The notes under the pieces: model-generated | What the model was told of the DNA's origin: nothing | Databases searched by the model: none | What the model saw: the letters and a program-made list of their open reading frames with translations, nothing else | Shown: positions 1 through 64,000 of the stretch, piece after piece | Position numbering within the stretch: the stretch's first letter is position 1 | How the letters are laid out: each line of letters begins with the position of its first letter | IMG/VR virus record: IMGVR_UViG_2843449061_000008 | Location: 1-64,000 of that record | DNA length: 64,000 nucleotides | Strand: one strand, 5' to 3' | Origin: a virus | Taxonomy: Duplodnaviria; Caudoviricetes | Program-made: the position numbers and the translations under genes

Positions 1-1107
1 TTACAGCTGTGCCAACTTCTGTGACACCCCTCCCCCGATACGCATTGCCCGTTGCCGGGTTATAGGGTCGACATAGTCGAGGTACATCTCGGTCACCTTC
101 ACTGACGAGTGGCCGAGGATGAGCTGCAGATCGTAGATGCTCCCGTCGTCGCGAAGGTAGTTCACCGCGAATAGGTGCCTCAGGTCGTGCAGGCGGAACG
201 ACAGTGGTTCCAAGCCCTTATCAGCTTTTTGGGCCGCTGCGTTGATCCTGTTCCGGATTTGGATATGGCGGGACGCCACGTTTCGGAACGGCTGGCCATC
301 GTCGTGCCAGAAAACGTTCTGGGATTTGATGTGGCGAGGTATGCCACCCAGTATGACACCGGCCTGATGGCTCAAGGGAACCACCCGCGCGCGGCGGCCC
401 TTCGTCCTGGTGAGGGTGATACTGGACCCATCAGCGGCGATCTGCGGGCGAGTAAGGCCGACCGCTTCAGCTTCCCGCATGCCGGTGGTGGCGAGAAAGC
501 GAATCAGGGCGGCCCACATTGGCTTCACGTTGGCGCAGTACCGCTCGATCTCGGCCGCGGTCGGCAAGGTGATGGGCTCCCGCCGCTCTTTGATGTGCGA
601 CCGATCCCAGGTCCGGGCCGGGTTGTCGTCGCGCCAACCCCAGCCGACGCAGGCATGCAGAACGCTCGACAGAGCCGTCAGATCGCGACGCAGGGTCGCG
701 TTCGTCGCGGCCCGACGCTGCTTCGACCAGGTCACAATCTCGCCGATCGTCTTATGGGCGATTCGCTCGACCGGCAGTTCCTCCAGAGGCACGCGCTTGC
801 CGGCCGTCGAATCGGTAACGACGGCCGCAGCGATCTGGCCTATGGAGACGGCATAGCGCTGCGCCGTCGTGTCGTCGACGTTGTCGGGCAGGTACTCCTT
901 CAGCCATTTGCCCACCGCCTCGGGCCAGGAGTGGAGGTGGCCGCGCAGCTCCGCTAAGCGACGGTCGCGGCGGGAGACCGCTTCCGCTTGATCCTTTGTT
1001 CGTAGACTTTCTCGTATTGGCTGGCCGTCGATCTTGACCCTGAGGTACCAAGTCCCGTCGACTTGGTATAGGTTCCGGTCGTCGGCAGCCGTTGGCTGCT
1101 TAGACAT
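1..1107 (-). CDS. int: Tyrosine recombinase / phage integrase (outer prophage)
   Basis: Catalytic motifs GMREAE, HDLRH, LGH, MY; N-terminal arm-binding region. Confidence 0.95.
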   Translation of the reverse strand: MSKQPTAADDRNLYQVDGTWYLRVKIDGQPIRESLRTKDQAEAVSRRDRRLAELRGHLHSWPEAVGKWLKEYLPDNVDDTTAQRYAVSIGQIAAAVVTDSTAGKRVPLEELPVERIAHKTIGEIVTWSKQRRAATNATLRRDLTALSSVLHACVGWGWRDDNPARTWDRSHIKERREPITLPTAAEIERYCANVKPMWAALIRFLATTGMREAEAVGLTRPQIAADGSSITLTRTKGRRARVVPLSHQAGVILGGIPRHIKSQNVFWHDDGQPFRNVASRHIQIRNRINAAAQKADKGLEPLSFRLHDLRHLFAVNYLRDDGSIYDLQLILGHSSVKVTEMYLDYVDPITRQRAMRIGGGVSQKLAQL

Positions 1108-1301
1108 GTCGTAGCATCCTCACGAAGTTTAACCCAACGCCGCACCTCAGACTCGACGAAGGTCCAGGCACCCCCTTCGACGAGTTGTGCGGCACTGGGG
1201 ATTTTGCCCTGTTTGGCGAGCAACTGCACAGAGCGTTTGGATAGGCCGGTGATGGCGGCTACGCGATCGGCGCGGATACGCTCGGCCCCAGGGTTGTTCA
1301 T
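954..1301 (-). CDS. Excisionase-like HTH protein
   Basis: HTH (VAAITGLSKRSVQLLAKQGKIP...WTF) directly upstream of and overlapping int. Confidence 0.7.
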   Translation of the reverse strand: MNNPGAERIRADRVAAITGLSKRSVQLLAKQGKIPSAAQLVEGGAWTFVESEVRRWVKLREDATTCLSSQRLPTTGTYTKSTGLGTSGSRSTASQYEKVYEQRIKRKRSPAATVA

Positions 1302-1374
1302 CTACACCCCCGCCAGCGGCTGTAGGTTCTCCCACGGCGCCGCGGCCAAGCGCACGGGGCCGCAATCGTGGGCG

Positions 1375-1986
1375 TTACGCATCGCCGGCACTCCCGCCAC
1401 CATCATCGCCCTTTTCCGGATCGTCTTCGCTCTTCCCACCTTCCTCCGGCGGCTTCCTGAACAGGTCGCGCTGCCGCGGCGGAAGGCGCATGCCTGGCAC
1501 GATGGGAAGGTTCATCTCGACCCAAAGCTGCCTCCCGGCTTCCTTGCCCCAGAGATGCATGCCAGTGCGGACGGCGCCGAGGCGCTGATGGAAGGGCTGG
1601 CCAGACGGAGAGGAATCGAGGACCTTCCCCTCCATGTGCGCGCGGACCACGCTGTTGCACCACGCGTGGAACTTGTGGCTGAGGTACTTGGCATAGGCCA
1701 TGCCGATCTGCCAGTGCGCCCAGGTTGCGCCACCACCGACGCCACGGCCACCTCCGCCTTTGCGCGTTTCGATGCCGGATTTCCCGGCAACGAAAGCTGC
1801 TTCGATATGTGCGACAAATTCCTTTGTGCTTTCGAGAGCGCGCCAATCGCCAGGCGCTCGTCCGTCCGGCGAGCCTGCTGCCTTCCACATGTCGGTCATG
1901 TTCAGCATTTCGTCGCGATTCCGGATCACGACGTCGTTGTAGGGCGGCAAGCCGTTCCCATTCTTCATCGTCCAGTTCCTATGCAT
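1375..1986 (-). CDS. KilA-N domain DNA-binding protein
   Basis: LNMTDMWKAAG...ATWAHWQIGMAYAKYLSHKFHAWC is typical KilA-N. Confidence 0.88.
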   Translation of the reverse strand: MHRNWTMKNGNGLPPYNDVVIRNRDEMLNMTDMWKAAGSPDGRAPGDWRALESTKEFVAHIEAAFVAGKSGIETRKGGGGRGVGGGATWAHWQIGMAYAKYLSHKFHAWCNSVVRAHMEGKVLDSSPSGQPFHQRLGAVRTGMHLWGKEAGRQLWVEMNLPIVPGMRLPPRQRDLFRKPPEEGGKSEDDPEKGDDGGGSAGDA

Positions 1987-2026
1987 TCGAATGTTGAATT
2001 GAGGAATTCAGGTGGCGCATGGGCGG

Positions 2027-2644
2027 TCAGGCATCCGCCACCTCCCGAGCCTCCAGCTTGTCGATATTCGAGCGGTGGACGGCGAAGGTCAGGGCGACCA
2101 CCCAGGGGTTGGCGGCCCATGCGTCGGTGCTGTGAAGGCTGGTCCAGAGCCGGGCGAACACATCGCGCTCATCCTCGATGCTCGACCCCTCCGGCATTCC
2201 GATGTTCCCAGCATCCTCCCGCCACTGGAGCCATTCGTCCGTGATGGCGCCCTCGGCATAGACATCCTCGCGGGTGATGTCCTGCAACCGCTCGACCCGC
2301 ACCTGCTCGACCACCAGAGTGATCCGGCTGGCCCAGCGGGGCATGTGGATGGAGGGGCACCAGCGCATCGAGCCGTCGTTGTTGTGGCTCCGCGACGGGA
2401 ACCAGGACGGCGCGGGGCCAGAGCGGAGCGGCGACGGACCGCACGCCTGATACTCGACCTGATGCGTGGCGGCATCTCCGATCCCGCCTTCGTAGCTCAC
2501 TCGGGCGTTCTCCCGCACCCACAGCCGATCCCCCGGCTGCACCTTGGCGAGCGGGGAGGAGGCGAGACGGCGCGTCTGCGTCTTCCTGCCGTCGAGGAGC
2601 GCCCGAACCATCGGCGCGCTGAAGATGATCGGGACGTCACGCAT
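2027..2644 (-). CDS. Conserved phage ASCH/PUA-like protein
   Basis: IIFSAPMVRALLDGRKTQTRR, PSIHMPRWASRITL, NPWV motifs. Confidence 0.8.
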   Translation of the reverse strand: MRDVPIIFSAPMVRALLDGRKTQTRRLASSPLAKVQPGDRLWVRENARVSYEGGIGDAATHQVEYQACGPSPLRSGPAPSWFPSRSHNNDGSMRWCPSIHMPRWASRITLVVEQVRVERLQDITREDVYAEGAITDEWLQWREDAGNIGMPEGSSIEDERDVFARLWTSLHSTDAWAANPWVVALTFAVHRSNIDKLEAREVADA

Positions 2645-2948
2645 CGGTGGCCTCGATTCGCTCGGCGCCGTCCCGGACGCTCGCCGCGCCCAACTCGAAC
2701 GCCTCGATCAGTGCCCGGACCTGCCGGATGGCGTCTTCCAGGTGCATGCGGCGGTGTGGGCGATCCTCCAGCACGGCCAGCAGCTCGCAGGGAGCGAGGC
2801 CGCCGCGTTCGGCCAGCCGTTCGAGAATCTGACCGTGGTTGCGGTCGGCCCGATCCTTGTGGGGCGCGACAAGGCTCCAGGGGATCGAGCGGGGCGCATC
2901 CGCCGGCGGACGGGTCGGGTAGAGGATGGGGAAGGTGCGGTCAGCCAT
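2637..2948 (-). CDS. Hypothetical phage protein
   Basis: Overlap-coupled in the early operon; start MADRTFP. Confidence 0.6.
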   Translation of the reverse strand: MADRTFPILYPTRPPADAPRSIPWSLVAPHKDRADRNHGQILERLAERGGLAPCELLAVLEDRPHRRMHLEDAIRQVRALIEAFELGAASVRDGAERIEATDA

Positions 2949-3405
2949 GGGACGGCTCCTTCGTCTCGACCGGCGCGGGAGCGTTGGCAAGCGAGGGGAG
3001 GTCACCGGATCCAGCCGCCGCCAACTGCTCGACGACCTCCGGGCCCGTCCACCGCGGCGCGTTGTCGGGGTGGGTCAGGCCGTGGCTCTCCAAGACGATC
3101 CGGATCGCCATGATGGATTCCAGCGGCGGCTGCCCGCTGTAGTCGGTGAAGCTCCAGTCCCACATGTTCTTGACCGCGGTCGCGGCGCGCCAGGGAGCTT
3201 CCGGATCCGGGGCGCCACCCAGCGACACGCCGGTCGGCAGGTGGGTCAGCACATGCCGCTCGGTGTCCTGGTCGTGGTGGACCCCGAAGAAGCCGCGGGC
3301 CTTGCCGCTGACGGTGATCCACCCCTTCGAGGTGATGATGCGGTACTCGGCGTCGGTCCAGGTGCGATGGCCGATGGCGTCCGAGTTTAGGGGCTTGGTG
3401 TTCAT
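2941..3405 (-). CDS. Hypothetical phage protein
   Basis: GGAG RBS; packed in operon. Confidence 0.65.
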   Translation of the reverse strand: MNTKPLNSDAIGHRTWTDAEYRIITSKGWITVSGKARGFFGVHHDQDTERHVLTHLPTGVSLGGAPDPEAPWRAATAVKNMWDWSFTDYSGQPPLESIMAIRIVLESHGLTHPDNAPRWTGPEVVEQLAAAGSGDLPSLANAPAPVETKEPSHG

Positions 3406-3415
3406 GGCGAACTCC

Positions 3416-3637
3416 TTACGCCTTGGGGGCGCCGATCAGGGCGCGCGGGCGCGAGCCGGAGGGGAGGTTGCCCGTCGAGATGCCGGATCGGTCACGGGCA
3501 GCCGCCAGCAGGTCGCGCCGCCGTTGCGGGGTGATCTGGCCGGCGGCGAAGGCCCGGTCGATCCTGTTGCGCAGGGCCTGGAAGGCATCGATGCGCTGAT
3601 AGAGCAGGGACGCGGGCGGGAGAGGGCTGTGGGCCAT
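3416..3637 (-). CDS. Small hypothetical protein
   Basis: Fills the gap between operon genes. Confidence 0.55.
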   Translation of the reverse strand: MAHSPLPPASLLYQRIDAFQALRNRIDRAFAAGQITPQRRRDLLAAARDRSGISTGNLPSGSRPRALIGAPKA

Positions 3638-3643
3638 GGCCGG

Positions 3644-5872
3644 TCACTCCGCCGCGATCTGGCTGCTGGTGTCGACGGCAAGCGCGATGGTCAGCGGCTG
3701 GACCCAGATCGGGTCGCTGCTGAGCATGAAGCTCTCGCCAGACCAGGCGAGCAGAAGCGTGCGACCCATCACCGACGCCATGGCCGCGGCGGCATCGGGC
3801 GGGACCATGTTGCCGATGTGCTCACGCCAAGCCGCATCGCTGCCGCCGGCCAGCGTCAGGCAGGGGTTGTCGAGATCCACGAGGCTCTGGAGCGCTGCCA
3901 GTTCCAGCGTCGTGAACGGGCGGTGCCACGTCCCGTCGGTGGCCTGGATGACCGCAACCATCTTCTGGTCTGGAGCGGGCAGGCCGCTGACCGGCTCGCC
4001 AGCGACTTCTCGCGGGTCCGCAACGGACCAACGGCCGTTGTTGTTCTTCGGGTGGCCCGTCACGGCTCCGCTGGTTTCATCCCATCCCAGCACGCCGTAA
4101 TGCCCGCCCGTCGTATAGGCCTCCTTCCCATCCCGGAAGCAGTCGGGCCGGGGATCGGCGACCGAGAAGGCCCCGTTCGGCGGCAGGGACTCGCCCGCCA
4201 CGGCACCGGCGGCCTCGTCCCAGGTCCGCACCCCCAGCGCTCCGTTCCGGCGGTCGGTCGAGCAGCGCGGGTCCGCCACCGACAGGGCGCCCGACGTGAA
4301 GCCGTGGGAGGACGATGCGCTCCCGGTGATGGTCGACGACGGGTCGCCGTACGGGATCACCCGGAGCTTGCTGGTGTGGGCGTTCGGGTTCCACTGGCAC
4401 CGTGGGTCGGCAACGGAAAAAGCCCCCTGGCCGGTGGTGCTGGCCGCGATCACAGTCCCGGCGTGTTCATCGAAGCTGGTCACCCGATACTTGCTGGTGT
4501 GGCTCCCAACGGGCGCGCGGGGGTCGGCGACGCAACCGGCGCTTCCTGAGACGTGGCTGGCCCCGGTGACCGTCCGCGCCGGATCATCCCATCGCACAAT
4601 GTGGAAGATGTTGGTGTGAGTCCGGGCCTCGCTGTAGCCGGTGCGCGGATCAGCGACCGAATGCGGCCCCTGCCCAGGCGACTTCACGTTGATGATGGCG
4701 CCGGTCGGCTGGTCCCAGGTGCGGACGCCGTATTGGCCGTACTGGTCGGCGCCTTCGGGATGCCGTGGGTCCGCCACGCTGAAGGCTCCCGCCCCGGGGC
4801 GTGCATTGCCGGTGACAGTGCCGGACGGGCGCGCCCAATCCTGCACCCCGAGATAGCCGGTGCCTTCACGGGTGCTGGTGGCGCGCGGATCGGCCACGCT
4901 GAACCGTCCGGTGGTCGGGCCGGCGTTCCCCGTGATGGTCGGCGCCGTCCCGTCCCAGGGCAGCACACCGAGGATGTCGTCCCGCCAGCGGCCGGCGGGC
5001 ACGATCCCATAGTCGGCCAGCACGCCGTCTTCGACGCGCAGCCGGTTCAGCGACCGCCAGTCGGACCCGGCCTCCACGAAGGCCAGCCGCACCCACGTCT
5101 TCCAGTGCAGGGACGGCACGCGATGCATCGGCCCGGCCAGCGGATCGCCGGGCAAGGGCAGGCGCTCCAGCACCTCCCCGACGCCGCGCAGGCGACGCTT
5201 CGGCGGTTCGTAGAGGAATGGCGGCACCTTCGCCATGTGGCGGGCCACCATGAGGAACCGCTTGCGGCTCTGCGCCAGCCCCCCGATTTCGCCGCAGTCA
5301 TGGGCGGTCTCGGCGACGGCATAGCCGTAGCGGTGCAGCATCTTGATGATCTTGTCGAGCAGCCCGCGGCTCCGCTGGGCGATGCGGGGCACGTTCTCGA
5401 ACAGGATCAGTTCGTTCGGATCGTCGCCCCAAGCTTCCAGCGTCAGGAAGACGGCCCGCAGCGCCAGCTCGTTGAGCGCCACGTACTTGGGCGCCTGCGC
5501 CGTCTTGGTGGAGATGAGGCCGCTGTTCCCCTTGCAGGGGGTGGACATGAAGACGATGTGCGGGCGCTCGTAGCCGGCGGCGCGGCGGAAATCCTCCGCT
5601 GTTGCCGGGCGCCAGTCTGCCGGCGGTTCCTTCCCGTGAAAGGCGATGTATTGGCGCCGGTCGAACAGGTCCAGCACCGTGCCCTTCACGCCGGTCACCT
5701 TTTCCAGCGAGGCCGTGGCGATGGGATCGACGTCGACCGAGCCCACGCAGCGGAAGACGGCTTCCATGTTGCCGACGCGGGCGGAGCCCCGGTTGAAGCC
5801 CTTCACGCCGCCGCCGATGCCGCCGCAGACGTGGAAATGGCGGACTTCCCTATATTCGGTCAGCATCGTCAC
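3644..5872 (-). CDS. C5-cytosine DNA methyltransferase with 8 internal ~40-aa repeats
   Basis: Motifs CGGIGG, STPC, FENV, QSRKR; eight VADPR-ending repeats. Confidence 0.9.
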   Translation of the reverse strand: MTMLTEYREVRHFHVCGGIGGGVKGFNRGSARVGNMEAVFRCVGSVDVDPIATASLEKVTGVKGTVLDLFDRRQYIAFHGKEPPADWRPATAEDFRRAAGYERPHIVFMSTPCKGNSGLISTKTAQAPKYVALNELALRAVFLTLEAWGDDPNELILFENVPRIAQRSRGLLDKIIKMLHRYGYAVAETAHDCGEIGGLAQSRKRFLMVARHMAKVPPFLYEPPKRRLRGVGEVLERLPLPGDPLAGPMHRVPSLHWKTWVRLAFVEAGSDWRSLNRLRVEDGVLADYGIVPAGRWRDDILGVLPWDGTAPTITGNAGPTTGRFSVADPRATSTREGTGYLGVQDWARPSGTVTGNARPGAGAFSVADPRHPEGADQYGQYGVRTWDQPTGAIINVKSPGQGPHSVADPRTGYSEARTHTNIFHIVRWDDPARTVTGASHVSGSAGCVADPRAPVGSHTSKYRVTSFDEHAGTVIAASTTGQGAFSVADPRCQWNPNAHTSKLRVIPYGDPSSTITGSASSSHGFTSGALSVADPRCSTDRRNGALGVRTWDEAAGAVAGESLPPNGAFSVADPRPDCFRDGKEAYTTGGHYGVLGWDETSGAVTGHPKNNNGRWSVADPREVAGEPVSGLPAPDQKMVAVIQATDGTWHRPFTTLELAALQSLVDLDNPCLTLAGGSDAAWREHIGNMVPPDAAAAMASVMGRTLLLAWSGESFMLSSDPIWVQPLTIALAVDTSSQIAAE

Positions 5873-6354
5873 GCCCCCGGCGCAGCGCGGTTGTCCACCG
5901 CCGTGCGCTCGTCTTCAGGCGCCGTCATGTGCGCGGCATGCAGGACGCCCGTGGCCTTCAGCCGGTCGTAGGCGTCCAGATCGTGCGCCACCGCGACATA
6001 AGGCAGGGTGGCCGGGCGCGGCTGCTGGCCAGCCTTCCGCGCCAGATCATGGGCGTGCTCGTCGGGGTGCTTCTCGAACGTCGGCGGCAGGTCGACCAAC
6101 TCGGCCGGCACATAGGCCTGCGCCGTCTCGTCCCAGCGCTTCAGCTGGTACTGCACGATGGTGGGGAAGGCGACGCGGCCGTCGGCGGTGACCTGCTCCA
6201 GTACCGTGGCCTCACCGGGCGGCGGGGCCATGGTGGCGCAGGCGCGGAGGTGGCGGTTGGCGTGCCGCTGCGGCTGCGTCGGCGGGAATGAACTTTCGAT
6301 CAGCCGCCCGGTCCTGGTAATGCCGGTGCGGTGGGTCAGTTCGTCCATCATCAT
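5869..6354 (-). CDS. Hypothetical protein
   Basis: Stop overlaps MTase start; start uncertain. Confidence 0.55.
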   Translation of the reverse strand: MMMDELTHRTGITRTGRLIESSFPPTQPQRHANRHLRACATMAPPPGEATVLEQVTADGRVAFPTIVQYQLKRWDETAQAYVPAELVDLPPTFEKHPDEHAHDLARKAGQQPRPATLPYVAVAHDLDAYDRLKATGVLHAAHMTAPEDERTAVDNRAAPGA

Positions 6355-6362
6355 CGGCACCT

Positions 6363-6749
6363 TCAGTCCTGGGCGTGGTTGGGAGCGGGCTCGATCCATT
6401 CACCGCCGACTTCGGCGAAATCCGGATCGTCGCCGTCGATCACCGTCGGCTCGGGAGCGGGCAGGGCCGGGCGGACCTCTTCCGGCAGGTTCCAGCGGTC
6501 GCTGGCCCAGGCCCTGGCGCATTCCTCGGTGCAGGGCCGATAGCCGAAGAGGGCTTGGCCCGCGTAGAACTCGGTCAGGATCGGGGTATCGGTCCCCGGA
6601 CCGAACACGTCGATCCGGAGCATCTTGGTGCCGAAGCGCTCGACCTCGCGGGCCAGCCCGTAGCGGGTCCGGTGGCCGAGCAGCTCGACCTTCGCCCATT
6701 CGGCGGCCGGGGCGGCGGTCGCGGGAGTGCTAGGGGTGGTTTCCATCAT
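6363..6749 (-). CDS. Conserved phage hypothetical protein
   Basis: EWAKVELLGHRTRYG...MLRIDV motif; ATGA-coupled to the upstream ATPase. Confidence 0.7.
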   Translation of the reverse strand: MMETTPSTPATAAPAAEWAKVELLGHRTRYGLAREVERFGTKMLRIDVFGPGTDTPILTEFYAGQALFGYRPCTEECARAWASDRWNLPEEVRPALPAPEPTVIDGDDPDFAEVGGEWIEPAPNHAQD

Positions 6750-8458
6750 GCGGCCTCCTGCTGGGCGGCCTTCACCTCGGCCAGCGGTCGCGCGATGCCG
6801 CCGTCGATCCAGTAGGACCGGCCCATACCCGCGGCCTGCAGGTCCGGCACGAGGTCGGGCTTGCCGAAGGTCATGCACACCACGGCGGAGACGTCGGCGG
6901 CGCGCAGCATCTGGATCAGCCCGCCGCGCCCCAGGTGGTCCAGCACGTCGGCGGCGTCGATGATGACCAACCGGTGCCCTTCCATCTGGGCCAGGGCGAC
7001 CTGCAGGACGGCGCGCACGCGGAATTGGTCGCTGGAGAGCTGGGGGCCGAGACCGGACAGCAGCGGGTAGGCCCGTCCGCCATAGGTGACGGACAGATCC
7101 GGCTCGATCCGGACCGGCTGCCAGCCGGCGGCAGCGCACAGCTCGGCCAGCGGGCCGCCATTGAAGGTGTCCAGCACCTTCAGCAGCTTCGTCTTGCGCA
7201 GGCCTTCCGGCGAAAGCAGGGTCTGCACCATCGCGTTCACGGCCAGCTGCTTGGATAGCTCATGGGCTTCCAGATTCGCCTTCAGCGCGGCGTGCCGCCG
7301 CTGGGCCATGGCCAGCCGATCGCGCGCGGCCTGGACATCGGCGGCGCTGCCAGTGCCTCCCTTGGCCTTCAATGCAGCCAGCCGCTGGGAAGCGTCGTGG
7401 GCTGCCTGATGCGCCCGCTGGGCATCCGCCGCGGTCTGGTTGGCGGCGTCGAGCCGATTCTTAGCGTGCGAGGCGTTGCCGGCTGCGATGTTGATGGCCG
7501 TCTGGCGCTTCTTCAGCTCGGCATCGGACAGCGTGGCGGCCTGGACCAGTTCCATGGTCGGGCCGTGCCCGTTCACCTGCAGAGCCGCCTTGCAGCAGGG
7601 GCAGGCGAGGGCGTCCGGCTGCTGTGCCGGGGGCAGATCGTCCAGTTCCCGCTTGGCGGACTTGTAGGCGGCCTCGGCCTGCGACGCGACGACCTCCGCG
7701 TCCATCGACGCCTTGTGCAGGGACTCGATGTCAACACAGGCGGCGGTGAGGCGGTCGATCTCAGATTGATCCACCGCGGCGCCGGCGATGGCCTTCTCCA
7801 GATCAAGCTGGGCCTCGCCGACCACCGACGACAGATCGTCCAGTTCGGCCTCTGTCAGATCGGCGGTCCAGTCCTTCGGGAGCCAGCCCTTGGCCTTCTC
7901 CGACCCATACTTCTCGCCGGTCACGCCCTCCCACCGGCCCTTGAACCGGGCGCCCTTGTCCTTCACATCGGCGGCCTTGCCGTCCCAGCCGATCGCCTCG
8001 ATGTCGGCCCAGACCTTCTCGACCACCGGAGCCGGAATCCCGGCATCGGTGAAGGCCTGCAGCAGGTCGTCCTTGTCCGGCGCGGTATGGAGCGCCCTGG
8101 CGAGGAAGGTGGCGCGATCCTTCGGCGCCATGTCCACCAGATGCTCCAGCCCGGCGGCGTGGGCGTTGATGGCCTGCGGCGTGCCGTCGGTGATGAACTC
8201 GCACTTCGGCCAGGAGGCCGTGGCCTTGCCGGACTCGGACTGCACCACCGCATAGGCCGTGGAGCAGCCGGCGCGGACCAGCTTCCCGCCATCCTTCTTC
8301 AGCAGCCCGCCGAGCTGGACGGTGCCGGTCAGCGCGGCGGCGAGACCCTTGGCGATGCTGGACTTGCCCTGGCTGTTGCGGCCGGCGACCAGCGTAATGC
8401 CTTCGATCTCCAGGTCGGCACGCTCGACCACCTGGAAGTCCCGGATATTGGCTTTCAT
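6746..8458 (-). CDS. SMC/Rad50-like ABC ATPase
   Basis: Walker A GRNSQGKSS, coiled coil with CPCC hook, LSG signature, IIDAAD Walker B. Confidence 0.85.
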   Translation of the reverse strand: MKANIRDFQVVERADLEIEGITLVAGRNSQGKSSIAKGLAAALTGTVQLGGLLKKDGGKLVRAGCSTAYAVVQSESGKATASWPKCEFITDGTPQAINAHAAGLEHLVDMAPKDRATFLARALHTAPDKDDLLQAFTDAGIPAPVVEKVWADIEAIGWDGKAADVKDKGARFKGRWEGVTGEKYGSEKAKGWLPKDWTADLTEAELDDLSSVVGEAQLDLEKAIAGAAVDQSEIDRLTAACVDIESLHKASMDAEVVASQAEAAYKSAKRELDDLPPAQQPDALACPCCKAALQVNGHGPTMELVQAATLSDAELKKRQTAINIAAGNASHAKNRLDAANQTAADAQRAHQAAHDASQRLAALKAKGGTGSAADVQAARDRLAMAQRRHAALKANLEAHELSKQLAVNAMVQTLLSPEGLRKTKLLKVLDTFNGGPLAELCAAAGWQPVRIEPDLSVTYGGRAYPLLSGLGPQLSSDQFRVRAVLQVALAQMEGHRLVIIDAADVLDHLGRGGLIQMLRAADVSAVVCMTFGKPDLVPDLQAAGMGRSYWIDGGIARPLAEVKAAQQEAA

Positions 8459-8472
8459 GGACGTCTCCCGGA

Positions 8473-9570
8473 TCAGGTGGCGGCGAACAGGCTGGCGGCG
8501 TCCGAGGGCGGAGCGGCCTTGCTCGGCGCCGGTTGGCCCTCCGACACGGTTTCCGCCGTCCGGGCGTCGACCTGCTGCATGGGCATGGCCGGTTCCGGCT
8601 TGTGTTCGAGCTGCGGCTGTCCGGTTTCCGCTTCACCGGATTCTTCCAAAGGGTCCGGCGCATCCTCGCTGTCCATGACCGTGTCGAGGACGTTGTATTC
8701 GGTGCCCTCCAGCACCTGGGAAAGGCCCTGCGTCTCGCCGCGTTCGGCGCGCCCTTCCAGCGCCGCGGCGGCGGCCAGCTCGACGGACATCGGGAGGTAC
8801 TTGCAGAGGCGACGGATGACGGTCTTGCGCGCCATCTCCTCCCAGTTAGTGATCCAGGGATTCTTGTCGCTGTTGAAGCGCTTGGCGGTCTTGTAGCCCT
8901 GCGATTCGTCGCGGATCGCGTTGACCTGTTCGAGGGACATCCATTCGAACTGGTAGCCGCCGCCCTTCAGCTTGGCGACGGCGTAGACGCCGAGCGGAGC
9001 GCCGGGCTTGCCGTTGAGGTTCGGCTTGTGGGTGATGCTGTCGGCGGTTCCGTACTCGACGCTGAAATCATCGCCCTTGTAGGCGACGCGAGCGGCAATG
9101 GTCTCGATCTCACCGGAGCGGCGGGCAAGCTCCACCAACCCCTTGTAGCCGATGACGACTTGGACCTCGTAGACCTCGATCTTGATCAGTGCGTTACGCT
9201 CGTCACGCACCTTCTTGGTGGTTTTGAACGGGATCAGGTAGATGTGCCCCTGCGGCGTGTTCGGCTCAAGGCCGAGCTGCGCGCAGGAGATGACGGCGCC
9301 GAACAGGGACTCGATGGTGCATTCCATCAGCTTCGGCGTGGTGCGCAGCGCACGAAGCGCGATCTTCAGCATCCGGTCCGGCGTCATGTGCGTCGGCAGA
9401 ACGGCCTTGATCGCGTCCTTGTTGGCCTCGAAGAAGGCGGCGACGGTTCCCCCGCCCGCCTGCCGGGCGACGAGCCGCCCGGCCTTTCGAATATCTTCGG
9501 GTGAGCGGGGGGCCGCGATCTGCGGCGGCTTGCCCGCGCTCTCGGTGGCGACGGTGGCCATGGGAATCAC
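8473..9570 (-). CDS. recT: RecT-family single-strand annealing recombinase
   Basis: LGLEPNTPQGHIYLIPF, IGYKGLVELARRSG, EMARKTVIRRLCKYLP. Confidence 0.93.
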   Translation of the reverse strand: MIPMATVATESAGKPPQIAAPRSPEDIRKAGRLVARQAGGGTVAAFFEANKDAIKAVLPTHMTPDRMLKIALRALRTTPKLMECTIESLFGAVISCAQLGLEPNTPQGHIYLIPFKTTKKVRDERNALIKIEVYEVQVVIGYKGLVELARRSGEIETIAARVAYKGDDFSVEYGTADSITHKPNLNGKPGAPLGVYAVAKLKGGGYQFEWMSLEQVNAIRDESQGYKTAKRFNSDKNPWITNWEEMARKTVIRRLCKYLPMSVELAAAAALEGRAERGETQGLSQVLEGTEYNVLDTVMDSEDAPDPLEESGEAETGQPQLEHKPEPAMPMQQVDARTAETVSEGQPAPSKAAPPSDAASLFAAT

Positions 9571-10418
9571 TCCTCGCTCATATGCTCACGGCAAAAGGAC
9601 GTCCCATGGGCTGGACACCACTTGGCCGAGCAGAGCTTGCTGTTGGGATTGGCGGGGAAAGCCCAGGCGTCGCCGGGCAGAACGCCCACGCTGGGGTTGC
9701 CCAGGCGGAACGACTTCAAGTCGTCCTCAATGTGACGAAGCACGGCGATGGCCGCGGTCTCGGCGGCGGCCAGGTCGTGCTTGATGATCAGCGCGTCCGG
9801 CTGCGGCTTCTTCAGCGGCGCGCGCTGAATGAAGTCCTCGCAGGCCTCGGTCACGTCAATTCCGTTGGATCGCGCCAGCAGGCTGTAGCTGCCGAGCTGC
9901 GGCTTATGGTTGGAGCGGGCCTTGCCGGTCTTCAGATCGCGCACCCGGCCCGGCTCGCGGGCGATCACGTCGCTCTGGCCGGACAGGATGATGTCGGCGG
10001 TGACCTGCGCCTCCAGCCGCTCCTCGACGATCAGCGGCTGGACGTCGGGCGCGATCTGGGCGCGGTAGACCCGTACCATCCGTTCGGCCTGCTGCTCGGC
10101 TTCGTTCAGCGCCGGCGTCTCGCGGTCATAGCCGATGCCCTTCGCCGCGGTGGTGCGCAGGCTGTCGATGGCAGCGTCGGTGGCGGTGGAGACCGGCGGC
10201 AGGCCGCCCGTCTTGGCCTTCTCCAGCAGGATCACGGCGGCGCCGGCGTGAACCGCGGTGCCGACTGCGGCGCCGATACCGTTTGGGAGTTCACGCAGCT
10301 CGTAGCCGGCGGCCAGCACCTCGCGGCGGAACAGCTTGGCGGCGCTGCGGCGGGGGCAATCCGGATAGCCGGACAGAGAGGAGGAGCGGACAATGGTCGG
10401 TTCGAAGGGGGTGGTCAT
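9567..10418 (-). CDS. PD-(D/E)XK exonuclease (RecB/Cas4-like), partner of RecT
   Basis: SGQSD..RDLKTG, QLGSY, C-terminal C..WCP; adjacent to recT. Confidence 0.8.
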   Translation of the reverse strand: MTTPFEPTIVRSSSLSGYPDCPRRSAAKLFRREVLAAGYELRELPNGIGAAVGTAVHAGAAVILLEKAKTGGLPPVSTATDAAIDSLRTTAAKGIGYDRETPALNEAEQQAERMVRVYRAQIAPDVQPLIVEERLEAQVTADIILSGQSDVIAREPGRVRDLKTGKARSNHKPQLGSYSLLARSNGIDVTEACEDFIQRAPLKKPQPDALIIKHDLAAAETAAIAVLRHIEDDLKSFRLGNPSVGVLPGDAWAFPANPNSKLCSAKWCPAHGTSFCREHMSEE

Positions 10419-11122
10419 GGGGCCTCGGAGGGCTGGGCCGCACGCGGGTACAGCGCCTGATTGGCGCAGGCCATCCGCTTGCGGTTGTTAGTGGGAGAGC
10501 GCAGGAACAGCGTGTCGCCCTTGATCCGTTCGAGGACCCAGGTCATGCCCAGCCCGGCGCCCTTCAGGCGGATGGGCTGGCCGACCAGGGCGGGCAGCGC
10601 GTCAGCCGGGATCGGCTTCAGATGCGCCTCCTCCGCCTGCAGCTTCTTCCACCAGTCGCGAACGGTCAGGGGCGTGGCGCGCCGGGCGATGCCGTAGAAG
10701 GCGCGCAACGTTTCGATGTCGGTGATCTTGCCGATGCGGCAAGCGTCCCGGCTCATGCCGAGATGCGCGGCGACGTAGGCATAGGCCCGATTGCGGGCGG
10801 CATCCTGGATGCGCTTGAAGGCGGCCACGCGGGCGGCGCCGGTCTCGGCGACAGGGTAATAGTGCGGCGCCGTCTGCCACAGCCGGTCGAACACCTGATG
10901 CGTCATCCGGCGGGCGCGGCGCAGCTCGGCCGCGACGGGGGCGCCTTGGGGCGTGCCGTCCGGGTGCGCGCTCATCAGCCCGCCGCAGCCGGCGGCCCGG
11001 CGGTCGCAGAGGTAGACGAACGGGTTCGGCGTCTTGAAGGTGCTGGGGGTGGGCTGCAGCCGCATCGGCGCGCCGCAGTCCGGGCACTTCAGGGCGGGCA
11101 TGGTGGGGAGCGTCACGGCCAT
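10415..11122 (-). CDS. Zinc-finger protein (DUF3268-like)
   Basis: CPDCG...YLC...C...HPDGTPQG...LRRAR..H..FD.LW. Confidence 0.75.
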   Translation of the reverse strand: MAVTLPTMPALKCPDCGAPMRLQPTPSTFKTPNPFVYLCDRRAAGCGGLMSAHPDGTPQGAPVAAELRRARRMTHQVFDRLWQTAPHYYPVAETGAARVAAFKRIQDAARNRAYAYVAAHLGMSRDACRIGKITDIETLRAFYGIARRATPLTVRDWWKKLQAEEAHLKPIPADALPALVGQPIRLKGAGLGMTWVLERIKGDTLFLRSPTNNRKRMACANQALYPRAAQPSEAP

Positions 11123-11125
11123 GGT

Positions 11126-11719
11126 TCAGCCCACCGGATCGAGCATGCTGGCGAGCTGGCGCAGCCGGTACGCCTTGTGATCGTGGAACGAGGCGGTGGA
11201 GTGCGCCGCGCGTATCAGCAGATGGAGGCCGCCAACGGTGGCCGGCATCATCTCGGCAGCAGGGGAAGATCCGTAGGTGAAGGCGGCGGTGATCTGCAGG
11301 CGCTCTTGCGCCTCCTGCAGAAAGGAATTCTGTTCGCGCGGTATCAGGCAGCCGAACAGCTTGCCTTCCCGGTCGGCGGCTCGCCGGGCGATCAGGTCCA
11401 GAAGGTCCACCGACACGCTGGGTCCGCCGTAGGCCAGAAGGGCGCAAGGCGGCGATTCATGAAGGATTTCGACCGCGGGCATCCGAATGGGCTCATCCTC
11501 GGGAGGCGAGGCGGGACGGTCGCCCATCGCCTCGGCGATCAGCGCGTCCACCTCGGGCCGGGCCAGGATGTCGACCAGCAGCTGGGCGAGGCGGTTGTGT
11601 CCGTCCGGGTGGTCGCAGTTCAGGCCGGTGATCAGCAGGGAGGCGCCGTTGCGCCGGATCAGCGCGGCGTCGAACTGCGCGTCGGCGGGCTCGATGGTGT
11701 AGGTGGAGGGCATGGTCAT
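11126..11719 (-). CDS. Hypothetical protein
   Basis: Operon packing. Confidence 0.6.
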   Translation of the reverse strand: MTMPSTYTIEPADAQFDAALIRRNGASLLITGLNCDHPDGHNRLAQLLVDILARPEVDALIAEAMGDRPASPPEDEPIRMPAVEILHESPPCALLAYGGPSVSVDLLDLIARRAADREGKLFGCLIPREQNSFLQEAQERLQITAAFTYGSSPAAEMMPATVGGLHLLIRAAHSTASFHDHKAYRLRQLASMLDPVG

Positions 11720-12024
11720 TCACCCTTCGCGGAAGGGATTGGGGAAGGTTCGACCGTGCGGGCGCTACGCTCCATCAGCAGGTCGGTCGCGGCATCGATC
11801 TGGGCCATGCTGGTCCACCAGCTGGCCGTCGGAATCGAAAGCCCTCGCTTGTTGACGGGCTCCGTCTCGTCAATGAGTGCCTGTGCTTCGCCGATTGCCT
11901 TGCAGAGTTCCGCGTCGCTGCAATCCCGCAGCTCGCGCCGCATTTCGAGGTAGGCGTTGCAGTAGATGCCGGAGGAGGAAGTGAGGCGCTTGGCCATCAT
12001 CTGTTCCCCTTCCGAAGAATCCAC
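11716..12024 (-). CDS. Hypothetical protein
   Basis: Operon packing; start may be 12000. Confidence 0.55.
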   Translation of the reverse strand: MDSSEGEQMMAKRLTSSSGIYCNAYLEMRRELRDCSDAELCKAIGEAQALIDETEPVNKRGLSIPTASWWTSMAQIDAATDLLMERSARTVEPSPIPSAKGE

Positions 12025-12218
12025 CCGACGCGGTTACCCGGCGCAAAGCGTCCGTGGGCAGCGGCGTAGGCGAGCTTGAGCCGGTCGCGCGCCTCAATCG
12101 GCAGCTTCGGCTTGCGGGCGAAGTGGGTGCAGGCCTGCTCCAGCGGGGCGGTCAGCAGATCCGGGTCGGCATTCCGCTTTGCGGCGGCGAACGGATTGGA
12201 GGAGGTGCGCCCGGTCAT
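11997..12218 (-). CDS. Small hypothetical protein
   Basis: Operon packing. Confidence 0.5.
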   Translation of the reverse strand: MTGRTSSNPFAAAKRNADPDLLTAPLEQACTHFARKPKLPIEARDRLKLAYAAAHGRFAPGNRVGWILRKGNR

Positions 12219-13216
12219 GACCGCACCGCCGGCAGAGCGTCGTGCAGCACGCCGTCGAGGAGGCGGCCGGCGGCTTTCTTGCCGACGCGCTCCATCAGCG
12301 CGTCGCCGCGCCGGAGGTGTCCATCGTTCTCGCCCGCCGGCTTGACGATCTGCACGCGGCCGGCGCGCATGTCGCCGCCCAGGTCACCACCGGGGACGGG
12401 CTGGGTCGGCGCCCACTCCCCCCACTGCTTCATCATGTATGGGATGCCGTGGGTGGCGCAGAAGTCGCGGGCGGCGCGGTGCCAGTCGGGATGCGAGGCG
12501 CGCGCGCCCGGCCCGCTCTCCCCGCCACTGATGAGCCAGGACAGGAACTCCCACCCGGCCCAATCGACCAGCGACAGCGCCGGTTCGTAGCTGACGAAGG
12601 TGCGCCAGCCGGCCGCGGCGATCACAGCCATGTGCGGCCGGCGCTCGTCCGCGCGCGGCTGGTCTTCGGCGGTCGTGCCGATCAGGACGTTTGGGACCGG
12701 GAGTCCAGACTTGCAGCCACCGAACGGATTGGCGTCCCACAGGTTAATCTCATCCATGCCGACGCGGCGACCGATGCTCATTACCGCGCGGTCGATGCTG
12801 GCCTCTCTCGCGCGAGCGGCGTTGTTGAGATACGCCGCCGCCCGCTCCGGACGCTTCGTCAGCACCTGAAACGTGTGCTGCGGGCACAGCGCCATCACGG
12901 CGAACAGACGGTCCAGGAACTCGAACGGCACGGCGTCATGGAACACATCGCCCATGCTGGTCAGGAACCACTTCGTAGGCTTGCGCTTCTTCAGCGGGGC
13001 CAAGAGGTCGAACTCAGACAGGGTGACCTTTCCGGTCCACTTGCCCTTGCTGCCGACGCGGGTTGCCAGCCCGGCATACTTGGGCTGCCCCATGCCTTCC
13101 AGCCGGGCGGCCATGGTCGCGGCGTAGCAGTTGGCGCAGCCCGGCGACACGGCATGGCAGCCGACGACGGGCGTCCAGGTGGCATCTGTCCATTCGATTT
13201 TGGAAGTTTCACCCAT
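12215..13216 (-). CDS. DUF5131 (phage Gp37/Gp68) family protein
   Basis: SKIEWTDATW, GC..VSPGCANCYA, FQVLTKRP, WLISGGESGPGAR, KQWG. Confidence 0.9.
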   Translation of the reverse strand: MGETSKIEWTDATWTPVVGCHAVSPGCANCYAATMAARLEGMGQPKYAGLATRVGSKGKWTGKVTLSEFDLLAPLKKRKPTKWFLTSMGDVFHDAVPFEFLDRLFAVMALCPQHTFQVLTKRPERAAAYLNNAARAREASIDRAVMSIGRRVGMDEINLWDANPFGGCKSGLPVPNVLIGTTAEDQPRADERRPHMAVIAAAGWRTFVSYEPALSLVDWAGWEFLSWLISGGESGPGARASHPDWHRAARDFCATHGIPYMMKQWGEWAPTQPVPGGDLGGDMRAGRVQIVKPAGENDGHLRRGDALMERVGKKAAGRLLDGVLHDALPAVRS

Positions 13217-13598
13217 GGTCCTGCTCCATGGCTCCCGGCTTGCGGCCGGAGGTTTCAGCTTCAGCGTCCTGCTCGGCCATCCGGCGCCAGCACGCCTCCT
13301 GCTCCCGCGCCCTGACGTGCTGCTCGTGCTGGAAGTGCAGCTCCTTCCGCGCCTCAGTCAGCGTGTACGAGCGACCGAGTTCGGGGTCGACGTAGGGCGA
13401 GGATTTCGGGTAGGCGCGCAGCAGCTTGCAGACGATGGCCATGTGCAGGGCCGTGTTGCGGAACCGCTCGGCCCGCTCCGCCCAGCGATTGGCCGCCGTC
13501 GTCGGGTCGGTGGTGAAGCTGCGGCGCTCCAGCGCCTTCACGCGCCCGCGGGTGTGGGCCATGTCGTCGGCGGCTTCGGCCTCGTCGATCGGGTCCAT
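13209..13598 (-). CDS. Hypothetical protein
   Basis: Starts DPIDEA; operon packing. Confidence 0.6.
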   Translation of the reverse strand: MDPIDEAEAADDMAHTRGRVKALERRSFTTDPTTAANRWAERAERFRNTALHMAIVCKLLRAYPKSSPYVDPELGRSYTLTEARKELHFQHEQHVRAREQEACWRRMAEQDAEAETSGRKPGAMEQDHG

Positions 13599-13604
13599 GA
13601 CTGG

Positions 13605-13799
13605 TCACCCCGCCTGCAGGCCCAGCGCGATCGCCGCGCGCCGCTGGAGCAGCGGGTCGGCGATGCGCAGCGCGTCGGACACACCGTCGAAATAGCCGGG
13701 CTCGTCAACCTGGGTGAGGTTGTGCTGCGTCGTGTAATGCCAGAGCGTGAAGCCGTTGGCGTAGACCAGGACGCTGAGGTCTTTCGGGGCGTAAGCCAT
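13605..13799 (-). CDS. Small protein resembling the Rhodospirillales ANGFTLWHYT family, possibly C-terminally truncated
   Basis: MAYAPKDLSVLVYANGFTLWHYTT; RBS CAGGAG. Confidence 0.6.
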   Translation of the reverse strand: MAYAPKDLSVLVYANGFTLWHYTTQHNLTQVDEPGYFDGVSDALRIADPLLQRRAAIALGLQAG

Positions 13800-14282
13800 G
13801 GGGAAAGCTCCTGAATTCGGCTGGCGACAGCAGGCGGATTCCCCTGCTCTCGGCAACCGGCGGGGCGGTGGATGGGACCGCCCCGCTGGTCCTGCGAATC
13901 GCACTCACACGAATGGAAAAATCTCTTCGTCTGGTGCTGCGCCGGTTCCCGCCCGGCGCGGGCGCTGTGGCTATAAGGACATCTTGACCTCCCTGCTGGC
14001 GGTGGGGGCGAGAGAGCCGGCTTCCATCTCCGCGCCGACGCCGGCCACATGCCCACCTCGGTCCTGCGCGATCCGCAGTTTTCCCGGCGGGCTGACTCGC
14101 CGCGGCTCTCTCTAACGCCTCAACCCCCACCCAGCGGTCAGGCCGGGTAAGGGGGCGAGTGGCCCTTGCGCTGACATTTTCGGACCGTCTTGAAGGGCGA
14201 AGTCATCCAGTCCTGACCCCTTAAGCCCGCTGGGATCATCCATGCGGGCTGGAGCGCGCCGGGGCGCGGGTATGGATGGCGG

Positions 14283-14405
14283 TCACGCCTTCTTCTTCGC
14301 CTGGACGTGCCCCTTGAACTCCCGCTTCCGGCTGCGGTGGGCCTGATAGCGCGGGTCGATCCGGGACTTGCGGCGGGCGCGGATGGCTTGGCGGCAGGTG
14401 GACAT
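14283..14405 (-). CDS. Very small basic protein (40 aa)
   Basis: Arg/Lys-rich short ORF in the early operon. Confidence 0.35.
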   Translation of the reverse strand: MSTCRQAIRARRKSRIDPRYQAHRSRKREFKGHVQAKKKA

Positions 14406-14431
14406 GGGCGGTGGCCTTCTGATGGAGGGGG

Positions 14432-14560
14432 TCAGGCGGTGATGCGGCCGATGACGAAGCCAATCAGGCCGCCGCCGACCACCAACGGAATGACAAGGAC
14501 CCGCGAGATCATTTCGGGGCTCCACCCTCGGTCGAGCATCCAGTCGATCAGCTTGTTCAT
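14432..14560 (-). CDS. Small single-TM membrane protein (42 aa)
   Basis: Own translation: MNKLIDWMLDRGWSPEMISRVLVIPLVVGGGLIGFVIGRITA. Confidence 0.5.
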   Translation of the reverse strand: MNKLIDWMLDRGWSPEMISRVLVIPLVVGGGLIGFVIGRITA

Positions 14561-14587
14561 GCTCAGCTCGGTAGTCGGTGGAGGGTC

Positions 14588-14626
14588 CCGGGGAGCGCCC
14601 GCAGGGACGGGAAGGGCGCTCCCCGG
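14588..14626. other. Perfect 13-bp stem hairpin with 13-nt loop
   Basis: CCGGGGAGCGCCC-N13-GGGCGCTCCCCGG, intergenic. Confidence 0.6.
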
Positions 14627-14744
14627 TGCGCCGGGTTGAGGGGGCTCAGACCCCGGCGGTCTCGTCGGTCGCCCACCAGCCGGGGAAGGCCCGGCACAGG
14701 GCGGCCAGAAGGTCGCGTTCCTGTCTGCTGATGAAGCCCATCGC

Positions 14745-15248
14745 TCAGGCCGCCGGCTGCTCGGCGCCGGACTTGCCGACGGCCTTGACCAGCTCGAACA
14801 TGCGCTTGCGGACCGTGGCGTCGGGGATGCGGTAGTAGGCGCGCACCAGCTCCAGCGTCTCGCGCTTCGCCATCGGGTCCGGCTCGAAGGAACCGATGTC
14901 CTGGCCGCTGGTGTCCGCGTCGTCCTCGACCTTCGCCGTGGCCACGTCCGCCGGCATGTCGTCGAAGAAGAAGGACACCGGCACGTCCAGGGCGTGGGAG
15001 AGCATGAACAGGCGGCTGGCGCTGATGCGGTTGGCGCCGCGCTCGTACTTCTGCACTTGCTGGAAAGTCAGGCTGATCATCTCCCCCAGCTTCTCCTGGC
15101 TCAGGCCCAGCAGGGTCCGGCGCAACCGGACGCGGGCGCCGACGTGAACGTCGATCGGGTGACCTTCGGCGGCCTTCGGACGGCCGGCGCCGCGGGTGGA
15201 GGACGGGGCCGCTTCGGTGGCGATGCGGTTGGACGAGACGGCGTTCAT
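14745..15248 (-). CDS. XRE-family HTH regulator (alphaproteobacterial type)
   Basis: HPIDVHVGARVRLRRTLLGLSQEKLG...FQQVQKYERGANRISASRL. Confidence 0.92.
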   Translation of the reverse strand: MNAVSSNRIATEAAPSSTRGAGRPKAAEGHPIDVHVGARVRLRRTLLGLSQEKLGEMISLTFQQVQKYERGANRISASRLFMLSHALDVPVSFFFDDMPADVATAKVEDDADTSGQDIGSFEPDPMAKRETLELVRAYYRIPDATVRKRMFELVKAVGKSGAEQPAA

Positions 15249-15300
15249 GAGCAGGCTCCTGTGGTGCTGGTGGTTGAAAAGGAAGAGGCGAGGGGACGCG

Positions 15301-15591
15301 CTACGCGGCGCTGCGGCTGCTGGCCGCCGGGCAGGCGAGGGCCATCGACTGCTTGAAGAGCCAAGCGCGCGCGTCTTGAGCGGTGCTGAAGAACTGGCCG
15401 TCCGCATCGATCCGCAGCTTGGTGGCGGTGTCGGGCGTGACGGGGAGGCGCACCGACCGTTGCTTTCCGGCGGCGTCCTCGATGAAAGCCAGCATCGTGC
15501 TGGCCTCTTCGGGGTGCGGCTGGATCACCAGGGAAGCGGCGCCCATGCAACGGGTCAGGCGGCTGGCGGCGCAGTGGTCGGTGGAGGACAT
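15301..15591 (-). CDS. Hypothetical protein, first gene of the leftward early operon
   Basis: GAGG RBS; downstream of an operator-like site. Confidence 0.5.
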   Translation of the reverse strand: MSSTDHCAASRLTRCMGAASLVIQPHPEEASTMLAFIEDAAGKQRSVRLPVTPDTATKLRIDADGQFFSTAQDARAWLFKQSMALACPAASSRSAA

Positions 15592-15651
15592 GCGGTTTCC
15601 CTCATCAGGACCGCCGCCGGGCTACCCCGTTCGGTCGGTTGTGAGGGCAGT

Positions 15652-15672
15652 ATTTTCCCGAATTGAGAAAAC
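15652..15672. promoter_or_regulatory. Operator-like near-palindrome (OL-like)
   Basis: ATTTTCCCGAATTGAGAAAAC; second copy at 16247..16267. Confidence 0.6.
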
Positions 15673-15822
15673 GTCAATGCTTATTTTCTTGAAATGGGTA
15701 AATTTTTTAGCGGGAGTTTTCCTGACGGCGTGGGGATTGGTTTCGCCGGTTCGGGAAAAAGAAAGCCCGCGCAAGGCGTAGGCCTGCGCGGGCATGCAAT
15801 TTGGAACGGCGTTGGAAAGCTG

Positions 15823-16206
15823 CTACGGCTTCTTATGGCCCCGGCCGCGTGAGGGCGGTTGGGTGCGCGCCTCGGCCGCGATCTTCCACTTCTCGTCCAG
15901 GGTGGGGAGCGATCCTGAGGGGATGCATGCTTTGACGCCGTAGTAGACGTAATCCGACGTGATCCCAAGCGGGATCAATGGGGCGAGCGCTTCCGGTGCC
16001 ACCAGCTTAACGCCCCGGGCATAGGCCGAGTAAACGCTACGCGCGACGCCCATCAGCTCGCACATCTGGGTTGGTGTCCGCTCCAGCAGCAATCGAACGG
16101 CTTCAAGCCGGATGCCCGCCTCGTACTTAAACGCCTCGAAATCCTCGACCATGGCTGCCCCCTGTGGATCGCGCGCTTTAGCGCTTTGATTTTTCCGTTT
16201 TAGCAA
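15823..16206 (-). CDS. CI-like repressor (HTH)
   Basis: TPTQMCELMGVARSVYSAYARG; divergent from a small HTH gene; start may be 16151. Confidence 0.75.
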   Translation of the reverse strand: MLKRKNQSAKARDPQGAAMVEDFEAFKYEAGIRLEAVRLLLERTPTQMCELMGVARSVYSAYARGVKLVAPEALAPLIPLGITSDYVYYGVKACIPSGSLPTLDEKWKIAAEARTQPPSRGRGHKKP

Positions 16207-16246
16207 AATTACCCTGAACCGTCAATGCGGGCATTGCGTCCTTGAC

Positions 16247-16267
16247 ATTTTCCCGAAACGAGAAAAC
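16247..16267. promoter_or_regulatory. Operator-like near-palindrome (OR-like) next to a TTGACA -35 box
   Basis: ATTTTCCCGAAACGAGAAAAC, overlapping TTGACA at 16242. Confidence 0.65.
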
Positions 16268-16303
16268 AATCGGCTTAATTGTGCCCCTCTGCGGTAATCC
16301 AAA

Positions 16304-16534
16304 ATGACTGAGTGTGCGAAAGAGGACCGGAAGCGGCGTGTTCATCTGGTCGCCCCTGGTGAGGTCGTCATTCACCTCGTGGATGTGCACGAGCGCGTGA
16401 AGAAGGGGACCCCCGCATCCGTGATCGCTGCGGAAATTGGCGTCGCGAACAGCGTGCTTTCGCGGCGGCTTGGCGATGCCGGCTTCAGCAATCCCCACAA
16501 CCGCGGGCGCCCCCGAGCCGAACGGCGAGCCTGA
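16304..16534 (+). CDS. Cro-like small HTH protein
   Basis: PASVIAAEIGVANSVLSRRL; position opposite the repressor. Confidence 0.6.
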   Translation: MTECAKEDRKRRVHLVAPGEVVIHLVDVHERVKKGTPASVIAAEIGVANSVLSRRLGDAGFSNPHNRGRPRAERRA

Positions 16535-16637
16535 CAGCATTCCTCTTCCCGCCCTTCTCCTCCCTGTGGGCGGGCGACCTGGGCGGGGCCGGCGCTGTAG
16601 CGCTGCCCCGCCTCCTTCTTCCCGAAGGACGCGTCCC

Positions 16638-17963
16638 ATGAAAACCTTCACTCCCACCGAGATTGCGACGATCAGGCACCACGCCGACAAGGGCGTGAAG
16701 GTCAAGACCTTGGCCGAATGGTACGGCGCGACGGTATGGGAGATCCGCGGCGCGCTCGCCGTGGCACAGACAGCGCCGTCCGGGGCGCCCGAGGCTGAGA
16801 CCAGCCGAAATGCCGGAACCGCAGCCGCTTTCGAAGAAGCGACGGGGCAGCCTCTTTCCATAGTCGGGAAAGGGCTCGATGAAGTGCCGCCGCTGCGGGA
16901 GGTCGGTGAGGCCGTTGGTGCGGTCAATCCGGTGAATCTGCAAGGCCAATCGAGCCGCCCCACCCCCACCGATTCCCTGGGCATCCAGCCGCAGGGCGAC
17001 CATGGCCGTGAACCGGCCAGCCAGCAGAAGGAAGAGAAGCATGTCGAAGGCCGAGACGCCGGAGTTCAAGAAGGGGCAGCGCGTCACGTTCCAGATCGTC
17101 AGCCCGAAGGGGCTGTCGCAGGAGGTGTTGAAGGGCACGGTGAGCGACCCGGATTCCGGCCGCGGGCGCATGAAAGTGAAGGACGACGCCGGCGACGAGT
17201 TCAGCCCGTTCCGGAAGCACGTTCGGGCAGCCTGACCAGCGGGAAGGGAGGGGACACCGATGTCGAAGAAGCCGCTGCCGCTGCACCGCCCCTCCTTCCC
17301 ACCGAAGCGCCCGCTGGACAGCTTCAGCCCGCGGACGCGGACGGACGTGGCGTTGGACCGGCTGTCGCAGCCGTGCCCGCTCGTCCCCCGCGTGTTCGCC
17401 GCGAACGGGTTCCTGCGGGACCGGCTGCACTTCCTTCTGGGCATCCAGCCGCAGGACGAGATGTCGGATGCGGCTGTGGATGCGACGGTGCGGCTGAACG
17501 GCCGGCGCGCAAGCTGAGGACTGGCCTCGCCGCTGACATCGACCCGGATCGCCTGCGCGCCCTGCTGATCGACCAGGGCAAGACCTATGAAGAGGCCGCT
17601 GCAGCGCTGGGCACCACCCGCAATGTGGTGGCTGGCCGTGCGCAGCGCCTGGGCATCACAAAGGGCACCGGCGTCGGCGGCCACAAGAGCCGCATCACGC
17701 ACGGGCGCAAGCTCGGCCAGAAGCCGCTCGCCGAACGGAAGCTCGACCCGAAGGAGCCGCACGGCTGCCGCTGGATCGACGGCGAGCCCGGCGAGCCCGG
17801 AAAGAGCTGGTCCTACTGCCAGGCCAAGCCGCACCAACCGGGCTCGTCCTGGTGCGCGCAGCACCATGCCCGCGTCTACGGACACACCAAGTCCGACACC
17901 CACCTGGAAGGCATTCGCGTCTCCGCGCCCGGCCTCGGCCGTGGCGGAATGAAGGTCGGGTGA
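16638..17963 (+). CDS. Protein with C-terminal GcrA-like domain (true start uncertain)
   Basis: AAALGTTRNVVAGRAQRLG and CRWIDGEP...YC...WCAQHHARVY. Confidence 0.7.
   Translation: MKTFTPTEIATIRHHADKGVKVKTLAEWYGATVWEIRGALAVAQTAPSGAPEAETSRNAGTAAAFEEATGQPLSIVGKGLDEVPPLREVGEAVGAVNPVNLQGQSSRPTPTDSLGIQPQGDHGREPASQQKEEKHVEGRDAGVQEGAARHVPDRQPEGAVAGGVEGHGERPGFRPRAHESEGRRRRRVQPVPEARSGSLTSGKGGDTDVEEAAAAAPPLLPTEAPAGQLQPADADGRGVGPAVAAVPARPPRVRRERVPAGPAALPSGHPAAGRDVGCGCGCDGAAERPARKLRTGLAADIDPDRLRALLIDQGKTYEEAAAALGTTRNVVAGRAQRLGITKGTGVGGHKSRITHGRKLGQKPLAERKLDPKEPHGCRWIDGEPGEPGKSWSYCQAKPHQPGSSWCAQHHARVYGHTKSDTHLEGIRVSAPGLGRGGMKVG
17041..17235 (+). CDS. Small protein nested in another frame (SH3/KOW-like pattern)
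   Basis: MSKAETPEFKKGQRVTF...; purine-rich RBS. Confidence 0.5.
   Translation: MSKAETPEFKKGQRVTFQIVSPKGLSQEVLKGTVSDPDSGRGRMKVKDDAGDEFSPFRKHVRAA
17260..17517 (+). CDS. Small hypothetical protein nested in another frame
   Basis: GGAGGGG RBS; follows 17041..17235. Confidence 0.4.
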   Translation: MSKKPLPLHRPSFPPKRPLDSFSPRTRTDVALDRLSQPCPLVPRVFAANGFLRDRLHFLLGIQPQDEMSDAAVDATVRLNGRRAS

Positions 17964-17964
17964 C

Positions 17965-18231
17965 GTGATCCGCATTCCCTTCGCTCCAACCCCAACCGCC
18001 ATCGTCCAGCAGGTCGCCGTGCAGGCGCCGCTGGGCGCTGTCGTGCTTCTGCTGGGGCGACCTGTTCGCATCGTTCGCCGCATCGCCTGCATGAAGGGCG
18101 AACTGATGATCATCGAGGAGACGGCCGCGATCGGGCGCGCGCTGCCCGGTCAGTACGGCCTCTGGCCGGCTGAGGTCGTCGATGAGGCGTGGGCCATGCA
18201 GGCAGCCCGCCTCCGTTCCCCCACCCTCTGA
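17965..18231 (+). CDS. Hypothetical protein
   Basis: Operon packing. Confidence 0.55.
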   Translation: MIRIPFAPTPTAIVQQVAVQAPLGAVVLLLGRPVRIVRRIACMKGELMIIEETAAIGRALPGQYGLWPAEVVDEAWAMQAARLRSPTL

Positions 18232-18245
18232 ACCGGAGCCCACCC

Positions 18246-19865
18246 ATGGCACGCAAGGCCAAGGACAACCCCACCAACATGGCGGACGAAGACGTCGCCG
18301 ATCAGCTCCGACAAGCGTCGAGCGATCTGGTCGACGCGCAGGAGGCCTTGGAAGCCGCCCGCGCGCCGATCAAGGAAGCCAAGGGCCTGATCAAGGCCAC
18401 CGGCATCGACTTCGATATCTTCCGGCTCTGCCACGGCATCCGTCACCTGGACGATGATGCCCAGCGGCAGAAGCGCATCAAGAAGCTCCACGTCGCCATG
18501 CACGCGCTGCTGGGCGATGTGGTGAAGCTCGACCTGTTCGGCTTCACCACCAGCATCAAGCCGGCGGTGAAGAAGGCCCTGCAGCAGGCCAGCGACGATC
18601 TGGCCAAGGCCGAACCTCCGGCCCCGCCGCCCGAGATGGACGATGCGGACGAGAGCGATTCGTCTGATGCGCCGGCGACCGAGGCTCCGCCCCAGACGCC
18701 CGACGACGAGCCGGCTTCGGAAGACCCGCCCCCGCTGGTCGCCGCGGAGGACATGCCCGAAGGCGCGGGCTTCGCCTTCAACAACGGCAAAACGGCCGGC
18801 AAGCAGGGTCACGGTCCCGACGCCAACCCGCACGACGCCGAGACGCCGGAGCACGGGCTGTGGGAGCGGGGCCGGGTGGCCGGTGCCGCCTGGGCGTCGC
18901 GGTTCTTCGCTGGCGAGGGCCTGGAGACCGGCGACCATGCGGTGATGTGCCAGGACGAGGGCGGCATTGTCGTCTTCCGCCATGCCGACGCGGAACTGGT
19001 CGCCCGCTGCACCGATGCGCTCAACGCCGCACAGGCCGCCGCGGACGAGATGCTGTCCCCGGCGCAGATCCGTGACGTGGTGCACCCCTGCCTTGCCGAT
19101 CCGGAGGGCAACTTCGGCGTGGTGTTCGAGGGCAAGTTCGCGCCGGATGCGGAAGAGCAGGCGCCCGCCGCCCCGGCCGCCGAGAAGGTCAAGTTCACCG
19201 GCAGCGCGAAGCAGCAGCGTATCGAAGCCTACTTCTTCGGCTACGACGGCGCCGCCGCGGGCACGCCGCTGGAGGTGCTGACCAAGGGGCGCCGCGGCGA
19301 GCCGAAGGCGAAGATCGAAGCCGGCTATCGCGACCAGCAGGCCGGAGCCGAGCCGAAGCACGAGCGTCCGGCGGCGAAGGCTCCGGTGGAGGAGCAGACC
19401 GCCAGCGAGGAGACGGAAGCCGCCACGGGCACCGAAGGGCAGGGCGAGGCGGACGCCGTCGAGCCGAACTTCGATGACCAGGGCGTGACCGACGCGGAGA
19501 ACGGCGGCTCCGAACCGGCCGATGAGCCGGGCGAGGCCGACCAGCAGGGCGACGATGAAGCCGGGCAGGCCGAGGCCGAGCTGGAAGCCTGGGCCCCCGA
19601 GCAGGGGCGCGTCGGCGTTCAGCAGGACGGCGCCACAGGCCAGTGGGTGCTGTTCGACCTGAAGGAGCATCAGCCGCTTGTCGACGCGCCGGGTCCGAAC
19701 TCCGGCGAGACCTGGGCGAACCAGATCAACGGCTACTTCGCCGACCGCCTGGGCGACGTGCCGCGCGCCGAACTGATCACCGCGGCGAAGACGCTGGCGA
19801 TGGGCCGCCTGCTGTCGGCTGCTCGCCCGGCGCCGACCGACTCCAACATGTTCGCGGCGGTCTGA
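18246..19865 (+). CDS. Acidic multidomain protein: GapR/DUF2312-like N-terminus plus RMF-like motifs
   Basis: IKEAKGLIKATGIDFDIFR..IRHLD; FNNGKTAG..G...NPH...W.RG. Confidence 0.6.
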   Translation: MARKAKDNPTNMADEDVADQLRQASSDLVDAQEALEAARAPIKEAKGLIKATGIDFDIFRLCHGIRHLDDDAQRQKRIKKLHVAMHALLGDVVKLDLFGFTTSIKPAVKKALQQASDDLAKAEPPAPPPEMDDADESDSSDAPATEAPPQTPDDEPASEDPPPLVAAEDMPEGAGFAFNNGKTAGKQGHGPDANPHDAETPEHGLWERGRVAGAAWASRFFAGEGLETGDHAVMCQDEGGIVVFRHADAELVARCTDALNAAQAAADEMLSPAQIRDVVHPCLADPEGNFGVVFEGKFAPDAEEQAPAAPAAEKVKFTGSAKQQRIEAYFFGYDGAAAGTPLEVLTKGRRGEPKAKIEAGYRDQQAGAEPKHERPAAKAPVEEQTASEETEAATGTEGQGEADAVEPNFDDQGVTDAENGGSEPADEPGEADQQGDDEAGQAEAELEAWAPEQGRVGVQQDGATGQWVLFDLKEHQPLVDAPGPNSGETWANQINGYFADRLGDVPRAELITAAKTLAMGRLLSAARPAPTDSNMFAAV

Positions 19866-19869
19866 TCCG

Positions 19870-20328
19870 ATGGCAGCCCCGCAACAGAAATGGGTCTGGG
19901 GCGAACTCTTGGCCCGGTTCGTCATCCCCGGCGAACCGGCCGCCAAGGGGAACAGCCGTGAGATCGTCCAGTTTGGCGATCGGGCCGCGCTGCGCAAGGG
20001 CGACAAGGCGCTCGCCTTCGAATCGACCGCCGGCCTGCATGTCCCGAAGTGGGAGGAGCCCTACGATGGGGACGTGGCCGTTTCCCTGCGCATCTACTAC
20101 GCCAGCCGCCGGCCCGATCTGGACGGGAGCCTCGTTTACGACGCCCTGCAGAACCGCACGACCTGGATCGGGAAGGGCGAGGAGCGCAAGGCCCGCGTCG
20201 AGAAGCGGCTGATCGTCAACGACCGCCAGATTCGGCTGAAGCACGAAGAGGGGTTCGTCGATCCAGCCCGCCCGCGGGTGGAGGTCGCCGTCTACAAGGC
20301 GACGCTGGTGCTGGCAGGTGCCGCATGA
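19870..20328 (+). CDS. RusA-like Holliday junction resolvase
   Basis: IPGEPAAKGN, RRPDLDG..YDAL, NDRQI, PRVEV. Confidence 0.85.
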   Translation: MAAPQQKWVWGELLARFVIPGEPAAKGNSREIVQFGDRAALRKGDKALAFESTAGLHVPKWEEPYDGDVAVSLRIYYASRRPDLDGSLVYDALQNRTTWIGKGEERKARVEKRLIVNDRQIRLKHEEGFVDPARPRVEVAVYKATLVLAGAA

Positions 20329-21698
20329 AGCTCCGTCCCTACCAGCAAAAGAACGCGGACGAGATCCTGGCGTGCTTGGCGCGCGACGTCCGCGGCACCC
20401 TCTATGTCCTCCCAACGGCCGGCGGCAAAACGGCGGTCGTGGTGCGCGGCGTCATCCGTGAGGTCGTCAACCTCGGCTGGCCCGTCGTCTTCCTCGTCCA
20501 CCGCCGCGAGCTTCTGCACCAGTCCGTCCGCACCCTGGCCCGCGTAGGCATCCAGGCTTCGGTGGTTGATCAAGACCATGATCCGGACCCCCTCGCGCTG
20601 GTCCACGTCTGCTCCATCGACACGCTGAAGGCCCGCAAGAAGCGGCTGGCCGGCTGGCTGCGCACGATCCGACTCGTCGTCATCGACGAGGCCCACCACA
20701 CGGTGGCGCCCGGCTGGCAGGCCCTGCTGGAGGAGATGATCAACGCGCAGCGCGTCGGCGTCTCCGCCACCCCCTTCCGCGGCGACGGCAAGCCGCTGGG
20801 CGCCCTGTTCGATGAAGTGGTGCGCGGCCCGAACGTGGCCGAACTGACTCCGGAGTGGCTGTGTCCGGCGGAAGTCTGGGCGCCTTGGACTCCTGACCTG
20901 TCGTCGGTGACGATCAGCCGGGGCGACTATGTCGCTGCCGACCTTGACCGCGTGATGAACAACGATGCGATCACCCAACTTGCGGTCAAACAGTACGCCG
21001 CCCGAATGCTTGGCGAACCGGCCATCGCTTTTTGCGTCTCCGTCGATCACGCCCGGCACGTCGCCCGGCAGTTCAAAGCCATCGGCGGCTGGAACGCGAT
21101 TTCGGTCGATGGCGACATGGACCCGGATGAACGTGACGCGGCGATCAGCGGCCTTGCCAATGGCCGCTATCAGGTCCTGACCTCCTGCGAGATCGTCAGC
21201 GAGGGCACCGATGTCCCGGTGGTTGCCGGGGCGATCCTCCTCCGCCCGACCAAGAGCGTCCTGAAGTACATGCAGCAGGTCGGGCGCGTGCTCCGCATCT
21301 GCCACGGCAAAACCCGCGCCTGCATCATCGACATCGCCGGCAACGTCGAACTCCACGGCCTGCCCGAGGCCGATCGGGTGTGGACGCTGGAAAGCGGGCT
21401 GGTTCCGCAGGTCCACCGCACGATCCGGTGCCCGAAGTGCCACCGCCGCTTCGCCCCCGGCCCGTTTTGCCCGAGCTGCCGCCACGAGTTCCGCTATTGG
21501 GATCGGCCCGCCGTGCCGCTGCTGTCCACCCTGGCCGACAGCATGATCCGCACCATGCTGGTGGCGGATTTGGAGCGCATCGCCACCAACGAAATGGACC
21601 TTCGCCGCATCGCGCGGGTGCGGGGCTTCAATCCCGGGTGGGTGCATCACGCAACCCAGCGCATGCGCGAACGGCAGAACGACCGGAGGCGCGCATGA
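20325..21698 (+). CDS. Superfamily II DEAD/DEAH helicase (YejH/RadD-like)
   Basis: LRPYQ, PTAGGKT, DEAHH, SATPFR, SEGTDVP, QQVGR; Zn ribbon. Confidence 0.92.
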   Translation: MKLRPYQQKNADEILACLARDVRGTLYVLPTAGGKTAVVVRGVIREVVNLGWPVVFLVHRRELLHQSVRTLARVGIQASVVDQDHDPDPLALVHVCSIDTLKARKKRLAGWLRTIRLVVIDEAHHTVAPGWQALLEEMINAQRVGVSATPFRGDGKPLGALFDEVVRGPNVAELTPEWLCPAEVWAPWTPDLSSVTISRGDYVAADLDRVMNNDAITQLAVKQYAARMLGEPAIAFCVSVDHARHVARQFKAIGGWNAISVDGDMDPDERDAAISGLANGRYQVLTSCEIVSEGTDVPVVAGAILLRPTKSVLKYMQQVGRVLRICHGKTRACIIDIAGNVELHGLPEADRVWTLESGLVPQVHRTIRCPKCHRRFAPGPFCPSCRHEFRYWDRPAVPLLSTLADSMIRTMLVADLERIATNEMDLRRIARVRGFNPGWVHHATQRMRERQNDRRRA

Positions 21699-22471
21699 CC
21701 ACGGCCGCCGACATCAAGGCCGCCCTGCGCCGCGCCTACGCGGCCCCGGCCTACGCCATCCTGTTCGAGGTCGCCAGCTCGACCGGTGCCAACAGCCGGC
21801 GCTATGCCGACGCGGTGGCCATGTCGCTCTGGCCCAGCCACGGCATGCACGTCACCGGCTTCGAGATCAAGGTCTACCGGGGCGACTGGCGCCGGGAACT
21901 GGCTGATCCGACCAAGGCCGAGAGCATCGCCGCCTATTGCGACTATTGGTACGTCGTCACGCCCGAGAAAGGCGTCATCGCCGATGCTGAGGAACTGCCC
22001 ACCGCCTGGGGCTGGAAGGTGCTCGGCGCCGACGGCGTAATCCACACCAAGAAGCAGGCCCAGCTCACTGAGGCCAAGCCGCTCGACCGGCTGTTCGTCG
22101 CCGCCATGCTGCGCAACGCCCACAAGACCGACGATGCGCAGATCGAGGCCGAGGTCAAGAAGCGCCTCGGGCCGCTGGTGGAGCATGAGGTGGACTGCCA
22201 GACCAGGCAGTACCGGCACCTGAAGGAGTTCCGGGACAAGCTGTCCGGCCTGCTGGGTGAGGACGAGGCGCGCTATTTCTGCGACACCGAACTGCTGGCC
22301 GCCGTCGCTGCGGTTCACAAGTCCGGCCTCATGAAGTCCTGGGGCGGCCTCTCCACCGTGCTGTCCGCCTCGGAATCCGTGCGCGACGCCATCGAGCAAC
22401 TGCGCGGCGTCCTGATCGAAAACGGGTTCCGCGATCCGGAGCCGAAGAAGACTGGCAGGAGGCGCGGATGA
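21695..22471 (+). CDS. MmcB-like PD-(D/E)XK nuclease-fold protein
   Basis: FEV..STG...ADAVAMSLWPS...GFEIKV.R.DW..EL..P.K. Confidence 0.75.
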   Translation: MTTAADIKAALRRAYAAPAYAILFEVASSTGANSRRYADAVAMSLWPSHGMHVTGFEIKVYRGDWRRELADPTKAESIAAYCDYWYVVTPEKGVIADAEELPTAWGWKVLGADGVIHTKKQAQLTEAKPLDRLFVAAMLRNAHKTDDAQIEAEVKKRLGPLVEHEVDCQTRQYRHLKEFRDKLSGLLGEDEARYFCDTELLAAVAAVHKSGLMKSWGGLSTVLSASESVRDAIEQLRGVLIENGFRDPEPKKTGRRRG

Positions 22472-23511
22472 CGGTGAGCATCATTACCGGGGACTGCCGA
22501 GAGCGGCTCCGCGAACTGCCGGATGACTCCGTGCAGTGCTGTGTCAGCAGCCCGCCGTATTTCGGACTGCGCGACTATGGCGTGGATGGGCAGATCGGGC
22601 TTGAAGAGACACCCGAAGCCTTCGTGGCTGAATTGGTGGCGGTGTTCCGTGAGGTACGCCGCGTCCTGCGGCCAGACGGCACGCTATGGCTCAACCTGGG
22701 TGACAGCTACGCCAACGACGGCAAGTTCGGCGGCGCGACTGGAGGGAAGCACAGCAAGTGGCTCCACGGTGGCGAAACGCGGATTGGCCGGGAGAAGCGG
22801 CGCACGGGCCTGAAGCCGAAGGATCTCATTGGCATCCCGTGGCGTGTGGCCTTCGCCCTCCAGGCGGACGGCTGGTATCTGCGCCAGGATATCGTTTGGG
22901 CTAAGCCCAACCCCATGCCGGAGAGCGTGACGGATCGCTGCACGAAGGCGCACGAATACCTGTTCCTGCTGTCAAAGACCGACCGCTACTTCTTCGACGC
23001 TAAGGCCATTGCCGAGCCGGTTTCGGGTGACCCAGAGTCCTCCCGCAATCGCTGGGATGCGAAGGATTATGCTGTCCCCGGCCAGAAGCCGCAGAAGCGA
23101 GTCAGCCGCAGCGGCAATAAGGCGCGGAAGCCGGGCTTAGCACGCGGCTGCCCAAACGGAACCGGTCAAAATGTTTGTGGCTCCGTTCCATGGGAAGGAT
23201 CGACGCGCAACAAGCGCTCCGTCTGGTCGGTGGCCACCAGTCCATTCCCGGATGCGCATTTCGCGACCTTCCCGCCGGCCTTGATCGAGCCATGCGTCCT
23301 GGCCGGCAGCAGGCCGGGCGACACTGTGCTGGACCCCTTCGGTGGGGCAGGCACCACCGGGCTTGTGGCCGACCGGCTCGGGCGTGACGCGGTGCTGATC
23401 GAACTGAACCCGGAATACGCCGCGCTCACCCGCCGGCGGATCGCGTCCGACGCCGGCCTGTTCGCCGACATCACGAATCATCAATCGCACCAGCCGGAAA
23501 CGGCGGAGTGA
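22468..23511 (+). CDS. Beta-class N4-C/N6-A DNA methyltransferase
   Basis: SSPPY before VLDPFGGAGTT. Confidence 0.92.
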   Translation: MTVSIITGDCRERLRELPDDSVQCCVSSPPYFGLRDYGVDGQIGLEETPEAFVAELVAVFREVRRVLRPDGTLWLNLGDSYANDGKFGGATGGKHSKWLHGGETRIGREKRRTGLKPKDLIGIPWRVAFALQADGWYLRQDIVWAKPNPMPESVTDRCTKAHEYLFLLSKTDRYFFDAKAIAEPVSGDPESSRNRWDAKDYAVPGQKPQKRVSRSGNKARKPGLARGCPNGTGQNVCGSVPWEGSTRNKRSVWSVATSPFPDAHFATFPPALIEPCVLAGSRPGDTVLDPFGGAGTTGLVADRLGRDAVLIELNPEYAALTRRRIASDAGLFADITNHQSHQPETAE

Positions 23512-23726
23512 ACCCCATGCAAGATCCCAAGCTCGAACTCACCAACTCCAGCCTGATAACCAGTCGCGTCGTCCTCCACGACGTGCCCGGCCAGCCGCTT
23601 GCGGTCGCTCTGCACGATGCCGATGATCAGTCCCTCAAGTTTGAACTGGAGCCGCTCGACGCCCTGGCGTTCGCGGTGGACCTGATCACCTCGGCCCGGC
23701 GCCGGCTGGCGGGAGGTGGGCTGTGA
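23508..23726 (+). CDS. Small hypothetical protein
   Basis: Overlap-coupled on both sides. Confidence 0.55.
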   Translation: MNPMQDPKLELTNSSLITSRVVLHDVPGQPLAVALHDADDQSLKFELEPLDALAFAVDLITSARRRLAGGGL

Positions 23727-24931
23727 GCCGCGCCCAAGCAACCCTCTTCGACGGCGCCCGCCTTCACAAGGACGATGCCGTCGAACTGACCATCCAGAGC
23801 CTGATCGCCCACGCCTACACCCACGATCATTGGGGGCTGGCATGGAGCGGCGGGAAGGACAGCACGGCCATCCTGACGCTGCTGGTCCACCTGATCGACA
23901 CGGGCAAGATCCGTCGCCCGAAGACGCTGACCGTCTTCTACGCGGATACCCGCCAGGAACTGCCGCCGCTGGCCATCGCCGCGCAGCGCATTATGGACCA
24001 GCTCCGGGCACGCGGGATCGCGGTGCAGGTGGTGACCGCGCCGCTCGACAAGCGGTTCCTGGTCTACATCCTGGGCCGGGGCGTGCCGCCGCCGAACAAC
24101 AACACGCTCCGCTGGTGCACGCGCCAGATCAAGGTGGACCCGATGACCGCGGCCATCGAGCAGCAGCTCGCGGCCATTGACGGCACCTTCCTGATGATCA
24201 CCGGCGTCCGCATGGGCGAGTCCGCCGCCCGCGACCAGCGGATCGCGCTGAGCTGCGGCAAGGACGGTGGGGAGTGCGGACAGGGCTGGTATCAGCAGGT
24301 GCTGCCCAACGCCAAAGGCATCCGGGGCCGCATCGCCACGCTGGCTCCCTTGCTGCACTGGCGGGTCTGCCACGTCTGGGAGTGGCTGATGTTCGACGCC
24401 CACGCCGCCGGCTGGGCCACGGCCGACATCGCGGACGCCTATGGCGGAGACGAGGCGGAGGAGATCAACGCCCGGACCGGCTGTGTCGGCTGCCCGCTGG
24501 CCCAGAGGGAGAAGGCGCTGGAGTCCATCCTGAAGGCGCCGAAGTGGGCCTATCTCGCGCCGTTGCAGGGGCTGAAGCCGCTTTACCGTGAGCTTCGCGA
24601 ACCGCGCCATCGGCTGAAGAAGACCGGTCTGAACGCGGACGGCTCGCTGGCCCGCGCCAAGAACCGGCAGCGCATGGGACCGCTGACCTTCGAAGCCCGC
24701 CTGATGGGGCTCGATCGGGTTCTGGGTATCCAAGCCGCCTGCAACGTCGAAGCGGCTCGGCTCGGCAGGCCGATTATCGACCTGCTGAACGCGGAGGAGG
24801 AAGCCCGCATCCGCGAGCTGGTCGCCGCTGAGACTTGGCCGAACGGCTGGGAAGGCGACGAGCCGACCGGCGACGTTCCCCTCGACATGATCTACGGCGA
24901 CGGCTCCGTGCAGCCGCTGCTGGTGAGGTGA
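23723..24931 (+). CDS. PAPS-reductase-family (DndC-like) protein
   Basis: PP-loop SGGKDS, WCTRQIKV.P, GVRMGES..R, GCVGCP. Confidence 0.85.
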   Translation: MSRAQATLFDGARLHKDDAVELTIQSLIAHAYTHDHWGLAWSGGKDSTAILTLLVHLIDTGKIRRPKTLTVFYADTRQELPPLAIAAQRIMDQLRARGIAVQVVTAPLDKRFLVYILGRGVPPPNNNTLRWCTRQIKVDPMTAAIEQQLAAIDGTFLMITGVRMGESAARDQRIALSCGKDGGECGQGWYQQVLPNAKGIRGRIATLAPLLHWRVCHVWEWLMFDAHAAGWATADIADAYGGDEAEEINARTGCVGCPLAQREKALESILKAPKWAYLAPLQGLKPLYRELREPRHRLKKTGLNADGSLARAKNRQRMGPLTFEARLMGLDRVLGIQAACNVEAARLGRPIIDLLNAEEEARIRELVAAETWPNGWEGDEPTGDVPLDMIYGDGSVQPLLVR

Positions 24932-24934
24932 GCC

Positions 24935-25435
24935 ATGACCGCGCTGACCCGCAACATCTCCATCCGCGCACTGGCCCGTGACGACGTGCCGGAGGTGATC
25001 GACCTCCTCCAGTCCTGCCACCGCCGGCCGGACGGCACAGTGCCCCCGCGCTACTGCGAATCGGCCCTACGCAGGATGCTCTACGACGCCACCGCGGCCA
25101 TCTGCCCGCACGGCTCCAATGTGCTGGTGGCGTTGGTCGACGGCGACATCGTCGGCGTGGTGGCCTACCGCTCCGCCTTCATCTCAGCGCTGGGCTGGGA
25201 GATCGCCTATTGGGGCACGTCGCCCCGTCACCAGGGGCACGGGGTTGGTGGGCGCCTCCTCGATGCGGCGCTCACGCAGATCCGTCACGGCGCCGCACCT
25301 GATCACTTCGTGCTGGTCCGCACCGCCCATCCAGCCGCCTTCGCGCGGCGTGGGTTCCACCCGCTGCCCGAAGATGCGGCCCTGATGCGGGCGCAGGTCC
25401 GGGGATTGCGACTGGCCGCGCTGGAGAGTGCGTGA
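24935..25435 (+). CDS. GNAT acetyltransferase
   Basis: Motif A HQGHGVGGRLL; F.RRGF. Confidence 0.82.
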   Translation: MTALTRNISIRALARDDVPEVIDLLQSCHRRPDGTVPPRYCESALRRMLYDATAAICPHGSNVLVALVDGDIVGVVAYRSAFISALGWEIAYWGTSPRHQGHGVGGRLLDAALTQIRHGAAPDHFVLVRTAHPAAFARRGFHPLPEDAALMRAQVRGLRLAALESA

Positions 25436-25686
25436 TGCCGGGGCGCCGCTACTTCCCGTGCCCTCGCTGGACGGCTGGCCAAAAGCGCCGCGCCGAGCGG
25501 GATCACCTCGCCGGCAAGGTCGAAGCCGTCACGGCGCCGACCATCGGGCGGAGCGTCGCCGCGGTGCGGACGAAGATTGCCCGCATGGGCTTGCCCAAGG
25601 CGCCGGCCGACAGCCGCCAAGGCTTGCTGATCGCCGACGGCGGCCCGGCCAGCCCCTCGACCTCAACCCCTGAGAGGCGGTCATGA
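25432..25686 (+). CDS. Small HTH-like protein
   Basis: IGRSVAAVRTKIARMGL. Confidence 0.45.
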   Translation: MMPGRRYFPCPRWTAGQKRRAERDHLAGKVEAVTAPTIGRSVAAVRTKIARMGLPKAPADSRQGLLIADGGPASPSTSTPERRS

Positions 25687-26675
25687 ACACGCCTTCGCAG
25701 CCTCATCCTCTTGTACCATCGGACGTCGACCTGCGGGACTTCCCGCACACGCCCTTGTTCCGGCATGCGCTGTTCAGCTCGACCTTCCACGCCCATGCCA
25801 CCGCCGAGGAATGGCGGGCCGGGGTCACGCTCTGGCTGAAGTCCTGGGATCAGGTGCCGGCGGGGACCCTGCCTGCAAACGACGTCGACCTCTGCCGCCT
25901 CGCTGAACTTGGCCGCGATATGCGGACGTGGCTGGAGGTGCGGGAGATGGCGCTGCACGGGTGGTTTCTGTGTTCCGACGGTCGCCTTCACCACCGCATA
26001 GTGGCTGAGGGAGTCTTGCACGCGTGGAAAAGGAAGCTGGAGCAGCGGTGGAAAACCGTGTGCTCCAGCATCCGCAAAGCGAACCAGCGGGCCGAAAAGC
26101 GTGGCCTGCCGAAGCAAGATCTGCCGACCTTCGAAGAGTTCTTGGCCCAGCGGGATGCCGATTCCCGCGCTCGCGCTCAACATCAGCCCGATCATGCCGT
26201 TGATCTGGCTGATGCTGCCGTGCCGTCGGCGGATGAGGTGGACGAGCTGCATCAGGACGAGGCCGAAGACGACGGCCGGGACGAACCGTTGAGCCCTGAG
26301 GACAAGGGGGCGCCCCCGACCAAGCCGAAAGCGGAGCACGTCCGCATCGGCGAGAAGGTCGCCAAGGTTATGGGCGTTGACAACGATCCGAACTGGTTCG
26401 GCGACTTCGGCCTGATCATCGCTTGGCTGAAGCAGGGGGCCGACGAGGGCCTGATCATAAACGAGGTGACGCGGATCATGGCCGGCTGGAGGGGGCAAGG
26501 GCCGCCGGGGTCGCTTGTCTACTTTGACAAACCAATTGTCCGGGCCATTGCCACCCGCAACCGAACGCTCCCCGAGATATCCGATGTCCAACGATCTGGT
26601 TCCGACCGCCGCCGCCAATCTCACAACCGATTTGAGGCCATCGTTGAGCGGGACCTTGCGGGAGGCTCTGGCTGA
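25683..26675 (+). CDS. DUF1376/YdaU-like replication initiator
   Basis: DLRDFP, LW..SW.QVPAGTLP..D..L.RL, GW..CSDGRL.H..VAE. Confidence 0.82.
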   Translation: MNTPSQPHPLVPSDVDLRDFPHTPLFRHALFSSTFHAHATAEEWRAGVTLWLKSWDQVPAGTLPANDVDLCRLAELGRDMRTWLEVREMALHGWFLCSDGRLHHRIVAEGVLHAWKRKLEQRWKTVCSSIRKANQRAEKRGLPKQDLPTFEEFLAQRDADSRARAQHQPDHAVDLADAAVPSADEVDELHQDEAEDDGRDEPLSPEDKGAPPTKPKAEHVRIGEKVAKVMGVDNDPNWFGDFGLIIAWLKQGADEGLIINEVTRIMAGWRGQGPPGSLVYFDKPIVRAIATRNRTLPEISDVQRSGSDRRRQSHNRFEAIVERDLAGGSG

Positions 26676-27282
26676 CCAGCAGGACGGTGCGATGGTCGAT
26701 GGGGTGTGGGTGATGCGCCTTACCGACTGGAAGCCACCCGCGGTCATCCCCCTGGAGACGCAGCAGCAGGCCGTTGCCGCTGTGGCGTGGCTCCGCGACC
26801 GGTCAGCGCCGGTGCCTGTGCATGTCGCCGAGCGGTGGGTTGCCCACCTCGCGAAGCGCATGGCTGGGGAAATGCCGTCTGAGACGAAGCTGGCCACCGC
26901 CGTGACGGACATCGTCGAGGAGGGCTATCCGGCGGCCATGTTCCAAGACCTGGAGATGCTCCGCCGCGTCGCCCGCCAGTTCAAATGGTTCCCCGGCTGG
27001 GCCGAACTCGCCCCGGCGCTGGATGCCGAACGCGACCGTCTGCGGCAGACCTTCGAGCGGCTGGCCGTGATCGCCCGCGGGGGAGACGTGCGCCGCCGGC
27101 CTGGCAATCAGAACCGTCGGCAGCAGGATGACAGCCCGGCAGGCCCGCGCTCCATGAGCGAAAGCACGGAACGGCTCATGGAGGAGTTCTGGGCAAAGAA
27201 TGGCGGGCGCCCGGTGCGTCGGAAACCGGACGAAACCTTCACCAACGAGCAAGACGACACCCACGTGGGGAACGCGCGATGA
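26584..27282 (+). CDS. Hypothetical protein (position of helicase loader / lambda P analogue)
   Basis: Directly follows and overlaps the initiator; FKWFPGWAEL. Confidence 0.55.
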   Translation: MSNDLVPTAAANLTTDLRPSLSGTLREALADQQDGAMVDGVWVMRLTDWKPPAVIPLETQQQAVAAVAWLRDRSAPVPVHVAERWVAHLAKRMAGEMPSETKLATAVTDIVEEGYPAAMFQDLEMLRRVARQFKWFPGWAELAPALDAERDRLRQTFERLAVIARGGDVRRRPGNQNRRQQDDSPAGPRSMSESTERLMEEFWAKNGGRPVRRKPDETFTNEQDDTHVGNAR

Positions 27283-28277
27283 GCAAGAAGAAGACCAAAG
27301 CCCGCGTGCGCGATGCCCAGGCTGCCGCTCCAACTGGCCTGTCGGTCCCAGCGTTTTGGACCGCCGCCCCGGACCGACTGTCGAAGAACCTGAATGTGCC
27401 CGGCGTCTACACGTTCCGCGGCCCAGTTGACGGGCGCGAGACCGTTCGCCATTTCCGCGTCTCGCAGGTCGCTGGCGGTCTGCTGCTGACGGATGCGACC
27501 GAAGCGGTGGCGCTGGAGCTGGTCGAGCAGGCCCGCCAGAAGGTGGACGCGTCTGCAGCCGCTGAACGCGCCCGCGTCGCCCTTATCGGCGCCCGAAGCC
27601 CGAACGAGATCCGCGCCGCCCGAGGTGACGTGGTGGCTGAGCAGACCATGAAAGCCGGTGTGACCCGCGGCCGGGCGCTGACCTCGCTCGGCACCCTCCA
27701 GCAGCGCCACCTGCTGACCATGCGCCAGTTCGAGGCGGGCGACCGGCTGGCGCAGGACGTCAAGACGGTGGCTGGGGCGCGGGAGGCGCGGGATGATGCG
27801 GCGCCGGAATACTCTCCAATCGGCGGCAGGGCATGGGAGGATTTCGCCGTCGCCGCGGGCCGGAACCTGGAGCTGGTCAAGCGGGCGTGCAGTGACTTGC
27901 CTTGGTACGACGGCATAAGCCTGTGGACCATCGTGGAGGACATCGTGATCCACGAGAAAACCATGCGCGAAGCAGCAGGTGGTCGGTCTGCTGCTCAACA
28001 GGCCCGAGCAAAGACAGCGCTTCGCATCGCCCTAGATGTCGTGGGTGACGTTTACGAACTGCCCTACGAACTCCACCGCACAAACGTCCTATTCAACGGC
28101 GTCCCCGTCGAGATGCGCTATTGCGAAGACATCGACGGTCTCGACGAGGCAGGGGAGCCGAGGATCATCCCGCGCGCAATCAAGCTGCGAGGCAAGCGGT
28201 GGGTGGAGACGGCGCCCACGATGCCGAAGCTCTACGATCGAGCAAAGAAGTTCTTGGCCGCTGAAACGAATTTTTGA
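27279..28277 (+). CDS. Putative late transcriptional activator (DUF6456-like)
   Basis: L.TLQQRHLLT.RQFEAGDRL..D motif; last rightward early gene (lambda Q position). Confidence 0.55.
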   Translation: MSKKKTKARVRDAQAAAPTGLSVPAFWTAAPDRLSKNLNVPGVYTFRGPVDGRETVRHFRVSQVAGGLLLTDATEAVALELVEQARQKVDASAAAERARVALIGARSPNEIRAARGDVVAEQTMKAGVTRGRALTSLGTLQQRHLLTMRQFEAGDRLAQDVKTVAGAREARDDAAPEYSPIGGRAWEDFAVAAGRNLELVKRACSDLPWYDGISLWTIVEDIVIHEKTMREAAGGRSAAQQARAKTALRIALDVVGDVYELPYELHRTNVLFNGVPVEMRYCEDIDGLDEAGEPRIIPRAIKLRGKRWVETAPTMPKLYDRAKKFLAAETNF

Positions 28278-28333
28278 TTCCTAAAAACCCTCTCCAGGGT
28301 GGCCCAATAGCCGGGCTGGGGAGGGTGCCACAT

Positions 28334-28843
28334 TTATGGCTGAGCTGGTGTCCATGCCCGCAGCCGACGAACCGTGACCGCTGCCACGTCGAGAATAGTG
28401 GCGATTTCCGCCATGGTGGCGGTGGAGCGCAGCAGGTCCGAGACCTCCGGCGCTCGCCACCAGAACGCTGGCCGCTGTGTCGGACCGAGAATGCGAAGCC
28501 GGGCAACCGCAGCGGTGTGTTCCTTTACGTCGTGCGCGGCCGCGAACTCCGCCGCCGTTAGCCGGATCAGGTCGTCAATCCGCTCGTCCCACCACGCGGC
28601 ATTGTCGATGTACCGGTGGTGCCCTAACAGCCGGCGGATACGCTTGATGGCAGTGCCGCCGATGGGCAAGGTGAGGGTTGATGGAGCCTGTCGGTGACGC
28701 TCGAAATGCGCGGCAAGGCCAGCGGTGACGATGATAGTCTTCCCGTGCCGTTGGCCCTTGGGGCGTCCAAGCAGGACGTCAAACCCGTGGGCGGTTTCCC
28801 GCCGCTCTTCCACCTGCCAGCGGTCGCCCCATATGTCCTCCAT
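28334..28843 (-). CDS. Hypothetical protein with HTH-like segments
   Basis: TMAEIATILDVAAVTVRRLR. Confidence 0.6.
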   Translation of the reverse strand: MEDIWGDRWQVEERRETAHGFDVLLGRPKGQRHGKTIIVTAGLAAHFERHRQAPSTLTLPIGGTAIKRIRRLLGHHRYIDNAAWWDERIDDLIRLTAAEFAAAHDVKEHTAAVARLRILGPTQRPAFWWRAPEVSDLLRSTATMAEIATILDVAAVTVRRLRAWTPAQP

Positions 28844-28927
28844 TTCCAGCGTCACACTTGTGGCCTTCTATGCCTTGGCACCTGAGATCACGTCATCGGC
28901 GAACCAAAAAGCCGCTCTGGGGAGGGG

Positions 28928-29299
28928 TCAGTTCGTTGCTATTCCAACCAGCAACTGCACGACTTTTTTCGGTATCGGTCGATGGCTGGGCTCCTCCGGA
29001 TGTGCCCAGCGTCGGGTGTCCGATCGGGTGTAGCTGGTTCCCAGCTTCTCGTTCAGCCAGTTGGCGGCGGCTTGCCAACCTCCAACACCATCGGCCCAAG
29101 CTGTATAATCTTCGGTCGATAGGGCGAGCTTTGGTGGGCTGACAGCCGCCTGGATATTGGGATCGCCGGCCTCAACCGCCCCTGCCTCCGCCACGACAAC
29201 AGCGATCACGGCCACACCATCAGCCGTAAGGACTGGGGCTGGCAGGCCGGCGCGCTTGGCGCGGGTGGAGAGTTCGGCAAAGGTCATCGTCTCTGGCAT
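28928..29299 (-). CDS. Small protein with C-terminal HTH-like segment
   Basis: WQAAANWLNEKLGTSYTRSDTRRW. Confidence 0.6.
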   Translation of the reverse strand: MPETMTFAELSTRAKRAGLPAPVLTADGVAVIAVVVAEAGAVEAGDPNIQAAVSPPKLALSTEDYTAWADGVGGWQAAANWLNEKLGTSYTRSDTRRWAHPEEPSHRPIPKKVVQLLVGIATN

Positions 29300-29363
29300 G
29301 GCAAAACCCTAGTATGGCGGGATGTATGGCGCAAGCGCGGGGAGCGTGCCATGCCAAAAACCC

Positions 29364-29852
29364 TCAGCGGGGATGCGCTCGCTTGATGGCGTAGACGCTC
29401 CAGATCAGCGACGCTGCAGCCTTGATGGTGTAGGCCGCCTCCTCGTCCGAGCCCAGCGCGAAGTGATCCAGGTTTGACAGACGGAAGGCTTTTCCCCCAA
29501 CGGCGATGAACACGGATTCCGCATCCCGCCACCCGGCGATATCCAGGCCTGGGGCTGTAATCCTCAATGCGTCTGTCGGGATTGCGACATCGGACGGCTG
29601 GCCATTGCCTGCAGCCCGAAACCGCGCGTCATCCCGCATCCTCTCCGCGAAGCCGCCGCGAAGGATGGAGAGTGCCAAGTCGGCTGCCTGCTGCAGCGCC
29701 CCGGCATCATCCCCAGCGTCGTTGACGATCCTGGGGAAGACGTCTCCATAGGGACCGGACTTTCGGCCCGCCTCGCACATTGGGAGTCCGCCCTGAACCC
29801 AGAACGAAACCTCGGCGCACTTCGGCAGGTTCAGATAGGAGACGTGGGCCAT
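29364..29852 (-). CDS. Hypothetical protein
   Basis: ORF in the leftward accessory block. Confidence 0.55.
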   Translation of the reverse strand: MAHVSYLNLPKCAEVSFWVQGGLPMCEAGRKSGPYGDVFPRIVNDAGDDAGALQQAADLALSILRGGFAERMRDDARFRAAGNGQPSDVAIPTDALRITAPGLDIAGWRDAESVFIAVGGKAFRLSNLDHFALGSDEEAAYTIKAAASLIWSVYAIKRAHPR

Positions 29853-29966
29853 TTGGTGTGTCCATGCTGAGGGGGATGAGGACGTCAGTAGAGGGCCGGC
29901 GGGGGCTTGTCCATTCTCCAAAAAGCCCCGCCGGGGATGTCCGCCCAAAAACCCCTCTGGGGGTGC

Positions 29967-31985
29967 TCAGGCGTCGATGACGACGATCCTGGTGGCCACG
30001 CCGGTCCCGCTTTCCTGGAACGAACCGGCCGGCAGCCGTTCCGAAGTGCCGCCGACGCCGTCCAGCCAAGTCCGGAACTCCTCCGCCTTCCGATCGGAGC
30101 GGAAGAAGGGGCTTTCCGCCATGATGGCCACCAGACGGCCGCCGGGCTTCAGCATGCCGAAGGCGCGCCGAACATGGTCGGTATCCGCCAAGCCTTCAAA
30201 GGGCGGGTTCATGCCGATACGGTCGTAAAGCCCCACATGGTCGAAGAAGTCCCGCCCGGCAACGGTGTAGCCTTTCGCCTGCAGCAAGCCGCACAAGGTG
30301 CCGTTGATCTCCAGGACAGTAACGCCGTCCCTCCCGACGGTCTCGGCCATGGCGTCGGCGATATCACCCGCTCCGGCGGATGGTTCCAGAACCGAATGAC
30401 CGGGCTGCAGGTCGAGCAGGTCCACGACGCGCCGCGCCAGGTCGGCGGGGGTACGGAAAAAACCGGGGATCTTGCGTCCCACGAGATCCCGCAAAGCGGC
30501 TTTGATCGGGTCGGCCTTCGGCGCCTCGCTGGAGAGTTCCACGAACCGCGCCGCCGCTTGCCGCAGCTGGCCCGTGGTCAAGATCCCCATGGCGCGCAAG
30601 CGGTGGCCGTCGTCATCCTTCGGGAAGTCGATATGGATCAGGTCGGCCTCGCTGGCCTTCCGGCCCTTCCGGTCAAGCTGTTCCGAGTAGCTGAGACCGG
30701 AGTCCGCCTTGTAACGGGCGCGGCGAATGAGCGAGCGGAACAGCTCGGCTTGCTTGGCCGTGCTCAGCTTGGCCAGGAGACCGGCGGTTCCATCCTTCTG
30801 CGCCTCGCCGATGGCGCGAAGGGTGCGCGCCAAAGTGATTTGGCTTTGCGCGTCCGCTTCCACGCTGGCCGCGATGCTGACGCGCCGCGGCGTGTTGGTC
30901 AGGCGATCGCGGGATAGAATCCCCTGCGCGCGCGCCTCGATCCGATCCGCGATGGCGAACAGCTTGGATTGATTCCCAAAAACCTCCGGAGGGGGTGCCG
31001 CATTCGTGGATTCCTCCGCGCTGTTGTGCCCGTCACTCTCCGGCTTGCCGTTGCCGGGTCCGTCATCCGGGCCGGCCGGCGGGGTGTCAAAACCGCACAA
31101 CAGATCAGCCAGGGAGGCGCGCGCCTCGCTTTCACGGGACGTCGGGAAGATCCATCCGACGGCTTGGCGATGCCAGAACGGGGCAAGCCCGGAAACCGCG
31201 GACTTGATCCGGTCCTTATGGGCCAGGGTCTCTCCCTTCACGATAATGGACTTTTCCGAGTAGGACTCAATCCGGAGCGCCGCGGCCCCAGTGGTAACCT
31301 CGGGTGCGCTGGCCTCGACAACCGCCGGCCCGTTGACCGTCGCGCGGACTTCGGTGCACACCTCGGCATGCGCCTCCTCCAGCGCCTCGGCCCGGACTTC
31401 GGTGCGCCGATTGGCGACGCGCGCGGGCTTGCCCATGATCCCTTTGGGCTTGATCGTGACGGACCGCGGAACGGACAAGATCCATTCCTTGTGCGCACGC
31501 TCCAGTTCGAGCGAAAAACGGATGTGCAGGTAATAGTTCGTGTCGAAATAGTCAGTCATGGAGTCGGACTTGTCGTAGCGCCACTGCGATGCGATCGTCT
31601 CCAAGATGTCGCGCAGAGCTTGCGCGGCGTCCGTCCGCCACTCCTTCGCCTCGAATGGCGCGTCATAAGCCGGGACACTGTGCGGGTTGTCCTCTTGCCA
31701 ACGGACATTCTCCGGGTTCGGGATCAAGAATGGCACCGCCTGGATTTCCACCGTCACGGAACCGGCGTGCGGTGACCGGACGGAGACCTTGACGCTTTGC
31801 GGAATCGTTCCGGCCTTCTCCGCTTCTTTGAAAGCCGCGCGAATCAGTTTGTTCCGGTCCGCGTCGCGCATGTGGCGGCCGTCGCGCTCCATGAGCCCTC
31901 CGAACGGGAAAAGGCTCTGCAGCGCGTCTGCGCGGTCATGCTTGGACAGAGCGACCAGATCAGCAAATTTCACGGTGCTGCGCAT
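29967..31985 (-). CDS. Multidomain (polyvalent-type) protein with C-terminal N6-adenine methyltransferase
   Basis: FFRTP, VLEPSAGAG, MNPPF; N-terminal VKVSVRS..YDKSDSMTDYFD (LPD29-like) and YSEKSIIVKGET domains. Confidence 0.8.
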   Translation of the reverse strand: MRSTVKFADLVALSKHDRADALQSLFPFGGLMERDGRHMRDADRNKLIRAAFKEAEKAGTIPQSVKVSVRSPHAGSVTVEIQAVPFLIPNPENVRWQEDNPHSVPAYDAPFEAKEWRTDAAQALRDILETIASQWRYDKSDSMTDYFDTNYYLHIRFSLELERAHKEWILSVPRSVTIKPKGIMGKPARVANRRTEVRAEALEEAHAEVCTEVRATVNGPAVVEASAPEVTTGAAALRIESYSEKSIIVKGETLAHKDRIKSAVSGLAPFWHRQAVGWIFPTSRESEARASLADLLCGFDTPPAGPDDGPGNGKPESDGHNSAEESTNAAPPPEVFGNQSKLFAIADRIEARAQGILSRDRLTNTPRRVSIAASVEADAQSQITLARTLRAIGEAQKDGTAGLLAKLSTAKQAELFRSLIRRARYKADSGLSYSEQLDRKGRKASEADLIHIDFPKDDDGHRLRAMGILTTGQLRQAAARFVELSSEAPKADPIKAALRDLVGRKIPGFFRTPADLARRVVDLLDLQPGHSVLEPSAGAGDIADAMAETVGRDGVTVLEINGTLCGLLQAKGYTVAGRDFFDHVGLYDRIGMNPPFEGLADTDHVRRAFGMLKPGGRLVAIMAESPFFRSDRKAEEFRTWLDGVGGTSERLPAGSFQESGTGVATRIVVIDA

Positions 31986-32200
31986 CGGACAGACTCCGGG
32001 TGTTAGGCAGCCGCAGGGCGGCGCCATCGATCGAAGGGGATGGGGTGCAAAAAGCCGCGCTGGGGTGGGGTACCCAAAAAGCCGCGGCAGGGGGAGAGGC
32101 CCAGGGTTGCCACGCTGTCCGGAAGGGCCGGGCGGCTTGGAAACCCCGCGCGAAGCGGGGTGCTTTCAATCCACGCCCCTGAAGGGGCGACGCGCCAATG

Positions 32201-32494
32201 TTACTCTTCGCCTTCGGTCACCTCCTCCCCATCGGCGTCAATCACGCGACCATCCTCCAGCGTAATCGTGCGGCTTTCCTCGCTCCAGTCACCCCAATCG
32301 CTGTCGCCGCCGTAGCAAACCGCAGCGCGCTTTTGCTCGGGCCACACGGTGATCTGACCGCGCTGCCCCCCGCCATAGGTGATGCCCCAGGTCTCGCACC
32401 CGACCTCGATCTCGGCAGCATGATCGCAGGGGAGCAGTTCCCGGACGGTTTCGATGTTCTCGGCGGTGACGGTGGTCGGATAGAGCAGGTTCAT
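32201..32494 (-). CDS. Small acidic hypothetical protein
   Basis: GGAG RBS. Confidence 0.65.
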   Translation of the reverse strand: MNLLYPTTVTAENIETVRELLPCDHAAEIEVGCETWGITYGGGQRGQITVWPEQKRAAVCYGGDSDWGDWSEESRTITLEDGRVIDADGEEVTEGEE

Positions 32495-32627
32495 GGCTGG
32501 CTCCATTGTTTTGCCGCATCGAGCGGCGGTTGAATGTTAGTGCCGGACAGGTCGCGTGTCCCGATCCGGTTTCCGAGCGGCCCGGCATAACGTCCGAGCT
32601 GCTGGGGAACCGGCCCGAGGGCCGGGG

Positions 32628-32810
32628 TTAGGGGGAAGGTGAGGAAGGGCCGGACGCTTCAGCAATGACGGCGCGCGCCTCCATCACCACGTCATGGAAC
32701 CCGTTCTCCGGATCTTCGAACGGCACGCCCAGGTCAACGAAGCCTTCCACTTGGTCGAGAAGGGCTGAGAGGGCAGAAAGAAGGCGGGTGGAGTGGGATT
32801 GCTGCATCAT
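32628..32810 (-). CDS. Small hypothetical protein
   Basis: Operon packing. Confidence 0.5.
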   Translation of the reverse strand: MMQQSHSTRLLSALSALLDQVEGFVDLGVPFEDPENGFHDVVMEARAVIAEASGPSSPSP

Positions 32811-32814
32811 GGCT

Positions 32815-33300
32815 TCAACCCCTGTAGGCACGGCGGGACTCGCCTTGCGCCTCGCGCGCCACGTCATATGCGTTAGCCAGGGCGATACGCTCTGCTCGGA
32901 TGCCGGGTTCGGTCTCAGCATCACAACGGATCGTCGGCCGGTAGCTGCCTTCCGGGCCGATCAACTCGGAGAAACCTTCATAGCAGGTGTGGTTGCGCGT
33001 CAGCGCATCGAGGGTTTCCAGCGTCACCATGCAGCGCGCCGTAACGGTGGCGATAACCGGATCGGTGGCATAGTGCGCGTGCAGCTGCTCCAGCCACTGA
33101 GCATCACGCGCCGCCGCCCCAGGCACGGCGCTACGGGAGGATGCTGTTTCGCTGGCCATCATCTCCGCGGCAATTTTGGCGGGATGCTTCCGGGCGCGTG
33201 TGGCGTGCGTGCTGGTCGGGAAGGCGTAAGACGTCAAGCCGGTCTCGGTATCGCCAGCGAGAAAGCCGCCTTCTGGCGTGCGCATGAACAGGATGGCCAT
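32815..33300 (-). CDS. Hypothetical protein
   Basis: First gene of the leftward block; GGAG RBS. Confidence 0.65.
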   Translation of the reverse strand: MAILFMRTPEGGFLAGDTETGLTSYAFPTSTHATRARKHPAKIAAEMMASETASSRSAVPGAAARDAQWLEQLHAHYATDPVIATVTARCMVTLETLDALTRNHTCYEGFSELIGPEGSYRPTIRCDAETEPGIRAERIALANAYDVAREAQGESRRAYRG

Positions 33301-33339
33301 TGCCAGATCTCCGCTTAGCGGCGGGTGCCGCGTTGTTCA

Positions 33340-33470
33340 TGTCTCGAATGTATGGCGTTTTCGCCCTTCATGCAATACGCAAAGCCATACATAAACGCAT
33401 AGCGTTTATGCGCCAATTGTATGGCAAATTGTGGTGACGGAAACGCCATACGATGCCATACAGAAAGCAT
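33340..33470. promoter_or_regulatory. AT-rich divergent control region with five GTATGGC/GCCATAC boxes and an ATAAACGC-N3-GCGTTTAT palindrome
   Basis: Boxes at 33350, 33384, 33419, 33445, 33455. Confidence 0.6.
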
Positions 33471-33511
33471 GAACACGCGCCGTCCGCGCAACCCATTCTG
33501 GAGGCTTCGCC

Positions 33512-35713
33512 ATGTCCGCCACCGTTCCCGCTTCCGCCTTCCGCAACGCCTTGGAATCGGTCCGTTGGGCTGCCGAAACGCGTCAGTCCATCCCCGCTTT
33601 GACCTGCGTCCTTATCGAGGCCGCTGGACATGCGCTTTCGCTGACCTGCACCGACCTTGATGCCCGCGCGACCTACACGTTGACCAGCGAGACCGACGCG
33701 GGGAACTGGCGCGCCGCGGTGCCCGTCTCGGCAGTGCGAAAGGCGGTGACGGGGGAAGGCGCCTTGACGATCGCGCCGGCTGGCGCTGCCGTGCGGTTCG
33801 AACTGGACGGGCGCGCCACGATGATCCCCATGCCGGATGATGACTCGGCTTTGGACGTCATGCCGCTCTCTCGCGACTTCAACGGCGCGGCCCTGGAGTT
33901 CGAGGCGTGCGACGTTGCCCAGTTCGCCGCGCGCACCCTCTTTGCGATCTCGACGGAGGAGACCCGTTACTATCTCAACGGCGTCTATCTGCACCGGCCG
34001 AATCCGGAGCGCATGCCGGAGGGATTTCGCGCCGTCTCGACGGACGGGCATCGGCTGGCCCTTCTCGACGTGGCGCCGCGCGCTGTCAGCGGCGAGTGGC
34101 GCGAAACAATCATCCCGCGCCGGCTTGTCTCGGCGCTGGGCAAGGTGGCCGGTGCGAAGGAGGCCGGGCCGGTGCTGATCGAACAGCCGGCCGCCGGTCT
34201 CGGGCTGCGGATCACCTGCGGCGCCTTGACCGTGGTGGCGAAGGAAATCGACGGTACGTTCCCGGACTATGCTCGGTGCGTCCCGGGATATCGTCAGGGC
34301 GACGATGAAATCGCGACCGTGACCATGACAGGCCGGGATCTCGCGCGCGCCGTGGCGGACATGGGCAGCAAGCGTGATCCCTGGATGGTGGCGGTGGACG
34401 TGGCACCCGGCTTGCCGGTGCGGTTCTATGGCTGCGCCACGGCTGCAGGGGCATCCGCCGATGTCAACGCCACCGGTGCGGCGGCCGGCAAGCCGGTTCA
34501 GGTCGGTTTCAACGCGCAGTACATGCGCGAGGCCGCGAAGGCGCTGGGGGCTGGACCCGTCACGATCATGATGGACGGCGAGGGTAGCCCAGCGCTGATG
34601 ATCGCAGAGGACGGCTATCGAATCGTTCAGATGCCGCATCGTGTCGCGAAGGTCCCGGCCCGCCGGGAAGCTGTCCAAGCCGTCCCGGCGGTTGTCGCTC
34701 CCGTGGTGGAGGATGCGGCGCCGGTTGCCCAGGTCGGGCCGGAGATGGAGCGCGCCGCCATGGGCGCCCAACTTGTCCACCACGCCGCGCCGGTCTGTCC
34801 GCTCGACCTGCAGGGCTATGACGGCGAGGCAAATCCCGATGCAGAGCCCGTGCGATATGACGTGTCTTTCCTGGAGAAGGTGCCGGAGCGCGTGCTTGAT
34901 CGCGTCCGCGTGGCGCTGGACGATCTGCAAATGGTCGCTGAAGCAATGGCACACGTTCGCCGCACGCTTGGCGCGCGGTATGTTGCCGAATCGTGGGAAG
35001 CCACGTTCCGCCATCGTGTAGCCTCGTCGCTGGAGATGATTGAACGGTTCCGTGTGCTTGCGCCGTGCAATGACGTGGATGCCGAAATGGTCTTGCGCGC
35101 GCTGGGTGGCCTTCCTGACGTCGCCTTGACGCCGGCGGAGCTGGATTACTTCCGCCCGCGGGTGACCGAGGAGGAGCCGGAACCGGTGGACCTGCTGCGG
35201 CTGCAGGCCTTCGCCGTGCGCCACGGAATGCAGCCGGGTGACATTGGCGGCCCTCTGACGGTCCTGTCGTCGCGCTATCTGGCGCGCCGCGATCGCATGG
35301 TGCAAGCGGTGGAGACCTTCCGGGCATCGACGGTGGAGGAGCTGTGCAACGCGCAGAACCCGGAGACCTACGCGACTTGCGGAACGCTGGTTCCCGCGGA
35401 CGTCGGTTCCGGGCCGGCGCGGTACGAGTCCCCGGCAGCGCCGGAGAATGGCACCTTTGCAGCCTTCATGCGCGAGACCTTCGGGGCGCGGTGGACGATC
35501 GGACGGAAGCGGCGCGGCTCCGATCGGGTGTGGATCACCAAGCGCCAGTACGATGCGGCTCGGCAGGCGTGGGAGGCACGGCAGGCTACCCAGCTCCGAC
35601 GCGCACCAAATGTTGTGGTGCTGGCTGATTGGGCGAATCGGAGTATCAGTAACGACTCGGCGATTGTCGTGGTGCGCGAAGCAACCCGGGAAGGGCCGTT
35701 GAAGGCCGGGTGA
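33512..35713 (+). CDS. DNA polymerase III beta-clamp homologue with ~350-aa C-terminal extension
   Basis: TCTDLD, FAISTEETRYYLNGVY, STDGHRLA, IDGTFPDY, GFNAQYM. Confidence 0.88.
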   Translation: MSATVPASAFRNALESVRWAAETRQSIPALTCVLIEAAGHALSLTCTDLDARATYTLTSETDAGNWRAAVPVSAVRKAVTGEGALTIAPAGAAVRFELDGRATMIPMPDDDSALDVMPLSRDFNGAALEFEACDVAQFAARTLFAISTEETRYYLNGVYLHRPNPERMPEGFRAVSTDGHRLALLDVAPRAVSGEWRETIIPRRLVSALGKVAGAKEAGPVLIEQPAAGLGLRITCGALTVVAKEIDGTFPDYARCVPGYRQGDDEIATVTMTGRDLARAVADMGSKRDPWMVAVDVAPGLPVRFYGCATAAGASADVNATGAAAGKPVQVGFNAQYMREAAKALGAGPVTIMMDGEGSPALMIAEDGYRIVQMPHRVAKVPARREAVQAVPAVVAPVVEDAAPVAQVGPEMERAAMGAQLVHHAAPVCPLDLQGYDGEANPDAEPVRYDVSFLEKVPERVLDRVRVALDDLQMVAEAMAHVRRTLGARYVAESWEATFRHRVASSLEMIERFRVLAPCNDVDAEMVLRALGGLPDVALTPAELDYFRPRVTEEEPEPVDLLRLQAFAVRHGMQPGDIGGPLTVLSSRYLARRDRMVQAVETFRASTVEELCNAQNPETYATCGTLVPADVGSGPARYESPAAPENGTFAAFMRETFGARWTIGRKRRGSDRVWITKRQYDAARQAWEARQATQLRRAPNVVVLADWANRSISNDSAIVVVREATREGPLKAG

Positions 35714-35756
35714 AGCCCCGCAAATGCCTTGTGGATAACTTTTTTTGCCGGACCAA

Positions 35757-36032
35757 TGTCCCATGAGACATTGGCGTTTGTCCCATAGGACAACGGCACT
35801 TGTCCCGTGAGACATCGGCCAGTGTCCCATAGGACAAAGTCCATTGTCCCATAGGACAGATTTTGCGGCGTTGGTCGGTGCGATTGGTTCGCACGGGAAT
35901 GGGGATTGCGCATTATCGCGGCGTGGTTGTGTCCCATGGGACAATGCCCGATGTCCCATAGGACAAATGCGAATGTCCCATAGGACAAAGCCCATTGTCC
36001 CATAGGACGTCCCATGGTTGTCCCATGGGAAA
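35757..36032. repeat. Two arrays (5 + 5 copies) of a near-palindromic 14-mer TGTCCCATRGGACA (with variants) at 22-bp period
   Basis: Copies start at 35757, 35779, 35801, 35823, 35845 and 35930, 35952, 35974, 35996, 36019. Confidence 0.9.
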
Positions 36033-36631
36033 ACGGCTCCAAGAGAAGAGAAGAGAATCTATTTGGTGGTGGTGGTTGCGCGCGTGCGTGCGCTCATACG
36101 TGCGCGTGGGAGACCCCCAGCGCTGGCGATTTCGCTTGACCTGCAGCGACGACATCGGCACGAATTTGGAACCCTTGGAGAAGGGTGCCTGGACAGATCC
36201 CGAAGCACCCTCATCGCTGTTCGTCGCTGGTATCAGCCCCTGCCCATCGTCCGCCCGCCCGGTTCGTCCGTGGCGGGTTTTGTCGTTCTGGTGCCCAGCT
36301 CGCCCAGGTTGGCGACGTCGCCCTCGCTGTTGGCCCTGGTGCCCAGCTCCTCCACCCCCACCGTCACCGCAGGATCAACGCCCATGCGCTTCGCCGCCGT
36401 GGATGCCTTCGCTCGTCCTGCGCTCCGCTGGGGTGCTGGTGGTGAGCTGCAGCGCTGCGTCGGGGTGCTGACGGGGCTGTGTGGGCTGGATGGAGCGCGT
36501 GCGTTGGCCCTGGTGAGCAAAGAAGCACGTAGGAGCGTCGTAGGATGCTTCGAAAGCGTTTGCGCTATGTGGGTAGCGGGCATGGTCTCAGAGCGCATCC
36601 AGCGCGCTCCTGGCGCGCATCTAGACGCTTC

Positions 36632-36680
36632 CGGGTCCTTCCAGGGGCAAAAGACCCGGGGGCAGCACCGGCCCCATGTC
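36632..36680 (+). other. Putative cos site of the outer prophage
   Basis: Lambda cosQ-identical GGGTCCT at 36633, about 1.2 kb upstream of terS; similar to 42448..42495. Confidence 0.55.
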
Positions 36681-36986
36681 GCGAGGATTTTCCGGCTCTG
36701 GTTTCAATGAAACCGCCGCGTTTCCGAACCGCCGCCCGCGTGAAGAACGGCGTGTAACCATTTGGCAACAGTGGCTAATCCGCCACTGAGCCCACACCGC
36801 CAGAGTTTCCAGCCTTTCCAGTTTCCACCCGCCTGCAGCCACGGGCGGCGAGTTTCCCGGCAGCCACCGGGAAGGGCGCGACCGAACGGTTTCCCCGATC
36901 TTCATCGGGTCCGGCGGTCGCCTTTGCGTGACCCCCTGATCCGCGTCCGGGGCGTGGCTGCGCCGGACCCGATGGAGACCATCCCC

Positions 36987-37517
36987 ATGTCCACCTCCGA
37001 GTTCACCCACAGCTTCTTCGGGCACCCCGTGATGGCGGTGCTGAACCTGCTTGGCCTGCGCCGGGCCGCCACCTGGGTGCATGACGTCGCCCTGCCGGTA
37101 CCGGTCGAGCCCGTCGCCGAGCCGACCGCCGAACAGCACCCCACCATCTTCTCCTGCCAGATCCTCGACCTTCAGGACGGGCGGGGCACGCTTCGCCTGG
37201 AGTGGCAGGAGCCGACCGGAAGCGGTGGCGGTGCTTTCGCACGTTCGGTTCGCGACGCGATGGGAACGGCCAAGGAAATGGCCATGCTGCTGAACGGCGA
37301 GCGTGAGGAGGAACCCATCATCCCGGTCGAGACCTGCGAAGCCTGGGTCGAGCGCGAGTGGTTCTGGTGGATCGTGAAGTACCAGAGCAAGCCCAGCGCC
37401 AGCGTCCTCATCATGGACCGCTGCTTCCCGCTCCGCTCGTCGGCGCTGGCCGTTGCGGCAGCGATCAAGACGGCACACCGGGACGGGGTTGTGCTCGGGG
37501 TCGGGGGTGCGCAATGA
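36987..37517 (+). CDS. Hypothetical protein
   Basis: GGAGA RBS; between cos and terS. Confidence 0.55.
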   Translation: MSTSEFTHSFFGHPVMAVLNLLGLRRAATWVHDVALPVPVEPVAEPTAEQHPTIFSCQILDLQDGRGTLRLEWQEPTGSGGGAFARSVRDAMGTAKEMAMLLNGEREEEPIIPVETCEAWVEREWFWWIVKYQSKPSASVLIMDRCFPLRSSALAVAAAIKTAHRDGVVLGVGGAQ

Positions 37518-37807
37518 CCACCATCCCCCCGAACCCCTCGCTTCCGTCCATCGTCATGCAGGAACTGCGGCGTGAGTGCGTGAAGGCCGCCCTCGGCTCC
37601 GAATGGCCGAACAACCCCATCGCCGTGATGAACCTCGCGACCGTCTACGAGGGCTTCGTCCTGTTCGGTGACCAAGAAATCGCGTGGCGCCGGGCAGGCT
37701 TCGGTGAGGTCGCTGACAGCATCGCTACGGCACGCTCCGCCGGCAGGCCTGTTGAGACCGGGGTTTCGCTCCCGGCCAACGTCGCGACGCTGCGCCCGAA
37801 GGGCTGA
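37514..37807 (+). CDS. Hypothetical protein
   Basis: ATGA overlap with the previous gene. Confidence 0.6.
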   Translation: MTTIPPNPSLPSIVMQELRRECVKAALGSEWPNNPIAVMNLATVYEGFVLFGDQEIAWRRAGFGEVADSIATARSAGRPVETGVSLPANVATLRPKG

Positions 37808-37819
37808 TCGGTTTTACCC

Positions 37820-38530
37820 ATGGCCCGTGAACGGCCCCAGACCAGCGCGAAGGAGTTCATCGACCGCTTCAACGCGCTGGGGATCGTCGGCGACGATGGC
37901 CAGCCGGTGACGGTGACGAAGGGCACCGTGTCCAAGCTGGTCAACGGGCAGGAGATGCCGCTGCTCGGCGTCACCTTCACCGTCACCATGCGCTGGCTGG
38001 CGGACAACACGGACCCGACGAAGCCGAAGTCGAAGCTGGGCACCGCGGCGCAGCGGTGGTTGAGCGGGCAGGGGCCAGTCCCAACCCCGCCGGTCCCGAA
38101 GACTCTGGGAGAGGCGCCAACGCGTCAGGCCGAAAAGCAGCCGACCGTGGTGGTGCTGCCGATGGAGGAAGGCGCTTCGGCCGGCGGCCGGAACACGACG
38201 GTCTCCGAGTCCCGGCGTGAAAAGGAACGGCTCGACGTCGAGCTGAAGAAGCGCGAACTCGCCAAGCATGACCGCGAGCACATCCCGCGGGCCGAGGTGG
38301 AGGTGGCGGTGGATGCCGCAATTACCGAGTTCCGCGGCCAGTTCGAGGGGTTCGCCGGGCTGCTGGCCCGTCAGGTCGCCGGAAAGACCGACACCGAGGC
38401 CTACACCCTGATCCAGGCTGAGGTTCGCCGGCTACTGGAGCGGTTGAGCACGAACCTGCGGAAGGCCGCGGTCGGGCTCGTCGAGGAGATGCACGACGGT
38501 GGGGCCGTCGATGAACCGGAAGGCGAGTGA
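37820..38530 (+). CDS. terS: Terminase small subunit (outer prophage)
   Basis: Nu1-like C-terminal helix (ESRREKERLDVELKK...IPRAEV); overlaps terL. Confidence 0.75.
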   Translation: MARERPQTSAKEFIDRFNALGIVGDDGQPVTVTKGTVSKLVNGQEMPLLGVTFTVTMRWLADNTDPTKPKSKLGTAAQRWLSGQGPVPTPPVPKTLGEAPTRQAEKQPTVVVLPMEEGASAGGRNTTVSESRREKERLDVELKKRELAKHDREHIPRAEVEVAVDAAITEFRGQFEGFAGLLARQVAGKTDTEAYTLIQAEVRRLLERLSTNLRKAAVGLVEEMHDGGAVDEPEGE

Positions 38531-40343
38531 CCTTCTCAACCGGATGGCGGCGGCTCTCGATCCGCCTCCGGAGATGGAACCCGACGAGTGGGCTGAGGAG
38601 AACATCGTCCTCCCCAAGAAGGAGGGGATGCCCGGCCCTTATCGGATGGCCCACACGCCGCAGTTCATCCCGTTCGTGCGCGCGTTCTGGGACCCGCGGT
38701 GGCGACGCATTGTCTTCGTCTGCGGCGCCCAGGAGGGGAAGTCCAGAGCCGTCCAGGCGGTGATCGGCAAGAAGCTGGACCATGAGCCGGCGCCGGTCAT
38801 CTATTACGGCCCGACCAAGACCTTCGTCGAGCGCACCATCGAGCCGCGCATCGTCGAGATGCTGAACTCCTCCAAGAGCCTGAAGGGCAAGACGCTCTGG
38901 GGGAAGAAGCAGAAGAAGACGCTGAAGATGGTCAGCGGTGCGCCGCTGATCCTGAGTTGGGCCAGTTCCGGTTCCGAGTTGGCCGGTCAGGAAGCCGCGT
39001 TGGTCTTCATCGACGAACGCGACCGCCTGGCCGACGACATCGACGGCGAGGGCGACCCGGTCGAGCAGGGCGAGGCGCGTATCGGCTCCTACGCCAACGG
39101 CAAGATCGGGATCATCTCGACGCCGAAGACCGGCGTCATCCGGAAGGAGCGGCATCCTGAAACGGGGCTGGAGCATTGGGCAATCGCCGACCTCAAGAAG
39201 GTCAACAGCCCAATCATCAAGCTCTGGTGGGAAGGTTCGCGCCACGAAATGGCGTGGCCCTGCCCAGAATGCGGCGACTACTTCATCCCGCACTCTGGAC
39301 TGCTGGATTGGGACGGAAAGGCTGACGGCACGGCGACGCCCGGCCAGGCGGCCCGCACGGTCAAGATGATCTGCGGATGCTGCGGGGTCCCGATCGCCGA
39401 GGCGCACAAGGAGCGGATGTGCGATCGCATGAGGCCGGTCGCGCCGGGGCAGCGGGTGGAGCCGGATGGAACGGTGGTGGGGCCTGACCCCGACACCGAT
39501 TGCTTCTCGATTTGGTCCAACGGGCTGATGTCCAAGTTTAAGTCCTGGGCCAAGCTGGTTCGGCGGTGGCTTTCCGCGCTGGCGTCCGGTGAGCCTGGGA
39601 AGGTGCAGGGCGTCGTCAACACGGGCTTCGGCGAACTGCACGCCGTCTCGGGCGACGCCCCGAAGCACTCCGCTGTCACGGACTGCAAGCTGCCCTACAA
39701 GCGGGGGCAGGTGCCCTACGGCGTCCAGCGGGTTGTTCTCACGGTCGACGTGCAGAAGCGCGGCGTCTATTGGGTGATGCGCGGGTGGGGCGCCCGGCGG
39801 GAATCCTGGCTGATCGACTACGGCTACCTGCCGGGCGAAACCGACGGCGCCGAGGTCTGGGACGAGCTGGAAGGCATCGTCCGGGCCGCTCTGCCCGGCA
39901 ACACAGGCGTCAACCTGCTGCTGATTGACTCCGGCTACCGGCCCGGCAAGCCGGCGGTGGTTCCGGAGAACGCCGTCTACGATTTCTGCCGGCGGTTCAG
40001 CCGCTCGTTCGCCCGGCCCATCAAGGGCGAGCGGTACCTGACCGGCAACAAGTGGTTCACCACCACGGACAACGACGTCGACAGCCGGGGCAGGGTGCGG
40101 AAATCCGCAGGCCTGATCCTGCACCGCCTCAACACGCACGAGTTCAAGAGCCGCGTGTTCGAGAAGATCACGCGGCGCAAGGAACTGGCTGGCGGCTGGC
40201 ATGTGCCGGAGGACGTCGACGACGCTTATGCCAAGCAGATCGTGTCGGAGACCTGCCGGTGGGTGGGTGGCAAGCCGATCTGGGACGAGTTGGGCGCCAA
40301 CCACTACCTCGACTGTGAGGTGGTCCAAGCGTCTCAGAGCTGA
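38511..40343 (+). CDS. terL: Terminase large subunit (GpA family), 5' part; truncated by the inserted element
   Basis: PDEWAEEN, GAQEGKS, IDERDR, ISTP, WPCPECG, LTVDVQ, LIDSG, IKG, NHYLDCE, then abrupt VVQASQS-stop. Confidence 0.93.
   Translation: MNRKASDLLNRMAAALDPPPEMEPDEWAEENIVLPKKEGMPGPYRMAHTPQFIPFVRAFWDPRWRRIVFVCGAQEGKSRAVQAVIGKKLDHEPAPVIYYGPTKTFVERTIEPRIVEMLNSSKSLKGKTLWGKKQKKTLKMVSGAPLILSWASSGSELAGQEAALVFIDERDRLADDIDGEGDPVEQGEARIGSYANGKIGIISTPKTGVIRKERHPETGLEHWAIADLKKVNSPIIKLWWEGSRHEMAWPCPECGDYFIPHSGLLDWDGKADGTATPGQAARTVKMICGCCGVPIAEAHKERMCDRMRPVAPGQRVEPDGTVVGPDPDTDCFSIWSNGLMSKFKSWAKLVRRWLSALASGEPGKVQGVVNTGFGELHAVSGDAPKHSAVTDCKLPYKRGQVPYGVQRVVLTVDVQKRGVYWVMRGWGARRESWLIDYGYLPGETDGAEVWDELEGIVRAALPGNTGVNLLLIDSGYRPGKPAVVPENAVYDFCRRFSRSFARPIKGERYLTGNKWFTTTDNDVDSRGRVRKSAGLILHRLNTHEFKSRVFEKITRRKELAGGWHVPEDVDDAYAKQIVSETCRWVGGKPIWDELGANHYLDCEVVQASQS
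40309..40315 (+). repeat. attL core TCGACTG
   Basis: Identical 7-mer at 57818..57824; surrounding 27 bp match at 20 of 27 positions. Confidence 0.85.
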
Positions 40344-40370
40344 AAATACCAATTTCAGAACAATGCATTA

Positions 40371-40402
40371 GGCCCTCTCGGACCCCTCCGGAGGGCCTTT
40401 GT
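40371..40402 (+). terminator. Possible hairpin terminator after the truncated terL
   Basis: GGCCCTC...GAGGGCC followed by TTTGT (weak U tract). Confidence 0.35.
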
Positions 40403-40448
40403 GGTCGGTAAAATCCACGTAACCGTCCGCGCCGATGATGCCGAATGG

Positions 40449-40516
40449 AATCAATGACTTAGGGCGCGGGCGCGGCAACGCCGCGACACATGAGTGACAC
40501 AAGGATGACGCAAGAG
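40449..40516 (+). promoter_or_regulatory. Left att arm: IHF consensus plus three arm-type repeats
   Basis: AATCAATGACTTA fits WATCAAN4TTR; GCGACACATGA, GTGACACAAGG, TGACGCAAGAG. Confidence 0.7.
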
Positions 40517-40533
40517 AAAGGAGCCATCCCACC

Positions 40534-40818
40534 ATGAATCGAGCCTCCAACACGCCGTCCGGCGGACAGATGCTTTACGGCTACAGAGCGATTGCCGGGC
40601 ATCTTGGACTAACCGAACGGCAGAGCAAGCACCTTGTCGAAACGGGCCGTCTGCGCTTCCCCGAAGACGGGGTGGAAGGGGACGTGTTCAAGGTCGGGCA
40701 TGTCGTCTGCGCCCTGGTCTCCAGCCTGGAACGATGGAAGGAGAGGGCGGCCCGCGGCGAGCTGAGCGCCGAGAAGGAACCCGGCCATGAGCACTCCCCT
40801 GAAGGCGAGGACGCCTAA
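40534..40818 (+). CDS. HTH protein, Xis/AlpA-like (satellite)
   Basis: LYGYRAIAGHLGLTERQSKHLVETGRL; GGAG RBS; first gene inside attL. Confidence 0.7.
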   Translation: MNRASNTPSGGQMLYGYRAIAGHLGLTERQSKHLVETGRLRFPEDGVEGDVFKVGHVVCALVSSLERWKERAARGELSAEKEPGHEHSPEGEDA

Positions 40819-40841
40819 CCCCTCCTCCCTGTAGGCCAGCC

Positions 40842-41327
40842 ATGACGCGCAAGCCCGCCAGCTTCAAGCACAAGGACGTGAACAGCCCGCCGGAACCGTT
40901 CGTGTGGATCTCGGCTGCGCTGCTTGTGTCCCCGGCATGGCGTGCGCGGTCGATCAACTGCGTGCGCTTGATCGAGTTCTTGCAGAAGGAGCACATGGCC
41001 CACGGCGGGAAGGAGAACGGCAACCTCGCGGCACCCTATGACCAGCTTCAGGCATGGGGGATCGGGCGGCGCCTGATCCGTCCGGCCATCGAGGAGGCGG
41101 AGACCCTGGGGCTAATTGCGGTGCGCCGGGGCGGGAAGCGCAACGCGGTGGAGGATCATGTCAGCCGCTACCGGTTGACCTTCTACCCATCCCGCATCGT
41201 GCCCACGGACGGGCTCCCGCATTGGGAAGCGCCGACCGATGAATGGAAGCGCATCACGCCCGAGATGGCCGAAGAAGCCACCTGCCGGGCCTCGTCGAAA
41301 ATTAGGGTCTCAGGTTCACCTTCGTGA
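40842..41327 (+). CDS. Putative winged-helix replication initiator (satellite)
   Basis: GNLAAPYDQLQAWGIGRRLIRPAIEEAETLGLI; iterons at its 3' end. Confidence 0.55.
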   Translation: MTRKPASFKHKDVNSPPEPFVWISAALLVSPAWRARSINCVRLIEFLQKEHMAHGGKENGNLAAPYDQLQAWGIGRRLIRPAIEEAETLGLIAVRRGGKRNAVEDHVSRYRLTFYPSRIVPTDGLPHWEAPTDEWKRITPEMAEEATCRASSKIRVSGSPS

Positions 41328-41433
41328 ACCGTCTCAGTTCACCTTCGTGAACTCCCTCAGTTCACCTTCGTGAACTTTTGGCGGGCGCAAACCCAGCAAA
41401 TCCGCCACCTGGGTAAAGTTCACCTTCGTGCAC
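41314..41433. repeat. Iteron-like repeats GTTCACCTTCGTGAAC x4 (last copy variant; putative origin)
   Basis: Copies at 41314, 41337, 41360 (23-bp period) and 41418. Confidence 0.8.
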
Positions 41434-41593
41434 TCCTTCTAATATCTTGGGTGTATCCCCCGAGAAATCGGCACCTGCCGATCACCATCACCACCACCCG
41501 CCGCCGACAGGCGGCGCACTCGGAACCGGCCCTGGTCCTGACGACCTCCGCCGCCGGCCCCGCCTTCATCCCTTCACACCGGAGACCTTCGCC

Positions 41594-41845
41594 ATGTCGA
41601 GTCCCGACACGGACAGCATCATCGCGACCATTCCGAAGAATGCGACGGAAGAGGTTCGCATCACCCTGACCAGCTACAACGGCCATCCGCTCGTTGATCT
41701 GCGGACCTTCGTTGAATACCGGACGACCGGTGAGTCCGGCCCGACCAAGAAGGGGCTGACGGTCGCTGTTGCGCTGCTCCCCGCCATCATCTCCGGCCTT
41801 CAGGATGCCGAGGCTGAAGCCCGCCGCCGGGGGCTGTTGCCATGA
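41594..41845 (+). CDS. PC4/YdbC-family ssDNA-binding protein
   Basis: KNATEEVRITL..YNG...VDLR.F...GPTKKGLT. Confidence 0.82.
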   Translation: MSSPDTDSIIATIPKNATEEVRITLTSYNGHPLVDLRTFVEYRTTGESGPTKKGLTVAVALLPAIISGLQDAEAEARRRGLLP

Positions 41846-42144
41846 CCCGCGATTCCATCATCGCCGCCCTGGTCAGTCGCAGCATGACGGCCAGCGCCGG
41901 CCCGGTGGAGAAGGCCGCCCGGTATCACGAAGTCGCCGCCGCGGTGAACGCCGCCGGACGCTACGCCGCACCGGCCCTGATGCTGGTGCAAGACGCTGAA
42001 GGCGACGTGCTGGCCGCTTTCGCCGCGCAGGTCGATGCGCTCCGCAGCACCGAGCCGAAGGCCAGCCCTGCACCCACTCCCGTCATCCGCCCGTCATCCT
42101 GGCGCCGGGAGATGGCGCGCGTCGTCAACCCGAGAGGATTGTGA
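41842..42144 (+). CDS. Hypothetical protein
   Basis: ATGA overlap with the previous gene. Confidence 0.6.
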   Translation: MTRDSIIAALVSRSMTASAGPVEKAARYHEVAAAVNAAGRYAAPALMLVQDAEGDVLAAFAAQVDALRSTEPKASPAPTPVIRPSSWRREMARVVNPRGL

Positions 42145-42145
42145 A

Positions 42146-42343
42146 ATGGACCGCATCGAAGCCCTGACTTTGCTCGCCGCCCCGCTGCTCCGCCAGCGCC
42201 GGCCCGTTCGGCTGTCTCGCATCAACGCCGGCTTGGTCGCCGCCGGTCATGCGGAGACCACGGTGGAGGAATTGGCAGCGCTGGCCCGGCCCGTGTTGGT
42301 CGCGGGCTGCACCGAGGAAGACGAGACTGAAGCGCTGGCGTGA
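42146..42343 (+). CDS. Small hypothetical protein
   Basis: GAGG RBS; operon packing. Confidence 0.5.
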   Translation: MDRIEALTLLAAPLLRQRRPVRLSRINAGLVAAGHAETTVEELAALARPVLVAGCTEEDETEALA

Positions 42344-42447
42344 CCGTGGAGGGGCTTGTCGGGTTCGCGGGCTATCTCCGGACCCTCGCGCGGCAGACCG
42401 CATCCACGGGCCTTCTGAGCTTTAGCTAAGGGCCATCGGGAAAGGCA

Positions 42448-42495
42448 CGGGTCCTTCCGGGGCGATTCTACCGGGGGTGGCCCCCGCCTCAGCAC
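42448..42495 (+). other. Putative cos site of the satellite
   Basis: GGGTCCT at 42449 in the intergenic gap just before terS. Confidence 0.6.
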
Positions 42496-42575
42496 CTCTC
42501 CAGGCACGAACCGTCCTTGGGGGTTCCTGATCCGCCTCCCGTCAGCAAATTTTCCTACCGACAAGGATCTTCGGA

Positions 42576-43064
42576 ATGGCGACACAAACCGAAGTCGGGA
42601 AGCATCTCGACCTGTCCGACCGCTCCGTGCGGGAGTTGCTGGAGCGGGGAGTCCTGCCGAACGCTGCCCGCGGCGCCCTCGACCTCGACTGGTGCCGAAC
42701 CTCCTACATCCGCCATCTGCGGGAAATGGCCGCGGGCCGGGCGACCGGGCCGGCCGGTGACGACCTGACCAGCGAACGCGCCCGACTGGCCCGCGAACAG
42801 GCGGACAACATCGCCCTGAAGAACGCGGCGCTGCGGAAGGAGCTGCTTCCACGCTCCGACATCACCCGCGCCGTGGTCGCGGCGTTCCAGATCGTGCGCG
42901 ACCGGCTGTCAGCCCTGCCGGCGCGGCTGGCTGGGCCGCTGGCCGCGACCACCGATCCGGCGGAAGTGCGCGGGCGGCTGAGCGACGCGGTGAACGGCGT
43001 GCTGGTGGAGCTGAGCGAAACGCGCGTTGTCGCCACCGTCGAGGAGCCGGCTGATGCGGCTTGA
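42576..43064 (+). CDS. terS: Terminase small subunit, Nu1-like (satellite)
   Basis: N-terminal HTH TQTEVGKHLDLSDRSVREL; LTSERARLAREQAD..ALKN. Confidence 0.9.
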   Translation: MATQTEVGKHLDLSDRSVRELLERGVLPNAARGALDLDWCRTSYIRHLREMAAGRATGPAGDDLTSERARLAREQADNIALKNAALRKELLPRSDITRAVVAAFQIVRDRLSALPARLAGPLAATTDPAEVRGRLSDAVNGVLVELSETRVVATVEEPADAA

Positions 43065-44949
43065 CCTTCCTGTGTCCGAGCTGGTGGCGGAAACGGCGAC
43101 TGGGTGGTTCCCGGCGCTGCGGCCGGCGCCGCGGTTGTCGCTGGCCGAATGGGCGGAGCAACACGCGCGCCTCTATGACGGTGGCGCCTTCAGGCCCTAC
43201 GCCTATCAACGGGCGATCCTCGACGCGATGACCGACCCGGCGGTGCGCCGAATCACGCTCATGAAGTCGGCGCGCGTCGGCTACACGCAAATGCTGTCGG
43301 CGGCGCTGGGCTACTTCGTTGCGCAGCGGCCTTCCAAGATCATGGTGGTTCAGCCCACCACCGAAGACGCCGAGGACTACAGCAAGGACACCATCGATCC
43401 CTTGGGCGAATGGCCGGTGCTGGCCGGGCTGCTGTCCGAGGTGAAGGCCAAGACCAAGGGCAACACCATCAAGCGCAAAGCCTTCCCCGGCGGTTCGCTG
43501 CGCATCACCGGGGCGAACAGCCCACGCGCCTTCCGCCGCATCGACCTCGACGTGCTGCTGTTCGACGAGGTGGATGGCTATCCGCCGATGGCCGGGAAGG
43601 AAGGTGACCAGATCGCGTTGGGCCTGAAGCGCCTGACGCAATCGCTGCATCCCTTGGCCGTGCTGGGGAGCACGCCGCTTCTCGACGGGGAAAGCAAGAT
43701 CGCGGACGCCTTCGCGGCCGGGACCATGGAGCGTTACCATTTGCCGTGTCCCTGCTGCGGGGAGCTGCAAGCGCTGGTGTGGGGCGACGGGACCGGGCCG
43801 GGCATGCGCTGGACGGACAACGACCCGGACACCGTGCATTACGTCTGCGTCAACGGGTGCCCCTTCGGCGAGGAACACAAGCTCGACCTGCTGGAGCGCG
43901 GGCGTTGGATCGGGGAGACGCCGCGCAAGGATCATCGCAGCTTTCACATCTGGAGCGCCTATAGCCCGCTGCCCGGCGCGGCGTGGCCCGAGCTGGTCAA
44001 AGAGTTCCTGGCCGCCAAGCGCGATCGGGAAAAGCTGCAAGTCTGGACCAACACCGTGTTGGGTGAGTGCTGGGTGGACCGTGGCGAGGCCCCGGAGTGG
44101 CGGCGGTTGTACGACCGGCGCGAGACCTGGGAGCCGGGCACCGTTCCGGCCGGCGGGCTTTTCCTGACGGTCGGCGCCGACGTGCAGCGCGACCGGATCG
44201 AGGTGAGCGTGTGGGCATGGGGCCGGGGCAAGGAGTCCTGGCTGATCGAGCATCGGGTGTTGCCGGGCGATCCGTTCCAGGCGGCTGTCTGGCGCGACCT
44301 GACTTCGCTGCTGGCGGAGACCTGGCGCCACGAAAGCGGCACCGACCTGTCGGTGATGATGACGGCCATTGACGCGGGCGACGGCGTGACGATGGAGGCG
44401 GTGAAGGCGTGGGTGCGCAACGCCGGCCCGCGCGTCATGGCGATCAAGGGCAGTTCGCTGGCGCTGGCGCCGATCCTGGGCCAGCCGTCCGCTGCGGACG
44501 TGAACTATGGCGGCCGGAAGATCGCGGGCGGGGTGAAGCTCTGGCCGGTGGGCACCAGCGCGGCGAAGTCCGAGTTCTACGGCTTCCTGCGCCTCGACCG
44601 CCCGACCGAGGAAAGCGGCGAGCCGTTCCCGGCCGGCTTCGTCCACATCCCGCAGCATGTCGGCGAAGAGACGGTGAAACAGCTCGTCGCGGAACATCGG
44701 GTGACCCGCGGCGGCAAGGGCCGGCGCAGCGTCACCAGTTGGGAAAAGCTGCGGGATCGGAACGAGGCCCTGGATTGCCGAAACTACGCCCGCGCGGCGG
44801 CGGCCCGGCAAGGGCTGGAGCGCATGAACGACCCGGCATGGTCGGAGCTGGAGCGGGCCTTGGGTGTGCCCCGTGATCCGGCTGTGCCGGTGGCCACAGC
44901 GGCGCCGACGGCGCGGCGGGTGTCCCGCTCGTCCTGGCTGTCGGAGTAG
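43054..44949 (+). CDS. terL: Terminase large subunit, GpA family (satellite), intact
   Basis: KSARVGYT, FDEVDGYP, GSTP, CPCCG, GADVQ, IDAGDG, IKG, RNEALDC. Confidence 0.95.
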   Translation: MRLDLPVSELVAETATGWFPALRPAPRLSLAEWAEQHARLYDGGAFRPYAYQRAILDAMTDPAVRRITLMKSARVGYTQMLSAALGYFVAQRPSKIMVVQPTTEDAEDYSKDTIDPLGEWPVLAGLLSEVKAKTKGNTIKRKAFPGGSLRITGANSPRAFRRIDLDVLLFDEVDGYPPMAGKEGDQIALGLKRLTQSLHPLAVLGSTPLLDGESKIADAFAAGTMERYHLPCPCCGELQALVWGDGTGPGMRWTDNDPDTVHYVCVNGCPFGEEHKLDLLERGRWIGETPRKDHRSFHIWSAYSPLPGAAWPELVKEFLAAKRDREKLQVWTNTVLGECWVDRGEAPEWRRLYDRRETWEPGTVPAGGLFLTVGADVQRDRIEVSVWAWGRGKESWLIEHRVLPGDPFQAAVWRDLTSLLAETWRHESGTDLSVMMTAIDAGDGVTMEAVKAWVRNAGPRVMAIKGSSLALAPILGQPSAADVNYGGRKIAGGVKLWPVGTSAAKSEFYGFLRLDRPTEESGEPFPAGFVHIPQHVGEETVKQLVAEHRVTRGGKGRRSVTSWEKLRDRNEALDCRNYARAAAARQGLERMNDPAWSELERALGVPRDPAVPVATAAPTARRVSRSSWLSE

Positions 44950-45038
44950 ACGGCCGGCCCCGGCGCCATCTCCGAAGTTGAACGAATCGGCCAACAGTCC
45001 TATGGTTAGGCAATTATACCCTATTGAGGATAATTGTC

Positions 45039-46484
45039 ATGCTGTCGGGACTGCGGCGGACCGTTGGGAACCTGTTGATCCGCAGCCTCGACGCGGCCGG
45101 AGCCGGCAAGCGCTGGGGAGCCAAGTCCCGCATGGTGAACCTGAACGCCGAGATGCTGGCCGGTGCGTCCATCGCGGCGCAGCGCGCGGCCTACTTCGCC
45201 CGCAACAACCCGAACGTCGCCGCCGCGGTGAATGCCCTGGTGAGCAATGCCGTGGGGACCGGGATCAAGCCGCGGTCCAAGCACCCCGATCCGGCGGTGC
45301 GCGATGCGCTGCACAGCTTGTGGGAGCGGTGGGAGCGGGTGGCCGATGCGTCGGGCCGGGCCGGCGGCTTCTACGCTCAACAGGCCCTGGCCGTGCGCGC
45401 AATGATCGAGGGTGGGGAATCCTTCGCCCGTCTCCGCGCCCGGCTGCCGGAAGACGGCTTGCCGGTGCCGCTTCAGGTGGAGCTTATCAGCCGGGACCAA
45501 GTTCCCTCGACGCAGTGGCAGGAAATCCGACCCGGCAACCCGGTTCGGGCCGGGATCGAGTTCGACACGCTGGGCCGGCGGGTGGCGTTCTGGGTTCTGC
45601 CCTTCAATCCCAATGACCCCACCATGCCGGTGCTGGCGCCGACCTGGGAGCCGAAGCGGGTTCCGGCGGAGGACATGTTGCACCTGTTCCGCGAGCTGGT
45701 GGAGAACCAGCTTCGGGGACTGTCCTGGCTGGCGCCGATCCTGCTGCGCGTGAAGGAGCTGGACCAGTACGAAGACGCCGCCCTGGTCCGCGCCAAGGTC
45801 GCGGCGATGCTGGCCGGCTTCATCATGAACAAGGACGACGCCAACCCGGCTTGGCAGCCGCCGGCCAACGCCGAGACGCCGACGCTGGAACCGGGTGTGC
45901 TGGTGCCGCTGAACCCCGGCGAGTCCGTCGAGTTCACCAACCCGCCCGACGACAAGAACTATGACCCGTTCACGAAGAACCACATGCGGGCCATCGCGGT
46001 GGGGATCGGGGCGACGTACTTCCAAGTCTCGGGCGACCTCAAAGACGCCAACTACTCCAGCCTGCGCGGCGGGCTGGTGGAGTTCCGCCGCAGTGTCGAG
46101 CAGCTCCAGCACCTCACGATCATCCCGCAACTCTGCGACCCGGTATGGCGCCGCTTCGTGACGCTGGCCGTGCTGTCCGGCGCCATCGACGCGCCGGACT
46201 TCTTCCGCGACCCCGAACCCTACCTGTCCGCTGAATGGCTGCCGCCGGCCTTCGATTGGGTGGACCCGCTGAAGGACGTGCGGGCCGAAGTCGAGGCCAT
46301 CGAGGCGAAGCTGAAAAGCCGGGCGCAGTCCGTCGCCGAACGCGGCTACGACGTCGAAACCCTGGACTCGCAGATCGCCGCGGACGTGCAGCGGGAACAG
46401 CGGCTTGGCCTGCCCACCACGGCGACGAAGGCCGCTGCGCCGACCCAGCCGGACGAACCCACGGAGCCCCCCGCCAATGGCTGA
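45039..46484 (+). CDS. Lambda-family portal protein (satellite)
   Basis: NAVGTGIKP, GIEFD..GRRVA.W, QLRGLSW, NYSSLR, WVDPLKD. Confidence 0.93.
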   Translation: MLSGLRRTVGNLLIRSLDAAGAGKRWGAKSRMVNLNAEMLAGASIAAQRAAYFARNNPNVAAAVNALVSNAVGTGIKPRSKHPDPAVRDALHSLWERWERVADASGRAGGFYAQQALAVRAMIEGGESFARLRARLPEDGLPVPLQVELISRDQVPSTQWQEIRPGNPVRAGIEFDTLGRRVAFWVLPFNPNDPTMPVLAPTWEPKRVPAEDMLHLFRELVENQLRGLSWLAPILLRVKELDQYEDAALVRAKVAAMLAGFIMNKDDANPAWQPPANAETPTLEPGVLVPLNPGESVEFTNPPDDKNYDPFTKNHMRAIAVGIGATYFQVSGDLKDANYSSLRGGLVEFRRSVEQLQHLTIIPQLCDPVWRRFVTLAVLSGAIDAPDFFRDPEPYLSAEWLPPAFDWVDPLKDVRAEVEAIEAKLKSRAQSVAERGYDVETLDSQIAADVQREQRLGLPTTATKAAAPTQPDEPTEPPANG

Positions 46485-48339
46485 CACGTTCACCCGCGCC
46501 ATGGGCGCGACCACGCCGACCACGCTCAACCGCGAGGCCCGCACCGTCGAGGTGGTGGCGCTGTCCGGCCCGGCGCCCGCCGTGCGCCCGGCGCCCGCTC
46601 CGGACGGCACCCGTTCCGCCTGGATCGAGGAGCTGGACGCGGCCGGCGCCGACCTCTCCCGGTTCCGCGGCGGCCCGGCGCTGAAGGATCACCGCAACAC
46701 CACCGACGCCGCCGTGGGCACGGTGGCGGATGCGCGAGTCGACGGTGACCGGATCACCGGAACCGTCCGCTTCGACACCAGCGCCACGGCCGCCGACCTC
46801 ATGGCGAAGGTCGAGGCGGGCAGCGTACGCGGCGTGAGCCTGGGCTACAGCGTCCAGAAGTGGCAGCGGGCCGGTAAGCGCGACGGGCTGCCCGTCTTCC
46901 GTGCCATCGGCTGGGCGCCGCATGAGCTGAGCTTTACCCCTGTGCCGGTGGATGCCGGCGCCACCGTCCGTTCCCAAGGAGGCATCATGGACGACGACCA
47001 GACCACCACCGAGGCGGACGCCACGGCGGATACCACCACCACCGACACCAGCGCCCGCGCGGTGGACACCACCGCCAACCGGGCCGGGATCAACGGTCAG
47101 ATTCGGACGATGGTCCGCGCCGCTGGCCTGGAGATCGCCACCGCCGACCGGCTGATTGACGACGGCGCCGACCTCGACCGCGCCCGCGCCGCGGTGTTCG
47201 ACGCCATGCTGGCCCGCTCCAGCGGCCGGCCGCTCGCTGCCGTCCAGGTCCTGCACGATCACGACGATCCGGGGGCTGTGGTGGATCGCATGGCGACGGC
47301 TTTCGCAGCCCGCGCCACGGCGCACCTGCCGGAAGCGCACCGCGTCCAGATGCCGGAACAGGCCCGCGCCTATGCCGGCCGCTCCCTCCTCGACCTCGCC
47401 GCCGAGCTGGCCGACCGGCGCGGGAACCCGATCGGCACGCGGCACATGTCGCCCGCGGACCTCTACCAGCGCGCCATGACGACGGGCGACTTCCCGGTGC
47501 TGCTGGCGAACGCGGCCAACAAGACCCTCCTGCCGGCCTATCAGGCGGCGGCGCCGACCTACCGCCGGTTCTTCGCCCGGCGCGACTTCCGCGACTTCAA
47601 GCCCGCGTCGTTCGCCCGCGTCGGCGACTTCCCGGTGCCGCTGGCCGTGGGTGAGAACGGCGAGTACAAGCACGGCGCCATCAGCGAGAGCGGCGAGACG
47701 GTCACGCTGGGCGAGTATGGCCGGGTGGTCATGTTCAGCCGGAAGGCGTTGGTCAACGATGACCTGGGCGCCTTCGCCGACCTCCCGAGCAAGGCCGCCC
47801 TGCGCTGCGCCGATTGGGAAAACTCGGTGGCCTGGGCGCTGGTGGTCTCCAACCCGAAGCTGTCGGACGGCAAGACGCTGTTCCATGCCAGCCATGGCAA
47901 CCTCGCTTCCGCCGGCGGCGCCATCGACCTCGCGACCGTCTCCGCCGGCGAAGCGGCGATGATGAAGCAGACCAGCCTCGACGGGCTGAAGCTGAACCTC
48001 AAACCCGCCGTCCTGGCGACCGGGCCGGACCAGTTCACCGCGGCCCGTCAGTTCGTCAGCACCGCTGTTGCGCCGACCACGGCCGCCGCGGTCAACCCGC
48101 TGGCCGGGACGCTGACACCCGTGGGTGACGCGAACCTGCCGGGGCCGGGCTGGTATCTCATGGCCGAGCCGGCGGCGCTGGAGACCTTCGTTTACGGCTA
48201 CCTGCAGGGCCAGTCCGGGCCGATCATCACGCCCGAGCCGGGCTTCGACGTGGCCGGGGTGAAGGTCAAGCTCACCATCGACTTCGCCGTGGGCGCGGTG
48301 GACTACCGCGGCGCCTACTTCAACCCCGGCGCGGCCTGA
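46477..48339 (+). CDS. Prohead protease-major capsid fusion (satellite)
   Basis: ALKDH, VSLGY, ELSF protease motifs; TTGDFP.LL, DFK, YGR...SR.ALVNDDLGAF capsid motifs. Confidence 0.9.
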   Translation: MADTFTRAMGATTPTTLNREARTVEVVALSGPAPAVRPAPAPDGTRSAWIEELDAAGADLSRFRGGPALKDHRNTTDAAVGTVADARVDGDRITGTVRFDTSATAADLMAKVEAGSVRGVSLGYSVQKWQRAGKRDGLPVFRAIGWAPHELSFTPVPVDAGATVRSQGGIMDDDQTTTEADATADTTTTDTSARAVDTTANRAGINGQIRTMVRAAGLEIATADRLIDDGADLDRARAAVFDAMLARSSGRPLAAVQVLHDHDDPGAVVDRMATAFAARATAHLPEAHRVQMPEQARAYAGRSLLDLAAELADRRGNPIGTRHMSPADLYQRAMTTGDFPVLLANAANKTLLPAYQAAAPTYRRFFARRDFRDFKPASFARVGDFPVPLAVGENGEYKHGAISESGETVTLGEYGRVVMFSRKALVNDDLGAFADLPSKAALRCADWENSVAWALVVSNPKLSDGKTLFHASHGNLASAGGAIDLATVSAGEAAMMKQTSLDGLKLNLKPAVLATGPDQFTAARQFVSTAVAPTTAAAVNPLAGTLTPVGDANLPGPGWYLMAEPAALETFVYGYLQGQSGPIITPEPGFDVAGVKVKLTIDFAVGAVDYRGAYFNPGAA

Positions 48340-48341
48340 CC

Positions 48342-48557
48342 ATGGCGACGCTGGCCGACCTGATCGGAATGCGGGACGCCCTGGAGGCGGCCCGCTTCAG
48401 CGGCGTGCGCAAGGTGGTCTATGGCGACACCGAGACCGAATACAAATCCGACGCCGAAATGAAGCGGGCGCTTCTCGACCTCAACCGGAAGATCACCGCT
48501 GCCAGCGGGCCGGCCAGCTCGCCGTTCGTGACCTTCTCGACCTCGAAAGGACTGTGA
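48342..48557 (+). CDS. gpW-like head-tail adaptor (satellite)
   Basis: LEAARFSGVRKV.YGD...EYKSDAEM..AL. Confidence 0.82.
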   Translation: MATLADLIGMRDALEAARFSGVRKVVYGDTETEYKSDAEMKRALLDLNRKITAASGPASSPFVTFSTSKGL

Positions 48558-48904
48558 CCATGCGGAACTTCGTGCAAGCCGGCTGCAACCTCGACCTCAC
48601 CGCCCCGCGCGCCCTGGCGTCGGGGGAAGGTTTCATCGTCGGCGCCCTGTTCGCCATCGCCAGCACCGACGCGGCGAGCGGTGGCGCCCTGGTGGGCGTG
48701 ACCGAGGGCGTGTTCATCCTGCCGAAGAAGACGGCCGCCGTGATCGCCCTGGGCGGCCGGGTGAGCTGGGACGATGCCGTGCACCAGTGCGACGCACCCG
48801 GCGCCGGGCTCTACCCGGTGGGCGTGGCTGTGGAGGCCGCCGGCAACGGGGCCAGCACCGTGACGGTGCGGCTGGACGGCGTGAGCACTGCGGCGGCTGC
48901 GTAG
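48554..48904 (+). CDS. DUF2190 capsid cement/decoration protein
   Basis: MRNFVQAG..L.LTAP...SG, G.VSWD, VRLDG. Confidence 0.88.
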   Translation: MTMRNFVQAGCNLDLTAPRALASGEGFIVGALFAIASTDAASGGALVGVTEGVFILPKKTAAVIALGGRVSWDDAVHQCDAPGAGLYPVGVAVEAAGNGASTVTVRLDGVSTAAAA

Positions 48905-48927
48905 GGGTCGGCAGGGGCTGGCCGAAG

Positions 48928-48959
48928 GGAAGGGGCAGGGCTGCGGTTCCGCCCCTTTT
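48928..48959 (+). terminator. Rho-independent terminator ending the satellite head operon
   Basis: AAGGGGC...GCCCC followed by a T tract. Confidence 0.6.
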
Positions 48960-49273
48960 GTATAGATGCAGCAAAGGCACCACCGAACCCTTGTAGGTAT
49001 AGTAGGCTACAGGGGCGTACCTGCATTCTGACTGCATGGTGCTGACGAATCTACCCAATACCTAAACCGGATTGGTGAAAGCCTACCCTGCATAGTGCGG
49101 CGTTTGGTGTTTTCATCACTTAATGTGTTGCCTTCACAGAACCTGAGCCCAATATTAGAGAAGCCTTTGCCGAGCTGCACGACCTAAGCTGTTGGGCAAG
49201 GGAGTGGCATGATTGCTACTGTATGCTCATGTGAAAAATCAGCTTCGTTGATCAGTCAAATAAAGGTGGTGCA

Positions 49274-49465
49274 ATGGAAAATGAAATCAAGGAAGGATCG
49301 GTCGTTACGCTAAAATCTGGCGGGCCGAATATGACTGTTGCGTGGGTTGCTGAAGAATATGGAACCATCAAAGCTAACTGTGATTGGTTCGTGCAGGAGA
49401 AGGGAAGTTTTGCAAATAAGAATGCCACTTTTCCTTTGTCGTCTCTAAAGCTCTCTTCTGATTGA
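49274..49465 (+). CDS. YodC/DUF2158 family protein
   Basis: G.VV.LKSGGP.MTV...C.WF. Confidence 0.85.
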   Translation: MENEIKEGSVVTLKSGGPNMTVAWVAEEYGTIKANCDWFVQEKGSFANKNATFPLSSLKLSSD

Positions 49466-49680
49466 ACGGTTTGCGCCAGCTTCTCAAAGCTAGTCCATTC
49501 TGTTTTTCCCAGCCAATCACGGAACAGAATCAGGTGATGCGATTGCACATCCGAAGCTGTCCGCGATGGCCCGCCGGAACGGCATAAACAATGCTGCTAC
49601 GGCGTGACATGGGCAGCAATGTTCGACCCTGGAGCCGGCCGGCGCGTCTTGCCCGGCCGGCTTTTCTATGCGAGGTGACC

Positions 49681-49998
49681 ATGAGCAAGCCTGATTCGTC
49701 GTGCCCGGCCGTTGAGGTGCTGGACCTTCGCCTGTCGGACGGGATCGGGCAGACGCTGGCCGTTGCCGTCGTTCAGGTGGGGCCGGTGGAGATCCGTAAC
49801 GTGCGGGTGACCGACCGGGACGGACGGCTGTTCGTTCGGCTGCCGGGCACCCTCATGAGGAGGCGGCTGAAGCCGGCCGTCTGCCTCGACGAGCCGGTGT
49901 TTCTGGAGCTGCGCGAAGCGGTGTTGGCGGAGTACCGGGAGGTGGCCGGGGCGGACCCGTGGGGCGACGAGCGAGGCAGCAGAACGGCAGATGCCTGA
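49681..49998 (+). CDS. SpoVG-like nucleic-acid-binding protein
   Basis: IRNVRV.DRDGRLFV.LP...L.EAVL.EY. Confidence 0.6.
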   Translation: MSKPDSSCPAVEVLDLRLSDGIGQTLAVAVVQVGPVEIRNVRVTDRDGRLFVRLPGTLMRRRLKPAVCLDEPVFLELREAVLAEYREVAGADPWGDERGSRTADA

Positions 49999-50133
49999 GC
50001 TGGGTGGAGAAGAGAAAAACCTATTCGATTGGAGCGGTTTGCGGTTCTATCTACAGAATTAATGTCGCTGAAAAGACGCATTTATGGTACACATAACCCC
50101 TCATGCTAGAACAAGAAACAGAGATGCACGAAA

Positions 50134-50643
50134 ATGTCTATTTACCCCATCGGTGGAGCCTCTAGCTTTGATGACATGCCCAAGGGAACGATGTTTTACG
50201 GGGAGGTGGGTGACAAGATCGTTCTTCTTTTCCGTTGTGCAAAGGTAATAAGTCAATCTACAGAAGATATCGAATACGCTGCGGTCTTCGACAGGCAAGT
50301 GATACCGCATATCGGTAACCCTATTGTTATAGAAGGAGCTTCGTATTTTACTAACAAGTTGTTTGAGGTGAGGGGTTCTTATGTGAAGCCCGATCTTTCC
50401 TCTATGGATCTGTCCTACAATAACCCGAAGTTAGGGGATATAGTTTACTTTGAGTCCGCGGCTTACTTTGTCTTGGCGAGTGAGCGGCATGGGCGCATGT
50501 ATGTCAACATTGATACGGGATATGCGCTTGAGAACGTGAACCACGACCTGCCGCGCGCGATTTTCAGAAGATGGAGCATTGTGCAGCGGGTGTTCGACCG
50601 TGAGGAGGTGCTTTTCACTTACGAGCCTGCCCCGGCTCGGTGA
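50134..50643 (+). CDS. Low-GC hypothetical protein
   Basis: Long ORF in an AT-rich segment. Confidence 0.7.
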   Translation: MSIYPIGGASSFDDMPKGTMFYGEVGDKIVLLFRCAKVISQSTEDIEYAAVFDRQVIPHIGNPIVIEGASYFTNKLFEVRGSYVKPDLSSMDLSYNNPKLGDIVYFESAAYFVLASERHGRMYVNIDTGYALENVNHDLPRAIFRRWSIVQRVFDREEVLFTYEPAPAR

Positions 50644-50684
50644 GTGAAGCGTTCGGCCTGCCGCGGACCCGGCCGGGGCGGGCC

Positions 50685-50954
50685 TGTAACACACCTTGAC
50701 CGCCCTGTGTTGCAGCCTGTAACACAGGGTGTGTTGCAGGCTGTGTTGCAGGTGATCCGCCATGGCGACCCCGACCATTTCCGTTCGCGTATCTCCAGAA
50801 CATCAAGGGCTTGTCCGAGACGTGGCGGCCCGGCTGAAGGCCGATCCCGGCTTTGCTGACGTGCTGCGCGCCGCGCTGGGGGAGGGTGTGACACAGCCTG
50901 TCATACAGCCTGTGTTACGGCTTGGATCGCGGGGTGTGACACAGGCTGCAACAC
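50685..50954. repeat. Array of ~10 TGTAACAC/GTGTTGCA-type octamers, ~12-bp spacing, both orientations
   Basis: Five copies upstream of and five inside CDS 50762..51328. Confidence 0.75.
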
Positions 50955-51328
50955 AGGTGGACGGCCAGACCGCTCACCAGCGCCAGCCCGCGCCCGAAGG
51001 CCAGCCCGATCCTGCGGCCGGCGCCCTGGCCGATGTCCTGCGCCGGGTGGAGGTGCTGGAGGCGCATGTTGCCGACCTCCGGGGCAAGGCTGGCCGGCAA
51101 GCCAAGGTAGCCAGCCAACAGCAACGGCTGATCGCCGCCGCGGGGCTGGAAGGCGTCATGACCCGCCTGCAATACGCCGCGCACATCGGCGTGTCCAACC
51201 CGACCCTGACGCGCTGGGTGAAGCGGGGAATGCCGGTGCAGGACGATGGGCTGCTCGACGTCGAGGCGGTGGAGAGCTGGCGGAAGGCGAACGAGTCCCG
51301 GCTCCTGGCGGAGAGGGTGAAGGGGTAG
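50762..51328 (+). CDS. Two-domain DNA-binding protein (RHH-like N-terminus, MerR/Nu1-type HTH C-terminus)
   Basis: TISVRVSPEH; MTRLQYAAHIGVSNPTLTRWVKRGMP. Confidence 0.65.
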   Translation: MATPTISVRVSPEHQGLVRDVAARLKADPGFADVLRAALGEGVTQPVIQPVLRLGSRGVTQAATQVDGQTAHQRQPAPEGQPDPAAGALADVLRRVEVLEAHVADLRGKAGRQAKVASQQQRLIAAAGLEGVMTRLQYAAHIGVSNPTLTRWVKRGMPVQDDGLLDVEAVESWRKANESRLLAERVKG

Positions 51329-51536
51329 GGGGGGGCGGGCCGGCGACACCGGCCCGAGCGTCTACGAGGCCGGCGTCTACCGAAACAGTTTATTAGCGAT
51401 AATTTCGAATACGTGATGCGTGTGTTTAACTGATTCTGGTATAGCAGTCGGATGCCACGTGCGATGATAAGTCGTAGTGGAGTTGTTTAAGAGGCACCAG
51501 CTGGTGTTGAATCAGTATTAAAGGAATGGGGTCGAA

Positions 51537-52274
51537 ATGGAAATAACTCGAATCGAAAAATTTTCGGAATCGCAAGATTTCGGCCGCGAGACTCCAAAAT
51601 TCGAACTTGATTATTTTGGTAAAGATCTAATGGACCATAATGGTATAAAGTGGATTTATTTGATATGCCCTCATTGCGGGACGCGTGTTAAATTTTCACC
51701 CATACATGTTGTCGTGGTTAAGGGGGAAGAGCTTGGCATGCTGACTCGTGATTACCATTATCTTTGCAAATGCGAGTATTGCAACGATGTTGTTTATGCC
51801 AAATTTTGGGAAGTCGACTTTGATCCTGATTGGCATTTCGCGTATGAGATGCATTTCCCGGCGGCTATATTCAATGGAAGCGTTGATCTGCCAGAGCAAG
51901 TCAATGTATCGTTTTCAGAGGCCACGAAGTGTTTAAACGCGGATGCCAGCTTAGCTACTCTTGTTATGTGCCGTCGCACTGTTGAAGCTATAGTAAGAGA
52001 CAAGGGGGGTTCGAGTGGTGGTGGCCTATATTCTGAAATAGATAAGTTAATCAAGGATGGCACCCTCCCTGATTCCATGGGTCGCCTTGCGAATGTTATT
52101 AGGATGGTAGGCAATAAGGGTGCGCATGCATCTGAACTTGCCACGGATAGCAAGCAGGCTAGGGATGCGTATGAACTTACGAAGAAAATGATTGATGTAA
52201 TTTATCTGGTTCCAAGGCAGGTGCATGAAATAAGGAGCAAGCTTGAACAAGAAAAATCCGTTAAAACGGAGTGA
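51537..52274 (+). CDS. DUF4145 (HEPN-like) protein with N-terminal Zn ribbon
   Basis: CPHC..CEYC; A.LVMCRRTVE, IRMVGNKGAH. Confidence 0.85.
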   Translation: MEITRIEKFSESQDFGRETPKFELDYFGKDLMDHNGIKWIYLICPHCGTRVKFSPIHVVVVKGEELGMLTRDYHYLCKCEYCNDVVYAKFWEVDFDPDWHFAYEMHFPAAIFNGSVDLPEQVNVSFSEATKCLNADASLATLVMCRRTVEAIVRDKGGSSGGGLYSEIDKLIKDGTLPDSMGRLANVIRMVGNKGAHASELATDSKQARDAYELTKKMIDVIYLVPRQVHEIRSKLEQEKSVKTE

Positions 52275-52326
52275 GGAATAATATAGGATATGCCGACTGA
52301 ATAAAGACGTAAGTAATTAGTTTTTC

Positions 52327-53358
52327 ATGATACGTCAATCAATCCAAAAATGGAGTGCTAGGCAAATGAAAGCAACAACAAGTGAGCTTCGCGTCAAAAA
52401 CCACAACGAGTGGCCCGCTGTCGAATTATTCCCCTGTGAGATTGAGCTTCTACAGAGGTTGGCGCAAAAGAATATGCAGCAAATCTTTATCACGGCTAGG
52501 TTCATGCCTGATGAAAAGGATGAACCATTTAACGCCGCAGTAGGACACATATTGGACTGTCTGGATTCCCTACCAAAACGTCCTGACGCAGCTTTTGATA
52601 GCCTATACAAGGTTATTGATAGCAACCTTGCGGAATTTTCTGAGCCCAATTTGTCCCCCATGCATAGCACTGTAAAAGCCTTTTTTTTGGCTCACCCATC
52701 CGAATGGAGCAAAATTACCGAGATCTTGTCTGCTAATTTGCCTCAGCAAACCGCAGACTACGCGGCATCGCGTATTCTCGATTGCCACGTTGATGGCGGG
52801 CTTCCCCATGCCGATGAAATAAAGAAAAGAGCCAGCAGAAGCCTAGGGAAGCAGCGCTATAAAGATTTCTGTGAAAAATATCTTGTAGAAAACCCGCAGA
52901 TGCAAGGTAGCTACAGCATGCCATACGAAAACAGGAGGAATGCTGGCCGCTTGATGAAGTTACTATTTAGATTAAAGAAATCCGGTGATTGCTCTGGCGA
53001 TGTCAGCAAAATTGAGGCAAGTGACCAGATGGGGGTGCAATACAATAGTCTGGATTTGGGGGAAGACTGCAATAGGCTTTCTTCTGATGAAAAGTTAAAG
53101 GTGATAATGGAGGCTTGTCTTTATACGTACAGAAATGAGCGCTTCCACGGAGATGCATTTTCGCCATTCAGAAGCGGAAAAGCAAAACTTAAGACGTATG
53201 CGCATGCCTATTTTATGTTGAATGCGGCTTACGTTATTGTGCTTGGCATGCTTCATTTGCAAGGGAAAGGGGGTATTTCTATTTCGCATATTGTTGAGAT
53301 AACAATTCGGTCTATGCAGCAATTCGCGGCATTCTTTGAAGATGTTGTTAACGAATAG
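52327..53358 (+). CDS. Low-GC protein with HEPN-type RxxxxH motif
   Basis: YTYRNERFHG near the C-terminus. Confidence 0.65.
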   Translation: MIRQSIQKWSARQMKATTSELRVKNHNEWPAVELFPCEIELLQRLAQKNMQQIFITARFMPDEKDEPFNAAVGHILDCLDSLPKRPDAAFDSLYKVIDSNLAEFSEPNLSPMHSTVKAFFLAHPSEWSKITEILSANLPQQTADYAASRILDCHVDGGLPHADEIKKRASRSLGKQRYKDFCEKYLVENPQMQGSYSMPYENRRNAGRLMKLLFRLKKSGDCSGDVSKIEASDQMGVQYNSLDLGEDCNRLSSDEKLKVIMEACLYTYRNERFHGDAFSPFRSGKAKLKTYAHAYFMLNAAYVIVLGMLHLQGKGGISISHIVEITIRSMQQFAAFFEDVVNE

Positions 53359-53560
53359 AATGTCGAGGACGGTACTAGACGGCCCGTTTGTAGCTCGGTA
53401 ACTGCGGCGGCGTACTGCTGCTCCAACTCAGCCACATACGTGATGGCTTGCCTAGCCATACCCTCCAAGGCGCCGAGCCCAAGCCGCGCTGCGCGGCCTT
53501 CTGAGGGGGGCTTACGGAGTAGGGCAGGGCGGCTCATCTTGGCCGGACTGCTGGCACCCG

Positions 53561-53601
53561 AAAAGCAGAAGCCCGCCGGGTCTCCCGCGGCGGGCTTTCT
53601 T
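53561..53601. terminator. Hairpin between convergent accessory genes
   Basis: AGAAGCCCGCCG...CGGCGGGCTTTCT. Confidence 0.5.
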
Positions 53602-53726
53602 AGGGCGCTGGGTGGCGATCCAGCTGACGGTGATTGGGTTCTGTGGCGTATGGGGCAACCTGGGTTGCCCCCTCTGCCTTGGGCGCGTTGGGCGGGATTC
53701 TGAAGGTTAGTCATAGTGCGAGAAAC

Positions 53727-54215
53727 TTAGGTTTCGGGACTCTTCTTCGATTTGACGAATTTGTATCCTTCTCGGAAGCCATGAAGCTGCCCGCAAAGGA
53801 AATTAATGGAAGCCCTCAATTGTATTGCGGTATCGTTCGCACTTTTCCTGGCTTCTGAAGTTCCGCTGACGCCAACATCATCTAAAAATTTATTTATATA
53901 TTCATCTATTTTAGGATGCTCAATATTATGAGCTATCTTGTTTCTAAGAGTGTTTAGCTTCTCGGCGCTGTCTAAAAGCGCATCAACATGGCGCACAGGG
54001 AGTAGTGCTCTTACTAGCCGTAATCTTTGCGCAAATCGAAATTGATCAACATCAATAGCGGTGGGGTTTGCTAAAAGATCCACCATAAAACCATTAACTA
54101 TTTCTTCCATCAGGAGATGCCCCTTTAGCACTACTAACGTGACATCGTTTGATGTTGGAAACAGCCTTTCAAATCGCTCATCAAATTCCTCAAAACTTGT
54201 TTTTTCGAATGACAT
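53727..54215 (-). CDS. Small HEPN-type protein
   Basis: VLKGHLLMEE...LNTLRNKIAH. Confidence 0.75.
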   Translation of the reverse strand: MSFEKTSFEEFDERFERLFPTSNDVTLVVLKGHLLMEEIVNGFMVDLLANPTAIDVDQFRFAQRLRLVRALLPVRHVDALLDSAEKLNTLRNKIAHNIEHPKIDEYINKFLDDVGVSGTSEARKSANDTAIQLRASINFLCGQLHGFREGYKFVKSKKSPET

Positions 54216-54353
54216 GCAACCTCCTTATCAATGGGTGTACTTATTACACTTAGCGCGCTAAGTTTTTTCAGGTGTCGATCGGGCTTCTGCAGATAGCCCC
54301 GCTCGACCAACCAAGCCTTCAACACTCGCTCGACCAGCGACGACACAGACCGG

Positions 54354-54605
54354 TCATCGTCCTTCGTCGGCTTTCCTCAACCGTACCCCCGCACCCCCGC
54401 CATTCTCCGGGATGAACTCGACGCCAGCCGCTTCCATGGCCGTGCGGATAGCGATGAGGGTGCGCGGCTGAGGTGCTGTATCCCCTTTCTCAAACCGGAC
54501 AAGGGATCGCTTCGCAACCTCTCCGTTGGTTGCTTCGGCAAGCTCATCTTGACTCCAGTTCAAGAGTCCCCTGGCCGCACGGCATTGGGCTGGTGTTATC
54601 GACAT
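54354..54605 (-). CDS. XRE-family HTH repressor (satellite)
   Basis: ITPAQCRAARGLLNWSQDELA...ENGGGAGVRLRK. Confidence 0.9.
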   Translation of the reverse strand: MSITPAQCRAARGLLNWSQDELAEATNGEVAKRSLVRFEKGDTAPQPRTLIAIRTAMEAAGVEFIPENGGGAGVRLRKADEGR

Positions 54606-54667
54606 GGCACTTTTAGTGACATTCATTGTTGACCGATGCCATCACGATATGGCACTTTTAGTGACAT
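54604..54667. promoter_or_regulatory. Two identical 19-bp near-palindromic operators ATGGCACTTTTAGTGACAT
   Basis: 54604..54622 (overlaps the XRE start) and 54649..54667, in the divergent gap. Confidence 0.8.
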
Positions 54668-54744
54668 AGCAAGCGCGGCCGAACCGGGTGTTGGGAGCAT
54701 CCGGCCCGGCCTGACCACAATCGAGCTGCATGGAGCTACGGATC

Positions 54745-55962
54745 ATGGCTGATTCCGAGAATACCACACCCTTGCCCGGCGCCGGCCGCCGGAAAACGGC
54801 TGGCGCCCTGGTGCCGACCAAGCCCGCCGACCTGCCGCCGCTGACCCCCGACCAACTGAACGACCAAGACGGCGAGCCGCGGGTGCTCGACCTCGCTCTT
54901 GCTGAGCGTCTGGGCTTCTCCGACGTTCACAAGGTCCGCGCCCTGATCGAACGGAACCGCTCCGAGCTGGAGAGCTACGGAGTTATTTCCGCCGCCGTGG
55001 CGGAAAACACCGATCCCAAGGGCCGAGGCCGCCCCGGCAAAGCCTACTACCTGAACGAAGGCCAAGCCCTGGTCATCTGCGCCCTGTCCCGCACCCCGCA
55101 AGCCGCCCTGGTGCGCCGGCAGATCATCGAGGTGTTCTTGGCTTACCGGCGGGGCGTGCTGCCCGTGGCCGAGGAACAGCAACAGACCATCGCCCACCTC
55201 GCCGCGGAGCTGGCCGACCTGCGCCAGCGCGTCGCCCTGATCGGCGCGGCCCCGCATATCCGGGCGATCTTCAAGGGCGGCTACCTGCCGGGGTCCACCG
55301 CTTTGACGGTGCAGGACATCAGCATGGAATGGGACGAGCCGCGCATCTCCGACCAGCGGCTTGCGGTCCAGCTCGGGCTGCCGGACATGCACACCGTGCG
55401 CAAGCTGATCCGTTCGCACCGGAACCTGTTGGCCGGCCTGGGCCGGATCGTGAGCGTCCCGCAGGTGAAGGAGACGGACGGGAAGGGGCGCCCGCTCGGC
55501 GCCTTCTGGCTAACCGAGTTGCAGGCCCTGGCCGTCTGCGGGCTGGTGAGCGGCAATGTCGCGTCGGCGACCCGAACCCGGCTGATCAAGGTGTTCGCCG
55601 AGTTCCGCCGCGGGCAGGAGGAGCTTGCGGCAGCCGGCGGCATTCGCGAGGTGCGGAACAACGCCGAGATGGTGGTGATGCTGGATGAGCGGGTGGCGGC
55701 CCTGGAGGCGAACGCCCGCACCGAGTCCCGCACGGAGGTGCGGCGCCAGCGCCGGCGGGTTGCCGACGAGGCGCTTACAGAGGATGGGGACTTGCTCTAC
55801 GGCGGCCCGCGCATCGCGGCCTATCTGGGCGTTCGGCTGAAGTCCGTCGAACACATGATTCGTTCCGACAAGCTGCCTCACTTCCGCATGTCCGGGCGGG
55901 TGTGTTCCCGCAAGACCCTCCTGGGCGCGTGGCTGGACGGTAAGGAGGTGGTCAATGCTTGA
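54745..55962 (+). CDS. Antirepressor-like protein: duplicated Rha-like domains plus C-terminal HTH
   Basis: Two copies of PR..D..LA..LG..D.H.VR.LI..(N/H)R..L...(Y/F).L.E.QAL..C.L...I.VF; C-terminal LYGG..IA.YLG. Confidence 0.75.
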   Translation: MADSENTTPLPGAGRRKTAGALVPTKPADLPPLTPDQLNDQDGEPRVLDLALAERLGFSDVHKVRALIERNRSELESYGVISAAVAENTDPKGRGRPGKAYYLNEGQALVICALSRTPQAALVRRQIIEVFLAYRRGVLPVAEEQQQTIAHLAAELADLRQRVALIGAAPHIRAIFKGGYLPGSTALTVQDISMEWDEPRISDQRLAVQLGLPDMHTVRKLIRSHRNLLAGLGRIVSVPQVKETDGKGRPLGAFWLTELQALAVCGLVSGNVASATRTRLIKVFAEFRRGQEELAAAGGIREVRNNAEMVVMLDERVAALEANARTESRTEVRRQRRRVADEALTEDGDLLYGGPRIAAYLGVRLKSVEHMIRSDKLPHFRMSGRVCSRKTLLGAWLDGKEVVNA

Positions 55963-56482
55963 GCCATTATCCCGCCGCTCCATCCTGGCCGGCGCGTCCG
56001 CGGTGGCCCTGGGCGGCCCGGCGCCGGCGGATGCTGTGGATCCTTTCGGCGCCGCTATCGCCTCGCTCGAAGGGCATGCGCCCGCCGCTGAGTCCGACCC
56101 CGCCATTGCGGTCTGCGCGCGGTGGGTGAAGGCGTGGCGGGATGTGTCGGAGGCCGCCGACCGGTCAGGGGATCGGATGGGGCAGCTCCGTGCCGCGGGC
56201 TTCACCGATGAGGCGATAAGCGAGGACCCCGAATACAGGGTCTTGGATGCCTCCTTCAGCCGCCTGGAGCGGGAAGAGGACGATCTGCGCAACGAAGTCC
56301 CTACGACCCCTGCCACGACCCTCCATGGCGTCATTGCGAAGCTGAGCGCTTGGCGGATGGAGGAGGAGCACTACGGGACGGGGGGTGATGAGAGGTTCGT
56401 GCACTCCGCTCTCTCCGACCTCCGCCGGCTGGTGCATGGCGAGGCCGGCCCGGCACTGCTGCCTGATCGCCTGGGCGCCTGA
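55955..56482 (+). CDS. Hypothetical protein with twin-arginine-like N-terminus
   Basis: LSRRSILAGASAVALGG; PATTLHGVIAKL. Confidence 0.65.
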   Translation: MLEPLSRRSILAGASAVALGGPAPADAVDPFGAAIASLEGHAPAAESDPAIAVCARWVKAWRDVSEAADRSGDRMGQLRAAGFTDEAISEDPEYRVLDASFSRLEREEDDLRNEVPTTPATTLHGVIAKLSAWRMEEEHYGTGGDERFVHSALSDLRRLVHGEAGPALLPDRLGA

Positions 56483-56599
56483 CCGGCCCGGCCGCACTGA
56501 CGGGGTGCGCGATCTGCGCACCCACCCAACCACACCTGAACCGCGGCGACGGCGCTGGGCATCCCCGGCGCCGCGCCCGTTCCAATCTGGAGAACCATC

Positions 56600-57796
56600 A
56601 TGGCTTCTGTGAACAAGCGCCGTTGGTCCCACAACGGCGTCGAAAAAGAGGCGTGGATTGTCCGCTACGTTGATCACTCCGGAAAGCGGAGGGGGAAGAC
56701 GTTCGATAAGAAAAAGGACGCCGACGCTTATAAAAGAAAAGTGGAAGCGGACATGGATAACGGGCTGCATGTTCCGGATGGCGATACCGACACGATCAAG
56801 GGCATGGGGGAGAAGCTATTAAGGCATCTTGAGCTTCGTCAGTTGAACGGCGGACTGTCGAGGCAGAGGCTTTACATTTACAGACTCGCTTTTGACCGGG
56901 GTGTTGTGCCGTACATTGGGAACGTCAAGCTTTCAGAATTGAATTTCTCGCACCTTGACGCATGGTGGTTGGAGCTGTCGAAGACGAGTATTTCGGAAAG
57001 GACGCGCCGCGATTACCTGAAGTGTCTGAAAGTCCTTGAGAGCTTCGCCATAAAGCGCGGAGCGTCGAAAAAGGCCGTCGTTCCCGGCTTCATCAAGGAG
57101 CTTGGCACACTGCCGGAAAAGCCGATCCGGGTGCTGAACTCCGAACAGGTCGGCCGGCTGCTTGAGGTGGTCGAGGAGCGCCCCAAGGGCAAGCAGCGGC
57201 GGACACACGCGATCCTGCGGTGCGCCGTCCATCTCGCCGCTTTCTGCGGCCTTCGGTTCGGGGAGATCATGGGGCTGACCGTGGTCAACCTGGACCTCGA
57301 CGCGCAGGTGATCCAGGTCCGGCACAGCCTGAACGTCTTCGGAGAGCTGAAGGGACCGAAGACCGCGGCCGGCCGGCGCGACGTGCCCATCCCGTCGCAC
57401 GTCGCCGAGATGCTTCGTGAATGGCTGCGGACCTCCTTCATCCCGAACGAGCGGGGGTTGGTGTTCCGCACGGACGGTGGCGGTGACATGGCCCTGACCA
57501 ACTTTCACAAGTTCTGCTGGAAGCCTCTGCTGCGCCGGGCCGGGCTTTGGGACGAGGGCGGGGACCAGTACCATTTTCACGCCCTTCGGCACTTCGCGGC
57601 GAGCTTCATGATTCAGAACGGGCTGCCGGTGACCGACGTGGCGTCGATGCTCGGGCACCGCAAGTTCGACACCACCTTGCAGGTCTACGCGCACCCCATC
57701 GTCGGGGGGAGCCGCCGGCTTGAAACCGCCGAGACCATGGCCCGGCTGCTGTTGGTCAGTGACACAAGGGAGACACAAGAGACCCTAACACCTTGA
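56600..57796 (+). CDS. int: Tyrosine recombinase / integrase (satellite), intact
   Basis: GLRFGEI, KGPKT, FHALRH, LGH, VYAH; ends 21 bp before the attR core. Confidence 0.95.
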   Translation: MASVNKRRWSHNGVEKEAWIVRYVDHSGKRRGKTFDKKKDADAYKRKVEADMDNGLHVPDGDTDTIKGMGEKLLRHLELRQLNGGLSRQRLYIYRLAFDRGVVPYIGNVKLSELNFSHLDAWWLELSKTSISERTRRDYLKCLKVLESFAIKRGASKKAVVPGFIKELGTLPEKPIRVLNSEQVGRLLEVVEERPKGKQRRTHAILRCAVHLAAFCGLRFGEIMGLTVVNLDLDAQVIQVRHSLNVFGELKGPKTAAGRRDVPIPSHVAEMLREWLRTSFIPNERGLVFRTDGGGDMALTNFHKFCWKPLLRRAGLWDEGGDQYHFHALRHFAASFMIQNGLPVTDVASMLGHRKFDTTLQVYAHPIVGGSRRLETAETMARLLLVSDTRETQETLTP

Positions 57797-57824
57797 TTTG
57801 AAAGGGCGGAAATTACTTCGACTG
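57759..57824 (+). promoter_or_regulatory. Right att arm and attR core
   Basis: GTGACACAAGG, AGACACAAGAG; IHF consensus on the minus strand at 57786..57798; TCGACTG at 57818..57824. Confidence 0.75.
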
Positions 57825-58023
57825 CGAGATGATGCAGGAGGCGGCGGCGGAGATCCTGAAGTTCCGCCTACTGCCGCTGCTGCCGCCCGCGCCTGAAGGG
57901 GATGACGATCAAGCCGACCAGGCGCAGGTGCCGGTCCTCAGCGAGCAAGTTAAGGCGCCGCAAAACTCGTCCGCATCAAGCGCTCCGCAGATTGCTCGAA
58001 TGGGCAGAATTCCCGGCCTTTAA
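57825..58023 (+). pseudogene. terL: Detached 3' end of the helper terL (C-terminal 65 aa)
   Basis: Reads (NYF)DCEMMQEAAAEILK... in the same codon phase as the left YLDCE; ends just before the gpW gene. Confidence 0.85.
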
Positions 58024-58034
58024 GGAGTTCAGCG

Positions 58035-58244
58035 ATGGTCTGGACGCAACAGCACATTGACGACCTGAAGGCCGCCATGGCGACCGGCATGACCGAGTTC
58101 CAATACTCGGACGGTTCCCGCGGGGTTTATCGGAGCGTGCCCGACATGCAGCGCCTGCTGGCGCTCATGCAGGCGGAGGTGGATGCGGCGCTCGGCGTGA
58201 AGCCGATCAACCGAGTGGTCTTCACCACGATCAAAGGGACCTGA
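58035..58244 (+). CDS. gpW-like head-tail adaptor (helper)
   Basis: WTQQHIDDLKAAMATG...YSDG...YRS..DM. Confidence 0.88.
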   Translation: MVWTQQHIDDLKAAMATGMTEFQYSDGSRGVYRSVPDMQRLLALMQAEVDAALGVKPINRVVFTTIKGT

Positions 58245-58249
58245 CGCAT

Positions 58250-59788
58250 ATGGCCGCGCAGCCGAAGCACCCGGTAATCTACGGACCGGACGGCGCGGTC
58301 GCGCGCGTCGTTCAACCAAAGCCGTCCATGGTGGCGTTTGACGCTGCCGGTTCTGGACGTCGCCTGTCGAGCTGGCTTCCGCCCATCGGCATGTCGATGG
58401 CAAGCATTGTCAATGCCGATGCGCAGACATTGCGCGACCGGTCGCGTGATGCTGTGCGCCGCTCGACCTATGCCGCCGCGGCTTGCAATAGCTGGGTGGC
58501 GAACGTGGTCGGCACCGGCATCTCGCCGTCACCGACTATCGAAGACCCAGGGCAGCGGGAAGCATTCCTCGACCTTTTCAACCGATGGGTGGACGTTGCC
58601 GACGTCGAGGGGCAGTCGGATTTCTATGGGCTTCAAAGCATCATCGCCCGGTCGCTGTTCGAGGCGGGCGAGATATTCATCCGTTTTCGACCGCGCTATC
58701 TTGAAGACGGCCTGCCCGTCCCATTCCAGCTCCAGTTGATCGAGGCCGAGCAGGTGCCGCTCTGGAAGAACGAGGTGCTGGAGAGTGGAAACATTGTCCG
58801 CATGGGTGTGGAGTTCGACCGCAACATCCCCGACCGTCGCGTAGCCTACTGGACCTATCGCACTCACCCTGGCGACTACTCCGCGGGCGGCGCCGGCACC
58901 GAACTGGTGCGAGTACCCGCGGCGGAGATGCTGCACATCTTCGATCCGCTGCGAAAAGGACAGGTTCGCGGCATTCCGAAGATGTCTGTCGCCCTATTGT
59001 CTCTCTATGAGCTGGACCAGTACCTTGATGCCGCTCTCGTCAAGCAGAAGCTCGGTCAGTACATTACCGGCTTCTTCACCGACAACGGGTCAGGGGACAA
59101 CAACAACCCGCTCGACGCGCAGCGTTCGACCGACCCGAGCACACCCACGCTGGGATTTACTGAGATCCAGCCGGGCACTTTCCAGAGGCTACCGCCGGGT
59201 GTCTCGGTTGCCTTTGCGCAGGCCCCGGAAATCGCTGCGCAGTTCGATTCCTTCTGCAAGACCTACATTCGATCGAACGCGGCGGCGCTCGACGTAATGT
59301 ATGAGGCGATGTCGAACGATTACAGCGATGCCAGCTATTCCAGCATCCGCGCCGGATCGCTGGAAATCCAACGCCGTCTCCAACCGGTCCAGCATAATGT
59401 TCTTGTCTTTCAGTGCTGTAGGCCCGTCTGGAACCGGCTTATCCGCGATGCGGTGATCTATGGCATCGCGCCGGTTAAGGCGGCGGATTACCTGAAGGCG
59501 CCCCACCGCTGGCAGAAGGGCCGGTGGATTCCTCAGCCCTGGCCATGGGTCGATCCGCTTAAGGACCGGCTGGCCGAGCAGCTTGCCGTTCGCATGATGT
59601 CCAAGCCGCTCTCGTCGGTGATCGAGCAAGAGGGTTATTCCGCTCACGAGTCCCTGCGCCAATCCAAAGCCGATTTCGATCTGCTGGACGAGCTTGGACT
59701 TGTGTCCGATGCCGACCCCCGGACGAGAACAAAGTCCGGTGTTGCGCAGAAAGCTGAAGACGCCGCTCTTCGCGACGCAGGCAAGTAA
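58250..59788 (+). CDS. Lambda-family portal protein (helper)
   Basis: LRDRSRD, VVGTGI, LQLIEAE, GVEFD, QVRGIP, SYSSIR, WVDPLKD. Confidence 0.95.
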   Translation: MAAQPKHPVIYGPDGAVARVVQPKPSMVAFDAAGSGRRLSSWLPPIGMSMASIVNADAQTLRDRSRDAVRRSTYAAAACNSWVANVVGTGISPSPTIEDPGQREAFLDLFNRWVDVADVEGQSDFYGLQSIIARSLFEAGEIFIRFRPRYLEDGLPVPFQLQLIEAEQVPLWKNEVLESGNIVRMGVEFDRNIPDRRVAYWTYRTHPGDYSAGGAGTELVRVPAAEMLHIFDPLRKGQVRGIPKMSVALLSLYELDQYLDAALVKQKLGQYITGFFTDNGSGDNNNPLDAQRSTDPSTPTLGFTEIQPGTFQRLPPGVSVAFAQAPEIAAQFDSFCKTYIRSNAAALDVMYEAMSNDYSDASYSSIRAGSLEIQRRLQPVQHNVLVFQCCRPVWNRLIRDAVIYGIAPVKAADYLKAPHRWQKGRWIPQPWPWVDPLKDRLAEQLAVRMMSKPLSSVIEQEGYSAHESLRQSKADFDLLDELGLVSDADPRTRTKSGVAQKAEDAALRDAGK

Positions 59789-59806
59789 AGCATTCCCCGT
59801 CAATCA

Positions 59807-61405
59807 ATGAAAATGGAGGCCGGCATGTCGCTGCCGCACGCCCACCCGTTTCCGTACCACCGGGTAGCGGAGCGGATGTTCAACACGCCGCTGCTGATCC
59901 ATCCGGGCCGGGCCAAGATCGTTGCCAATTACCTCGCGTCGCGCATGGGCCTGCCGCCCGTCGAGATGGACGCGGACTATGACGCCGCGCCTCGCTCCAA
60001 GGCGCCCATGCCGCCCGGGTCCATTGCCATCATTCCGGTCCATGGCACGCTGGTCCATCGGTCGTCCTGGATGTCGGCCATGTCCGGCCTCGTCTCCTAT
60101 GAGGAACTGACCGAGGCATTCACTGATGCGGTGACGGACAGCAACGTTGCCGGAATCCTGTTTGACTTTGACACCGGCGGCGGCGAAGTGGCGGGCTGCT
60201 TCAGCTTGGTCGACCTGATCTACTCGTGTCGCGGCACCAAGCCGATCTGGGCGATTGCCAACGAGGCCGCTTATTCAGCCGGCTATGCCCTCGCCAGTGC
60301 CTGTGATCGCATCATCCTGCCCAAGACTGCTGGTGTCGGCTCGGTTGGTGTGGTCTCCATCCACATGGATCTGACCGGCGCCGATGAGAAGAACGGCGTC
60401 GCTTACACCCCGATCTTCGCCGGCGCTCGCAAGCTCGACGGATGGAGCCACGCTCCCCTCTCGGATGCCGCATTGTCCGATGCCCAGGGGAGGATTGACG
60501 AACTGTATCGCCTCTTCGTCGCCACCGCGGCCCGTAATCGGGATGGACGGATTTCGGCTGCTGACGTGCGCGACACCGAAGCTGGCTGCTTTTACGGACA
60601 GGACGCGGTGACGCTTGGGCTGGCCGATGAGGTCGGCACCATGGCCGATGCCCTATTGCAGCTCGCCGAAGCGGCGGCTGTCACCTCGCGCGGCACGTCC
60701 GCTGCGCTTTCCACCAACGCCATGAACGAGGAGATCTGCATGGCTTCCATGAACGCGGCGGACGCGACCAGCGCCGTCGGCGATTCGGCCATTCCGTGCC
60801 CGGACTGCCAGAACCAGGGTGAATGCGAGGCGACCGGAGCCTGCAAGAATCAGGACGCGGGCGCTGAGACTGAGCAGGCAAGTGCGTCGGGCACCGACGT
60901 CGTCGCAAAGATCCTGTCCGTCGCCCATGCCCGCGTGACCAACGACTTCACCGGCCTCTCTGTCGGCATCGCCAACGAGGTGGCCGAGATCACCGGTGCC
61001 GCCGTCGGGCTCGACCGACTGGTCTCCTCAGTCTCGGCCATGCGCGAAGCGGCCCATGACGCTGGCTTTGCCGCCGGCAAGGAGATGGGGGCCAAGGAAG
61101 GCGCGGAAAAGGGCGCTGGGGATGCCCTCGACATGGCCCGCGAAATCGCCGCCCGCGCGGTTGCTGCCGGCATGCCGGGGATGCTGGTCGATCTGCTGAA
61201 GCCGGGGGCGACGCTCGACGCGGCGTCGGCGGTCATCAACAAGGCATCCGTCAACGCTGCCCGGGCTTCCGACATCTCCGCATCCCACGGCGACACCGAC
61301 GGCCAGTTCACCATCAGCCGCGCCGACGCCGCCGACTTCACCAAGTACGCCCGGGTTCGTGAAGCCGCCGCCGTGCACGGCAAGCTGCCCACGATCACCG
61401 ACTAA
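59807..61405 (+). CDS. S49 (gpC-like) prohead protease with scaffold-like C-terminus
   Basis: IPVHGTLV, DTGGGEVAG, AYSAGY.LAS, GVGSVGV; Ala-rich tail. Confidence 0.92.
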   Translation: MKMEAGMSLPHAHPFPYHRVAERMFNTPLLIHPGRAKIVANYLASRMGLPPVEMDADYDAAPRSKAPMPPGSIAIIPVHGTLVHRSSWMSAMSGLVSYEELTEAFTDAVTDSNVAGILFDFDTGGGEVAGCFSLVDLIYSCRGTKPIWAIANEAAYSAGYALASACDRIILPKTAGVGSVGVVSIHMDLTGADEKNGVAYTPIFAGARKLDGWSHAPLSDAALSDAQGRIDELYRLFVATAARNRDGRISAADVRDTEAGCFYGQDAVTLGLADEVGTMADALLQLAEAAAVTSRGTSAALSTNAMNEEICMASMNAADATSAVGDSAIPCPDCQNQGECEATGACKNQDAGAETEQASASGTDVVAKILSVAHARVTNDFTGLSVGIANEVAEITGAAVGLDRLVSSVSAMREAAHDAGFAAGKEMGAKEGAEKGAGDALDMAREIAARAVAAGMPGMLVDLLKPGATLDAASAVINKASVNAARASDISASHGDTDGQFTISRADAADFTKYARVREAAAVHGKLPTITD

Positions 61406-61432
61406 GCCACCCTCGTCCAAGGAGCGCCTCTC

Positions 61433-62569
61433 ATGGCCCAAAACTTCAACGCCTACGATCCGATCTTCTACGCCAACGAGTCCCTGATGCAGCTCCGCAA
61501 GGCGCTGGGCATGGCGGGCCGCGTGTACCGCGGCTACGACAAGGCCCCCCAGCAGAAGGGCAGCACCATCTCCATCCGTAAGCCGGGCACCTTCACCGCC
61601 CAGAATGCTCCGTCGCTGCCGCAGGACATCGACGCTCCCGAGGTGCAGATTAAGCTCGACCAGTGGAAGGACGTCCCGTTCAAGCTGACCGACAAGGATC
61701 TGAGCGCCACCGGCGAGGTGATCATTCAGGAACACATCGCGCCTGCCGCCTATGCCATCGCCGACGCGATCGACCAGTCGCTGAATGGCCTCTATGCCGA
61801 CATCCCCTGGTTCTACGACATCGCCGCCACGGCCGGCGTCGCGGATGTTACCGCCGTGAATCAGATCATGTTCGACAACAAGGTTCCTCTGATCGACGCC
61901 AGCATGATCCATTGGGAGGTCGATTCAGACATGAAGACCGATCTGCTGAACCAGTCCGCATTCACGCAGTGGCAGGGATCGGGGCAGGCCGGCGTCAACG
62001 CGCAGGTCACCGGCGACATCGGGATGCGCTACGGCTTCAACTTTTTCGCCAACCAGAACGTCGCGCGGCACACCAAGGGAACGCTGTCGGCGACCACCGC
62101 CGCGCTGGTCGGCGCCCATGCCAAGGGCGCCAAGCAGGTGACGATCGATGCGGGAACCCTGACCGGCACTCTGAAGAAGGGTGACACCTTCGTCGTCGCC
62201 GGCCACGCCCAGCGCTACGCGGTCACCGCCGATGCGACCGCCTCGGCCAACCAGATCACGGTCGCCATTACCCCGGTCCTGGCGATCGACTACCCCGACA
62301 ACGCCCAGGTGACCGTCTCGCTCGATGACCACTCGGCGACGCTGGCGTTCCACCGCAACGCTTTCGCGCTCGCCATGGCGCCGTTGTCCACGATGGGGCA
62401 GGAGCTGGGCAGCGCTCGCATGGCCGTGGCGACCGATCCGGTCACAAACCTCTCGCTGCGCAGCACGCTCTGGTATGACGGCGGCGCCGCGGCGGTGAAC
62501 GTGCGCATCGACGCGCTGTGGGGCGCCATGACCCTGGACCCGAACCTCGCCGTTCGAGGCCGGAACTAA
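61433..62569 (+). CDS. Major capsid protein, P22-coat-like with beta-rich insertion
   Basis: GSTISIRKP, LDQWKDV.F, LAFHRNAFALAMAPL, D.LWG. Confidence 0.85.
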   Translation: MAQNFNAYDPIFYANESLMQLRKALGMAGRVYRGYDKAPQQKGSTISIRKPGTFTAQNAPSLPQDIDAPEVQIKLDQWKDVPFKLTDKDLSATGEVIIQEHIAPAAYAIADAIDQSLNGLYADIPWFYDIAATAGVADVTAVNQIMFDNKVPLIDASMIHWEVDSDMKTDLLNQSAFTQWQGSGQAGVNAQVTGDIGMRYGFNFFANQNVARHTKGTLSATTAALVGAHAKGAKQVTIDAGTLTGTLKKGDTFVVAGHAQRYAVTADATASANQITVAITPVLAIDYPDNAQVTVSLDDHSATLAFHRNAFALAMAPLSTMGQELGSARMAVATDPVTNLSLRSTLWYDGGAAAVNVRIDALWGAMTLDPNLAVRGRN

Positions 62570-62622
62570 TCGGGTGCGGGCGGTCTTCGGATCGCCCACC
62601 CACTTTCCCAGCGAGGCTCCCC

Positions 62623-62898
62623 ATGATCAAGACTGTCACGATCGTTGATCCTGGACGGGACGGCGATTCCCTCGTCATCAACGAAGCCGATTTCGACTCG
62701 GCCAACCACGTCCTCTGGGAAGAGCGAGGAGCCGCCGAAGATTCGTCGGAATCCCTGCGCGAAGCGGCGCAGGACCCGGACACGATGTCCCGTGCGCAGA
62801 TGTTCAAGTTCCTGCGCGACCGTGGCGAAACCCCGGCACCCGCGACCAAGGACGAGACTCTGCGCGAACGCGTGCGCGTCATCATCGCCGAAGGCTGA
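62623..62898 (+). CDS. Small head-associated protein (HeH/LEM-like C-terminus)
   Basis: INEADFD...; MSRAQMFKFLRDRG...TKDE.LRE; follows the capsid gene. Confidence 0.6.
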   Translation: MIKTVTIVDPGRDGDSLVINEADFDSANHVLWEERGAAEDSSESLREAAQDPDTMSRAQMFKFLRDRGETPAPATKDETLRERVRVIIAEG

Positions 62899-62904
62899 GC
62901 GAGC

Positions 62905-63744
62905 ATGCAATTTGCCCCGCACATGGCCGCTCTGTTCCGTGCCATGGGCGCCCCGGCCCTCTATACGCCCCCAACCGGTGACCCGATCCCGTGCCGGGCG
63001 ATCCGCGCCACACAGCCGCTGCGGTTCGGAACCATCGACCTGCCGGTCGAGGGGGCGTGCTTCGATCTCCTCCGGTCGGAGGTGGTGCCTGCAGTTGGCG
63101 GCACCTTCACCGTGGGCGGGGCGACCTATTCGGTGGACATCCCGCCCATCCCCTTCCCGGTGGACCATGACCCCGAAGGCCTGCGCGCCCGGCTGCTGTG
63201 CGGTTGGGGCACGTCGGCGACCTTCCGGGCCACCACCGGCAACCAGAACACCCTGAACCCGCCAACCGGCTCCGGCTGGATCGTCGCTACCGCGGCGCCG
63301 GCCGGCGCTTCGACCGTCAGCATCAAGGCGACGCTGACCACTGGCCAACTCCTGACCGGTGACCGTGCCGTGATCGGCGGCGAGGCCTTCGCCATCACCG
63401 CGCCCGTCTCGGCGGCCGGGAACGTCTTCGCCAACGTGCCGCTCGACCGGGCCTTGCCGGCGCCAGTGGCCGCTGGCGCGCCGGCCGCCTTCTCGTTCGC
63501 CTGCGACCGGCCCTTGAAGGCCGCGGTGCGCAGTTTCGAAGCCGCTCAGCTCCTCGGCGGGATCGTGGTGGGCGACCAGCGCCTGATCGTGCCGCAGGTC
63601 GCCCTGGACGCCGCTGGCGTGCCTATCGAGCCGTCCGCGGCGCACAGCGTGCTGATCGGCGCGCAGCGCTGGCGGGTCAAGACGGCGGTCGCTGCTCGAC
63701 AGTCCGGCGCCGCGGTGCTGTGGGATCTGCACGTCGGAGCGTGA
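62905..63744 (+). CDS. Head-closure / head-tail joining protein, apparently multi-domain
   Basis: FII-like N-terminus (G..ALYTP...P.VG.TF..GG..Y) and a second joining-like C-terminus (I.VGDQRLIV). Confidence 0.6.
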   Translation: MQFAPHMAALFRAMGAPALYTPPTGDPIPCRAIRATQPLRFGTIDLPVEGACFDLLRSEVVPAVGGTFTVGGATYSVDIPPIPFPVDHDPEGLRARLLCGWGTSATFRATTGNQNTLNPPTGSGWIVATAAPAGASTVSIKATLTTGQLLTGDRAVIGGEAFAITAPVSAAGNVFANVPLDRALPAPVAAGAPAAFSFACDRPLKAAVRSFEAAQLLGGIVVGDQRLIVPQVALDAAGVPIEPSAAHSVLIGAQRWRVKTAVAARQSGAAVLWDLHVGA

Positions 63745-63746
63745 CG

Positions 63747-64000
63747 ATGATCGATGACGCTGCCATCCGTGCTGCCCTGCATGCCGTCCTGGCTGATGGA
63801 CCGATTCCGGAATCCGACATCGGGCGCTTGGGCGACTTCTCGTTCCAGCCGTCTCCTGACCGGGTGCACCTGCGCGTGTCCCTGATCTGGGAGCGCAAGG
63901 CGAAGACCGGCGCCGTGCTGACCGAGGCGTCCGGCATCTGGCAGGTGTTGGTTTACGCCCCTGAGGGGACGCAGGTCGATGCGGTCGAGAGCGTGGCCCT
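63747..64000 (+). CDS. Putative tail-completion protein, partial (runs off the window)
   Basis: Own translation: MIDDAAIRAALHAVL...SGIWQVLVYAPEGT; position in the late operon. Confidence 0.5.
   Translation, partial: MIDDAAIRAALHAVLADGPIPESDIGRLGDFSFQPSPDRVHLRVSLIWERKAKTGAVLTEASGIWQVLVYAPEGTQVDAVESVA

Follow-up and report, generated by a model that had tools for sequence, protein, structure and literature searches.

The split terminase gene and its junctions

The window (64,000 nt, the whole stretch analysed, from record IMGVR_UViG_2843449061_000008) contains part of a lambdoid Azospirillum prophage whose GpA-type gene for the large terminase subunit, terL, is split by a 17,509-bp insert between two copies of TCGACTG. 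We refer to the prophage, which measures about 70 kb, as the helper and to the insert (40316-57824) as the satellite; together they form a composite of 88 kb (record length 88.1 kb). The junctions comprise the following features.

38511..40315, + strand: 5' part of helper terL, with the GpA ATPase domain and the nuclease domain to profile position 280/294 (PF05876, PF20454; 98% identity to P0001)
40309..40315, + strand: attL identity block TCGACTG (sequence and DNA alignment)
40370..40398, + strand: GC-rich hairpin and then a short T run, terminator-like, 55 nt inside attL (fold energy -25.9 kcal/mol, z -4.7)
40493..40504, + strand: 12-nt motif AGTGACACAAGG, candidate integrase arm site (k-mer comparison); a second copy lies at 57757-57768 and a shortened one at 57771-57778
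56600..57796, + strand: tyrosine integrase of the satellite (PF00589), in the same orientation as terL and with 21 nt between its stop codon and the att core
57818..57824, + strand: attR identity block TCGACTG (identical junction in L117, L118 and L119)
57825..58023, + strand: 3' part of helper terL, the last 66 codons, a putative portal-docking tail (homologue alignment)

The upstream terL frame runs through ANHYLDCE into VVQASQS and stops at 40343, and the frame resumes 3' of the second TCGACTG as (NYF)DCEMMQEAAAEILK..., ending with a stop at 58023. Joining 38511-40315 to 57825-58023 gives 2004 nt without internal stops, encoding a TerL of 667 aa. An earlier sequence-only reading had noted the stop after NHYLDCE, the length of the insert, the heptamer at both junctions and the open rejoined gene, and all of these are confirmed. 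It had also asked whether uninterrupted full-length homologues exist; the 674-aa TerL of A. argentinense (P0001) is such a protein, 95% identical to the rejoined TerL over residues 1-658, and uninterrupted homologues cross the join without a break in protein and DNA alignments. All 90 motif-bearing homologues keep 34-102 residues (median 63) C-terminal to the LD[CA][ERQ] motif, so the end of the split TerL, only 7 residues past it, is not a natural one; the conceivable case of TerL proteins naturally ending about 8 aa after DCE is thereby contradicted. The post-motif tail of the homologues includes a conserved EMMQEAAAE...LLPPLP segment, and among the loci compared its type co-varies with the lineage of the portal. 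In lambda gpA, the C-terminus is the end that docks to the prohead. The lysogen's TerL has its final ~60 residues (66 codons) exchanged for 7 unrelated ones, giving a form of 614 aa; the target gene is disrupted and attP supplies no working replacement.

The attachment site consists of a 7-bp core, a short identity block at the crossover as is usual for tyrosine recombinases. Over a wider att stretch 20 of 28 positions agree, and this resemblance to the target codons explains why the LDCE motif and the catalytic core are kept. When k-mers were compared between the two ends of the reconstructed attP, the AGTGACACAAGG repeats emerged on its arms and are candidates for integrase arm sites. The hairpin with its T run, which a simple terminator scan did not call, occurs at the equivalent place in L017, L055 and the sister element described below.

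The helper prophage

The helper is complete, with an integrase, RecT/exonuclease, a repressor, replication genes, TerS, and head and tail genes to ~85 kb; family searches of its genes revealed no other broken late gene. Its packaging region and the genes behind the insert are arranged as follows.

36631..36675, + strand: helper cos-like site, placed 1.2 kb ahead of helper terS; its cosQ-like GGGTCCTT is followed after ~20 nt by a G-rich cosN-like block
37820..38530, + strand: helper small terminase subunit (phrog_57, E 4.9e-14)
58035..62569, + strand: helper gpW-like adaptor, portal, S49 protease and capsid, with tail genes then following to ~85 kb

The order gpW, portal, protease, capsid thus agrees with the earlier reading, the portal being of the lambda family. 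The helper cos-like sequence can be aligned to the two genome ends of phage lambda (L111/L112) and is also present in a relative of the helper, L025. Its 15-mer occurs twice in the window, against 0.05 occurrences expected; the second copy lies in the satellite.

Packaging, head and regulatory genes of the satellite

Its predicted gene products characterise 40316-57824 as a capsid-forming, tail-less satellite with its own integrase. Nearly all of its genes lie on the + strand, matching the helper late genes. From left to right, upstream of the integrase, it carries:

40534..40818, + strand: e1, small HTH_17-like protein, candidate excisionase/regulator (phrog_18541, E 1.8e-4)
40842..41327, + strand: e2, conserved left-arm gene (no match in family searches)
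41447..41845, + strand: PC4/Whirly-like ssDNA-binding protein (PF02229, E 1.3e-9; homologues in L048 and L055)
42448..42490, + strand: satellite cos-like site, 127 nt upstream of its terS, with a cosN-like block unlike that of the helper
42576..43064, + strand: satellite small terminase subunit (phrog_57, E 6.5e-29)
43027..44949, + strand: satellite complete GpA-type TerL (PF05876, PF20454; 25% identical to helper TerL)
45024..46484, + strand: satellite portal, lambda family (PF05136, E 3.9e-94)
46405..48339, + strand: satellite protease-major capsid fusion (phrog_4523, E 1.4e-165; PF25209)
48342..48557, + strand: satellite head-tail adaptor Ad1, gpW-like (phrog_2545, E 2.2e-17)
48554..48904, + strand: satellite decoration (cement) protein, closing the head module (PF09956)
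50762..51328, + strand: e13, TerS-N/MerR-like HTH protein, a backbone gene (93% with the sister satellite)
51537..54215, unstranded: low-GC cargo (45-54% GC), a DUF4145/PD-T7-4-like defence gene and three further genes (composition)
54354..54626, - strand: XRE/C-protein-like repressor, transcribed away from the Rha-like gene (with conserved counterparts in the sister element, L104, L107, L113 and L116)
54730..55962, + strand: Ant/Rha-like regulator with a C-terminal HTH_17-like domain (family searches)
55955..56482, + strand: e20, conserved gene upstream of int (51% identical in the sister element)

The predicted cos follows the lambda-type layout, judged against the lambda ends, with a cosQ-like heptamer ~20-25 nt upstream of a G-rich cosN and both upstream of terS; L104-L109 and L017 have the motif as well, 120-142 nt ahead of terS. 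Satellite and helper share no DNA besides the cos-like sequence in a direct comparison. At the place homologous to att, the satellite TerL gene reads CTGGATTGC, which differs from the att core. The head-module block (42444-48902) has 84-94% DNA identity to L103, L104 and L108 in blastn, and its relatives are elements that combine these head genes with a primase and an integrase at the left end, and hence resemble capsid-forming PICIs (cf-PICIs).

Searches of the 21 satellite ORFs with Pfam, PHROGs and PADLOC gave no tail, lysis or replication match, and helper tail proteins found no tblastn match in the satellite. That Pfam and PHROGs yielded no primase or replicase counts against the interpretation favoured below, since it leaves a 17.5-kb circle with no evident route to packageable concatemers. 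Between the decoration gene and e11, the close relative L108 has a head-tail attachment gene that is missing here, a loss that could reflect decay.

The e1 protein resembles the C-terminal HTH_17-like part of the Rha-like protein, and in L037, L050, L054 and L059 int is immediately preceded by an e1-like gene, which hints that e1 may be an excisionase or a regulator. The repressor and the Rha-like gene make up a predicted regulatory switch; homologues of the Rha-like protein (55-83% identical) adjoin related integrases in L020, L032, L034 and L113. The defence gene in the cargo (51537-52274) matches PF13643 and PADLOC PD-T7-4 (E 6.4e-13), and two neighbouring genes contain R-x4-H motifs.

The integrase clade and its targets

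The catalytic residues of the integrase (R219, K254, H327, R330, H353 and Y363) are invariant in the alignment. A quick ML tree places the enzyme in an alphaproteobacterial clade of 39 members with an SH-aLRT of 99. In 22 of the 38 IMG/VR loci a late-gene match starts no more than ~250 nt downstream of int, and another 5 have one within 600 nt; the genes directly downstream (at least 22 of 38 viral contigs) include truncated terL, portal, capsid, protease and tail-fibre genes. The sequence-only reading had proposed to ask whether this integrase is always flanked by split terL genes: further terL sites do occur, among them one near residue 212 in L116, yet portal, capsid, protease and tail-fibre genes are targets as well. 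In four cases the parts of the target gene on either side of the element could both be identified. We conclude that the element probably belongs to a satellite family built around an integrase clade that prefers late genes of prophages as targets.

L117 has an integrase 99% identical to the present one; the right arm is 97% identical, the core is unchanged, and the element adjoins the 3' end of terL in a different prophage, which carries ClpP, cap_E and a sheathed tail. The presence of a near-identical integrase and att arm in another helper type points to recent mobility. In L115, an integrase of 61% identity uses this terL position in a third helper. The sister element shares the backbone (e13 93%, Rha 68-72%) and has an integrase that is 44% identical; it carries a helper-like cos without a terminase and has entered the portal gene of a helper that is 88-97% like ours.

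Comparison with known satellites and gene switches

Helper-embedded PICIs (HE-PICIs) were described in Enterobacteriaceae, terL sites included, with Eco567.11capE of E. coli NRG857c as the founder (Tommasini, Mageeney and Williams 2023, NAR Genom Bioinform, PMC10111431). The statement of the sequence-only reading that no satellite family with such a lifestyle had been described is therefore wrong, these elements having been published in 2022/2023. HE-PICIs are likewise satellites of 10-18 kb with a tyrosine integrase, located inside a co-oriented late gene of their own lambdoid helper. The target gene is broken, attP holds no replacement copy, and where the satellite itself encodes a homologue of the target, the sequence at the att position is a different one. 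Their integrase clade also strikes many late genes, including terL, portal, protease and capsid, and they share a variable, captured-looking late-gene content and defence cargo.

The two groups differ in lineage and in plan. The integrases are 23% identical over 181 aa (pairwise E 0.001), and the present one falls outside the 11capE clade, on long branches of a quick ML tree; its hosts are Alphaproteobacteria instead of Enterobacteriaceae. HE-PICIs have int and AlpA at the upstream end, followed by Bro, replication (primase) and late-gene zones, whereas here int is the last gene, beside attR, and the late genes occupy the upstream half. Neither Phage_AlpA nor a primase was matched in the satellite with Pfam and PHROGs. 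The doubled TGTATTGC, which HE-PICIs have at fixed distances on both attP arms, was not found, single copies at 53037 and 53821 lying inside the cargo. The present element also has its own complete terminase, its own cos and the terminator-like hairpin just inside attL, and the portions of main and supplementary text of PMC10111431 covered here do not mention a GpA-family terL as a target.

The cf-PICIs, EcCIEDL933 among them, occupy chromosomal sites, with int, alpA and rep at the left end and an HNH protein accompanying the terminase (Alqurainy et al., bioRxiv 10.1101/2022.09.08.507074). These satellites measure ~15 kb and, like ours, have genes for capsid, protease, portal, connector, TerS and TerL and none for a tail; they do not depend on the helper terminase for packaging and take only tails (and lysis) from the helper, which for our element is read from its genes. 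Unlike them, it is embedded in its helper and has a lambda-type GpA terminase with cosQ/cosN; of the cf-PICI module only int was found, with no match to alpA, rep or HNH in Pfam and PHROGs. The cf-PICI plan is better matched by L104, L106 and L107, which have a left-end int, a primase and a head module of 80% identity.

Integrated elements split a host gene and restore it on excision, as a developmental switch, in the case of skin in sigK, phi10403S in comK and SpyCI in mutL. The present arrangement resembles these in the split and its reversal, but here a second mobile element owns the gene, and the switch would benefit the parasite, not the cell. This contrast with regulated gene integrity and active lysogeny has already been drawn for HE-PICIs (PMC10111431). 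The novelty lies in lineage and architecture: the principle of a satellite inside its helper is known (PMC10111431), and in the present case it is realised by an unrelated integrase lineage widespread in Alphaproteobacteria.

Alternative explanations

A fusion of two unrelated phage contigs by assembly or provirus calling has next to no probability. Although the record is a computationally delimited provirus and terL is frameshifted in the related record L027, the two flanks meet exactly in frame at the 7-bp repeat, the same architecture recurs in L017, L055 and L027/L034, and the right junction is found in a third genome with another helper. Two further NCBI assemblies (L118 and L119) reproduce the right junction at 100% identity, which excludes the assembly chimera that the sequence-only reading had considered. 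The 100% identity of the composite in two further assemblies, together with the almost identical int and att arm in another helper type, makes it quite unlikely that the insert is a decayed, immobile remnant of a small temperate phage or satellite that killed the outer prophage and has no working partnership with it. Such a remnant would account for the missing counterpart of the L108 head-tail attachment gene, with low-GC cargo then following the head module, and for the lack of replication genes in family searches of the satellite ORFs; many HE-PICI helpers, moreover, look truncated (Tommasini et al., PMC10111431). Against decay, the packaging, head and regulator genes and int are all open and of full length, neither att core is damaged, the joined flanks read through in perfect frame, and the helper has no other broken late gene.

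It is also unlikely that a true satellite has integrated neutrally, with the 614-aa TerL still packaging and nothing gated. The replacement tail amounts to 7 unrelated residues, where every one of the 90 homologues has at least 34 past the motif, including EMMQEAAAE...LLPPLP. The co-variation of the extreme C-terminus with the portal lineage fits the textbook prohead-binding role of the lambda gpA C-terminus, and the 88-kb composite exceeds the 70-kb cos-to-cos unit by 25%. What speaks for neutrality is that attP mimics the target codons and retains the LDCE motif with the whole catalytic core, and that integrative elements usually preserve their target gene (PMC10111431).

A proposed cycle and its consequences

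We consider it likely that 40316-57824 is a mobile, capsid-forming, tail-less satellite, integrated through site-specific tyrosine-recombinase action at LDCE, a conserved motif in the nuclease domain of terL, in a complete prophage that serves as its helper, with helper packaging awaiting excision. An induced HE-PICI composite has been shown experimentally to undergo composite excision, then replication, then satellite excision (PMC10111431). By analogy, the helper's own integrase would excise the 88-kb composite, and the helper replication genes would amplify it, the satellite being copied passively. The satellite integrase, possibly with e1, would then free a 17.5-kb circle and restore terL. 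Satellite TerS and TerL would recognise their own cos and fill the satellite's own capsids, built from its portal, protease-capsid fusion, adaptor and decoration protein, while the remaining head-tail joining proteins, the tail and lysis would come from the helper.

That the helper can package only after satellite excision is a reasonable reading, because its TerL lacks the putative portal-docking end and the composite, at ~125% of the helper genome, would be too long for the head. It draws on the loss of ~60 C-terminal amino acids from a tail that co-varies with the portal lineage and on this excess length; the retention at attL of the whole catalytic part, to profile position 280/294, counts against it, since function would be lost only if the C-terminal tail is essential.

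A further proposal is possible, if doubtful. The integrase clade, unrelated to the enterobacterial HE-PICI clade, would have specialised independently on prophage late genes across Alphaproteobacteria; the stop codon and the terminator hairpin inside attL could silence the downstream helper late operon (portal, capsid, tail), and a docking-dead TerL, which could keep its TerS-binding, ATPase and nuclease parts, could compete with intact TerL. If so, all helper virion production would hang on satellite excision, and swaps of int modules would retarget one satellite backbone to other late genes or to helpers of other tail types.

Split terL gene and its junctions

The window covers the opening 64 kb of an 88,101-bp IMG/VR provirus record and has a GC content of 65.5%. 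Family searches revealed the gene order of a lambdoid temperate phage, and the nearest relatives of its TerL belong to Azospirillum species, including A. argentinense.

Genes of the helper prophage
1-1107, minus strand: integrase
RecT and exonuclease
14745-15407, minus strand: CI-like repressor
Helicase, methyltransferases and replication protein
37820-38530: TerS
GpA-type TerL
gpW-like adaptor, lambda-family portal, S49 protease and capsid gene
FII-like attachment protein
Up to about 85 kb of the record: tape measure (3242 aa) and tail-tip genes

The tape measure ORF (G000:C1:67856-77584), with 3242 aa, is unusually long for a siphovirus-type tail. In the early region, DNA methyltransferases lie beside a PAPS-reductase-like protein (22468-24931; phrog_12882, E 1.8e-216), which may constitute a DNA-modification module.

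The helper terL frame starts at 38511 and reads up to NHYLDCE, followed by seven unrelated codons and a stop at 40343. Copies of TCGACTG are located at 40309-40315 and 57818-57824, and past the second copy the terL frame continues as DCEMMQEAAAEILK... and ends at 58023. Joining 38511-40315 to 57825-58023 yields 2004 nt encoding a 667-aa product without stops, which shares 95% identity over residues 1-658 with an intact 674-aa A. argentinense TerL (P0001). The join is crossed without a break in five uninterrupted homologues at the protein level and in three intact loci at the DNA level. Thus, the proposal of the sequence-only reading that terL is split at TCGACTG repeats and that its flanks rejoin into a 667-aa protein is borne out.

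The same reading had named two alternatives, a TerL family that naturally ends near DCE and an assembly chimera. The LD[CA][ERQ] motif is present in 90 of 120 listed TerL homologues, and since all 90 extend 34-102 residues beyond it, a natural end at LDCE is excluded. The right junction recurs at 100% identity in two further NCBI assemblies (L118 and L119), which confirms that the split is not an artefact. An intron, intein or homing endonuclease was likewise ruled out, as the insert spans 17.5 kb and contains at least 20 genes, including a tyrosine integrase.

The helper TerL is itself mosaic, as seen at 57825-57900. Its body is 97-98% like L025 and P0001, whereas its C-terminal tail and the portal match the L026 type (72% for the portal). 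The two parts meet roughly 70-80 nt downstream from the att site.

Gene content of the satellite

The insert has a length of 17,509 bp and contains the following features, from left to right.

Features of the satellite
55 nt inside attL: GC-rich hairpin with a short T run, found by folding
Left arm: e1 (small, HTH_17-like), e2 (no family), PC4-like ssDNA-binding protein and a further small gene
Lambda-like cos site
Packaging and head block: TerS, complete GpA-type TerL, lambda-family portal, protease-capsid fusion (phrog_4523), gpW-like adaptor and decoration protein
Cargo of low GC (45-54%): DUF4145 protein matching the single-gene defence system PD-T7-4
Switch genes: divergent XRE-type repressor and Ant/Rha-like regulator
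Right end: tyrosine integrase (int) with all catalytic residues, its stop 21 nt from the att core

The satellite TerL shares only 25% identity with the helper TerL. None of the 21 satellite ORFs matched tail, lysis or replication families, and the presence of head and packaging genes together with this absence classifies the insert, by its predicted gene set, as a capsid-forming, tail-less satellite. An RcGTA-like cluster was ruled out by the GpA-type terminase, the lambda-family portal, and the integrase with its att sites.

A PDB sequence search with e1 gave no match, and a simple promoter and terminator scan of 40.2-42.7 kb called nothing. Between 36 and 58.5 kb, Rfam families gave no match with E values as high as 0.1 allowed, and a P4-like C4/isrK immunity RNA was not found. 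Two cargo genes adjoining the PD-T7-4-like gene (52327-53358 and 53727-54215, minus strand) contain R-x4-H motifs, RNERFH and RNKIAH; a HEPN assignment was not backed by a family match.

Packaging signals and head module

The window contains exactly two copies of a 15-mer around GGGTCCTTCC, where 0.05 would be expected. One is located 1.2 kb upstream of terS in the helper, the other 127 nt upstream of terS in the satellite. In an alignment to the phage lambda genome ends, both copies consist of a cosQ-like heptamer, about 20 nt and a G-rich cosN-like block, and the helper version of this block differs from that of the satellite. Six relatives of the satellite head module likewise have the motif upstream of terS, as does the element embedded in L017. 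A blastn comparison of the satellite with the remaining provirus found no common segment, and this short cos-like motif is the only DNA that the two share. Together with the different cosN-like blocks, this points to a packaging specificity of the satellite's own.

The head module is a discrete block (42444-48902) sharing 84-85% DNA identity with L103 and L104, and 94% with L108 from the portal gene through the decoration gene. In L104, L106 and L107 it is placed after left-end integrase and primase genes, which is the classical plan of capsid-forming PICIs (cf-PICIs); thus, the module circulates among small satellite-like elements. These three records of 13-17 kb, with head-module proteins 47-91% identical to those of the satellite, resemble capsid-forming PICI-like elements of Alphaproteobacteria that are located outside a helper. 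An FII-like gene that separates the decoration gene from e11 in L108 is absent from the satellite, and this absence is the chief indication of possible decay.

Integrase clade and its targets

At least 374 proteins are homologous to the satellite integrase with E below 1e-30. Their named sources are all Alphaproteobacteria: Azospirillum, Xanthobacter, Sphingomonas, Sphingobium, Ancylobacter, Lichenihabitans, Terrihabitans and Novacetimonas, and further Methylobacterium and Faunimonas. A survey covered 38 IMG/VR loci whose integrases share 33-48% identity with that of the satellite; relatives with at most 32% identity (L003, L005-L012), which lie beside non-phage genes, were left out of this late-gene clade. 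In 22 of the 38 loci, a co-oriented phage late gene, mostly 5'-truncated relative to the query or profile, starts within about 250 nt downstream of int; in five more, such a gene starts within 600 nt.

Targets of the integrase clade
GpA terL near residue 100: L017, L030, L031
Terminase_1 terL: L020, L057
Lambda-family portal near residue 200: L034
Lambda-family portal near residues 380-398: L042, L046, L047, L019
HK97-type portal: L037, L055
Other portals: L041, L048
Head protease: L035
Several capsid families: L043, L044, L052, L056, L059
Capsid families, among the five loci within 600 nt: L032, L038
Virion protein: L050
Central tail fibre J: L058

The targets comprise terL, portal, protease, capsid and fibre J genes, among others. 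Two loci from NCBI and Logan assemblies, outside the 38, extend the terL group. In L116, a 53%-identical integrase is followed by a GpA terL beginning near residue 212, and in L115, a third lambdoid prophage, a 61%-identical integrase is followed by a terL remnant starting at the same position as in the window.

Both target halves and a short identity block were seen in four cases: the window, L017 (10.4-kb insert), L055 (10.85 kb, 11-bp core) and the record containing L027 and L034 (14.9 kb). All four carry a hairpin and T run 40-60 nt inside attL.

The Cys codon of the LDCE motif (40306-40317) is replaced by Ala (LDAE) in the close helper relatives L025 (11810-11825) and L027, shifting the att core from TCGACTG to TCGACGC, and the integrase of L115 is located at an LDAE-type site (8075-8095). 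This difference could reflect an arms race between target and integrase. Among diverged relatives, L113 comes closest to the satellite, with values of 86% for the integrase, 83% for the Rha-like protein and 92% for the capsid; here an IS66 transposase directly follows int (11249-12844) in the expected place of the target fragment, and the contig ends there.

Mobility and modularity

In L117, a 99%-identical integrase with a 97%-identical right arm and the same core adjoins the 3' end of terL in a different prophage, which has a ClpP protease, cap_E capsid, sheath, tube and baseplate. Thus, the same integrase has entered two different helper types at homologous codons.

In the L027/L034 record (IMGVR_UViG_2846933512_000001), a helper 88-97% identical to that of the window in TerL and tail genes has its portal gene split by a 14.9-kb sister satellite (L027:3058-3903, L034:11218-12114). 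Both satellites share e13 (93%), the repressor, the Rha-like protein (68-72%) and e20. The sister differs by having a 44%-identical integrase, a short tape-measure-like gene and a cos that almost matches that of its helper, and by lacking terminase genes. As the backbone is kept while integrase, terminase and cos differ, a single satellite backbone is found with two different integration specificities as well as two packaging strategies. The L027 terL (1020-2826) is readable only via four frame changes, which are probably an assembly error rather than decay.

Proposed mechanism

The anatomy of the satellite, its site specificity across helpers, its own cos and terminase and its intact integrase are established features. 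The 614-aa TerL encoded while the satellite is integrated would be unable to package, because a conserved segment follows the LDCE motif in homologues and because the extreme C-terminus co-varies with the portal lineage. The C-terminus of lambda gpA binds the prohead, which also argues for such a packaging failure. The 88-kb composite would be too long for the helper head, and the satellite would be replicated passively as part of it, while depending on the FII-like protein, tail and lysis genes of the helper. The hairpin inside attL may serve to insulate the satellite or, alternatively, to stop late transcription of the helper.

Relation to known satellites

The insert is a real, well-defined helper-embedded satellite. 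The view that no described satellite family has this lifestyle is contradicted by the helper-embedded PICIs (HE-PICIs) published in 2022/2023, for which excision of the composite, its replication and then excision of the satellite were demonstrated (PMC10111431); the principle of the sequence-only reading had thus already been described. The satellite nevertheless fails to show several defining features of HE-PICIs. Its integrase is only 23% identical to that of their founder 11capE, forms a separate long branch in the tree and is encoded at the downstream instead of the upstream end; no AlpA or primase match was found in the satellite, and the doubled arm motif of HE-PICIs is absent. It matches cf-PICIs (bioRxiv 10.1101/2022.09.08.507074) in function, but lacks their int-alpA-rep-HNH module and uses another integration site. 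The lifestyle itself is known; what is new is the lineage, together with the host group, the architecture and the target family.

For prophage annotation, this means that 'broken' terminase genes within proviruses may represent occupied att sites, not decay. The Azospirillum material provides a natural comparison set, with one helper lineage carrying satellites in terL or the portal gene, siphovirus-like and sheath-tailed helpers with the same integrase, and a satellite with its own cos and terminase paired with one mimicking the helper cos. It would permit direct tests linking target choice, packaging strategy and helper interference. Helper-embedded satellites had been documented in one study, only in Enterobacteriaceae and for one integrase clade (PMC10111431). 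The same strategy is now seen in Alphaproteobacteria, including Azospirillum, Methylobacterium, Sphingomonas, Xanthobacter, Faunimonas and others, with a different integrase lineage and genome plan and including fully capsid-forming satellites. These differences argue that the embedded lifestyle evolved more than once, and that embedding gives satellites a general means of finding, riding and throttling their helpers.

Follow-up and report, generated by a model that had tools for sequence, protein, structure and literature searches.

The window analysed here, a 64,000-nucleotide stretch of a Caudoviricetes record (IMG/VR IMGVR_UViG_2843449061_000008, positions 1 to 64,000), contains a gpA-family large terminase gene (terL) that stops early, and its missing 3' end lies far downstream. 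The locus raises the question of what split this gene, and whether the shortened protein has a role of its own. We consider it probable that a tyrosine integrase put a 17,509-bp, capsid-forming and tail-less satellite into the terL of a helper phage, a reversible split of which the truncated TerL is a by-product. Table 1 lists the features of the locus.

Table 1. Features of the split terL locus, in coordinates of the window
Feature	Position	Strand	Details
Helper terL (gpA family), 5' part	38499..40343	+	614 aa from GTG 38499, 610 aa from ATG 38511
attL core region	40303..40329	+	left of core, helper DNA; right of core, satellite (attP-derived) arm
G+C-rich terminator-like hairpin	40370..40398	+	12-bp stem; 27 nt past the truncated terL stop
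Tandem GACRCAAG pair	40496..40514	+	11-bp spacing; ~181-199 bp right of core
AlpA/excisionase-like HTH, 94 aa, first satellite gene	40534..40818	+	phrog_18541
Satellite small terminase	42576..43064	+	phrog_57 6.5e-29
Satellite large terminase, gpA family	43027..44949	+	complete, 640 aa; Pfam 5.5e-94 and 1.7e-57
Satellite lambda-type portal	45024..46484	+	Pfam Phage_portal_2 3.9e-94
Satellite protease-major capsid fusion	46405..48339	+	Phage_capsid_4 3e-46; weak N-terminal DUF2213 match
Satellite Ad1 head-tail adaptor (gpW-like, 71 aa) and cement/decoration protein (116 aa)	48342..48904	+	
Low-GC cargo	49000..54700		45-56% GC vs ~67%
DUF4145/PD-T7-4-like defence gene	51537-52274		in low-GC cargo
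HTH 'control protein'	54354-54626	-	in low-GC cargo
Rha/Ant-like regulator, 410 aa, C-terminal HTH_17	54730..55962	+	divergent from HTH repressor-like gene
Tyrosine integrase, 398 aa, last satellite gene	56600..57796	+	stop 21 nt before attR core
Second tandem pair	57761..57779	+	~39-57 bp left of core; kept in L097
attR core region	57812..57838	+	left of core, satellite arm; right of core, helper DNA
Orphan terL 3' fragment	57814..58023	+	YFDC and 65 further residues; ends ARMGRIPGL*
Helper gpW-like adaptor and lambda-type portal	58035..59788	+	helper late operon continues

Boundaries of the inserted element

A preliminary description of this DNA had reported two similar 27-mers, and the count was reproduced. 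The two match, ungapped, at 20 of 27 positions, each is single-copy, and in the terL frame the left one reads YLDCEVVQ and the right one YFDCEMMQ, as described. An identical 7-bp core, TCGACTG, occupies 40309-40315 and 57818-57824, with mismatches on either side (C..T on the left, T..C on the right). For random pairs of 27-mers from the window, a 20/27 match has P = 1.65e-5, a level at which such pairs are common window-wide. We also compared two 51-nt regions set independently, by the break and the resumption of homology to uninterrupted terL; 20/27 was reached in 3 of 2000 random pairs of such regions.

Homology to uninterrupted terL stops at 40316 and restarts at 57818. Homologues without the interruption were found in L012 (97% identical), P0003 (98%) and L013 (53%), all with NHYLD[CA]EMMQEAAAE; the 97-98% identical ones have 674-678 aa, and uninterrupted homologues read NHYLDCEMMQEAAAE... 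at the site. Additionally, a 1739-nt contig of 97% identity, from runs X2 and X3 of two studies, joins 40308 to 57818 and skips 17,509 bp. The site is thus the interior of a late (morphogenesis) gene that is uninterrupted in relatives. The data support the 27-mers as attL and attR of a 17,509-bp satellite integrated in a gpA-type terL. A transposon-type target-site duplication was rejected on account of the imperfect likeness of the flanks, the tyrosine integrase beside attR and the same arm in another helper. An origin of attP from the satellite's own terL was also rejected, as the equivalent motif there is only 10/28 identical to attB; the satellite TerL reads NEALDC, and the core TCGACTG is absent. 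The satellite-side attL arm gave zero exact matches among viral contigs.

The motif GACRCAAG matches seven times in the window, and four of the seven are arranged as two tandem pairs, with each att site having one next to it (the second as GACACAAG). By sequence, the pairs are putative arm-type integrase sites, and the left one may alternatively be an Xis site. The hairpin behind the truncated terL (RNA fold -24.8 kcal/mol, z = -3.4) was missed by a simple terminator scan and was seen by folding; an equivalent hairpin, followed by a U-run, is present in L099. In the excised circle, this hairpin would come after int and attP. Among the public sequencing runs listed, all of them assembled Logan contigs, at most 28% of the words sampled from the window were recovered in any one run, no RNA run was found, and no excised form was seen.

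To the right of the insert, the helper portal is followed by an S49 protease, capsid and tail genes, up to ~85 kb of the record. The resident helper is a siphovirus-like prophage, and its host is probably Azospirillum, judging by the organism names of the closest homologues.

Gene content of the insert

The insert encodes a head and packaging set comprising TerS, a gpA-type TerL, portal, protease-capsid fusion, adaptor Ad1 (phrog_2545 2e-17) and cement protein (Phage_cement_2 4e-20). No tail or lysis families were found among its ORFs scanned with Pfam, PHROGs and PADLOC, of which several small ones were matchless, and none was recognised as a primase or replication gene. HNH had no match in any scanned ORF, and the satellite TerL belongs to the lambda gpA family. 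The integrase matches Pfam Phage_integrase (4e-24), with a weak Arm-DNA-bind_4 match and Arm-DNA-bind_3 absent.

The backbone ORFs (40534-48904 and 54730-57796) are all on the plus strand, as is terL, and the minus strand carries only three cargo or regulator ORFs. The gene order includes the AlpA-like HTH, the Rha/Ant-like regulator and the late zone, with int at the end opposite to the PICI order, which runs from int-alpA through a Bro zone and replication (primase) to the late zone. The 94-aa HTH and the HTH_17-like C-terminus of the 410-aa regulator fall into one family, and relatives of the former adjoin integrases of the same clade as the satellite's. A decayed second prophage was rejected as the source of the insert, since the head-only module is also found in complete genomes (L100 and L101), where, with other integrases, it makes up islands of ~15 kb flanked by host genes. 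As a side observation, satellite and helper have in common a 17-nt cos-like sequence, which in each lies upstream of terS.

The split terminase gene

The truncated ORF ends in translation with ...NHYLDCEVVQASQS*, the stop being at 40341-40343. The description of a 610-aa TerL with EVVQASQS in place of the last 65 residues holds for the length counted from the ATG; strictly, 64 residues are replaced by seven (VVQASQS), since the E after DC is common to both forms. The 5' part matches Pfam GpA_ATPase (4e-39) and GpA_nuclease (2e-48), the nuclease profile being covered only to 280/294. The product thus contains the gpA ATPase domain and the C-terminal RNase-H-like nuclease domain. The claim that it retains its DCE motif was confirmed: the Asp of NHYLDCE, invariant in 55 sequences, is present in the truncated form, as is most of the last nuclease helix.

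No solved structure was matched by the TerL sequence, and Foldseek matched the large terminases of HK97, Sf6 and T4. In the AlphaFold2 models, the last nuclease helix starts at the invariant Asp and is prolonged by the seven foreign residues (helix 602-613, spanning VVQASQS, pLDDT 85-95). The prolongation is a weak piece of evidence, as AlphaFold2 given an alignment of homologues would draw the last helix anyway. In the truncated form this helix is shortened, and a nearly invariant Ala is replaced by Ser.

The truncated product is without the C-terminal prohead (portal)-binding tail, which is encoded 17.5 kb downstream. The orphan fragment there corresponds to the remainder of the last nuclease helix and a predicted disordered tail. 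An in-frame ATG ATG (57829; the EMMQ codons) lies just past the crossover, and in the window as well as in L096 and L097 Met is the first residue of the stranded tail. The window and L013 both end in ARMGRIPGL, and their portals are 73% identical. L012 and L014 have TerL bodies 97% and 89% identical, but their tail is another one, and their portal is 37% identical. The missing tail probably serves in docking on the portal, as it is predicted to be disordered and switches with the portal type while the TerL body stays 97% identical. By analogy with lambda gpA, for which a prohead-binding domain has been described (Sippy & Feiss 1992; Yeo & Feiss 1995; as summarised in PMC4856287), the truncated TerL is likely to fail in docking.

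Related integrations

The same site is used in another helper. In L097, a 99%-identical integrase with an identical satellite arm occupies the same codon of a helper with ClpP, a gpE-type capsid and a tail sheath. In L096, a 61%-identical integrase with other cargo was found at the same position, and a second assembly (L098) contains the same composite as the window at 99.99% identity. In a quick tree with SH-aLRT support, the integrases formed coherent site groups, and 4/4 members of the gpA-600 subclade were at this 3' position.

More distant integrases of the clade (33-53% identical, from Alphaproteobacteria) lie directly upstream of head genes lacking their 5' part. The genes hit are gpA terL (resuming from profile positions 77-105, 232, 348 or 481), a lambda-type portal, a Terminase_1-type terL and ClpP; in two genomes, the missing 5' parts were located upstream, at distances of 11.6 kb and 19.9 kb. 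Insertions of the clade into terL range over codons ~77-600, and the present site, at the very 3' end, is unlike most of them. Of the relatives whose left flank is known, the closest (L099, integrase 86% identical) is located at a chromosomal look-alike site; therefore, helper embedding is not obligatory. An IS66 transposase directly follows int in L094/L099.

Role of the truncated terminase

The likeness of the att ends had been read as mimicry of the target codons for the sake of the protein product, a view that we do not share. It is limited to ~27 bp around the 7-bp crossover core. In L099 the satellite arm is kept as DNA (11/13) but would encode ELV* rather than EVVQASQS*, and a similar 'mimicry' occurs at terL codon ~100 in L004, an unrelated clade member (KLINPP for TLIYQP, core TCCGGCGCG). 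Because core-type sites of similar sequence have to be bound by the integrase in either partner, attP resembles attB over ~27 bp, and with no indel between the 27-mers the likeness automatically reads as similar codons. It is ordinary attP/attB core-site resemblance, a DNA-level property, and the in-frame likeness is no evidence for protein mimicry.

It had further been proposed that the truncated enzyme cuts cos but cannot dock, and so acts as a built-in interference factor. The enzymatic part is plausible. The Asp is retained, the tail is probably the docking element, and the tail-less gpA of lambda Aam42 still nicks cos and assembles into Complex I, yet is unable to dock on the portal (PMC4856287), with activity here argued by analogy. 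Some activity may indeed persist, because the 3'-end site spares both enzymatic domains and the foreign residues are predicted to complete the helix. A selected role in interference, in which the 610-aa TerL binds helper TerS, cuts cos and fails to dock, trapping helper DNA in dead-end complexes and leaving tails free for satellite heads, is nevertheless unlikely. The whole ATPase and nuclease domains, the modelled helix and the 3' position common to the gpA-600 subclade speak for it. However, the appended peptide is not conserved in L099, and the cuts that sister integrases make in terL can leave no more than fragments. In split portal and ClpP genes no active product is possible, so the effect common to the clade is plain reversible gene disruption. 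Moreover, Aam42 served in PMC4856287 as an allele presumed to be recessive, and its yield increased there when wild type was co-infected; a null terL would serve the satellite equally well, with no helper packaging and free tails; the last helix is shortened and altered; and a hairpin terminator directly follows the truncated ORF. The truncated protein is thus most likely a by-product and not a selected inhibitor. An elaboration in which the helper TerL is turned into two antagonists, a cos-nicking, docking-dead enzyme and a free portal-binding peptide, is in our view very unlikely. The stranded tail begins with Met because the crossover is immediately upstream of the conserved ATG ATG; if the idea were true, a tail peptide translated from the int transcript could occupy helper portals, and the site of the gpA-600 subclade would disarm the helper even after some copies restore terL.

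The in-frame attP arm could instead be a minimal version of the 3'-end replacement known from elements targeting tRNA or icd genes, finishing the last nuclease helix so that TerL remains folded and harmless, or a nuclease usable by the satellite. The conservative changes (M,M to V,V; Q kept; A to S), the predicted helix and the common cos-like sequence fit this idea, but the arm of L099 stops after two codons, the likeness is absent outside 27 bp, and the helix would be drawn from the homologue alignment regardless; we hold it to be very unlikely. Also unlikely is a dead-end state, an accidental or ancient insertion with an inactive satellite, helper or both and a truncated TerL without a role. 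Tommasini et al. (PMC10111431) mention many truncated helpers and off-target events, L094/L099 combines the IS66 transposase with a chromosomal site, and assembled contigs showed no excised form. Against this, every satellite ORF and every head or tail ORF of the helper that was read is open, both att cores are intact, the composite recurs almost unchanged in a second assembly, and a near-identical integrase in another helper implies recent activity.

In the preferred reading, a reversible split with the truncated TerL as by-product, the integrase inserted the satellite at the core TCGACTG, within the codons of NHYLDCEMMQ, which is the most conserved motif of gpA-type large terminases. The 5' product keeps both enzymatic domains but not the probable docking tail, and as long as the satellite stays integrated the helper would be unable to package its own DNA. 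The gene would be made whole again by precise excision, a form of 'regulated gene integrity' of the helper-embedded satellite type, and the satellite would use helper tails. A site in terL also ensures that every landing place of the satellite comes with a donor of tails.

The satellite targets the motif with the catalytic Asp of gpA terminases, where the helper has little room for change, and a single satellite occupies this motif in at least two different helpers. Helper-embedded satellite life is not limited to one enterobacterial integrase clade; it arose independently in an unrelated alphaproteobacterial integrase lineage, here with a complete lambda-type head and packaging module. The locus offers a tractable system, in plant-associated bacteria that are non-pathogenic, for how a satellite gates helper packaging in cis.

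Comparison with known systems

The closest known kind is the HE-PICIs (Tommasini, Mageeney & Williams 2023, PMC10111431), founded on Eco567.11capE of E. coli NRG857c, and the present element is a variant with an unrelated integrase lineage. Both have a short identity block between attL and attR, an attP without functional replacement and a late gene disrupted until excision; in our case, the attP supplies seven foreign codons and a stop, and not the 64-residue remainder with the tail. In both, head genes are repeated targets of the integrase clade, the integrase tree shows coherent site groups, some insertions are off-target and chromosomal, attP has a doubled motif on its flanks, and the backbone genes are co-oriented with the interrupted late gene. 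For HE-PICIs, induction is described as leading to excision of the composite and replication, after which the satellite leaves and the late gene is restored. The integrase here, however, falls outside the published HE-PICI clade, a branch of P4/PICI-type integrases: its identity to the 11capE integrase (L102:19504-20739) is 23% over 181 aa (pairwise E 0.001), and the 11capE protein has Arm-DNA-bind_3 (3e-19), whereas ours has only the weak Arm-DNA-bind_4. The integrase gene is at the downstream end here, beside attR, and at the upstream end in HE-PICIs; the hosts are Alphaproteobacteria here and Enterobacteriaceae there; and our element has a full packaging and head module, with no primase recognised. 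The paper lists 14 sites, and in its accessible portion none is named in a gpA-family terL, the only terminase site being A:Terminase_1:245/246.

In gene content, the element resembles the cf-PICIs of the EcCIEDL933 type (bioRxiv 10.1101/2022.09.08.507074), which are likewise ~15-18 kb islands with their own TerS, TerL, portal, protease, capsid and adaptor. Elements of that type build small capsids of their own and get just the tails from a helper. Tail genes are absent here, so presumably only tails are borrowed. The described cf-PICIs have an HNH-dependent terminase and chromosomal attB sites (bioRxiv 10.1101/2022.09.08.507074), whereas the module here is lambda-type (gpA TerL, lambda-family portal and protease-capsid fusion) and HNH was not found.

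The truncated product recalls lambda Aam42 in being a gpA-family TerL without its extreme C-terminus. Aam42 loses five residues; the exchange here removes 64, among them the end of the last nuclease helix, and adds seven foreign ones. Finally, the locus is similar to regulated gene integrity, or active lysogeny, in that a site-specific recombinase reversibly splits a coding gene, with precise restoration expected on excision. The difference is that the gene split here is part of a second mobile element, the helper phage, and that it is the satellite which would profit, as Tommasini et al. (PMC10111431) argue.

Insertion of the satellite in the helper terL

The ORF interrupted in the helper prophage codes for a large terminase (TerL) of the lambda gpA type; it matches GpA_ATPase and GpA_nuclease, the latter profile being covered only to position 280 of 294. 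The preliminary description had reported a 610-residue product and two look-alike 27-mers, and both were confirmed. Uninterrupted TerL proteins occur in locus L012 (97% identical, 678 aa), in P0003 (98%, 674 aa; named Azospirillum argentinense) and in L013 (53%), and all three are continuous across the junction (...GANHYLD[CA]EMMQEAAAE...). A 1739-nt contig of 97% identity, found in two public sequencing runs from two studies, represents the empty site, as it joins 40308 to 57818 and skips 17,509 bp. The window is a portion of an 88-kb IMG/VR provirus record; 3' of 57838 the helper continues with a gpW-like adaptor, a lambda-type portal, an S49 protease, and then capsid and tail genes. The ORF at the helper tape-measure position is unusually long (3242 aa). 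There is good support for the insertion, for where its boundaries lie, and for loss of the docking tail.

Coordinates of the features (window positions unless marked)
Feature	Position	Remark or counterpart
Helper terL, interrupted ORF	38499-40343	ATG at 38511
Left 27-mer (attL)	40303-40329	core 40309-40315
Right 27-mer (attR)	57812-57838	core 57818-57824
Stranded terL tail, ATG ATG	57829-58023	L096:8094-8237; L097:2261-2404
Target-motif alleles		L012:4801-4840; L014:2797-2836; L096:8046-8100
Cos-like sequence, helper	36632-36660	upstream of terS
Cos-like sequence, satellite	42448-42475	upstream of terS
G+C-rich hairpin	40370-40398	L099:7365-7391
AlpA-like HTH protein		satellite
Small terminase and complete gpA-type large terminase		satellite
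Lambda-type portal and protease-capsid fusion		satellite
Ad1 adaptor and cement protein		satellite
Portal-to-cement module	45039-48900	L100:12023-15899
Low-GC cargo block with PD-T7-4-like defence gene		satellite
Cargo ORF, 188 aa	50762-51328	satellite
DUF4145 protein (the PD-T7-4-like gene), low-GC cargo	51537-52274	satellite
Divergent pair, HTH repressor-like/Rha-Ant-like		satellite
HTH 'control protein'	54354-54626(-)	repressor-like member of the pair, divergent from the Rha/Ant-like regulator
Tyrosine integrase		stop 21 nt before attR core
Helper tape-measure-position ORF	67856-77584 of the record	outside window

Attachment sites

Each 27-mer occurs once in the window. The two are identical, ungapped, at 20 of 27 positions, with the central TCGACTG shared and mismatches on either side. 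In the frame of the interrupted ORF, the left copy encodes YLDCEVVQ, then ASQS and a stop codon, and the right copy encodes YFDCEMMQ, its frame staying open for 61 further codons to 58023. For a random 27-mer pair from the window the chance of 20/27 is P = 1.65e-5, so that such pairs are abundant across the window; the two compared regions were set independently, by the break in terL homology, and among 2000 pairs of 51-nt regions drawn at random only 3 reached that score. The reconstructed sites are CACTACC-TCGACTG-CGAGATGATGCAGG (attB) and GAAATTACT-TCGACTG-TGAGGTGGTCCAAG (attP). In the satellite's own terL, the equivalent motif matches attB at only 10 of 28 positions and does not contain the core, so this gene is no target.

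The preliminary description interpreted the likeness as mimicry of the target codons. It reads in frame because there is no indel, and it stops beyond about 27 bp (four matches in the next 12 positions). The satellite-side arms of the window and of L099, a related locus, are 11/13 identical as DNA (GAGGTGGTCCAAG vs GAGTTGGTCTAAG), yet translation of the L099 arm would give ELV* and that of the window EVVQASQS*. In L004, an integrase 42% identical to that of the window splits another gpA terL at codon ~100; attL reads AYDPAR-KLINPP, the intact gene would read AYDPAR-TLIYQP, and the core is 9 bp. Selection for codon mimicry is therefore not supported, and the likeness is the resemblance that core-type sites of attP and attB ordinarily show. 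Two tandem GACRCAAG pairs are putative arm-type sites; one lies ~39-57 bp to the left of the attP core, the other ~181-199 bp to its right.

The same site is used in other helpers. In L097, a 99%-identical integrase and an identical satellite-side arm (GGGCGGAAATTACT-TCGACTG) precede the 3' part of terL in a different helper, which has ClpP, gpE-type capsid, tail sheath and tube genes. In L096, a 61%-identical integrase with different cargo lies at the same codon position of a third helper, with motif DAE and core TCGACGC. An 86%-identical relative (L094/L099) sits beside a host GntR gene, in a sequence that resembles the terL site (CACTGCA-TCGACTG vs CACTACC-TCGACTG); it is an off-target event such as those described by Tommasini et al. 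(PMC10111431). A contig from another organism (run X1) spans the attL side around 39834-40490 with few differences and is unlike the window upstream of 39834; it may carry this satellite end within a further terL context. Two alleles of the target motif occur: DCE, which contains TCGACTG, and DAE, which has TCGACGC, is without the window satellite's core and is the site of the L096 integrase. They may represent target-site variation under satellite pressure.

The truncated terminase

The Asp of NHYLDCE is invariant among 55 aligned gpA-type terminases, and the Asn, the Leu and the Ala seven residues past the Asp are at least 90% conserved. The AlphaFold2 model of intact P0003 (mean pLDDT 87) is similar to the large terminases of HK97, Sf6 and T4; its last helix (598-612) has the Asp in the first turn, and the tail is disordered from residue 633. 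In the model of the window protein (mean pLDDT 88) the last helix runs on through VVQASQS, which is weak evidence since the prediction is driven by the homologue alignment. The tails of the window and L013 both end in ARMGRIPGL, and their portals are 73% identical; L012 and L014, whose TerL bodies are 97% and 89% identical, have a different tail (…SSWRTPNMRPRR), and their portal shares only 37% identity. By this comparison, the TerL tail goes with the portal type.

The helper is mosaic from 57838 onward relative to L012 from 4840 onward: the TerL body is 97% identical, and the tail is of the other type, as are gpW and portal (57% and 37% identity). This break lies at NHYLDCEMMQEAAAE, and the conserved motif is therefore also the place where recombination separates packaging modules from head modules. 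In the window, L096 and L097 the stranded terL tail always starts at a conserved in-frame ATG ATG directly past the crossover, where gene callers predict ORFs of 47-64 aa; no good Shine-Dalgarno sequence is visible before it in the window.

The truncated TerL had been proposed to cut cos, fail to dock on helper proheads and act as a built-in interference factor. In lambda, the Aam42 enzyme, with its last five residues missing, can nick cos and assemble Complex I, yet it is unable to dock; in that study the allele was expected to be recessive, and co-infection with wild-type phage raised the yield (PMC4856287). Given this behaviour and the tail-portal pairing, docking failure is likely, cos cutting plausible and dominant inhibition unsupported. 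A built-in interference factor is not supported. The related insertion sites mostly leave only fragments of the target protein; their common effect is therefore gene disruption, not a particular truncated enzyme. The most economical reading is that a helper-embedded, capsid-forming satellite reversibly inactivates the helper terL by insertion. Excision is predicted to reverse the inactivation, and the tail-less satellite, with its own head module, would use helper tails.

Satellite genes and family

No tail or lysis families were found among the satellite genes. The DUF4145 protein matches the single-gene defence system PD-T7-4 (6e-13), and the HTH 'control protein' and the Rha/Ant-like regulator are likely the satellite's repressor switch. 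Residues 131-180 of the 188-aa cargo ORF are a terS-like or MerR-like HTH segment (phrog_57, 1e-10), which makes a second, partial DNA-binding domain of the small-terminase kind. The hairpin is conserved just inside the left satellite end. While the satellite is integrated, the hairpin comes after the truncated terL and could halt transcription of the helper late genes unless antiterminated; in the circular form it would be the int transcript terminator. Helper and satellite share the cos-like sequence CGGGTCCTTCC(A)GGGGC, and cross-recognition of cos sites by their terminases is conceivable.

In complete A. argentinense and Rhodospirillum centenum genomes the head-only module recurs, at 78-94% DNA identity, as ~15-kb islands flanked by host genes. 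These islands carry different integrases at the opposite element end from the window's. The module thus belongs to a satellite family whose integration modules are exchangeable, and not to a decayed prophage. The A. argentinense chromosomal satellite L100 shares the portal-to-cement module at 94% DNA identity, but its integrase is P4-type and lies at the opposite end, and it has a TIR-domain gene; this points to recent exchange of integration and cargo modules.

The integrase clade and known satellites

A scan of species-representative genomes with the integrase alignment gave ~33 alphaproteobacterial loci (33-53% identity). In at least 16, a head gene without its 5' part follows the integrase at a distance of 3-190 nt. 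The gene is gpA terL (from profile position 77, 89, 92, 92-105, 105, 232, 348 or 481), lambda-type portal (from ~379-391), Terminase_1-type terL, or ClpP protease. This arrangement, with the integrase directly upstream, is seen in L004, L006/L041, L007, L015-L018, L022, L025, L029, L035, L036, L038, L040 and L044. Two genomes have the missing 5' part 11.6 kb and 19.9 kb upstream; in L004 and L035 the distance is ~10-11 kb. In a quick maximum-likelihood tree, the group inserting near codon 600 of gpA (window, L097, L094, L096) forms one clade, and the other site groups are also coherent.

Helper-embedded PICIs (HE-PICIs) were described in Enterobacteriaceae by Tommasini, Mageeney and Williams 2023 (PMC10111431), who report late-gene expression delayed until excision, off-target events, an integrase clade with late-gene tropism, and a doubled motif that the paired GACRCAAG parallels. 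The founder HE-PICI of E. coli NRG857c has a P4-type integrase with Arm-DNA-bind_3, whereas the window's integrase lacks this domain, is only 23% identical over 181 aa and lies at the opposite element end. The alphaproteobacterial integrases are a second, independent clade with late-gene tropism. Described capsid-forming PICIs (cf-PICIs) have an HNH-dependent terminase and chromosomal sites. The element in the window combines the HE-PICI and cf-PICI ideas; its head module is lambda-type, and its integrase belongs to an independent lineage.
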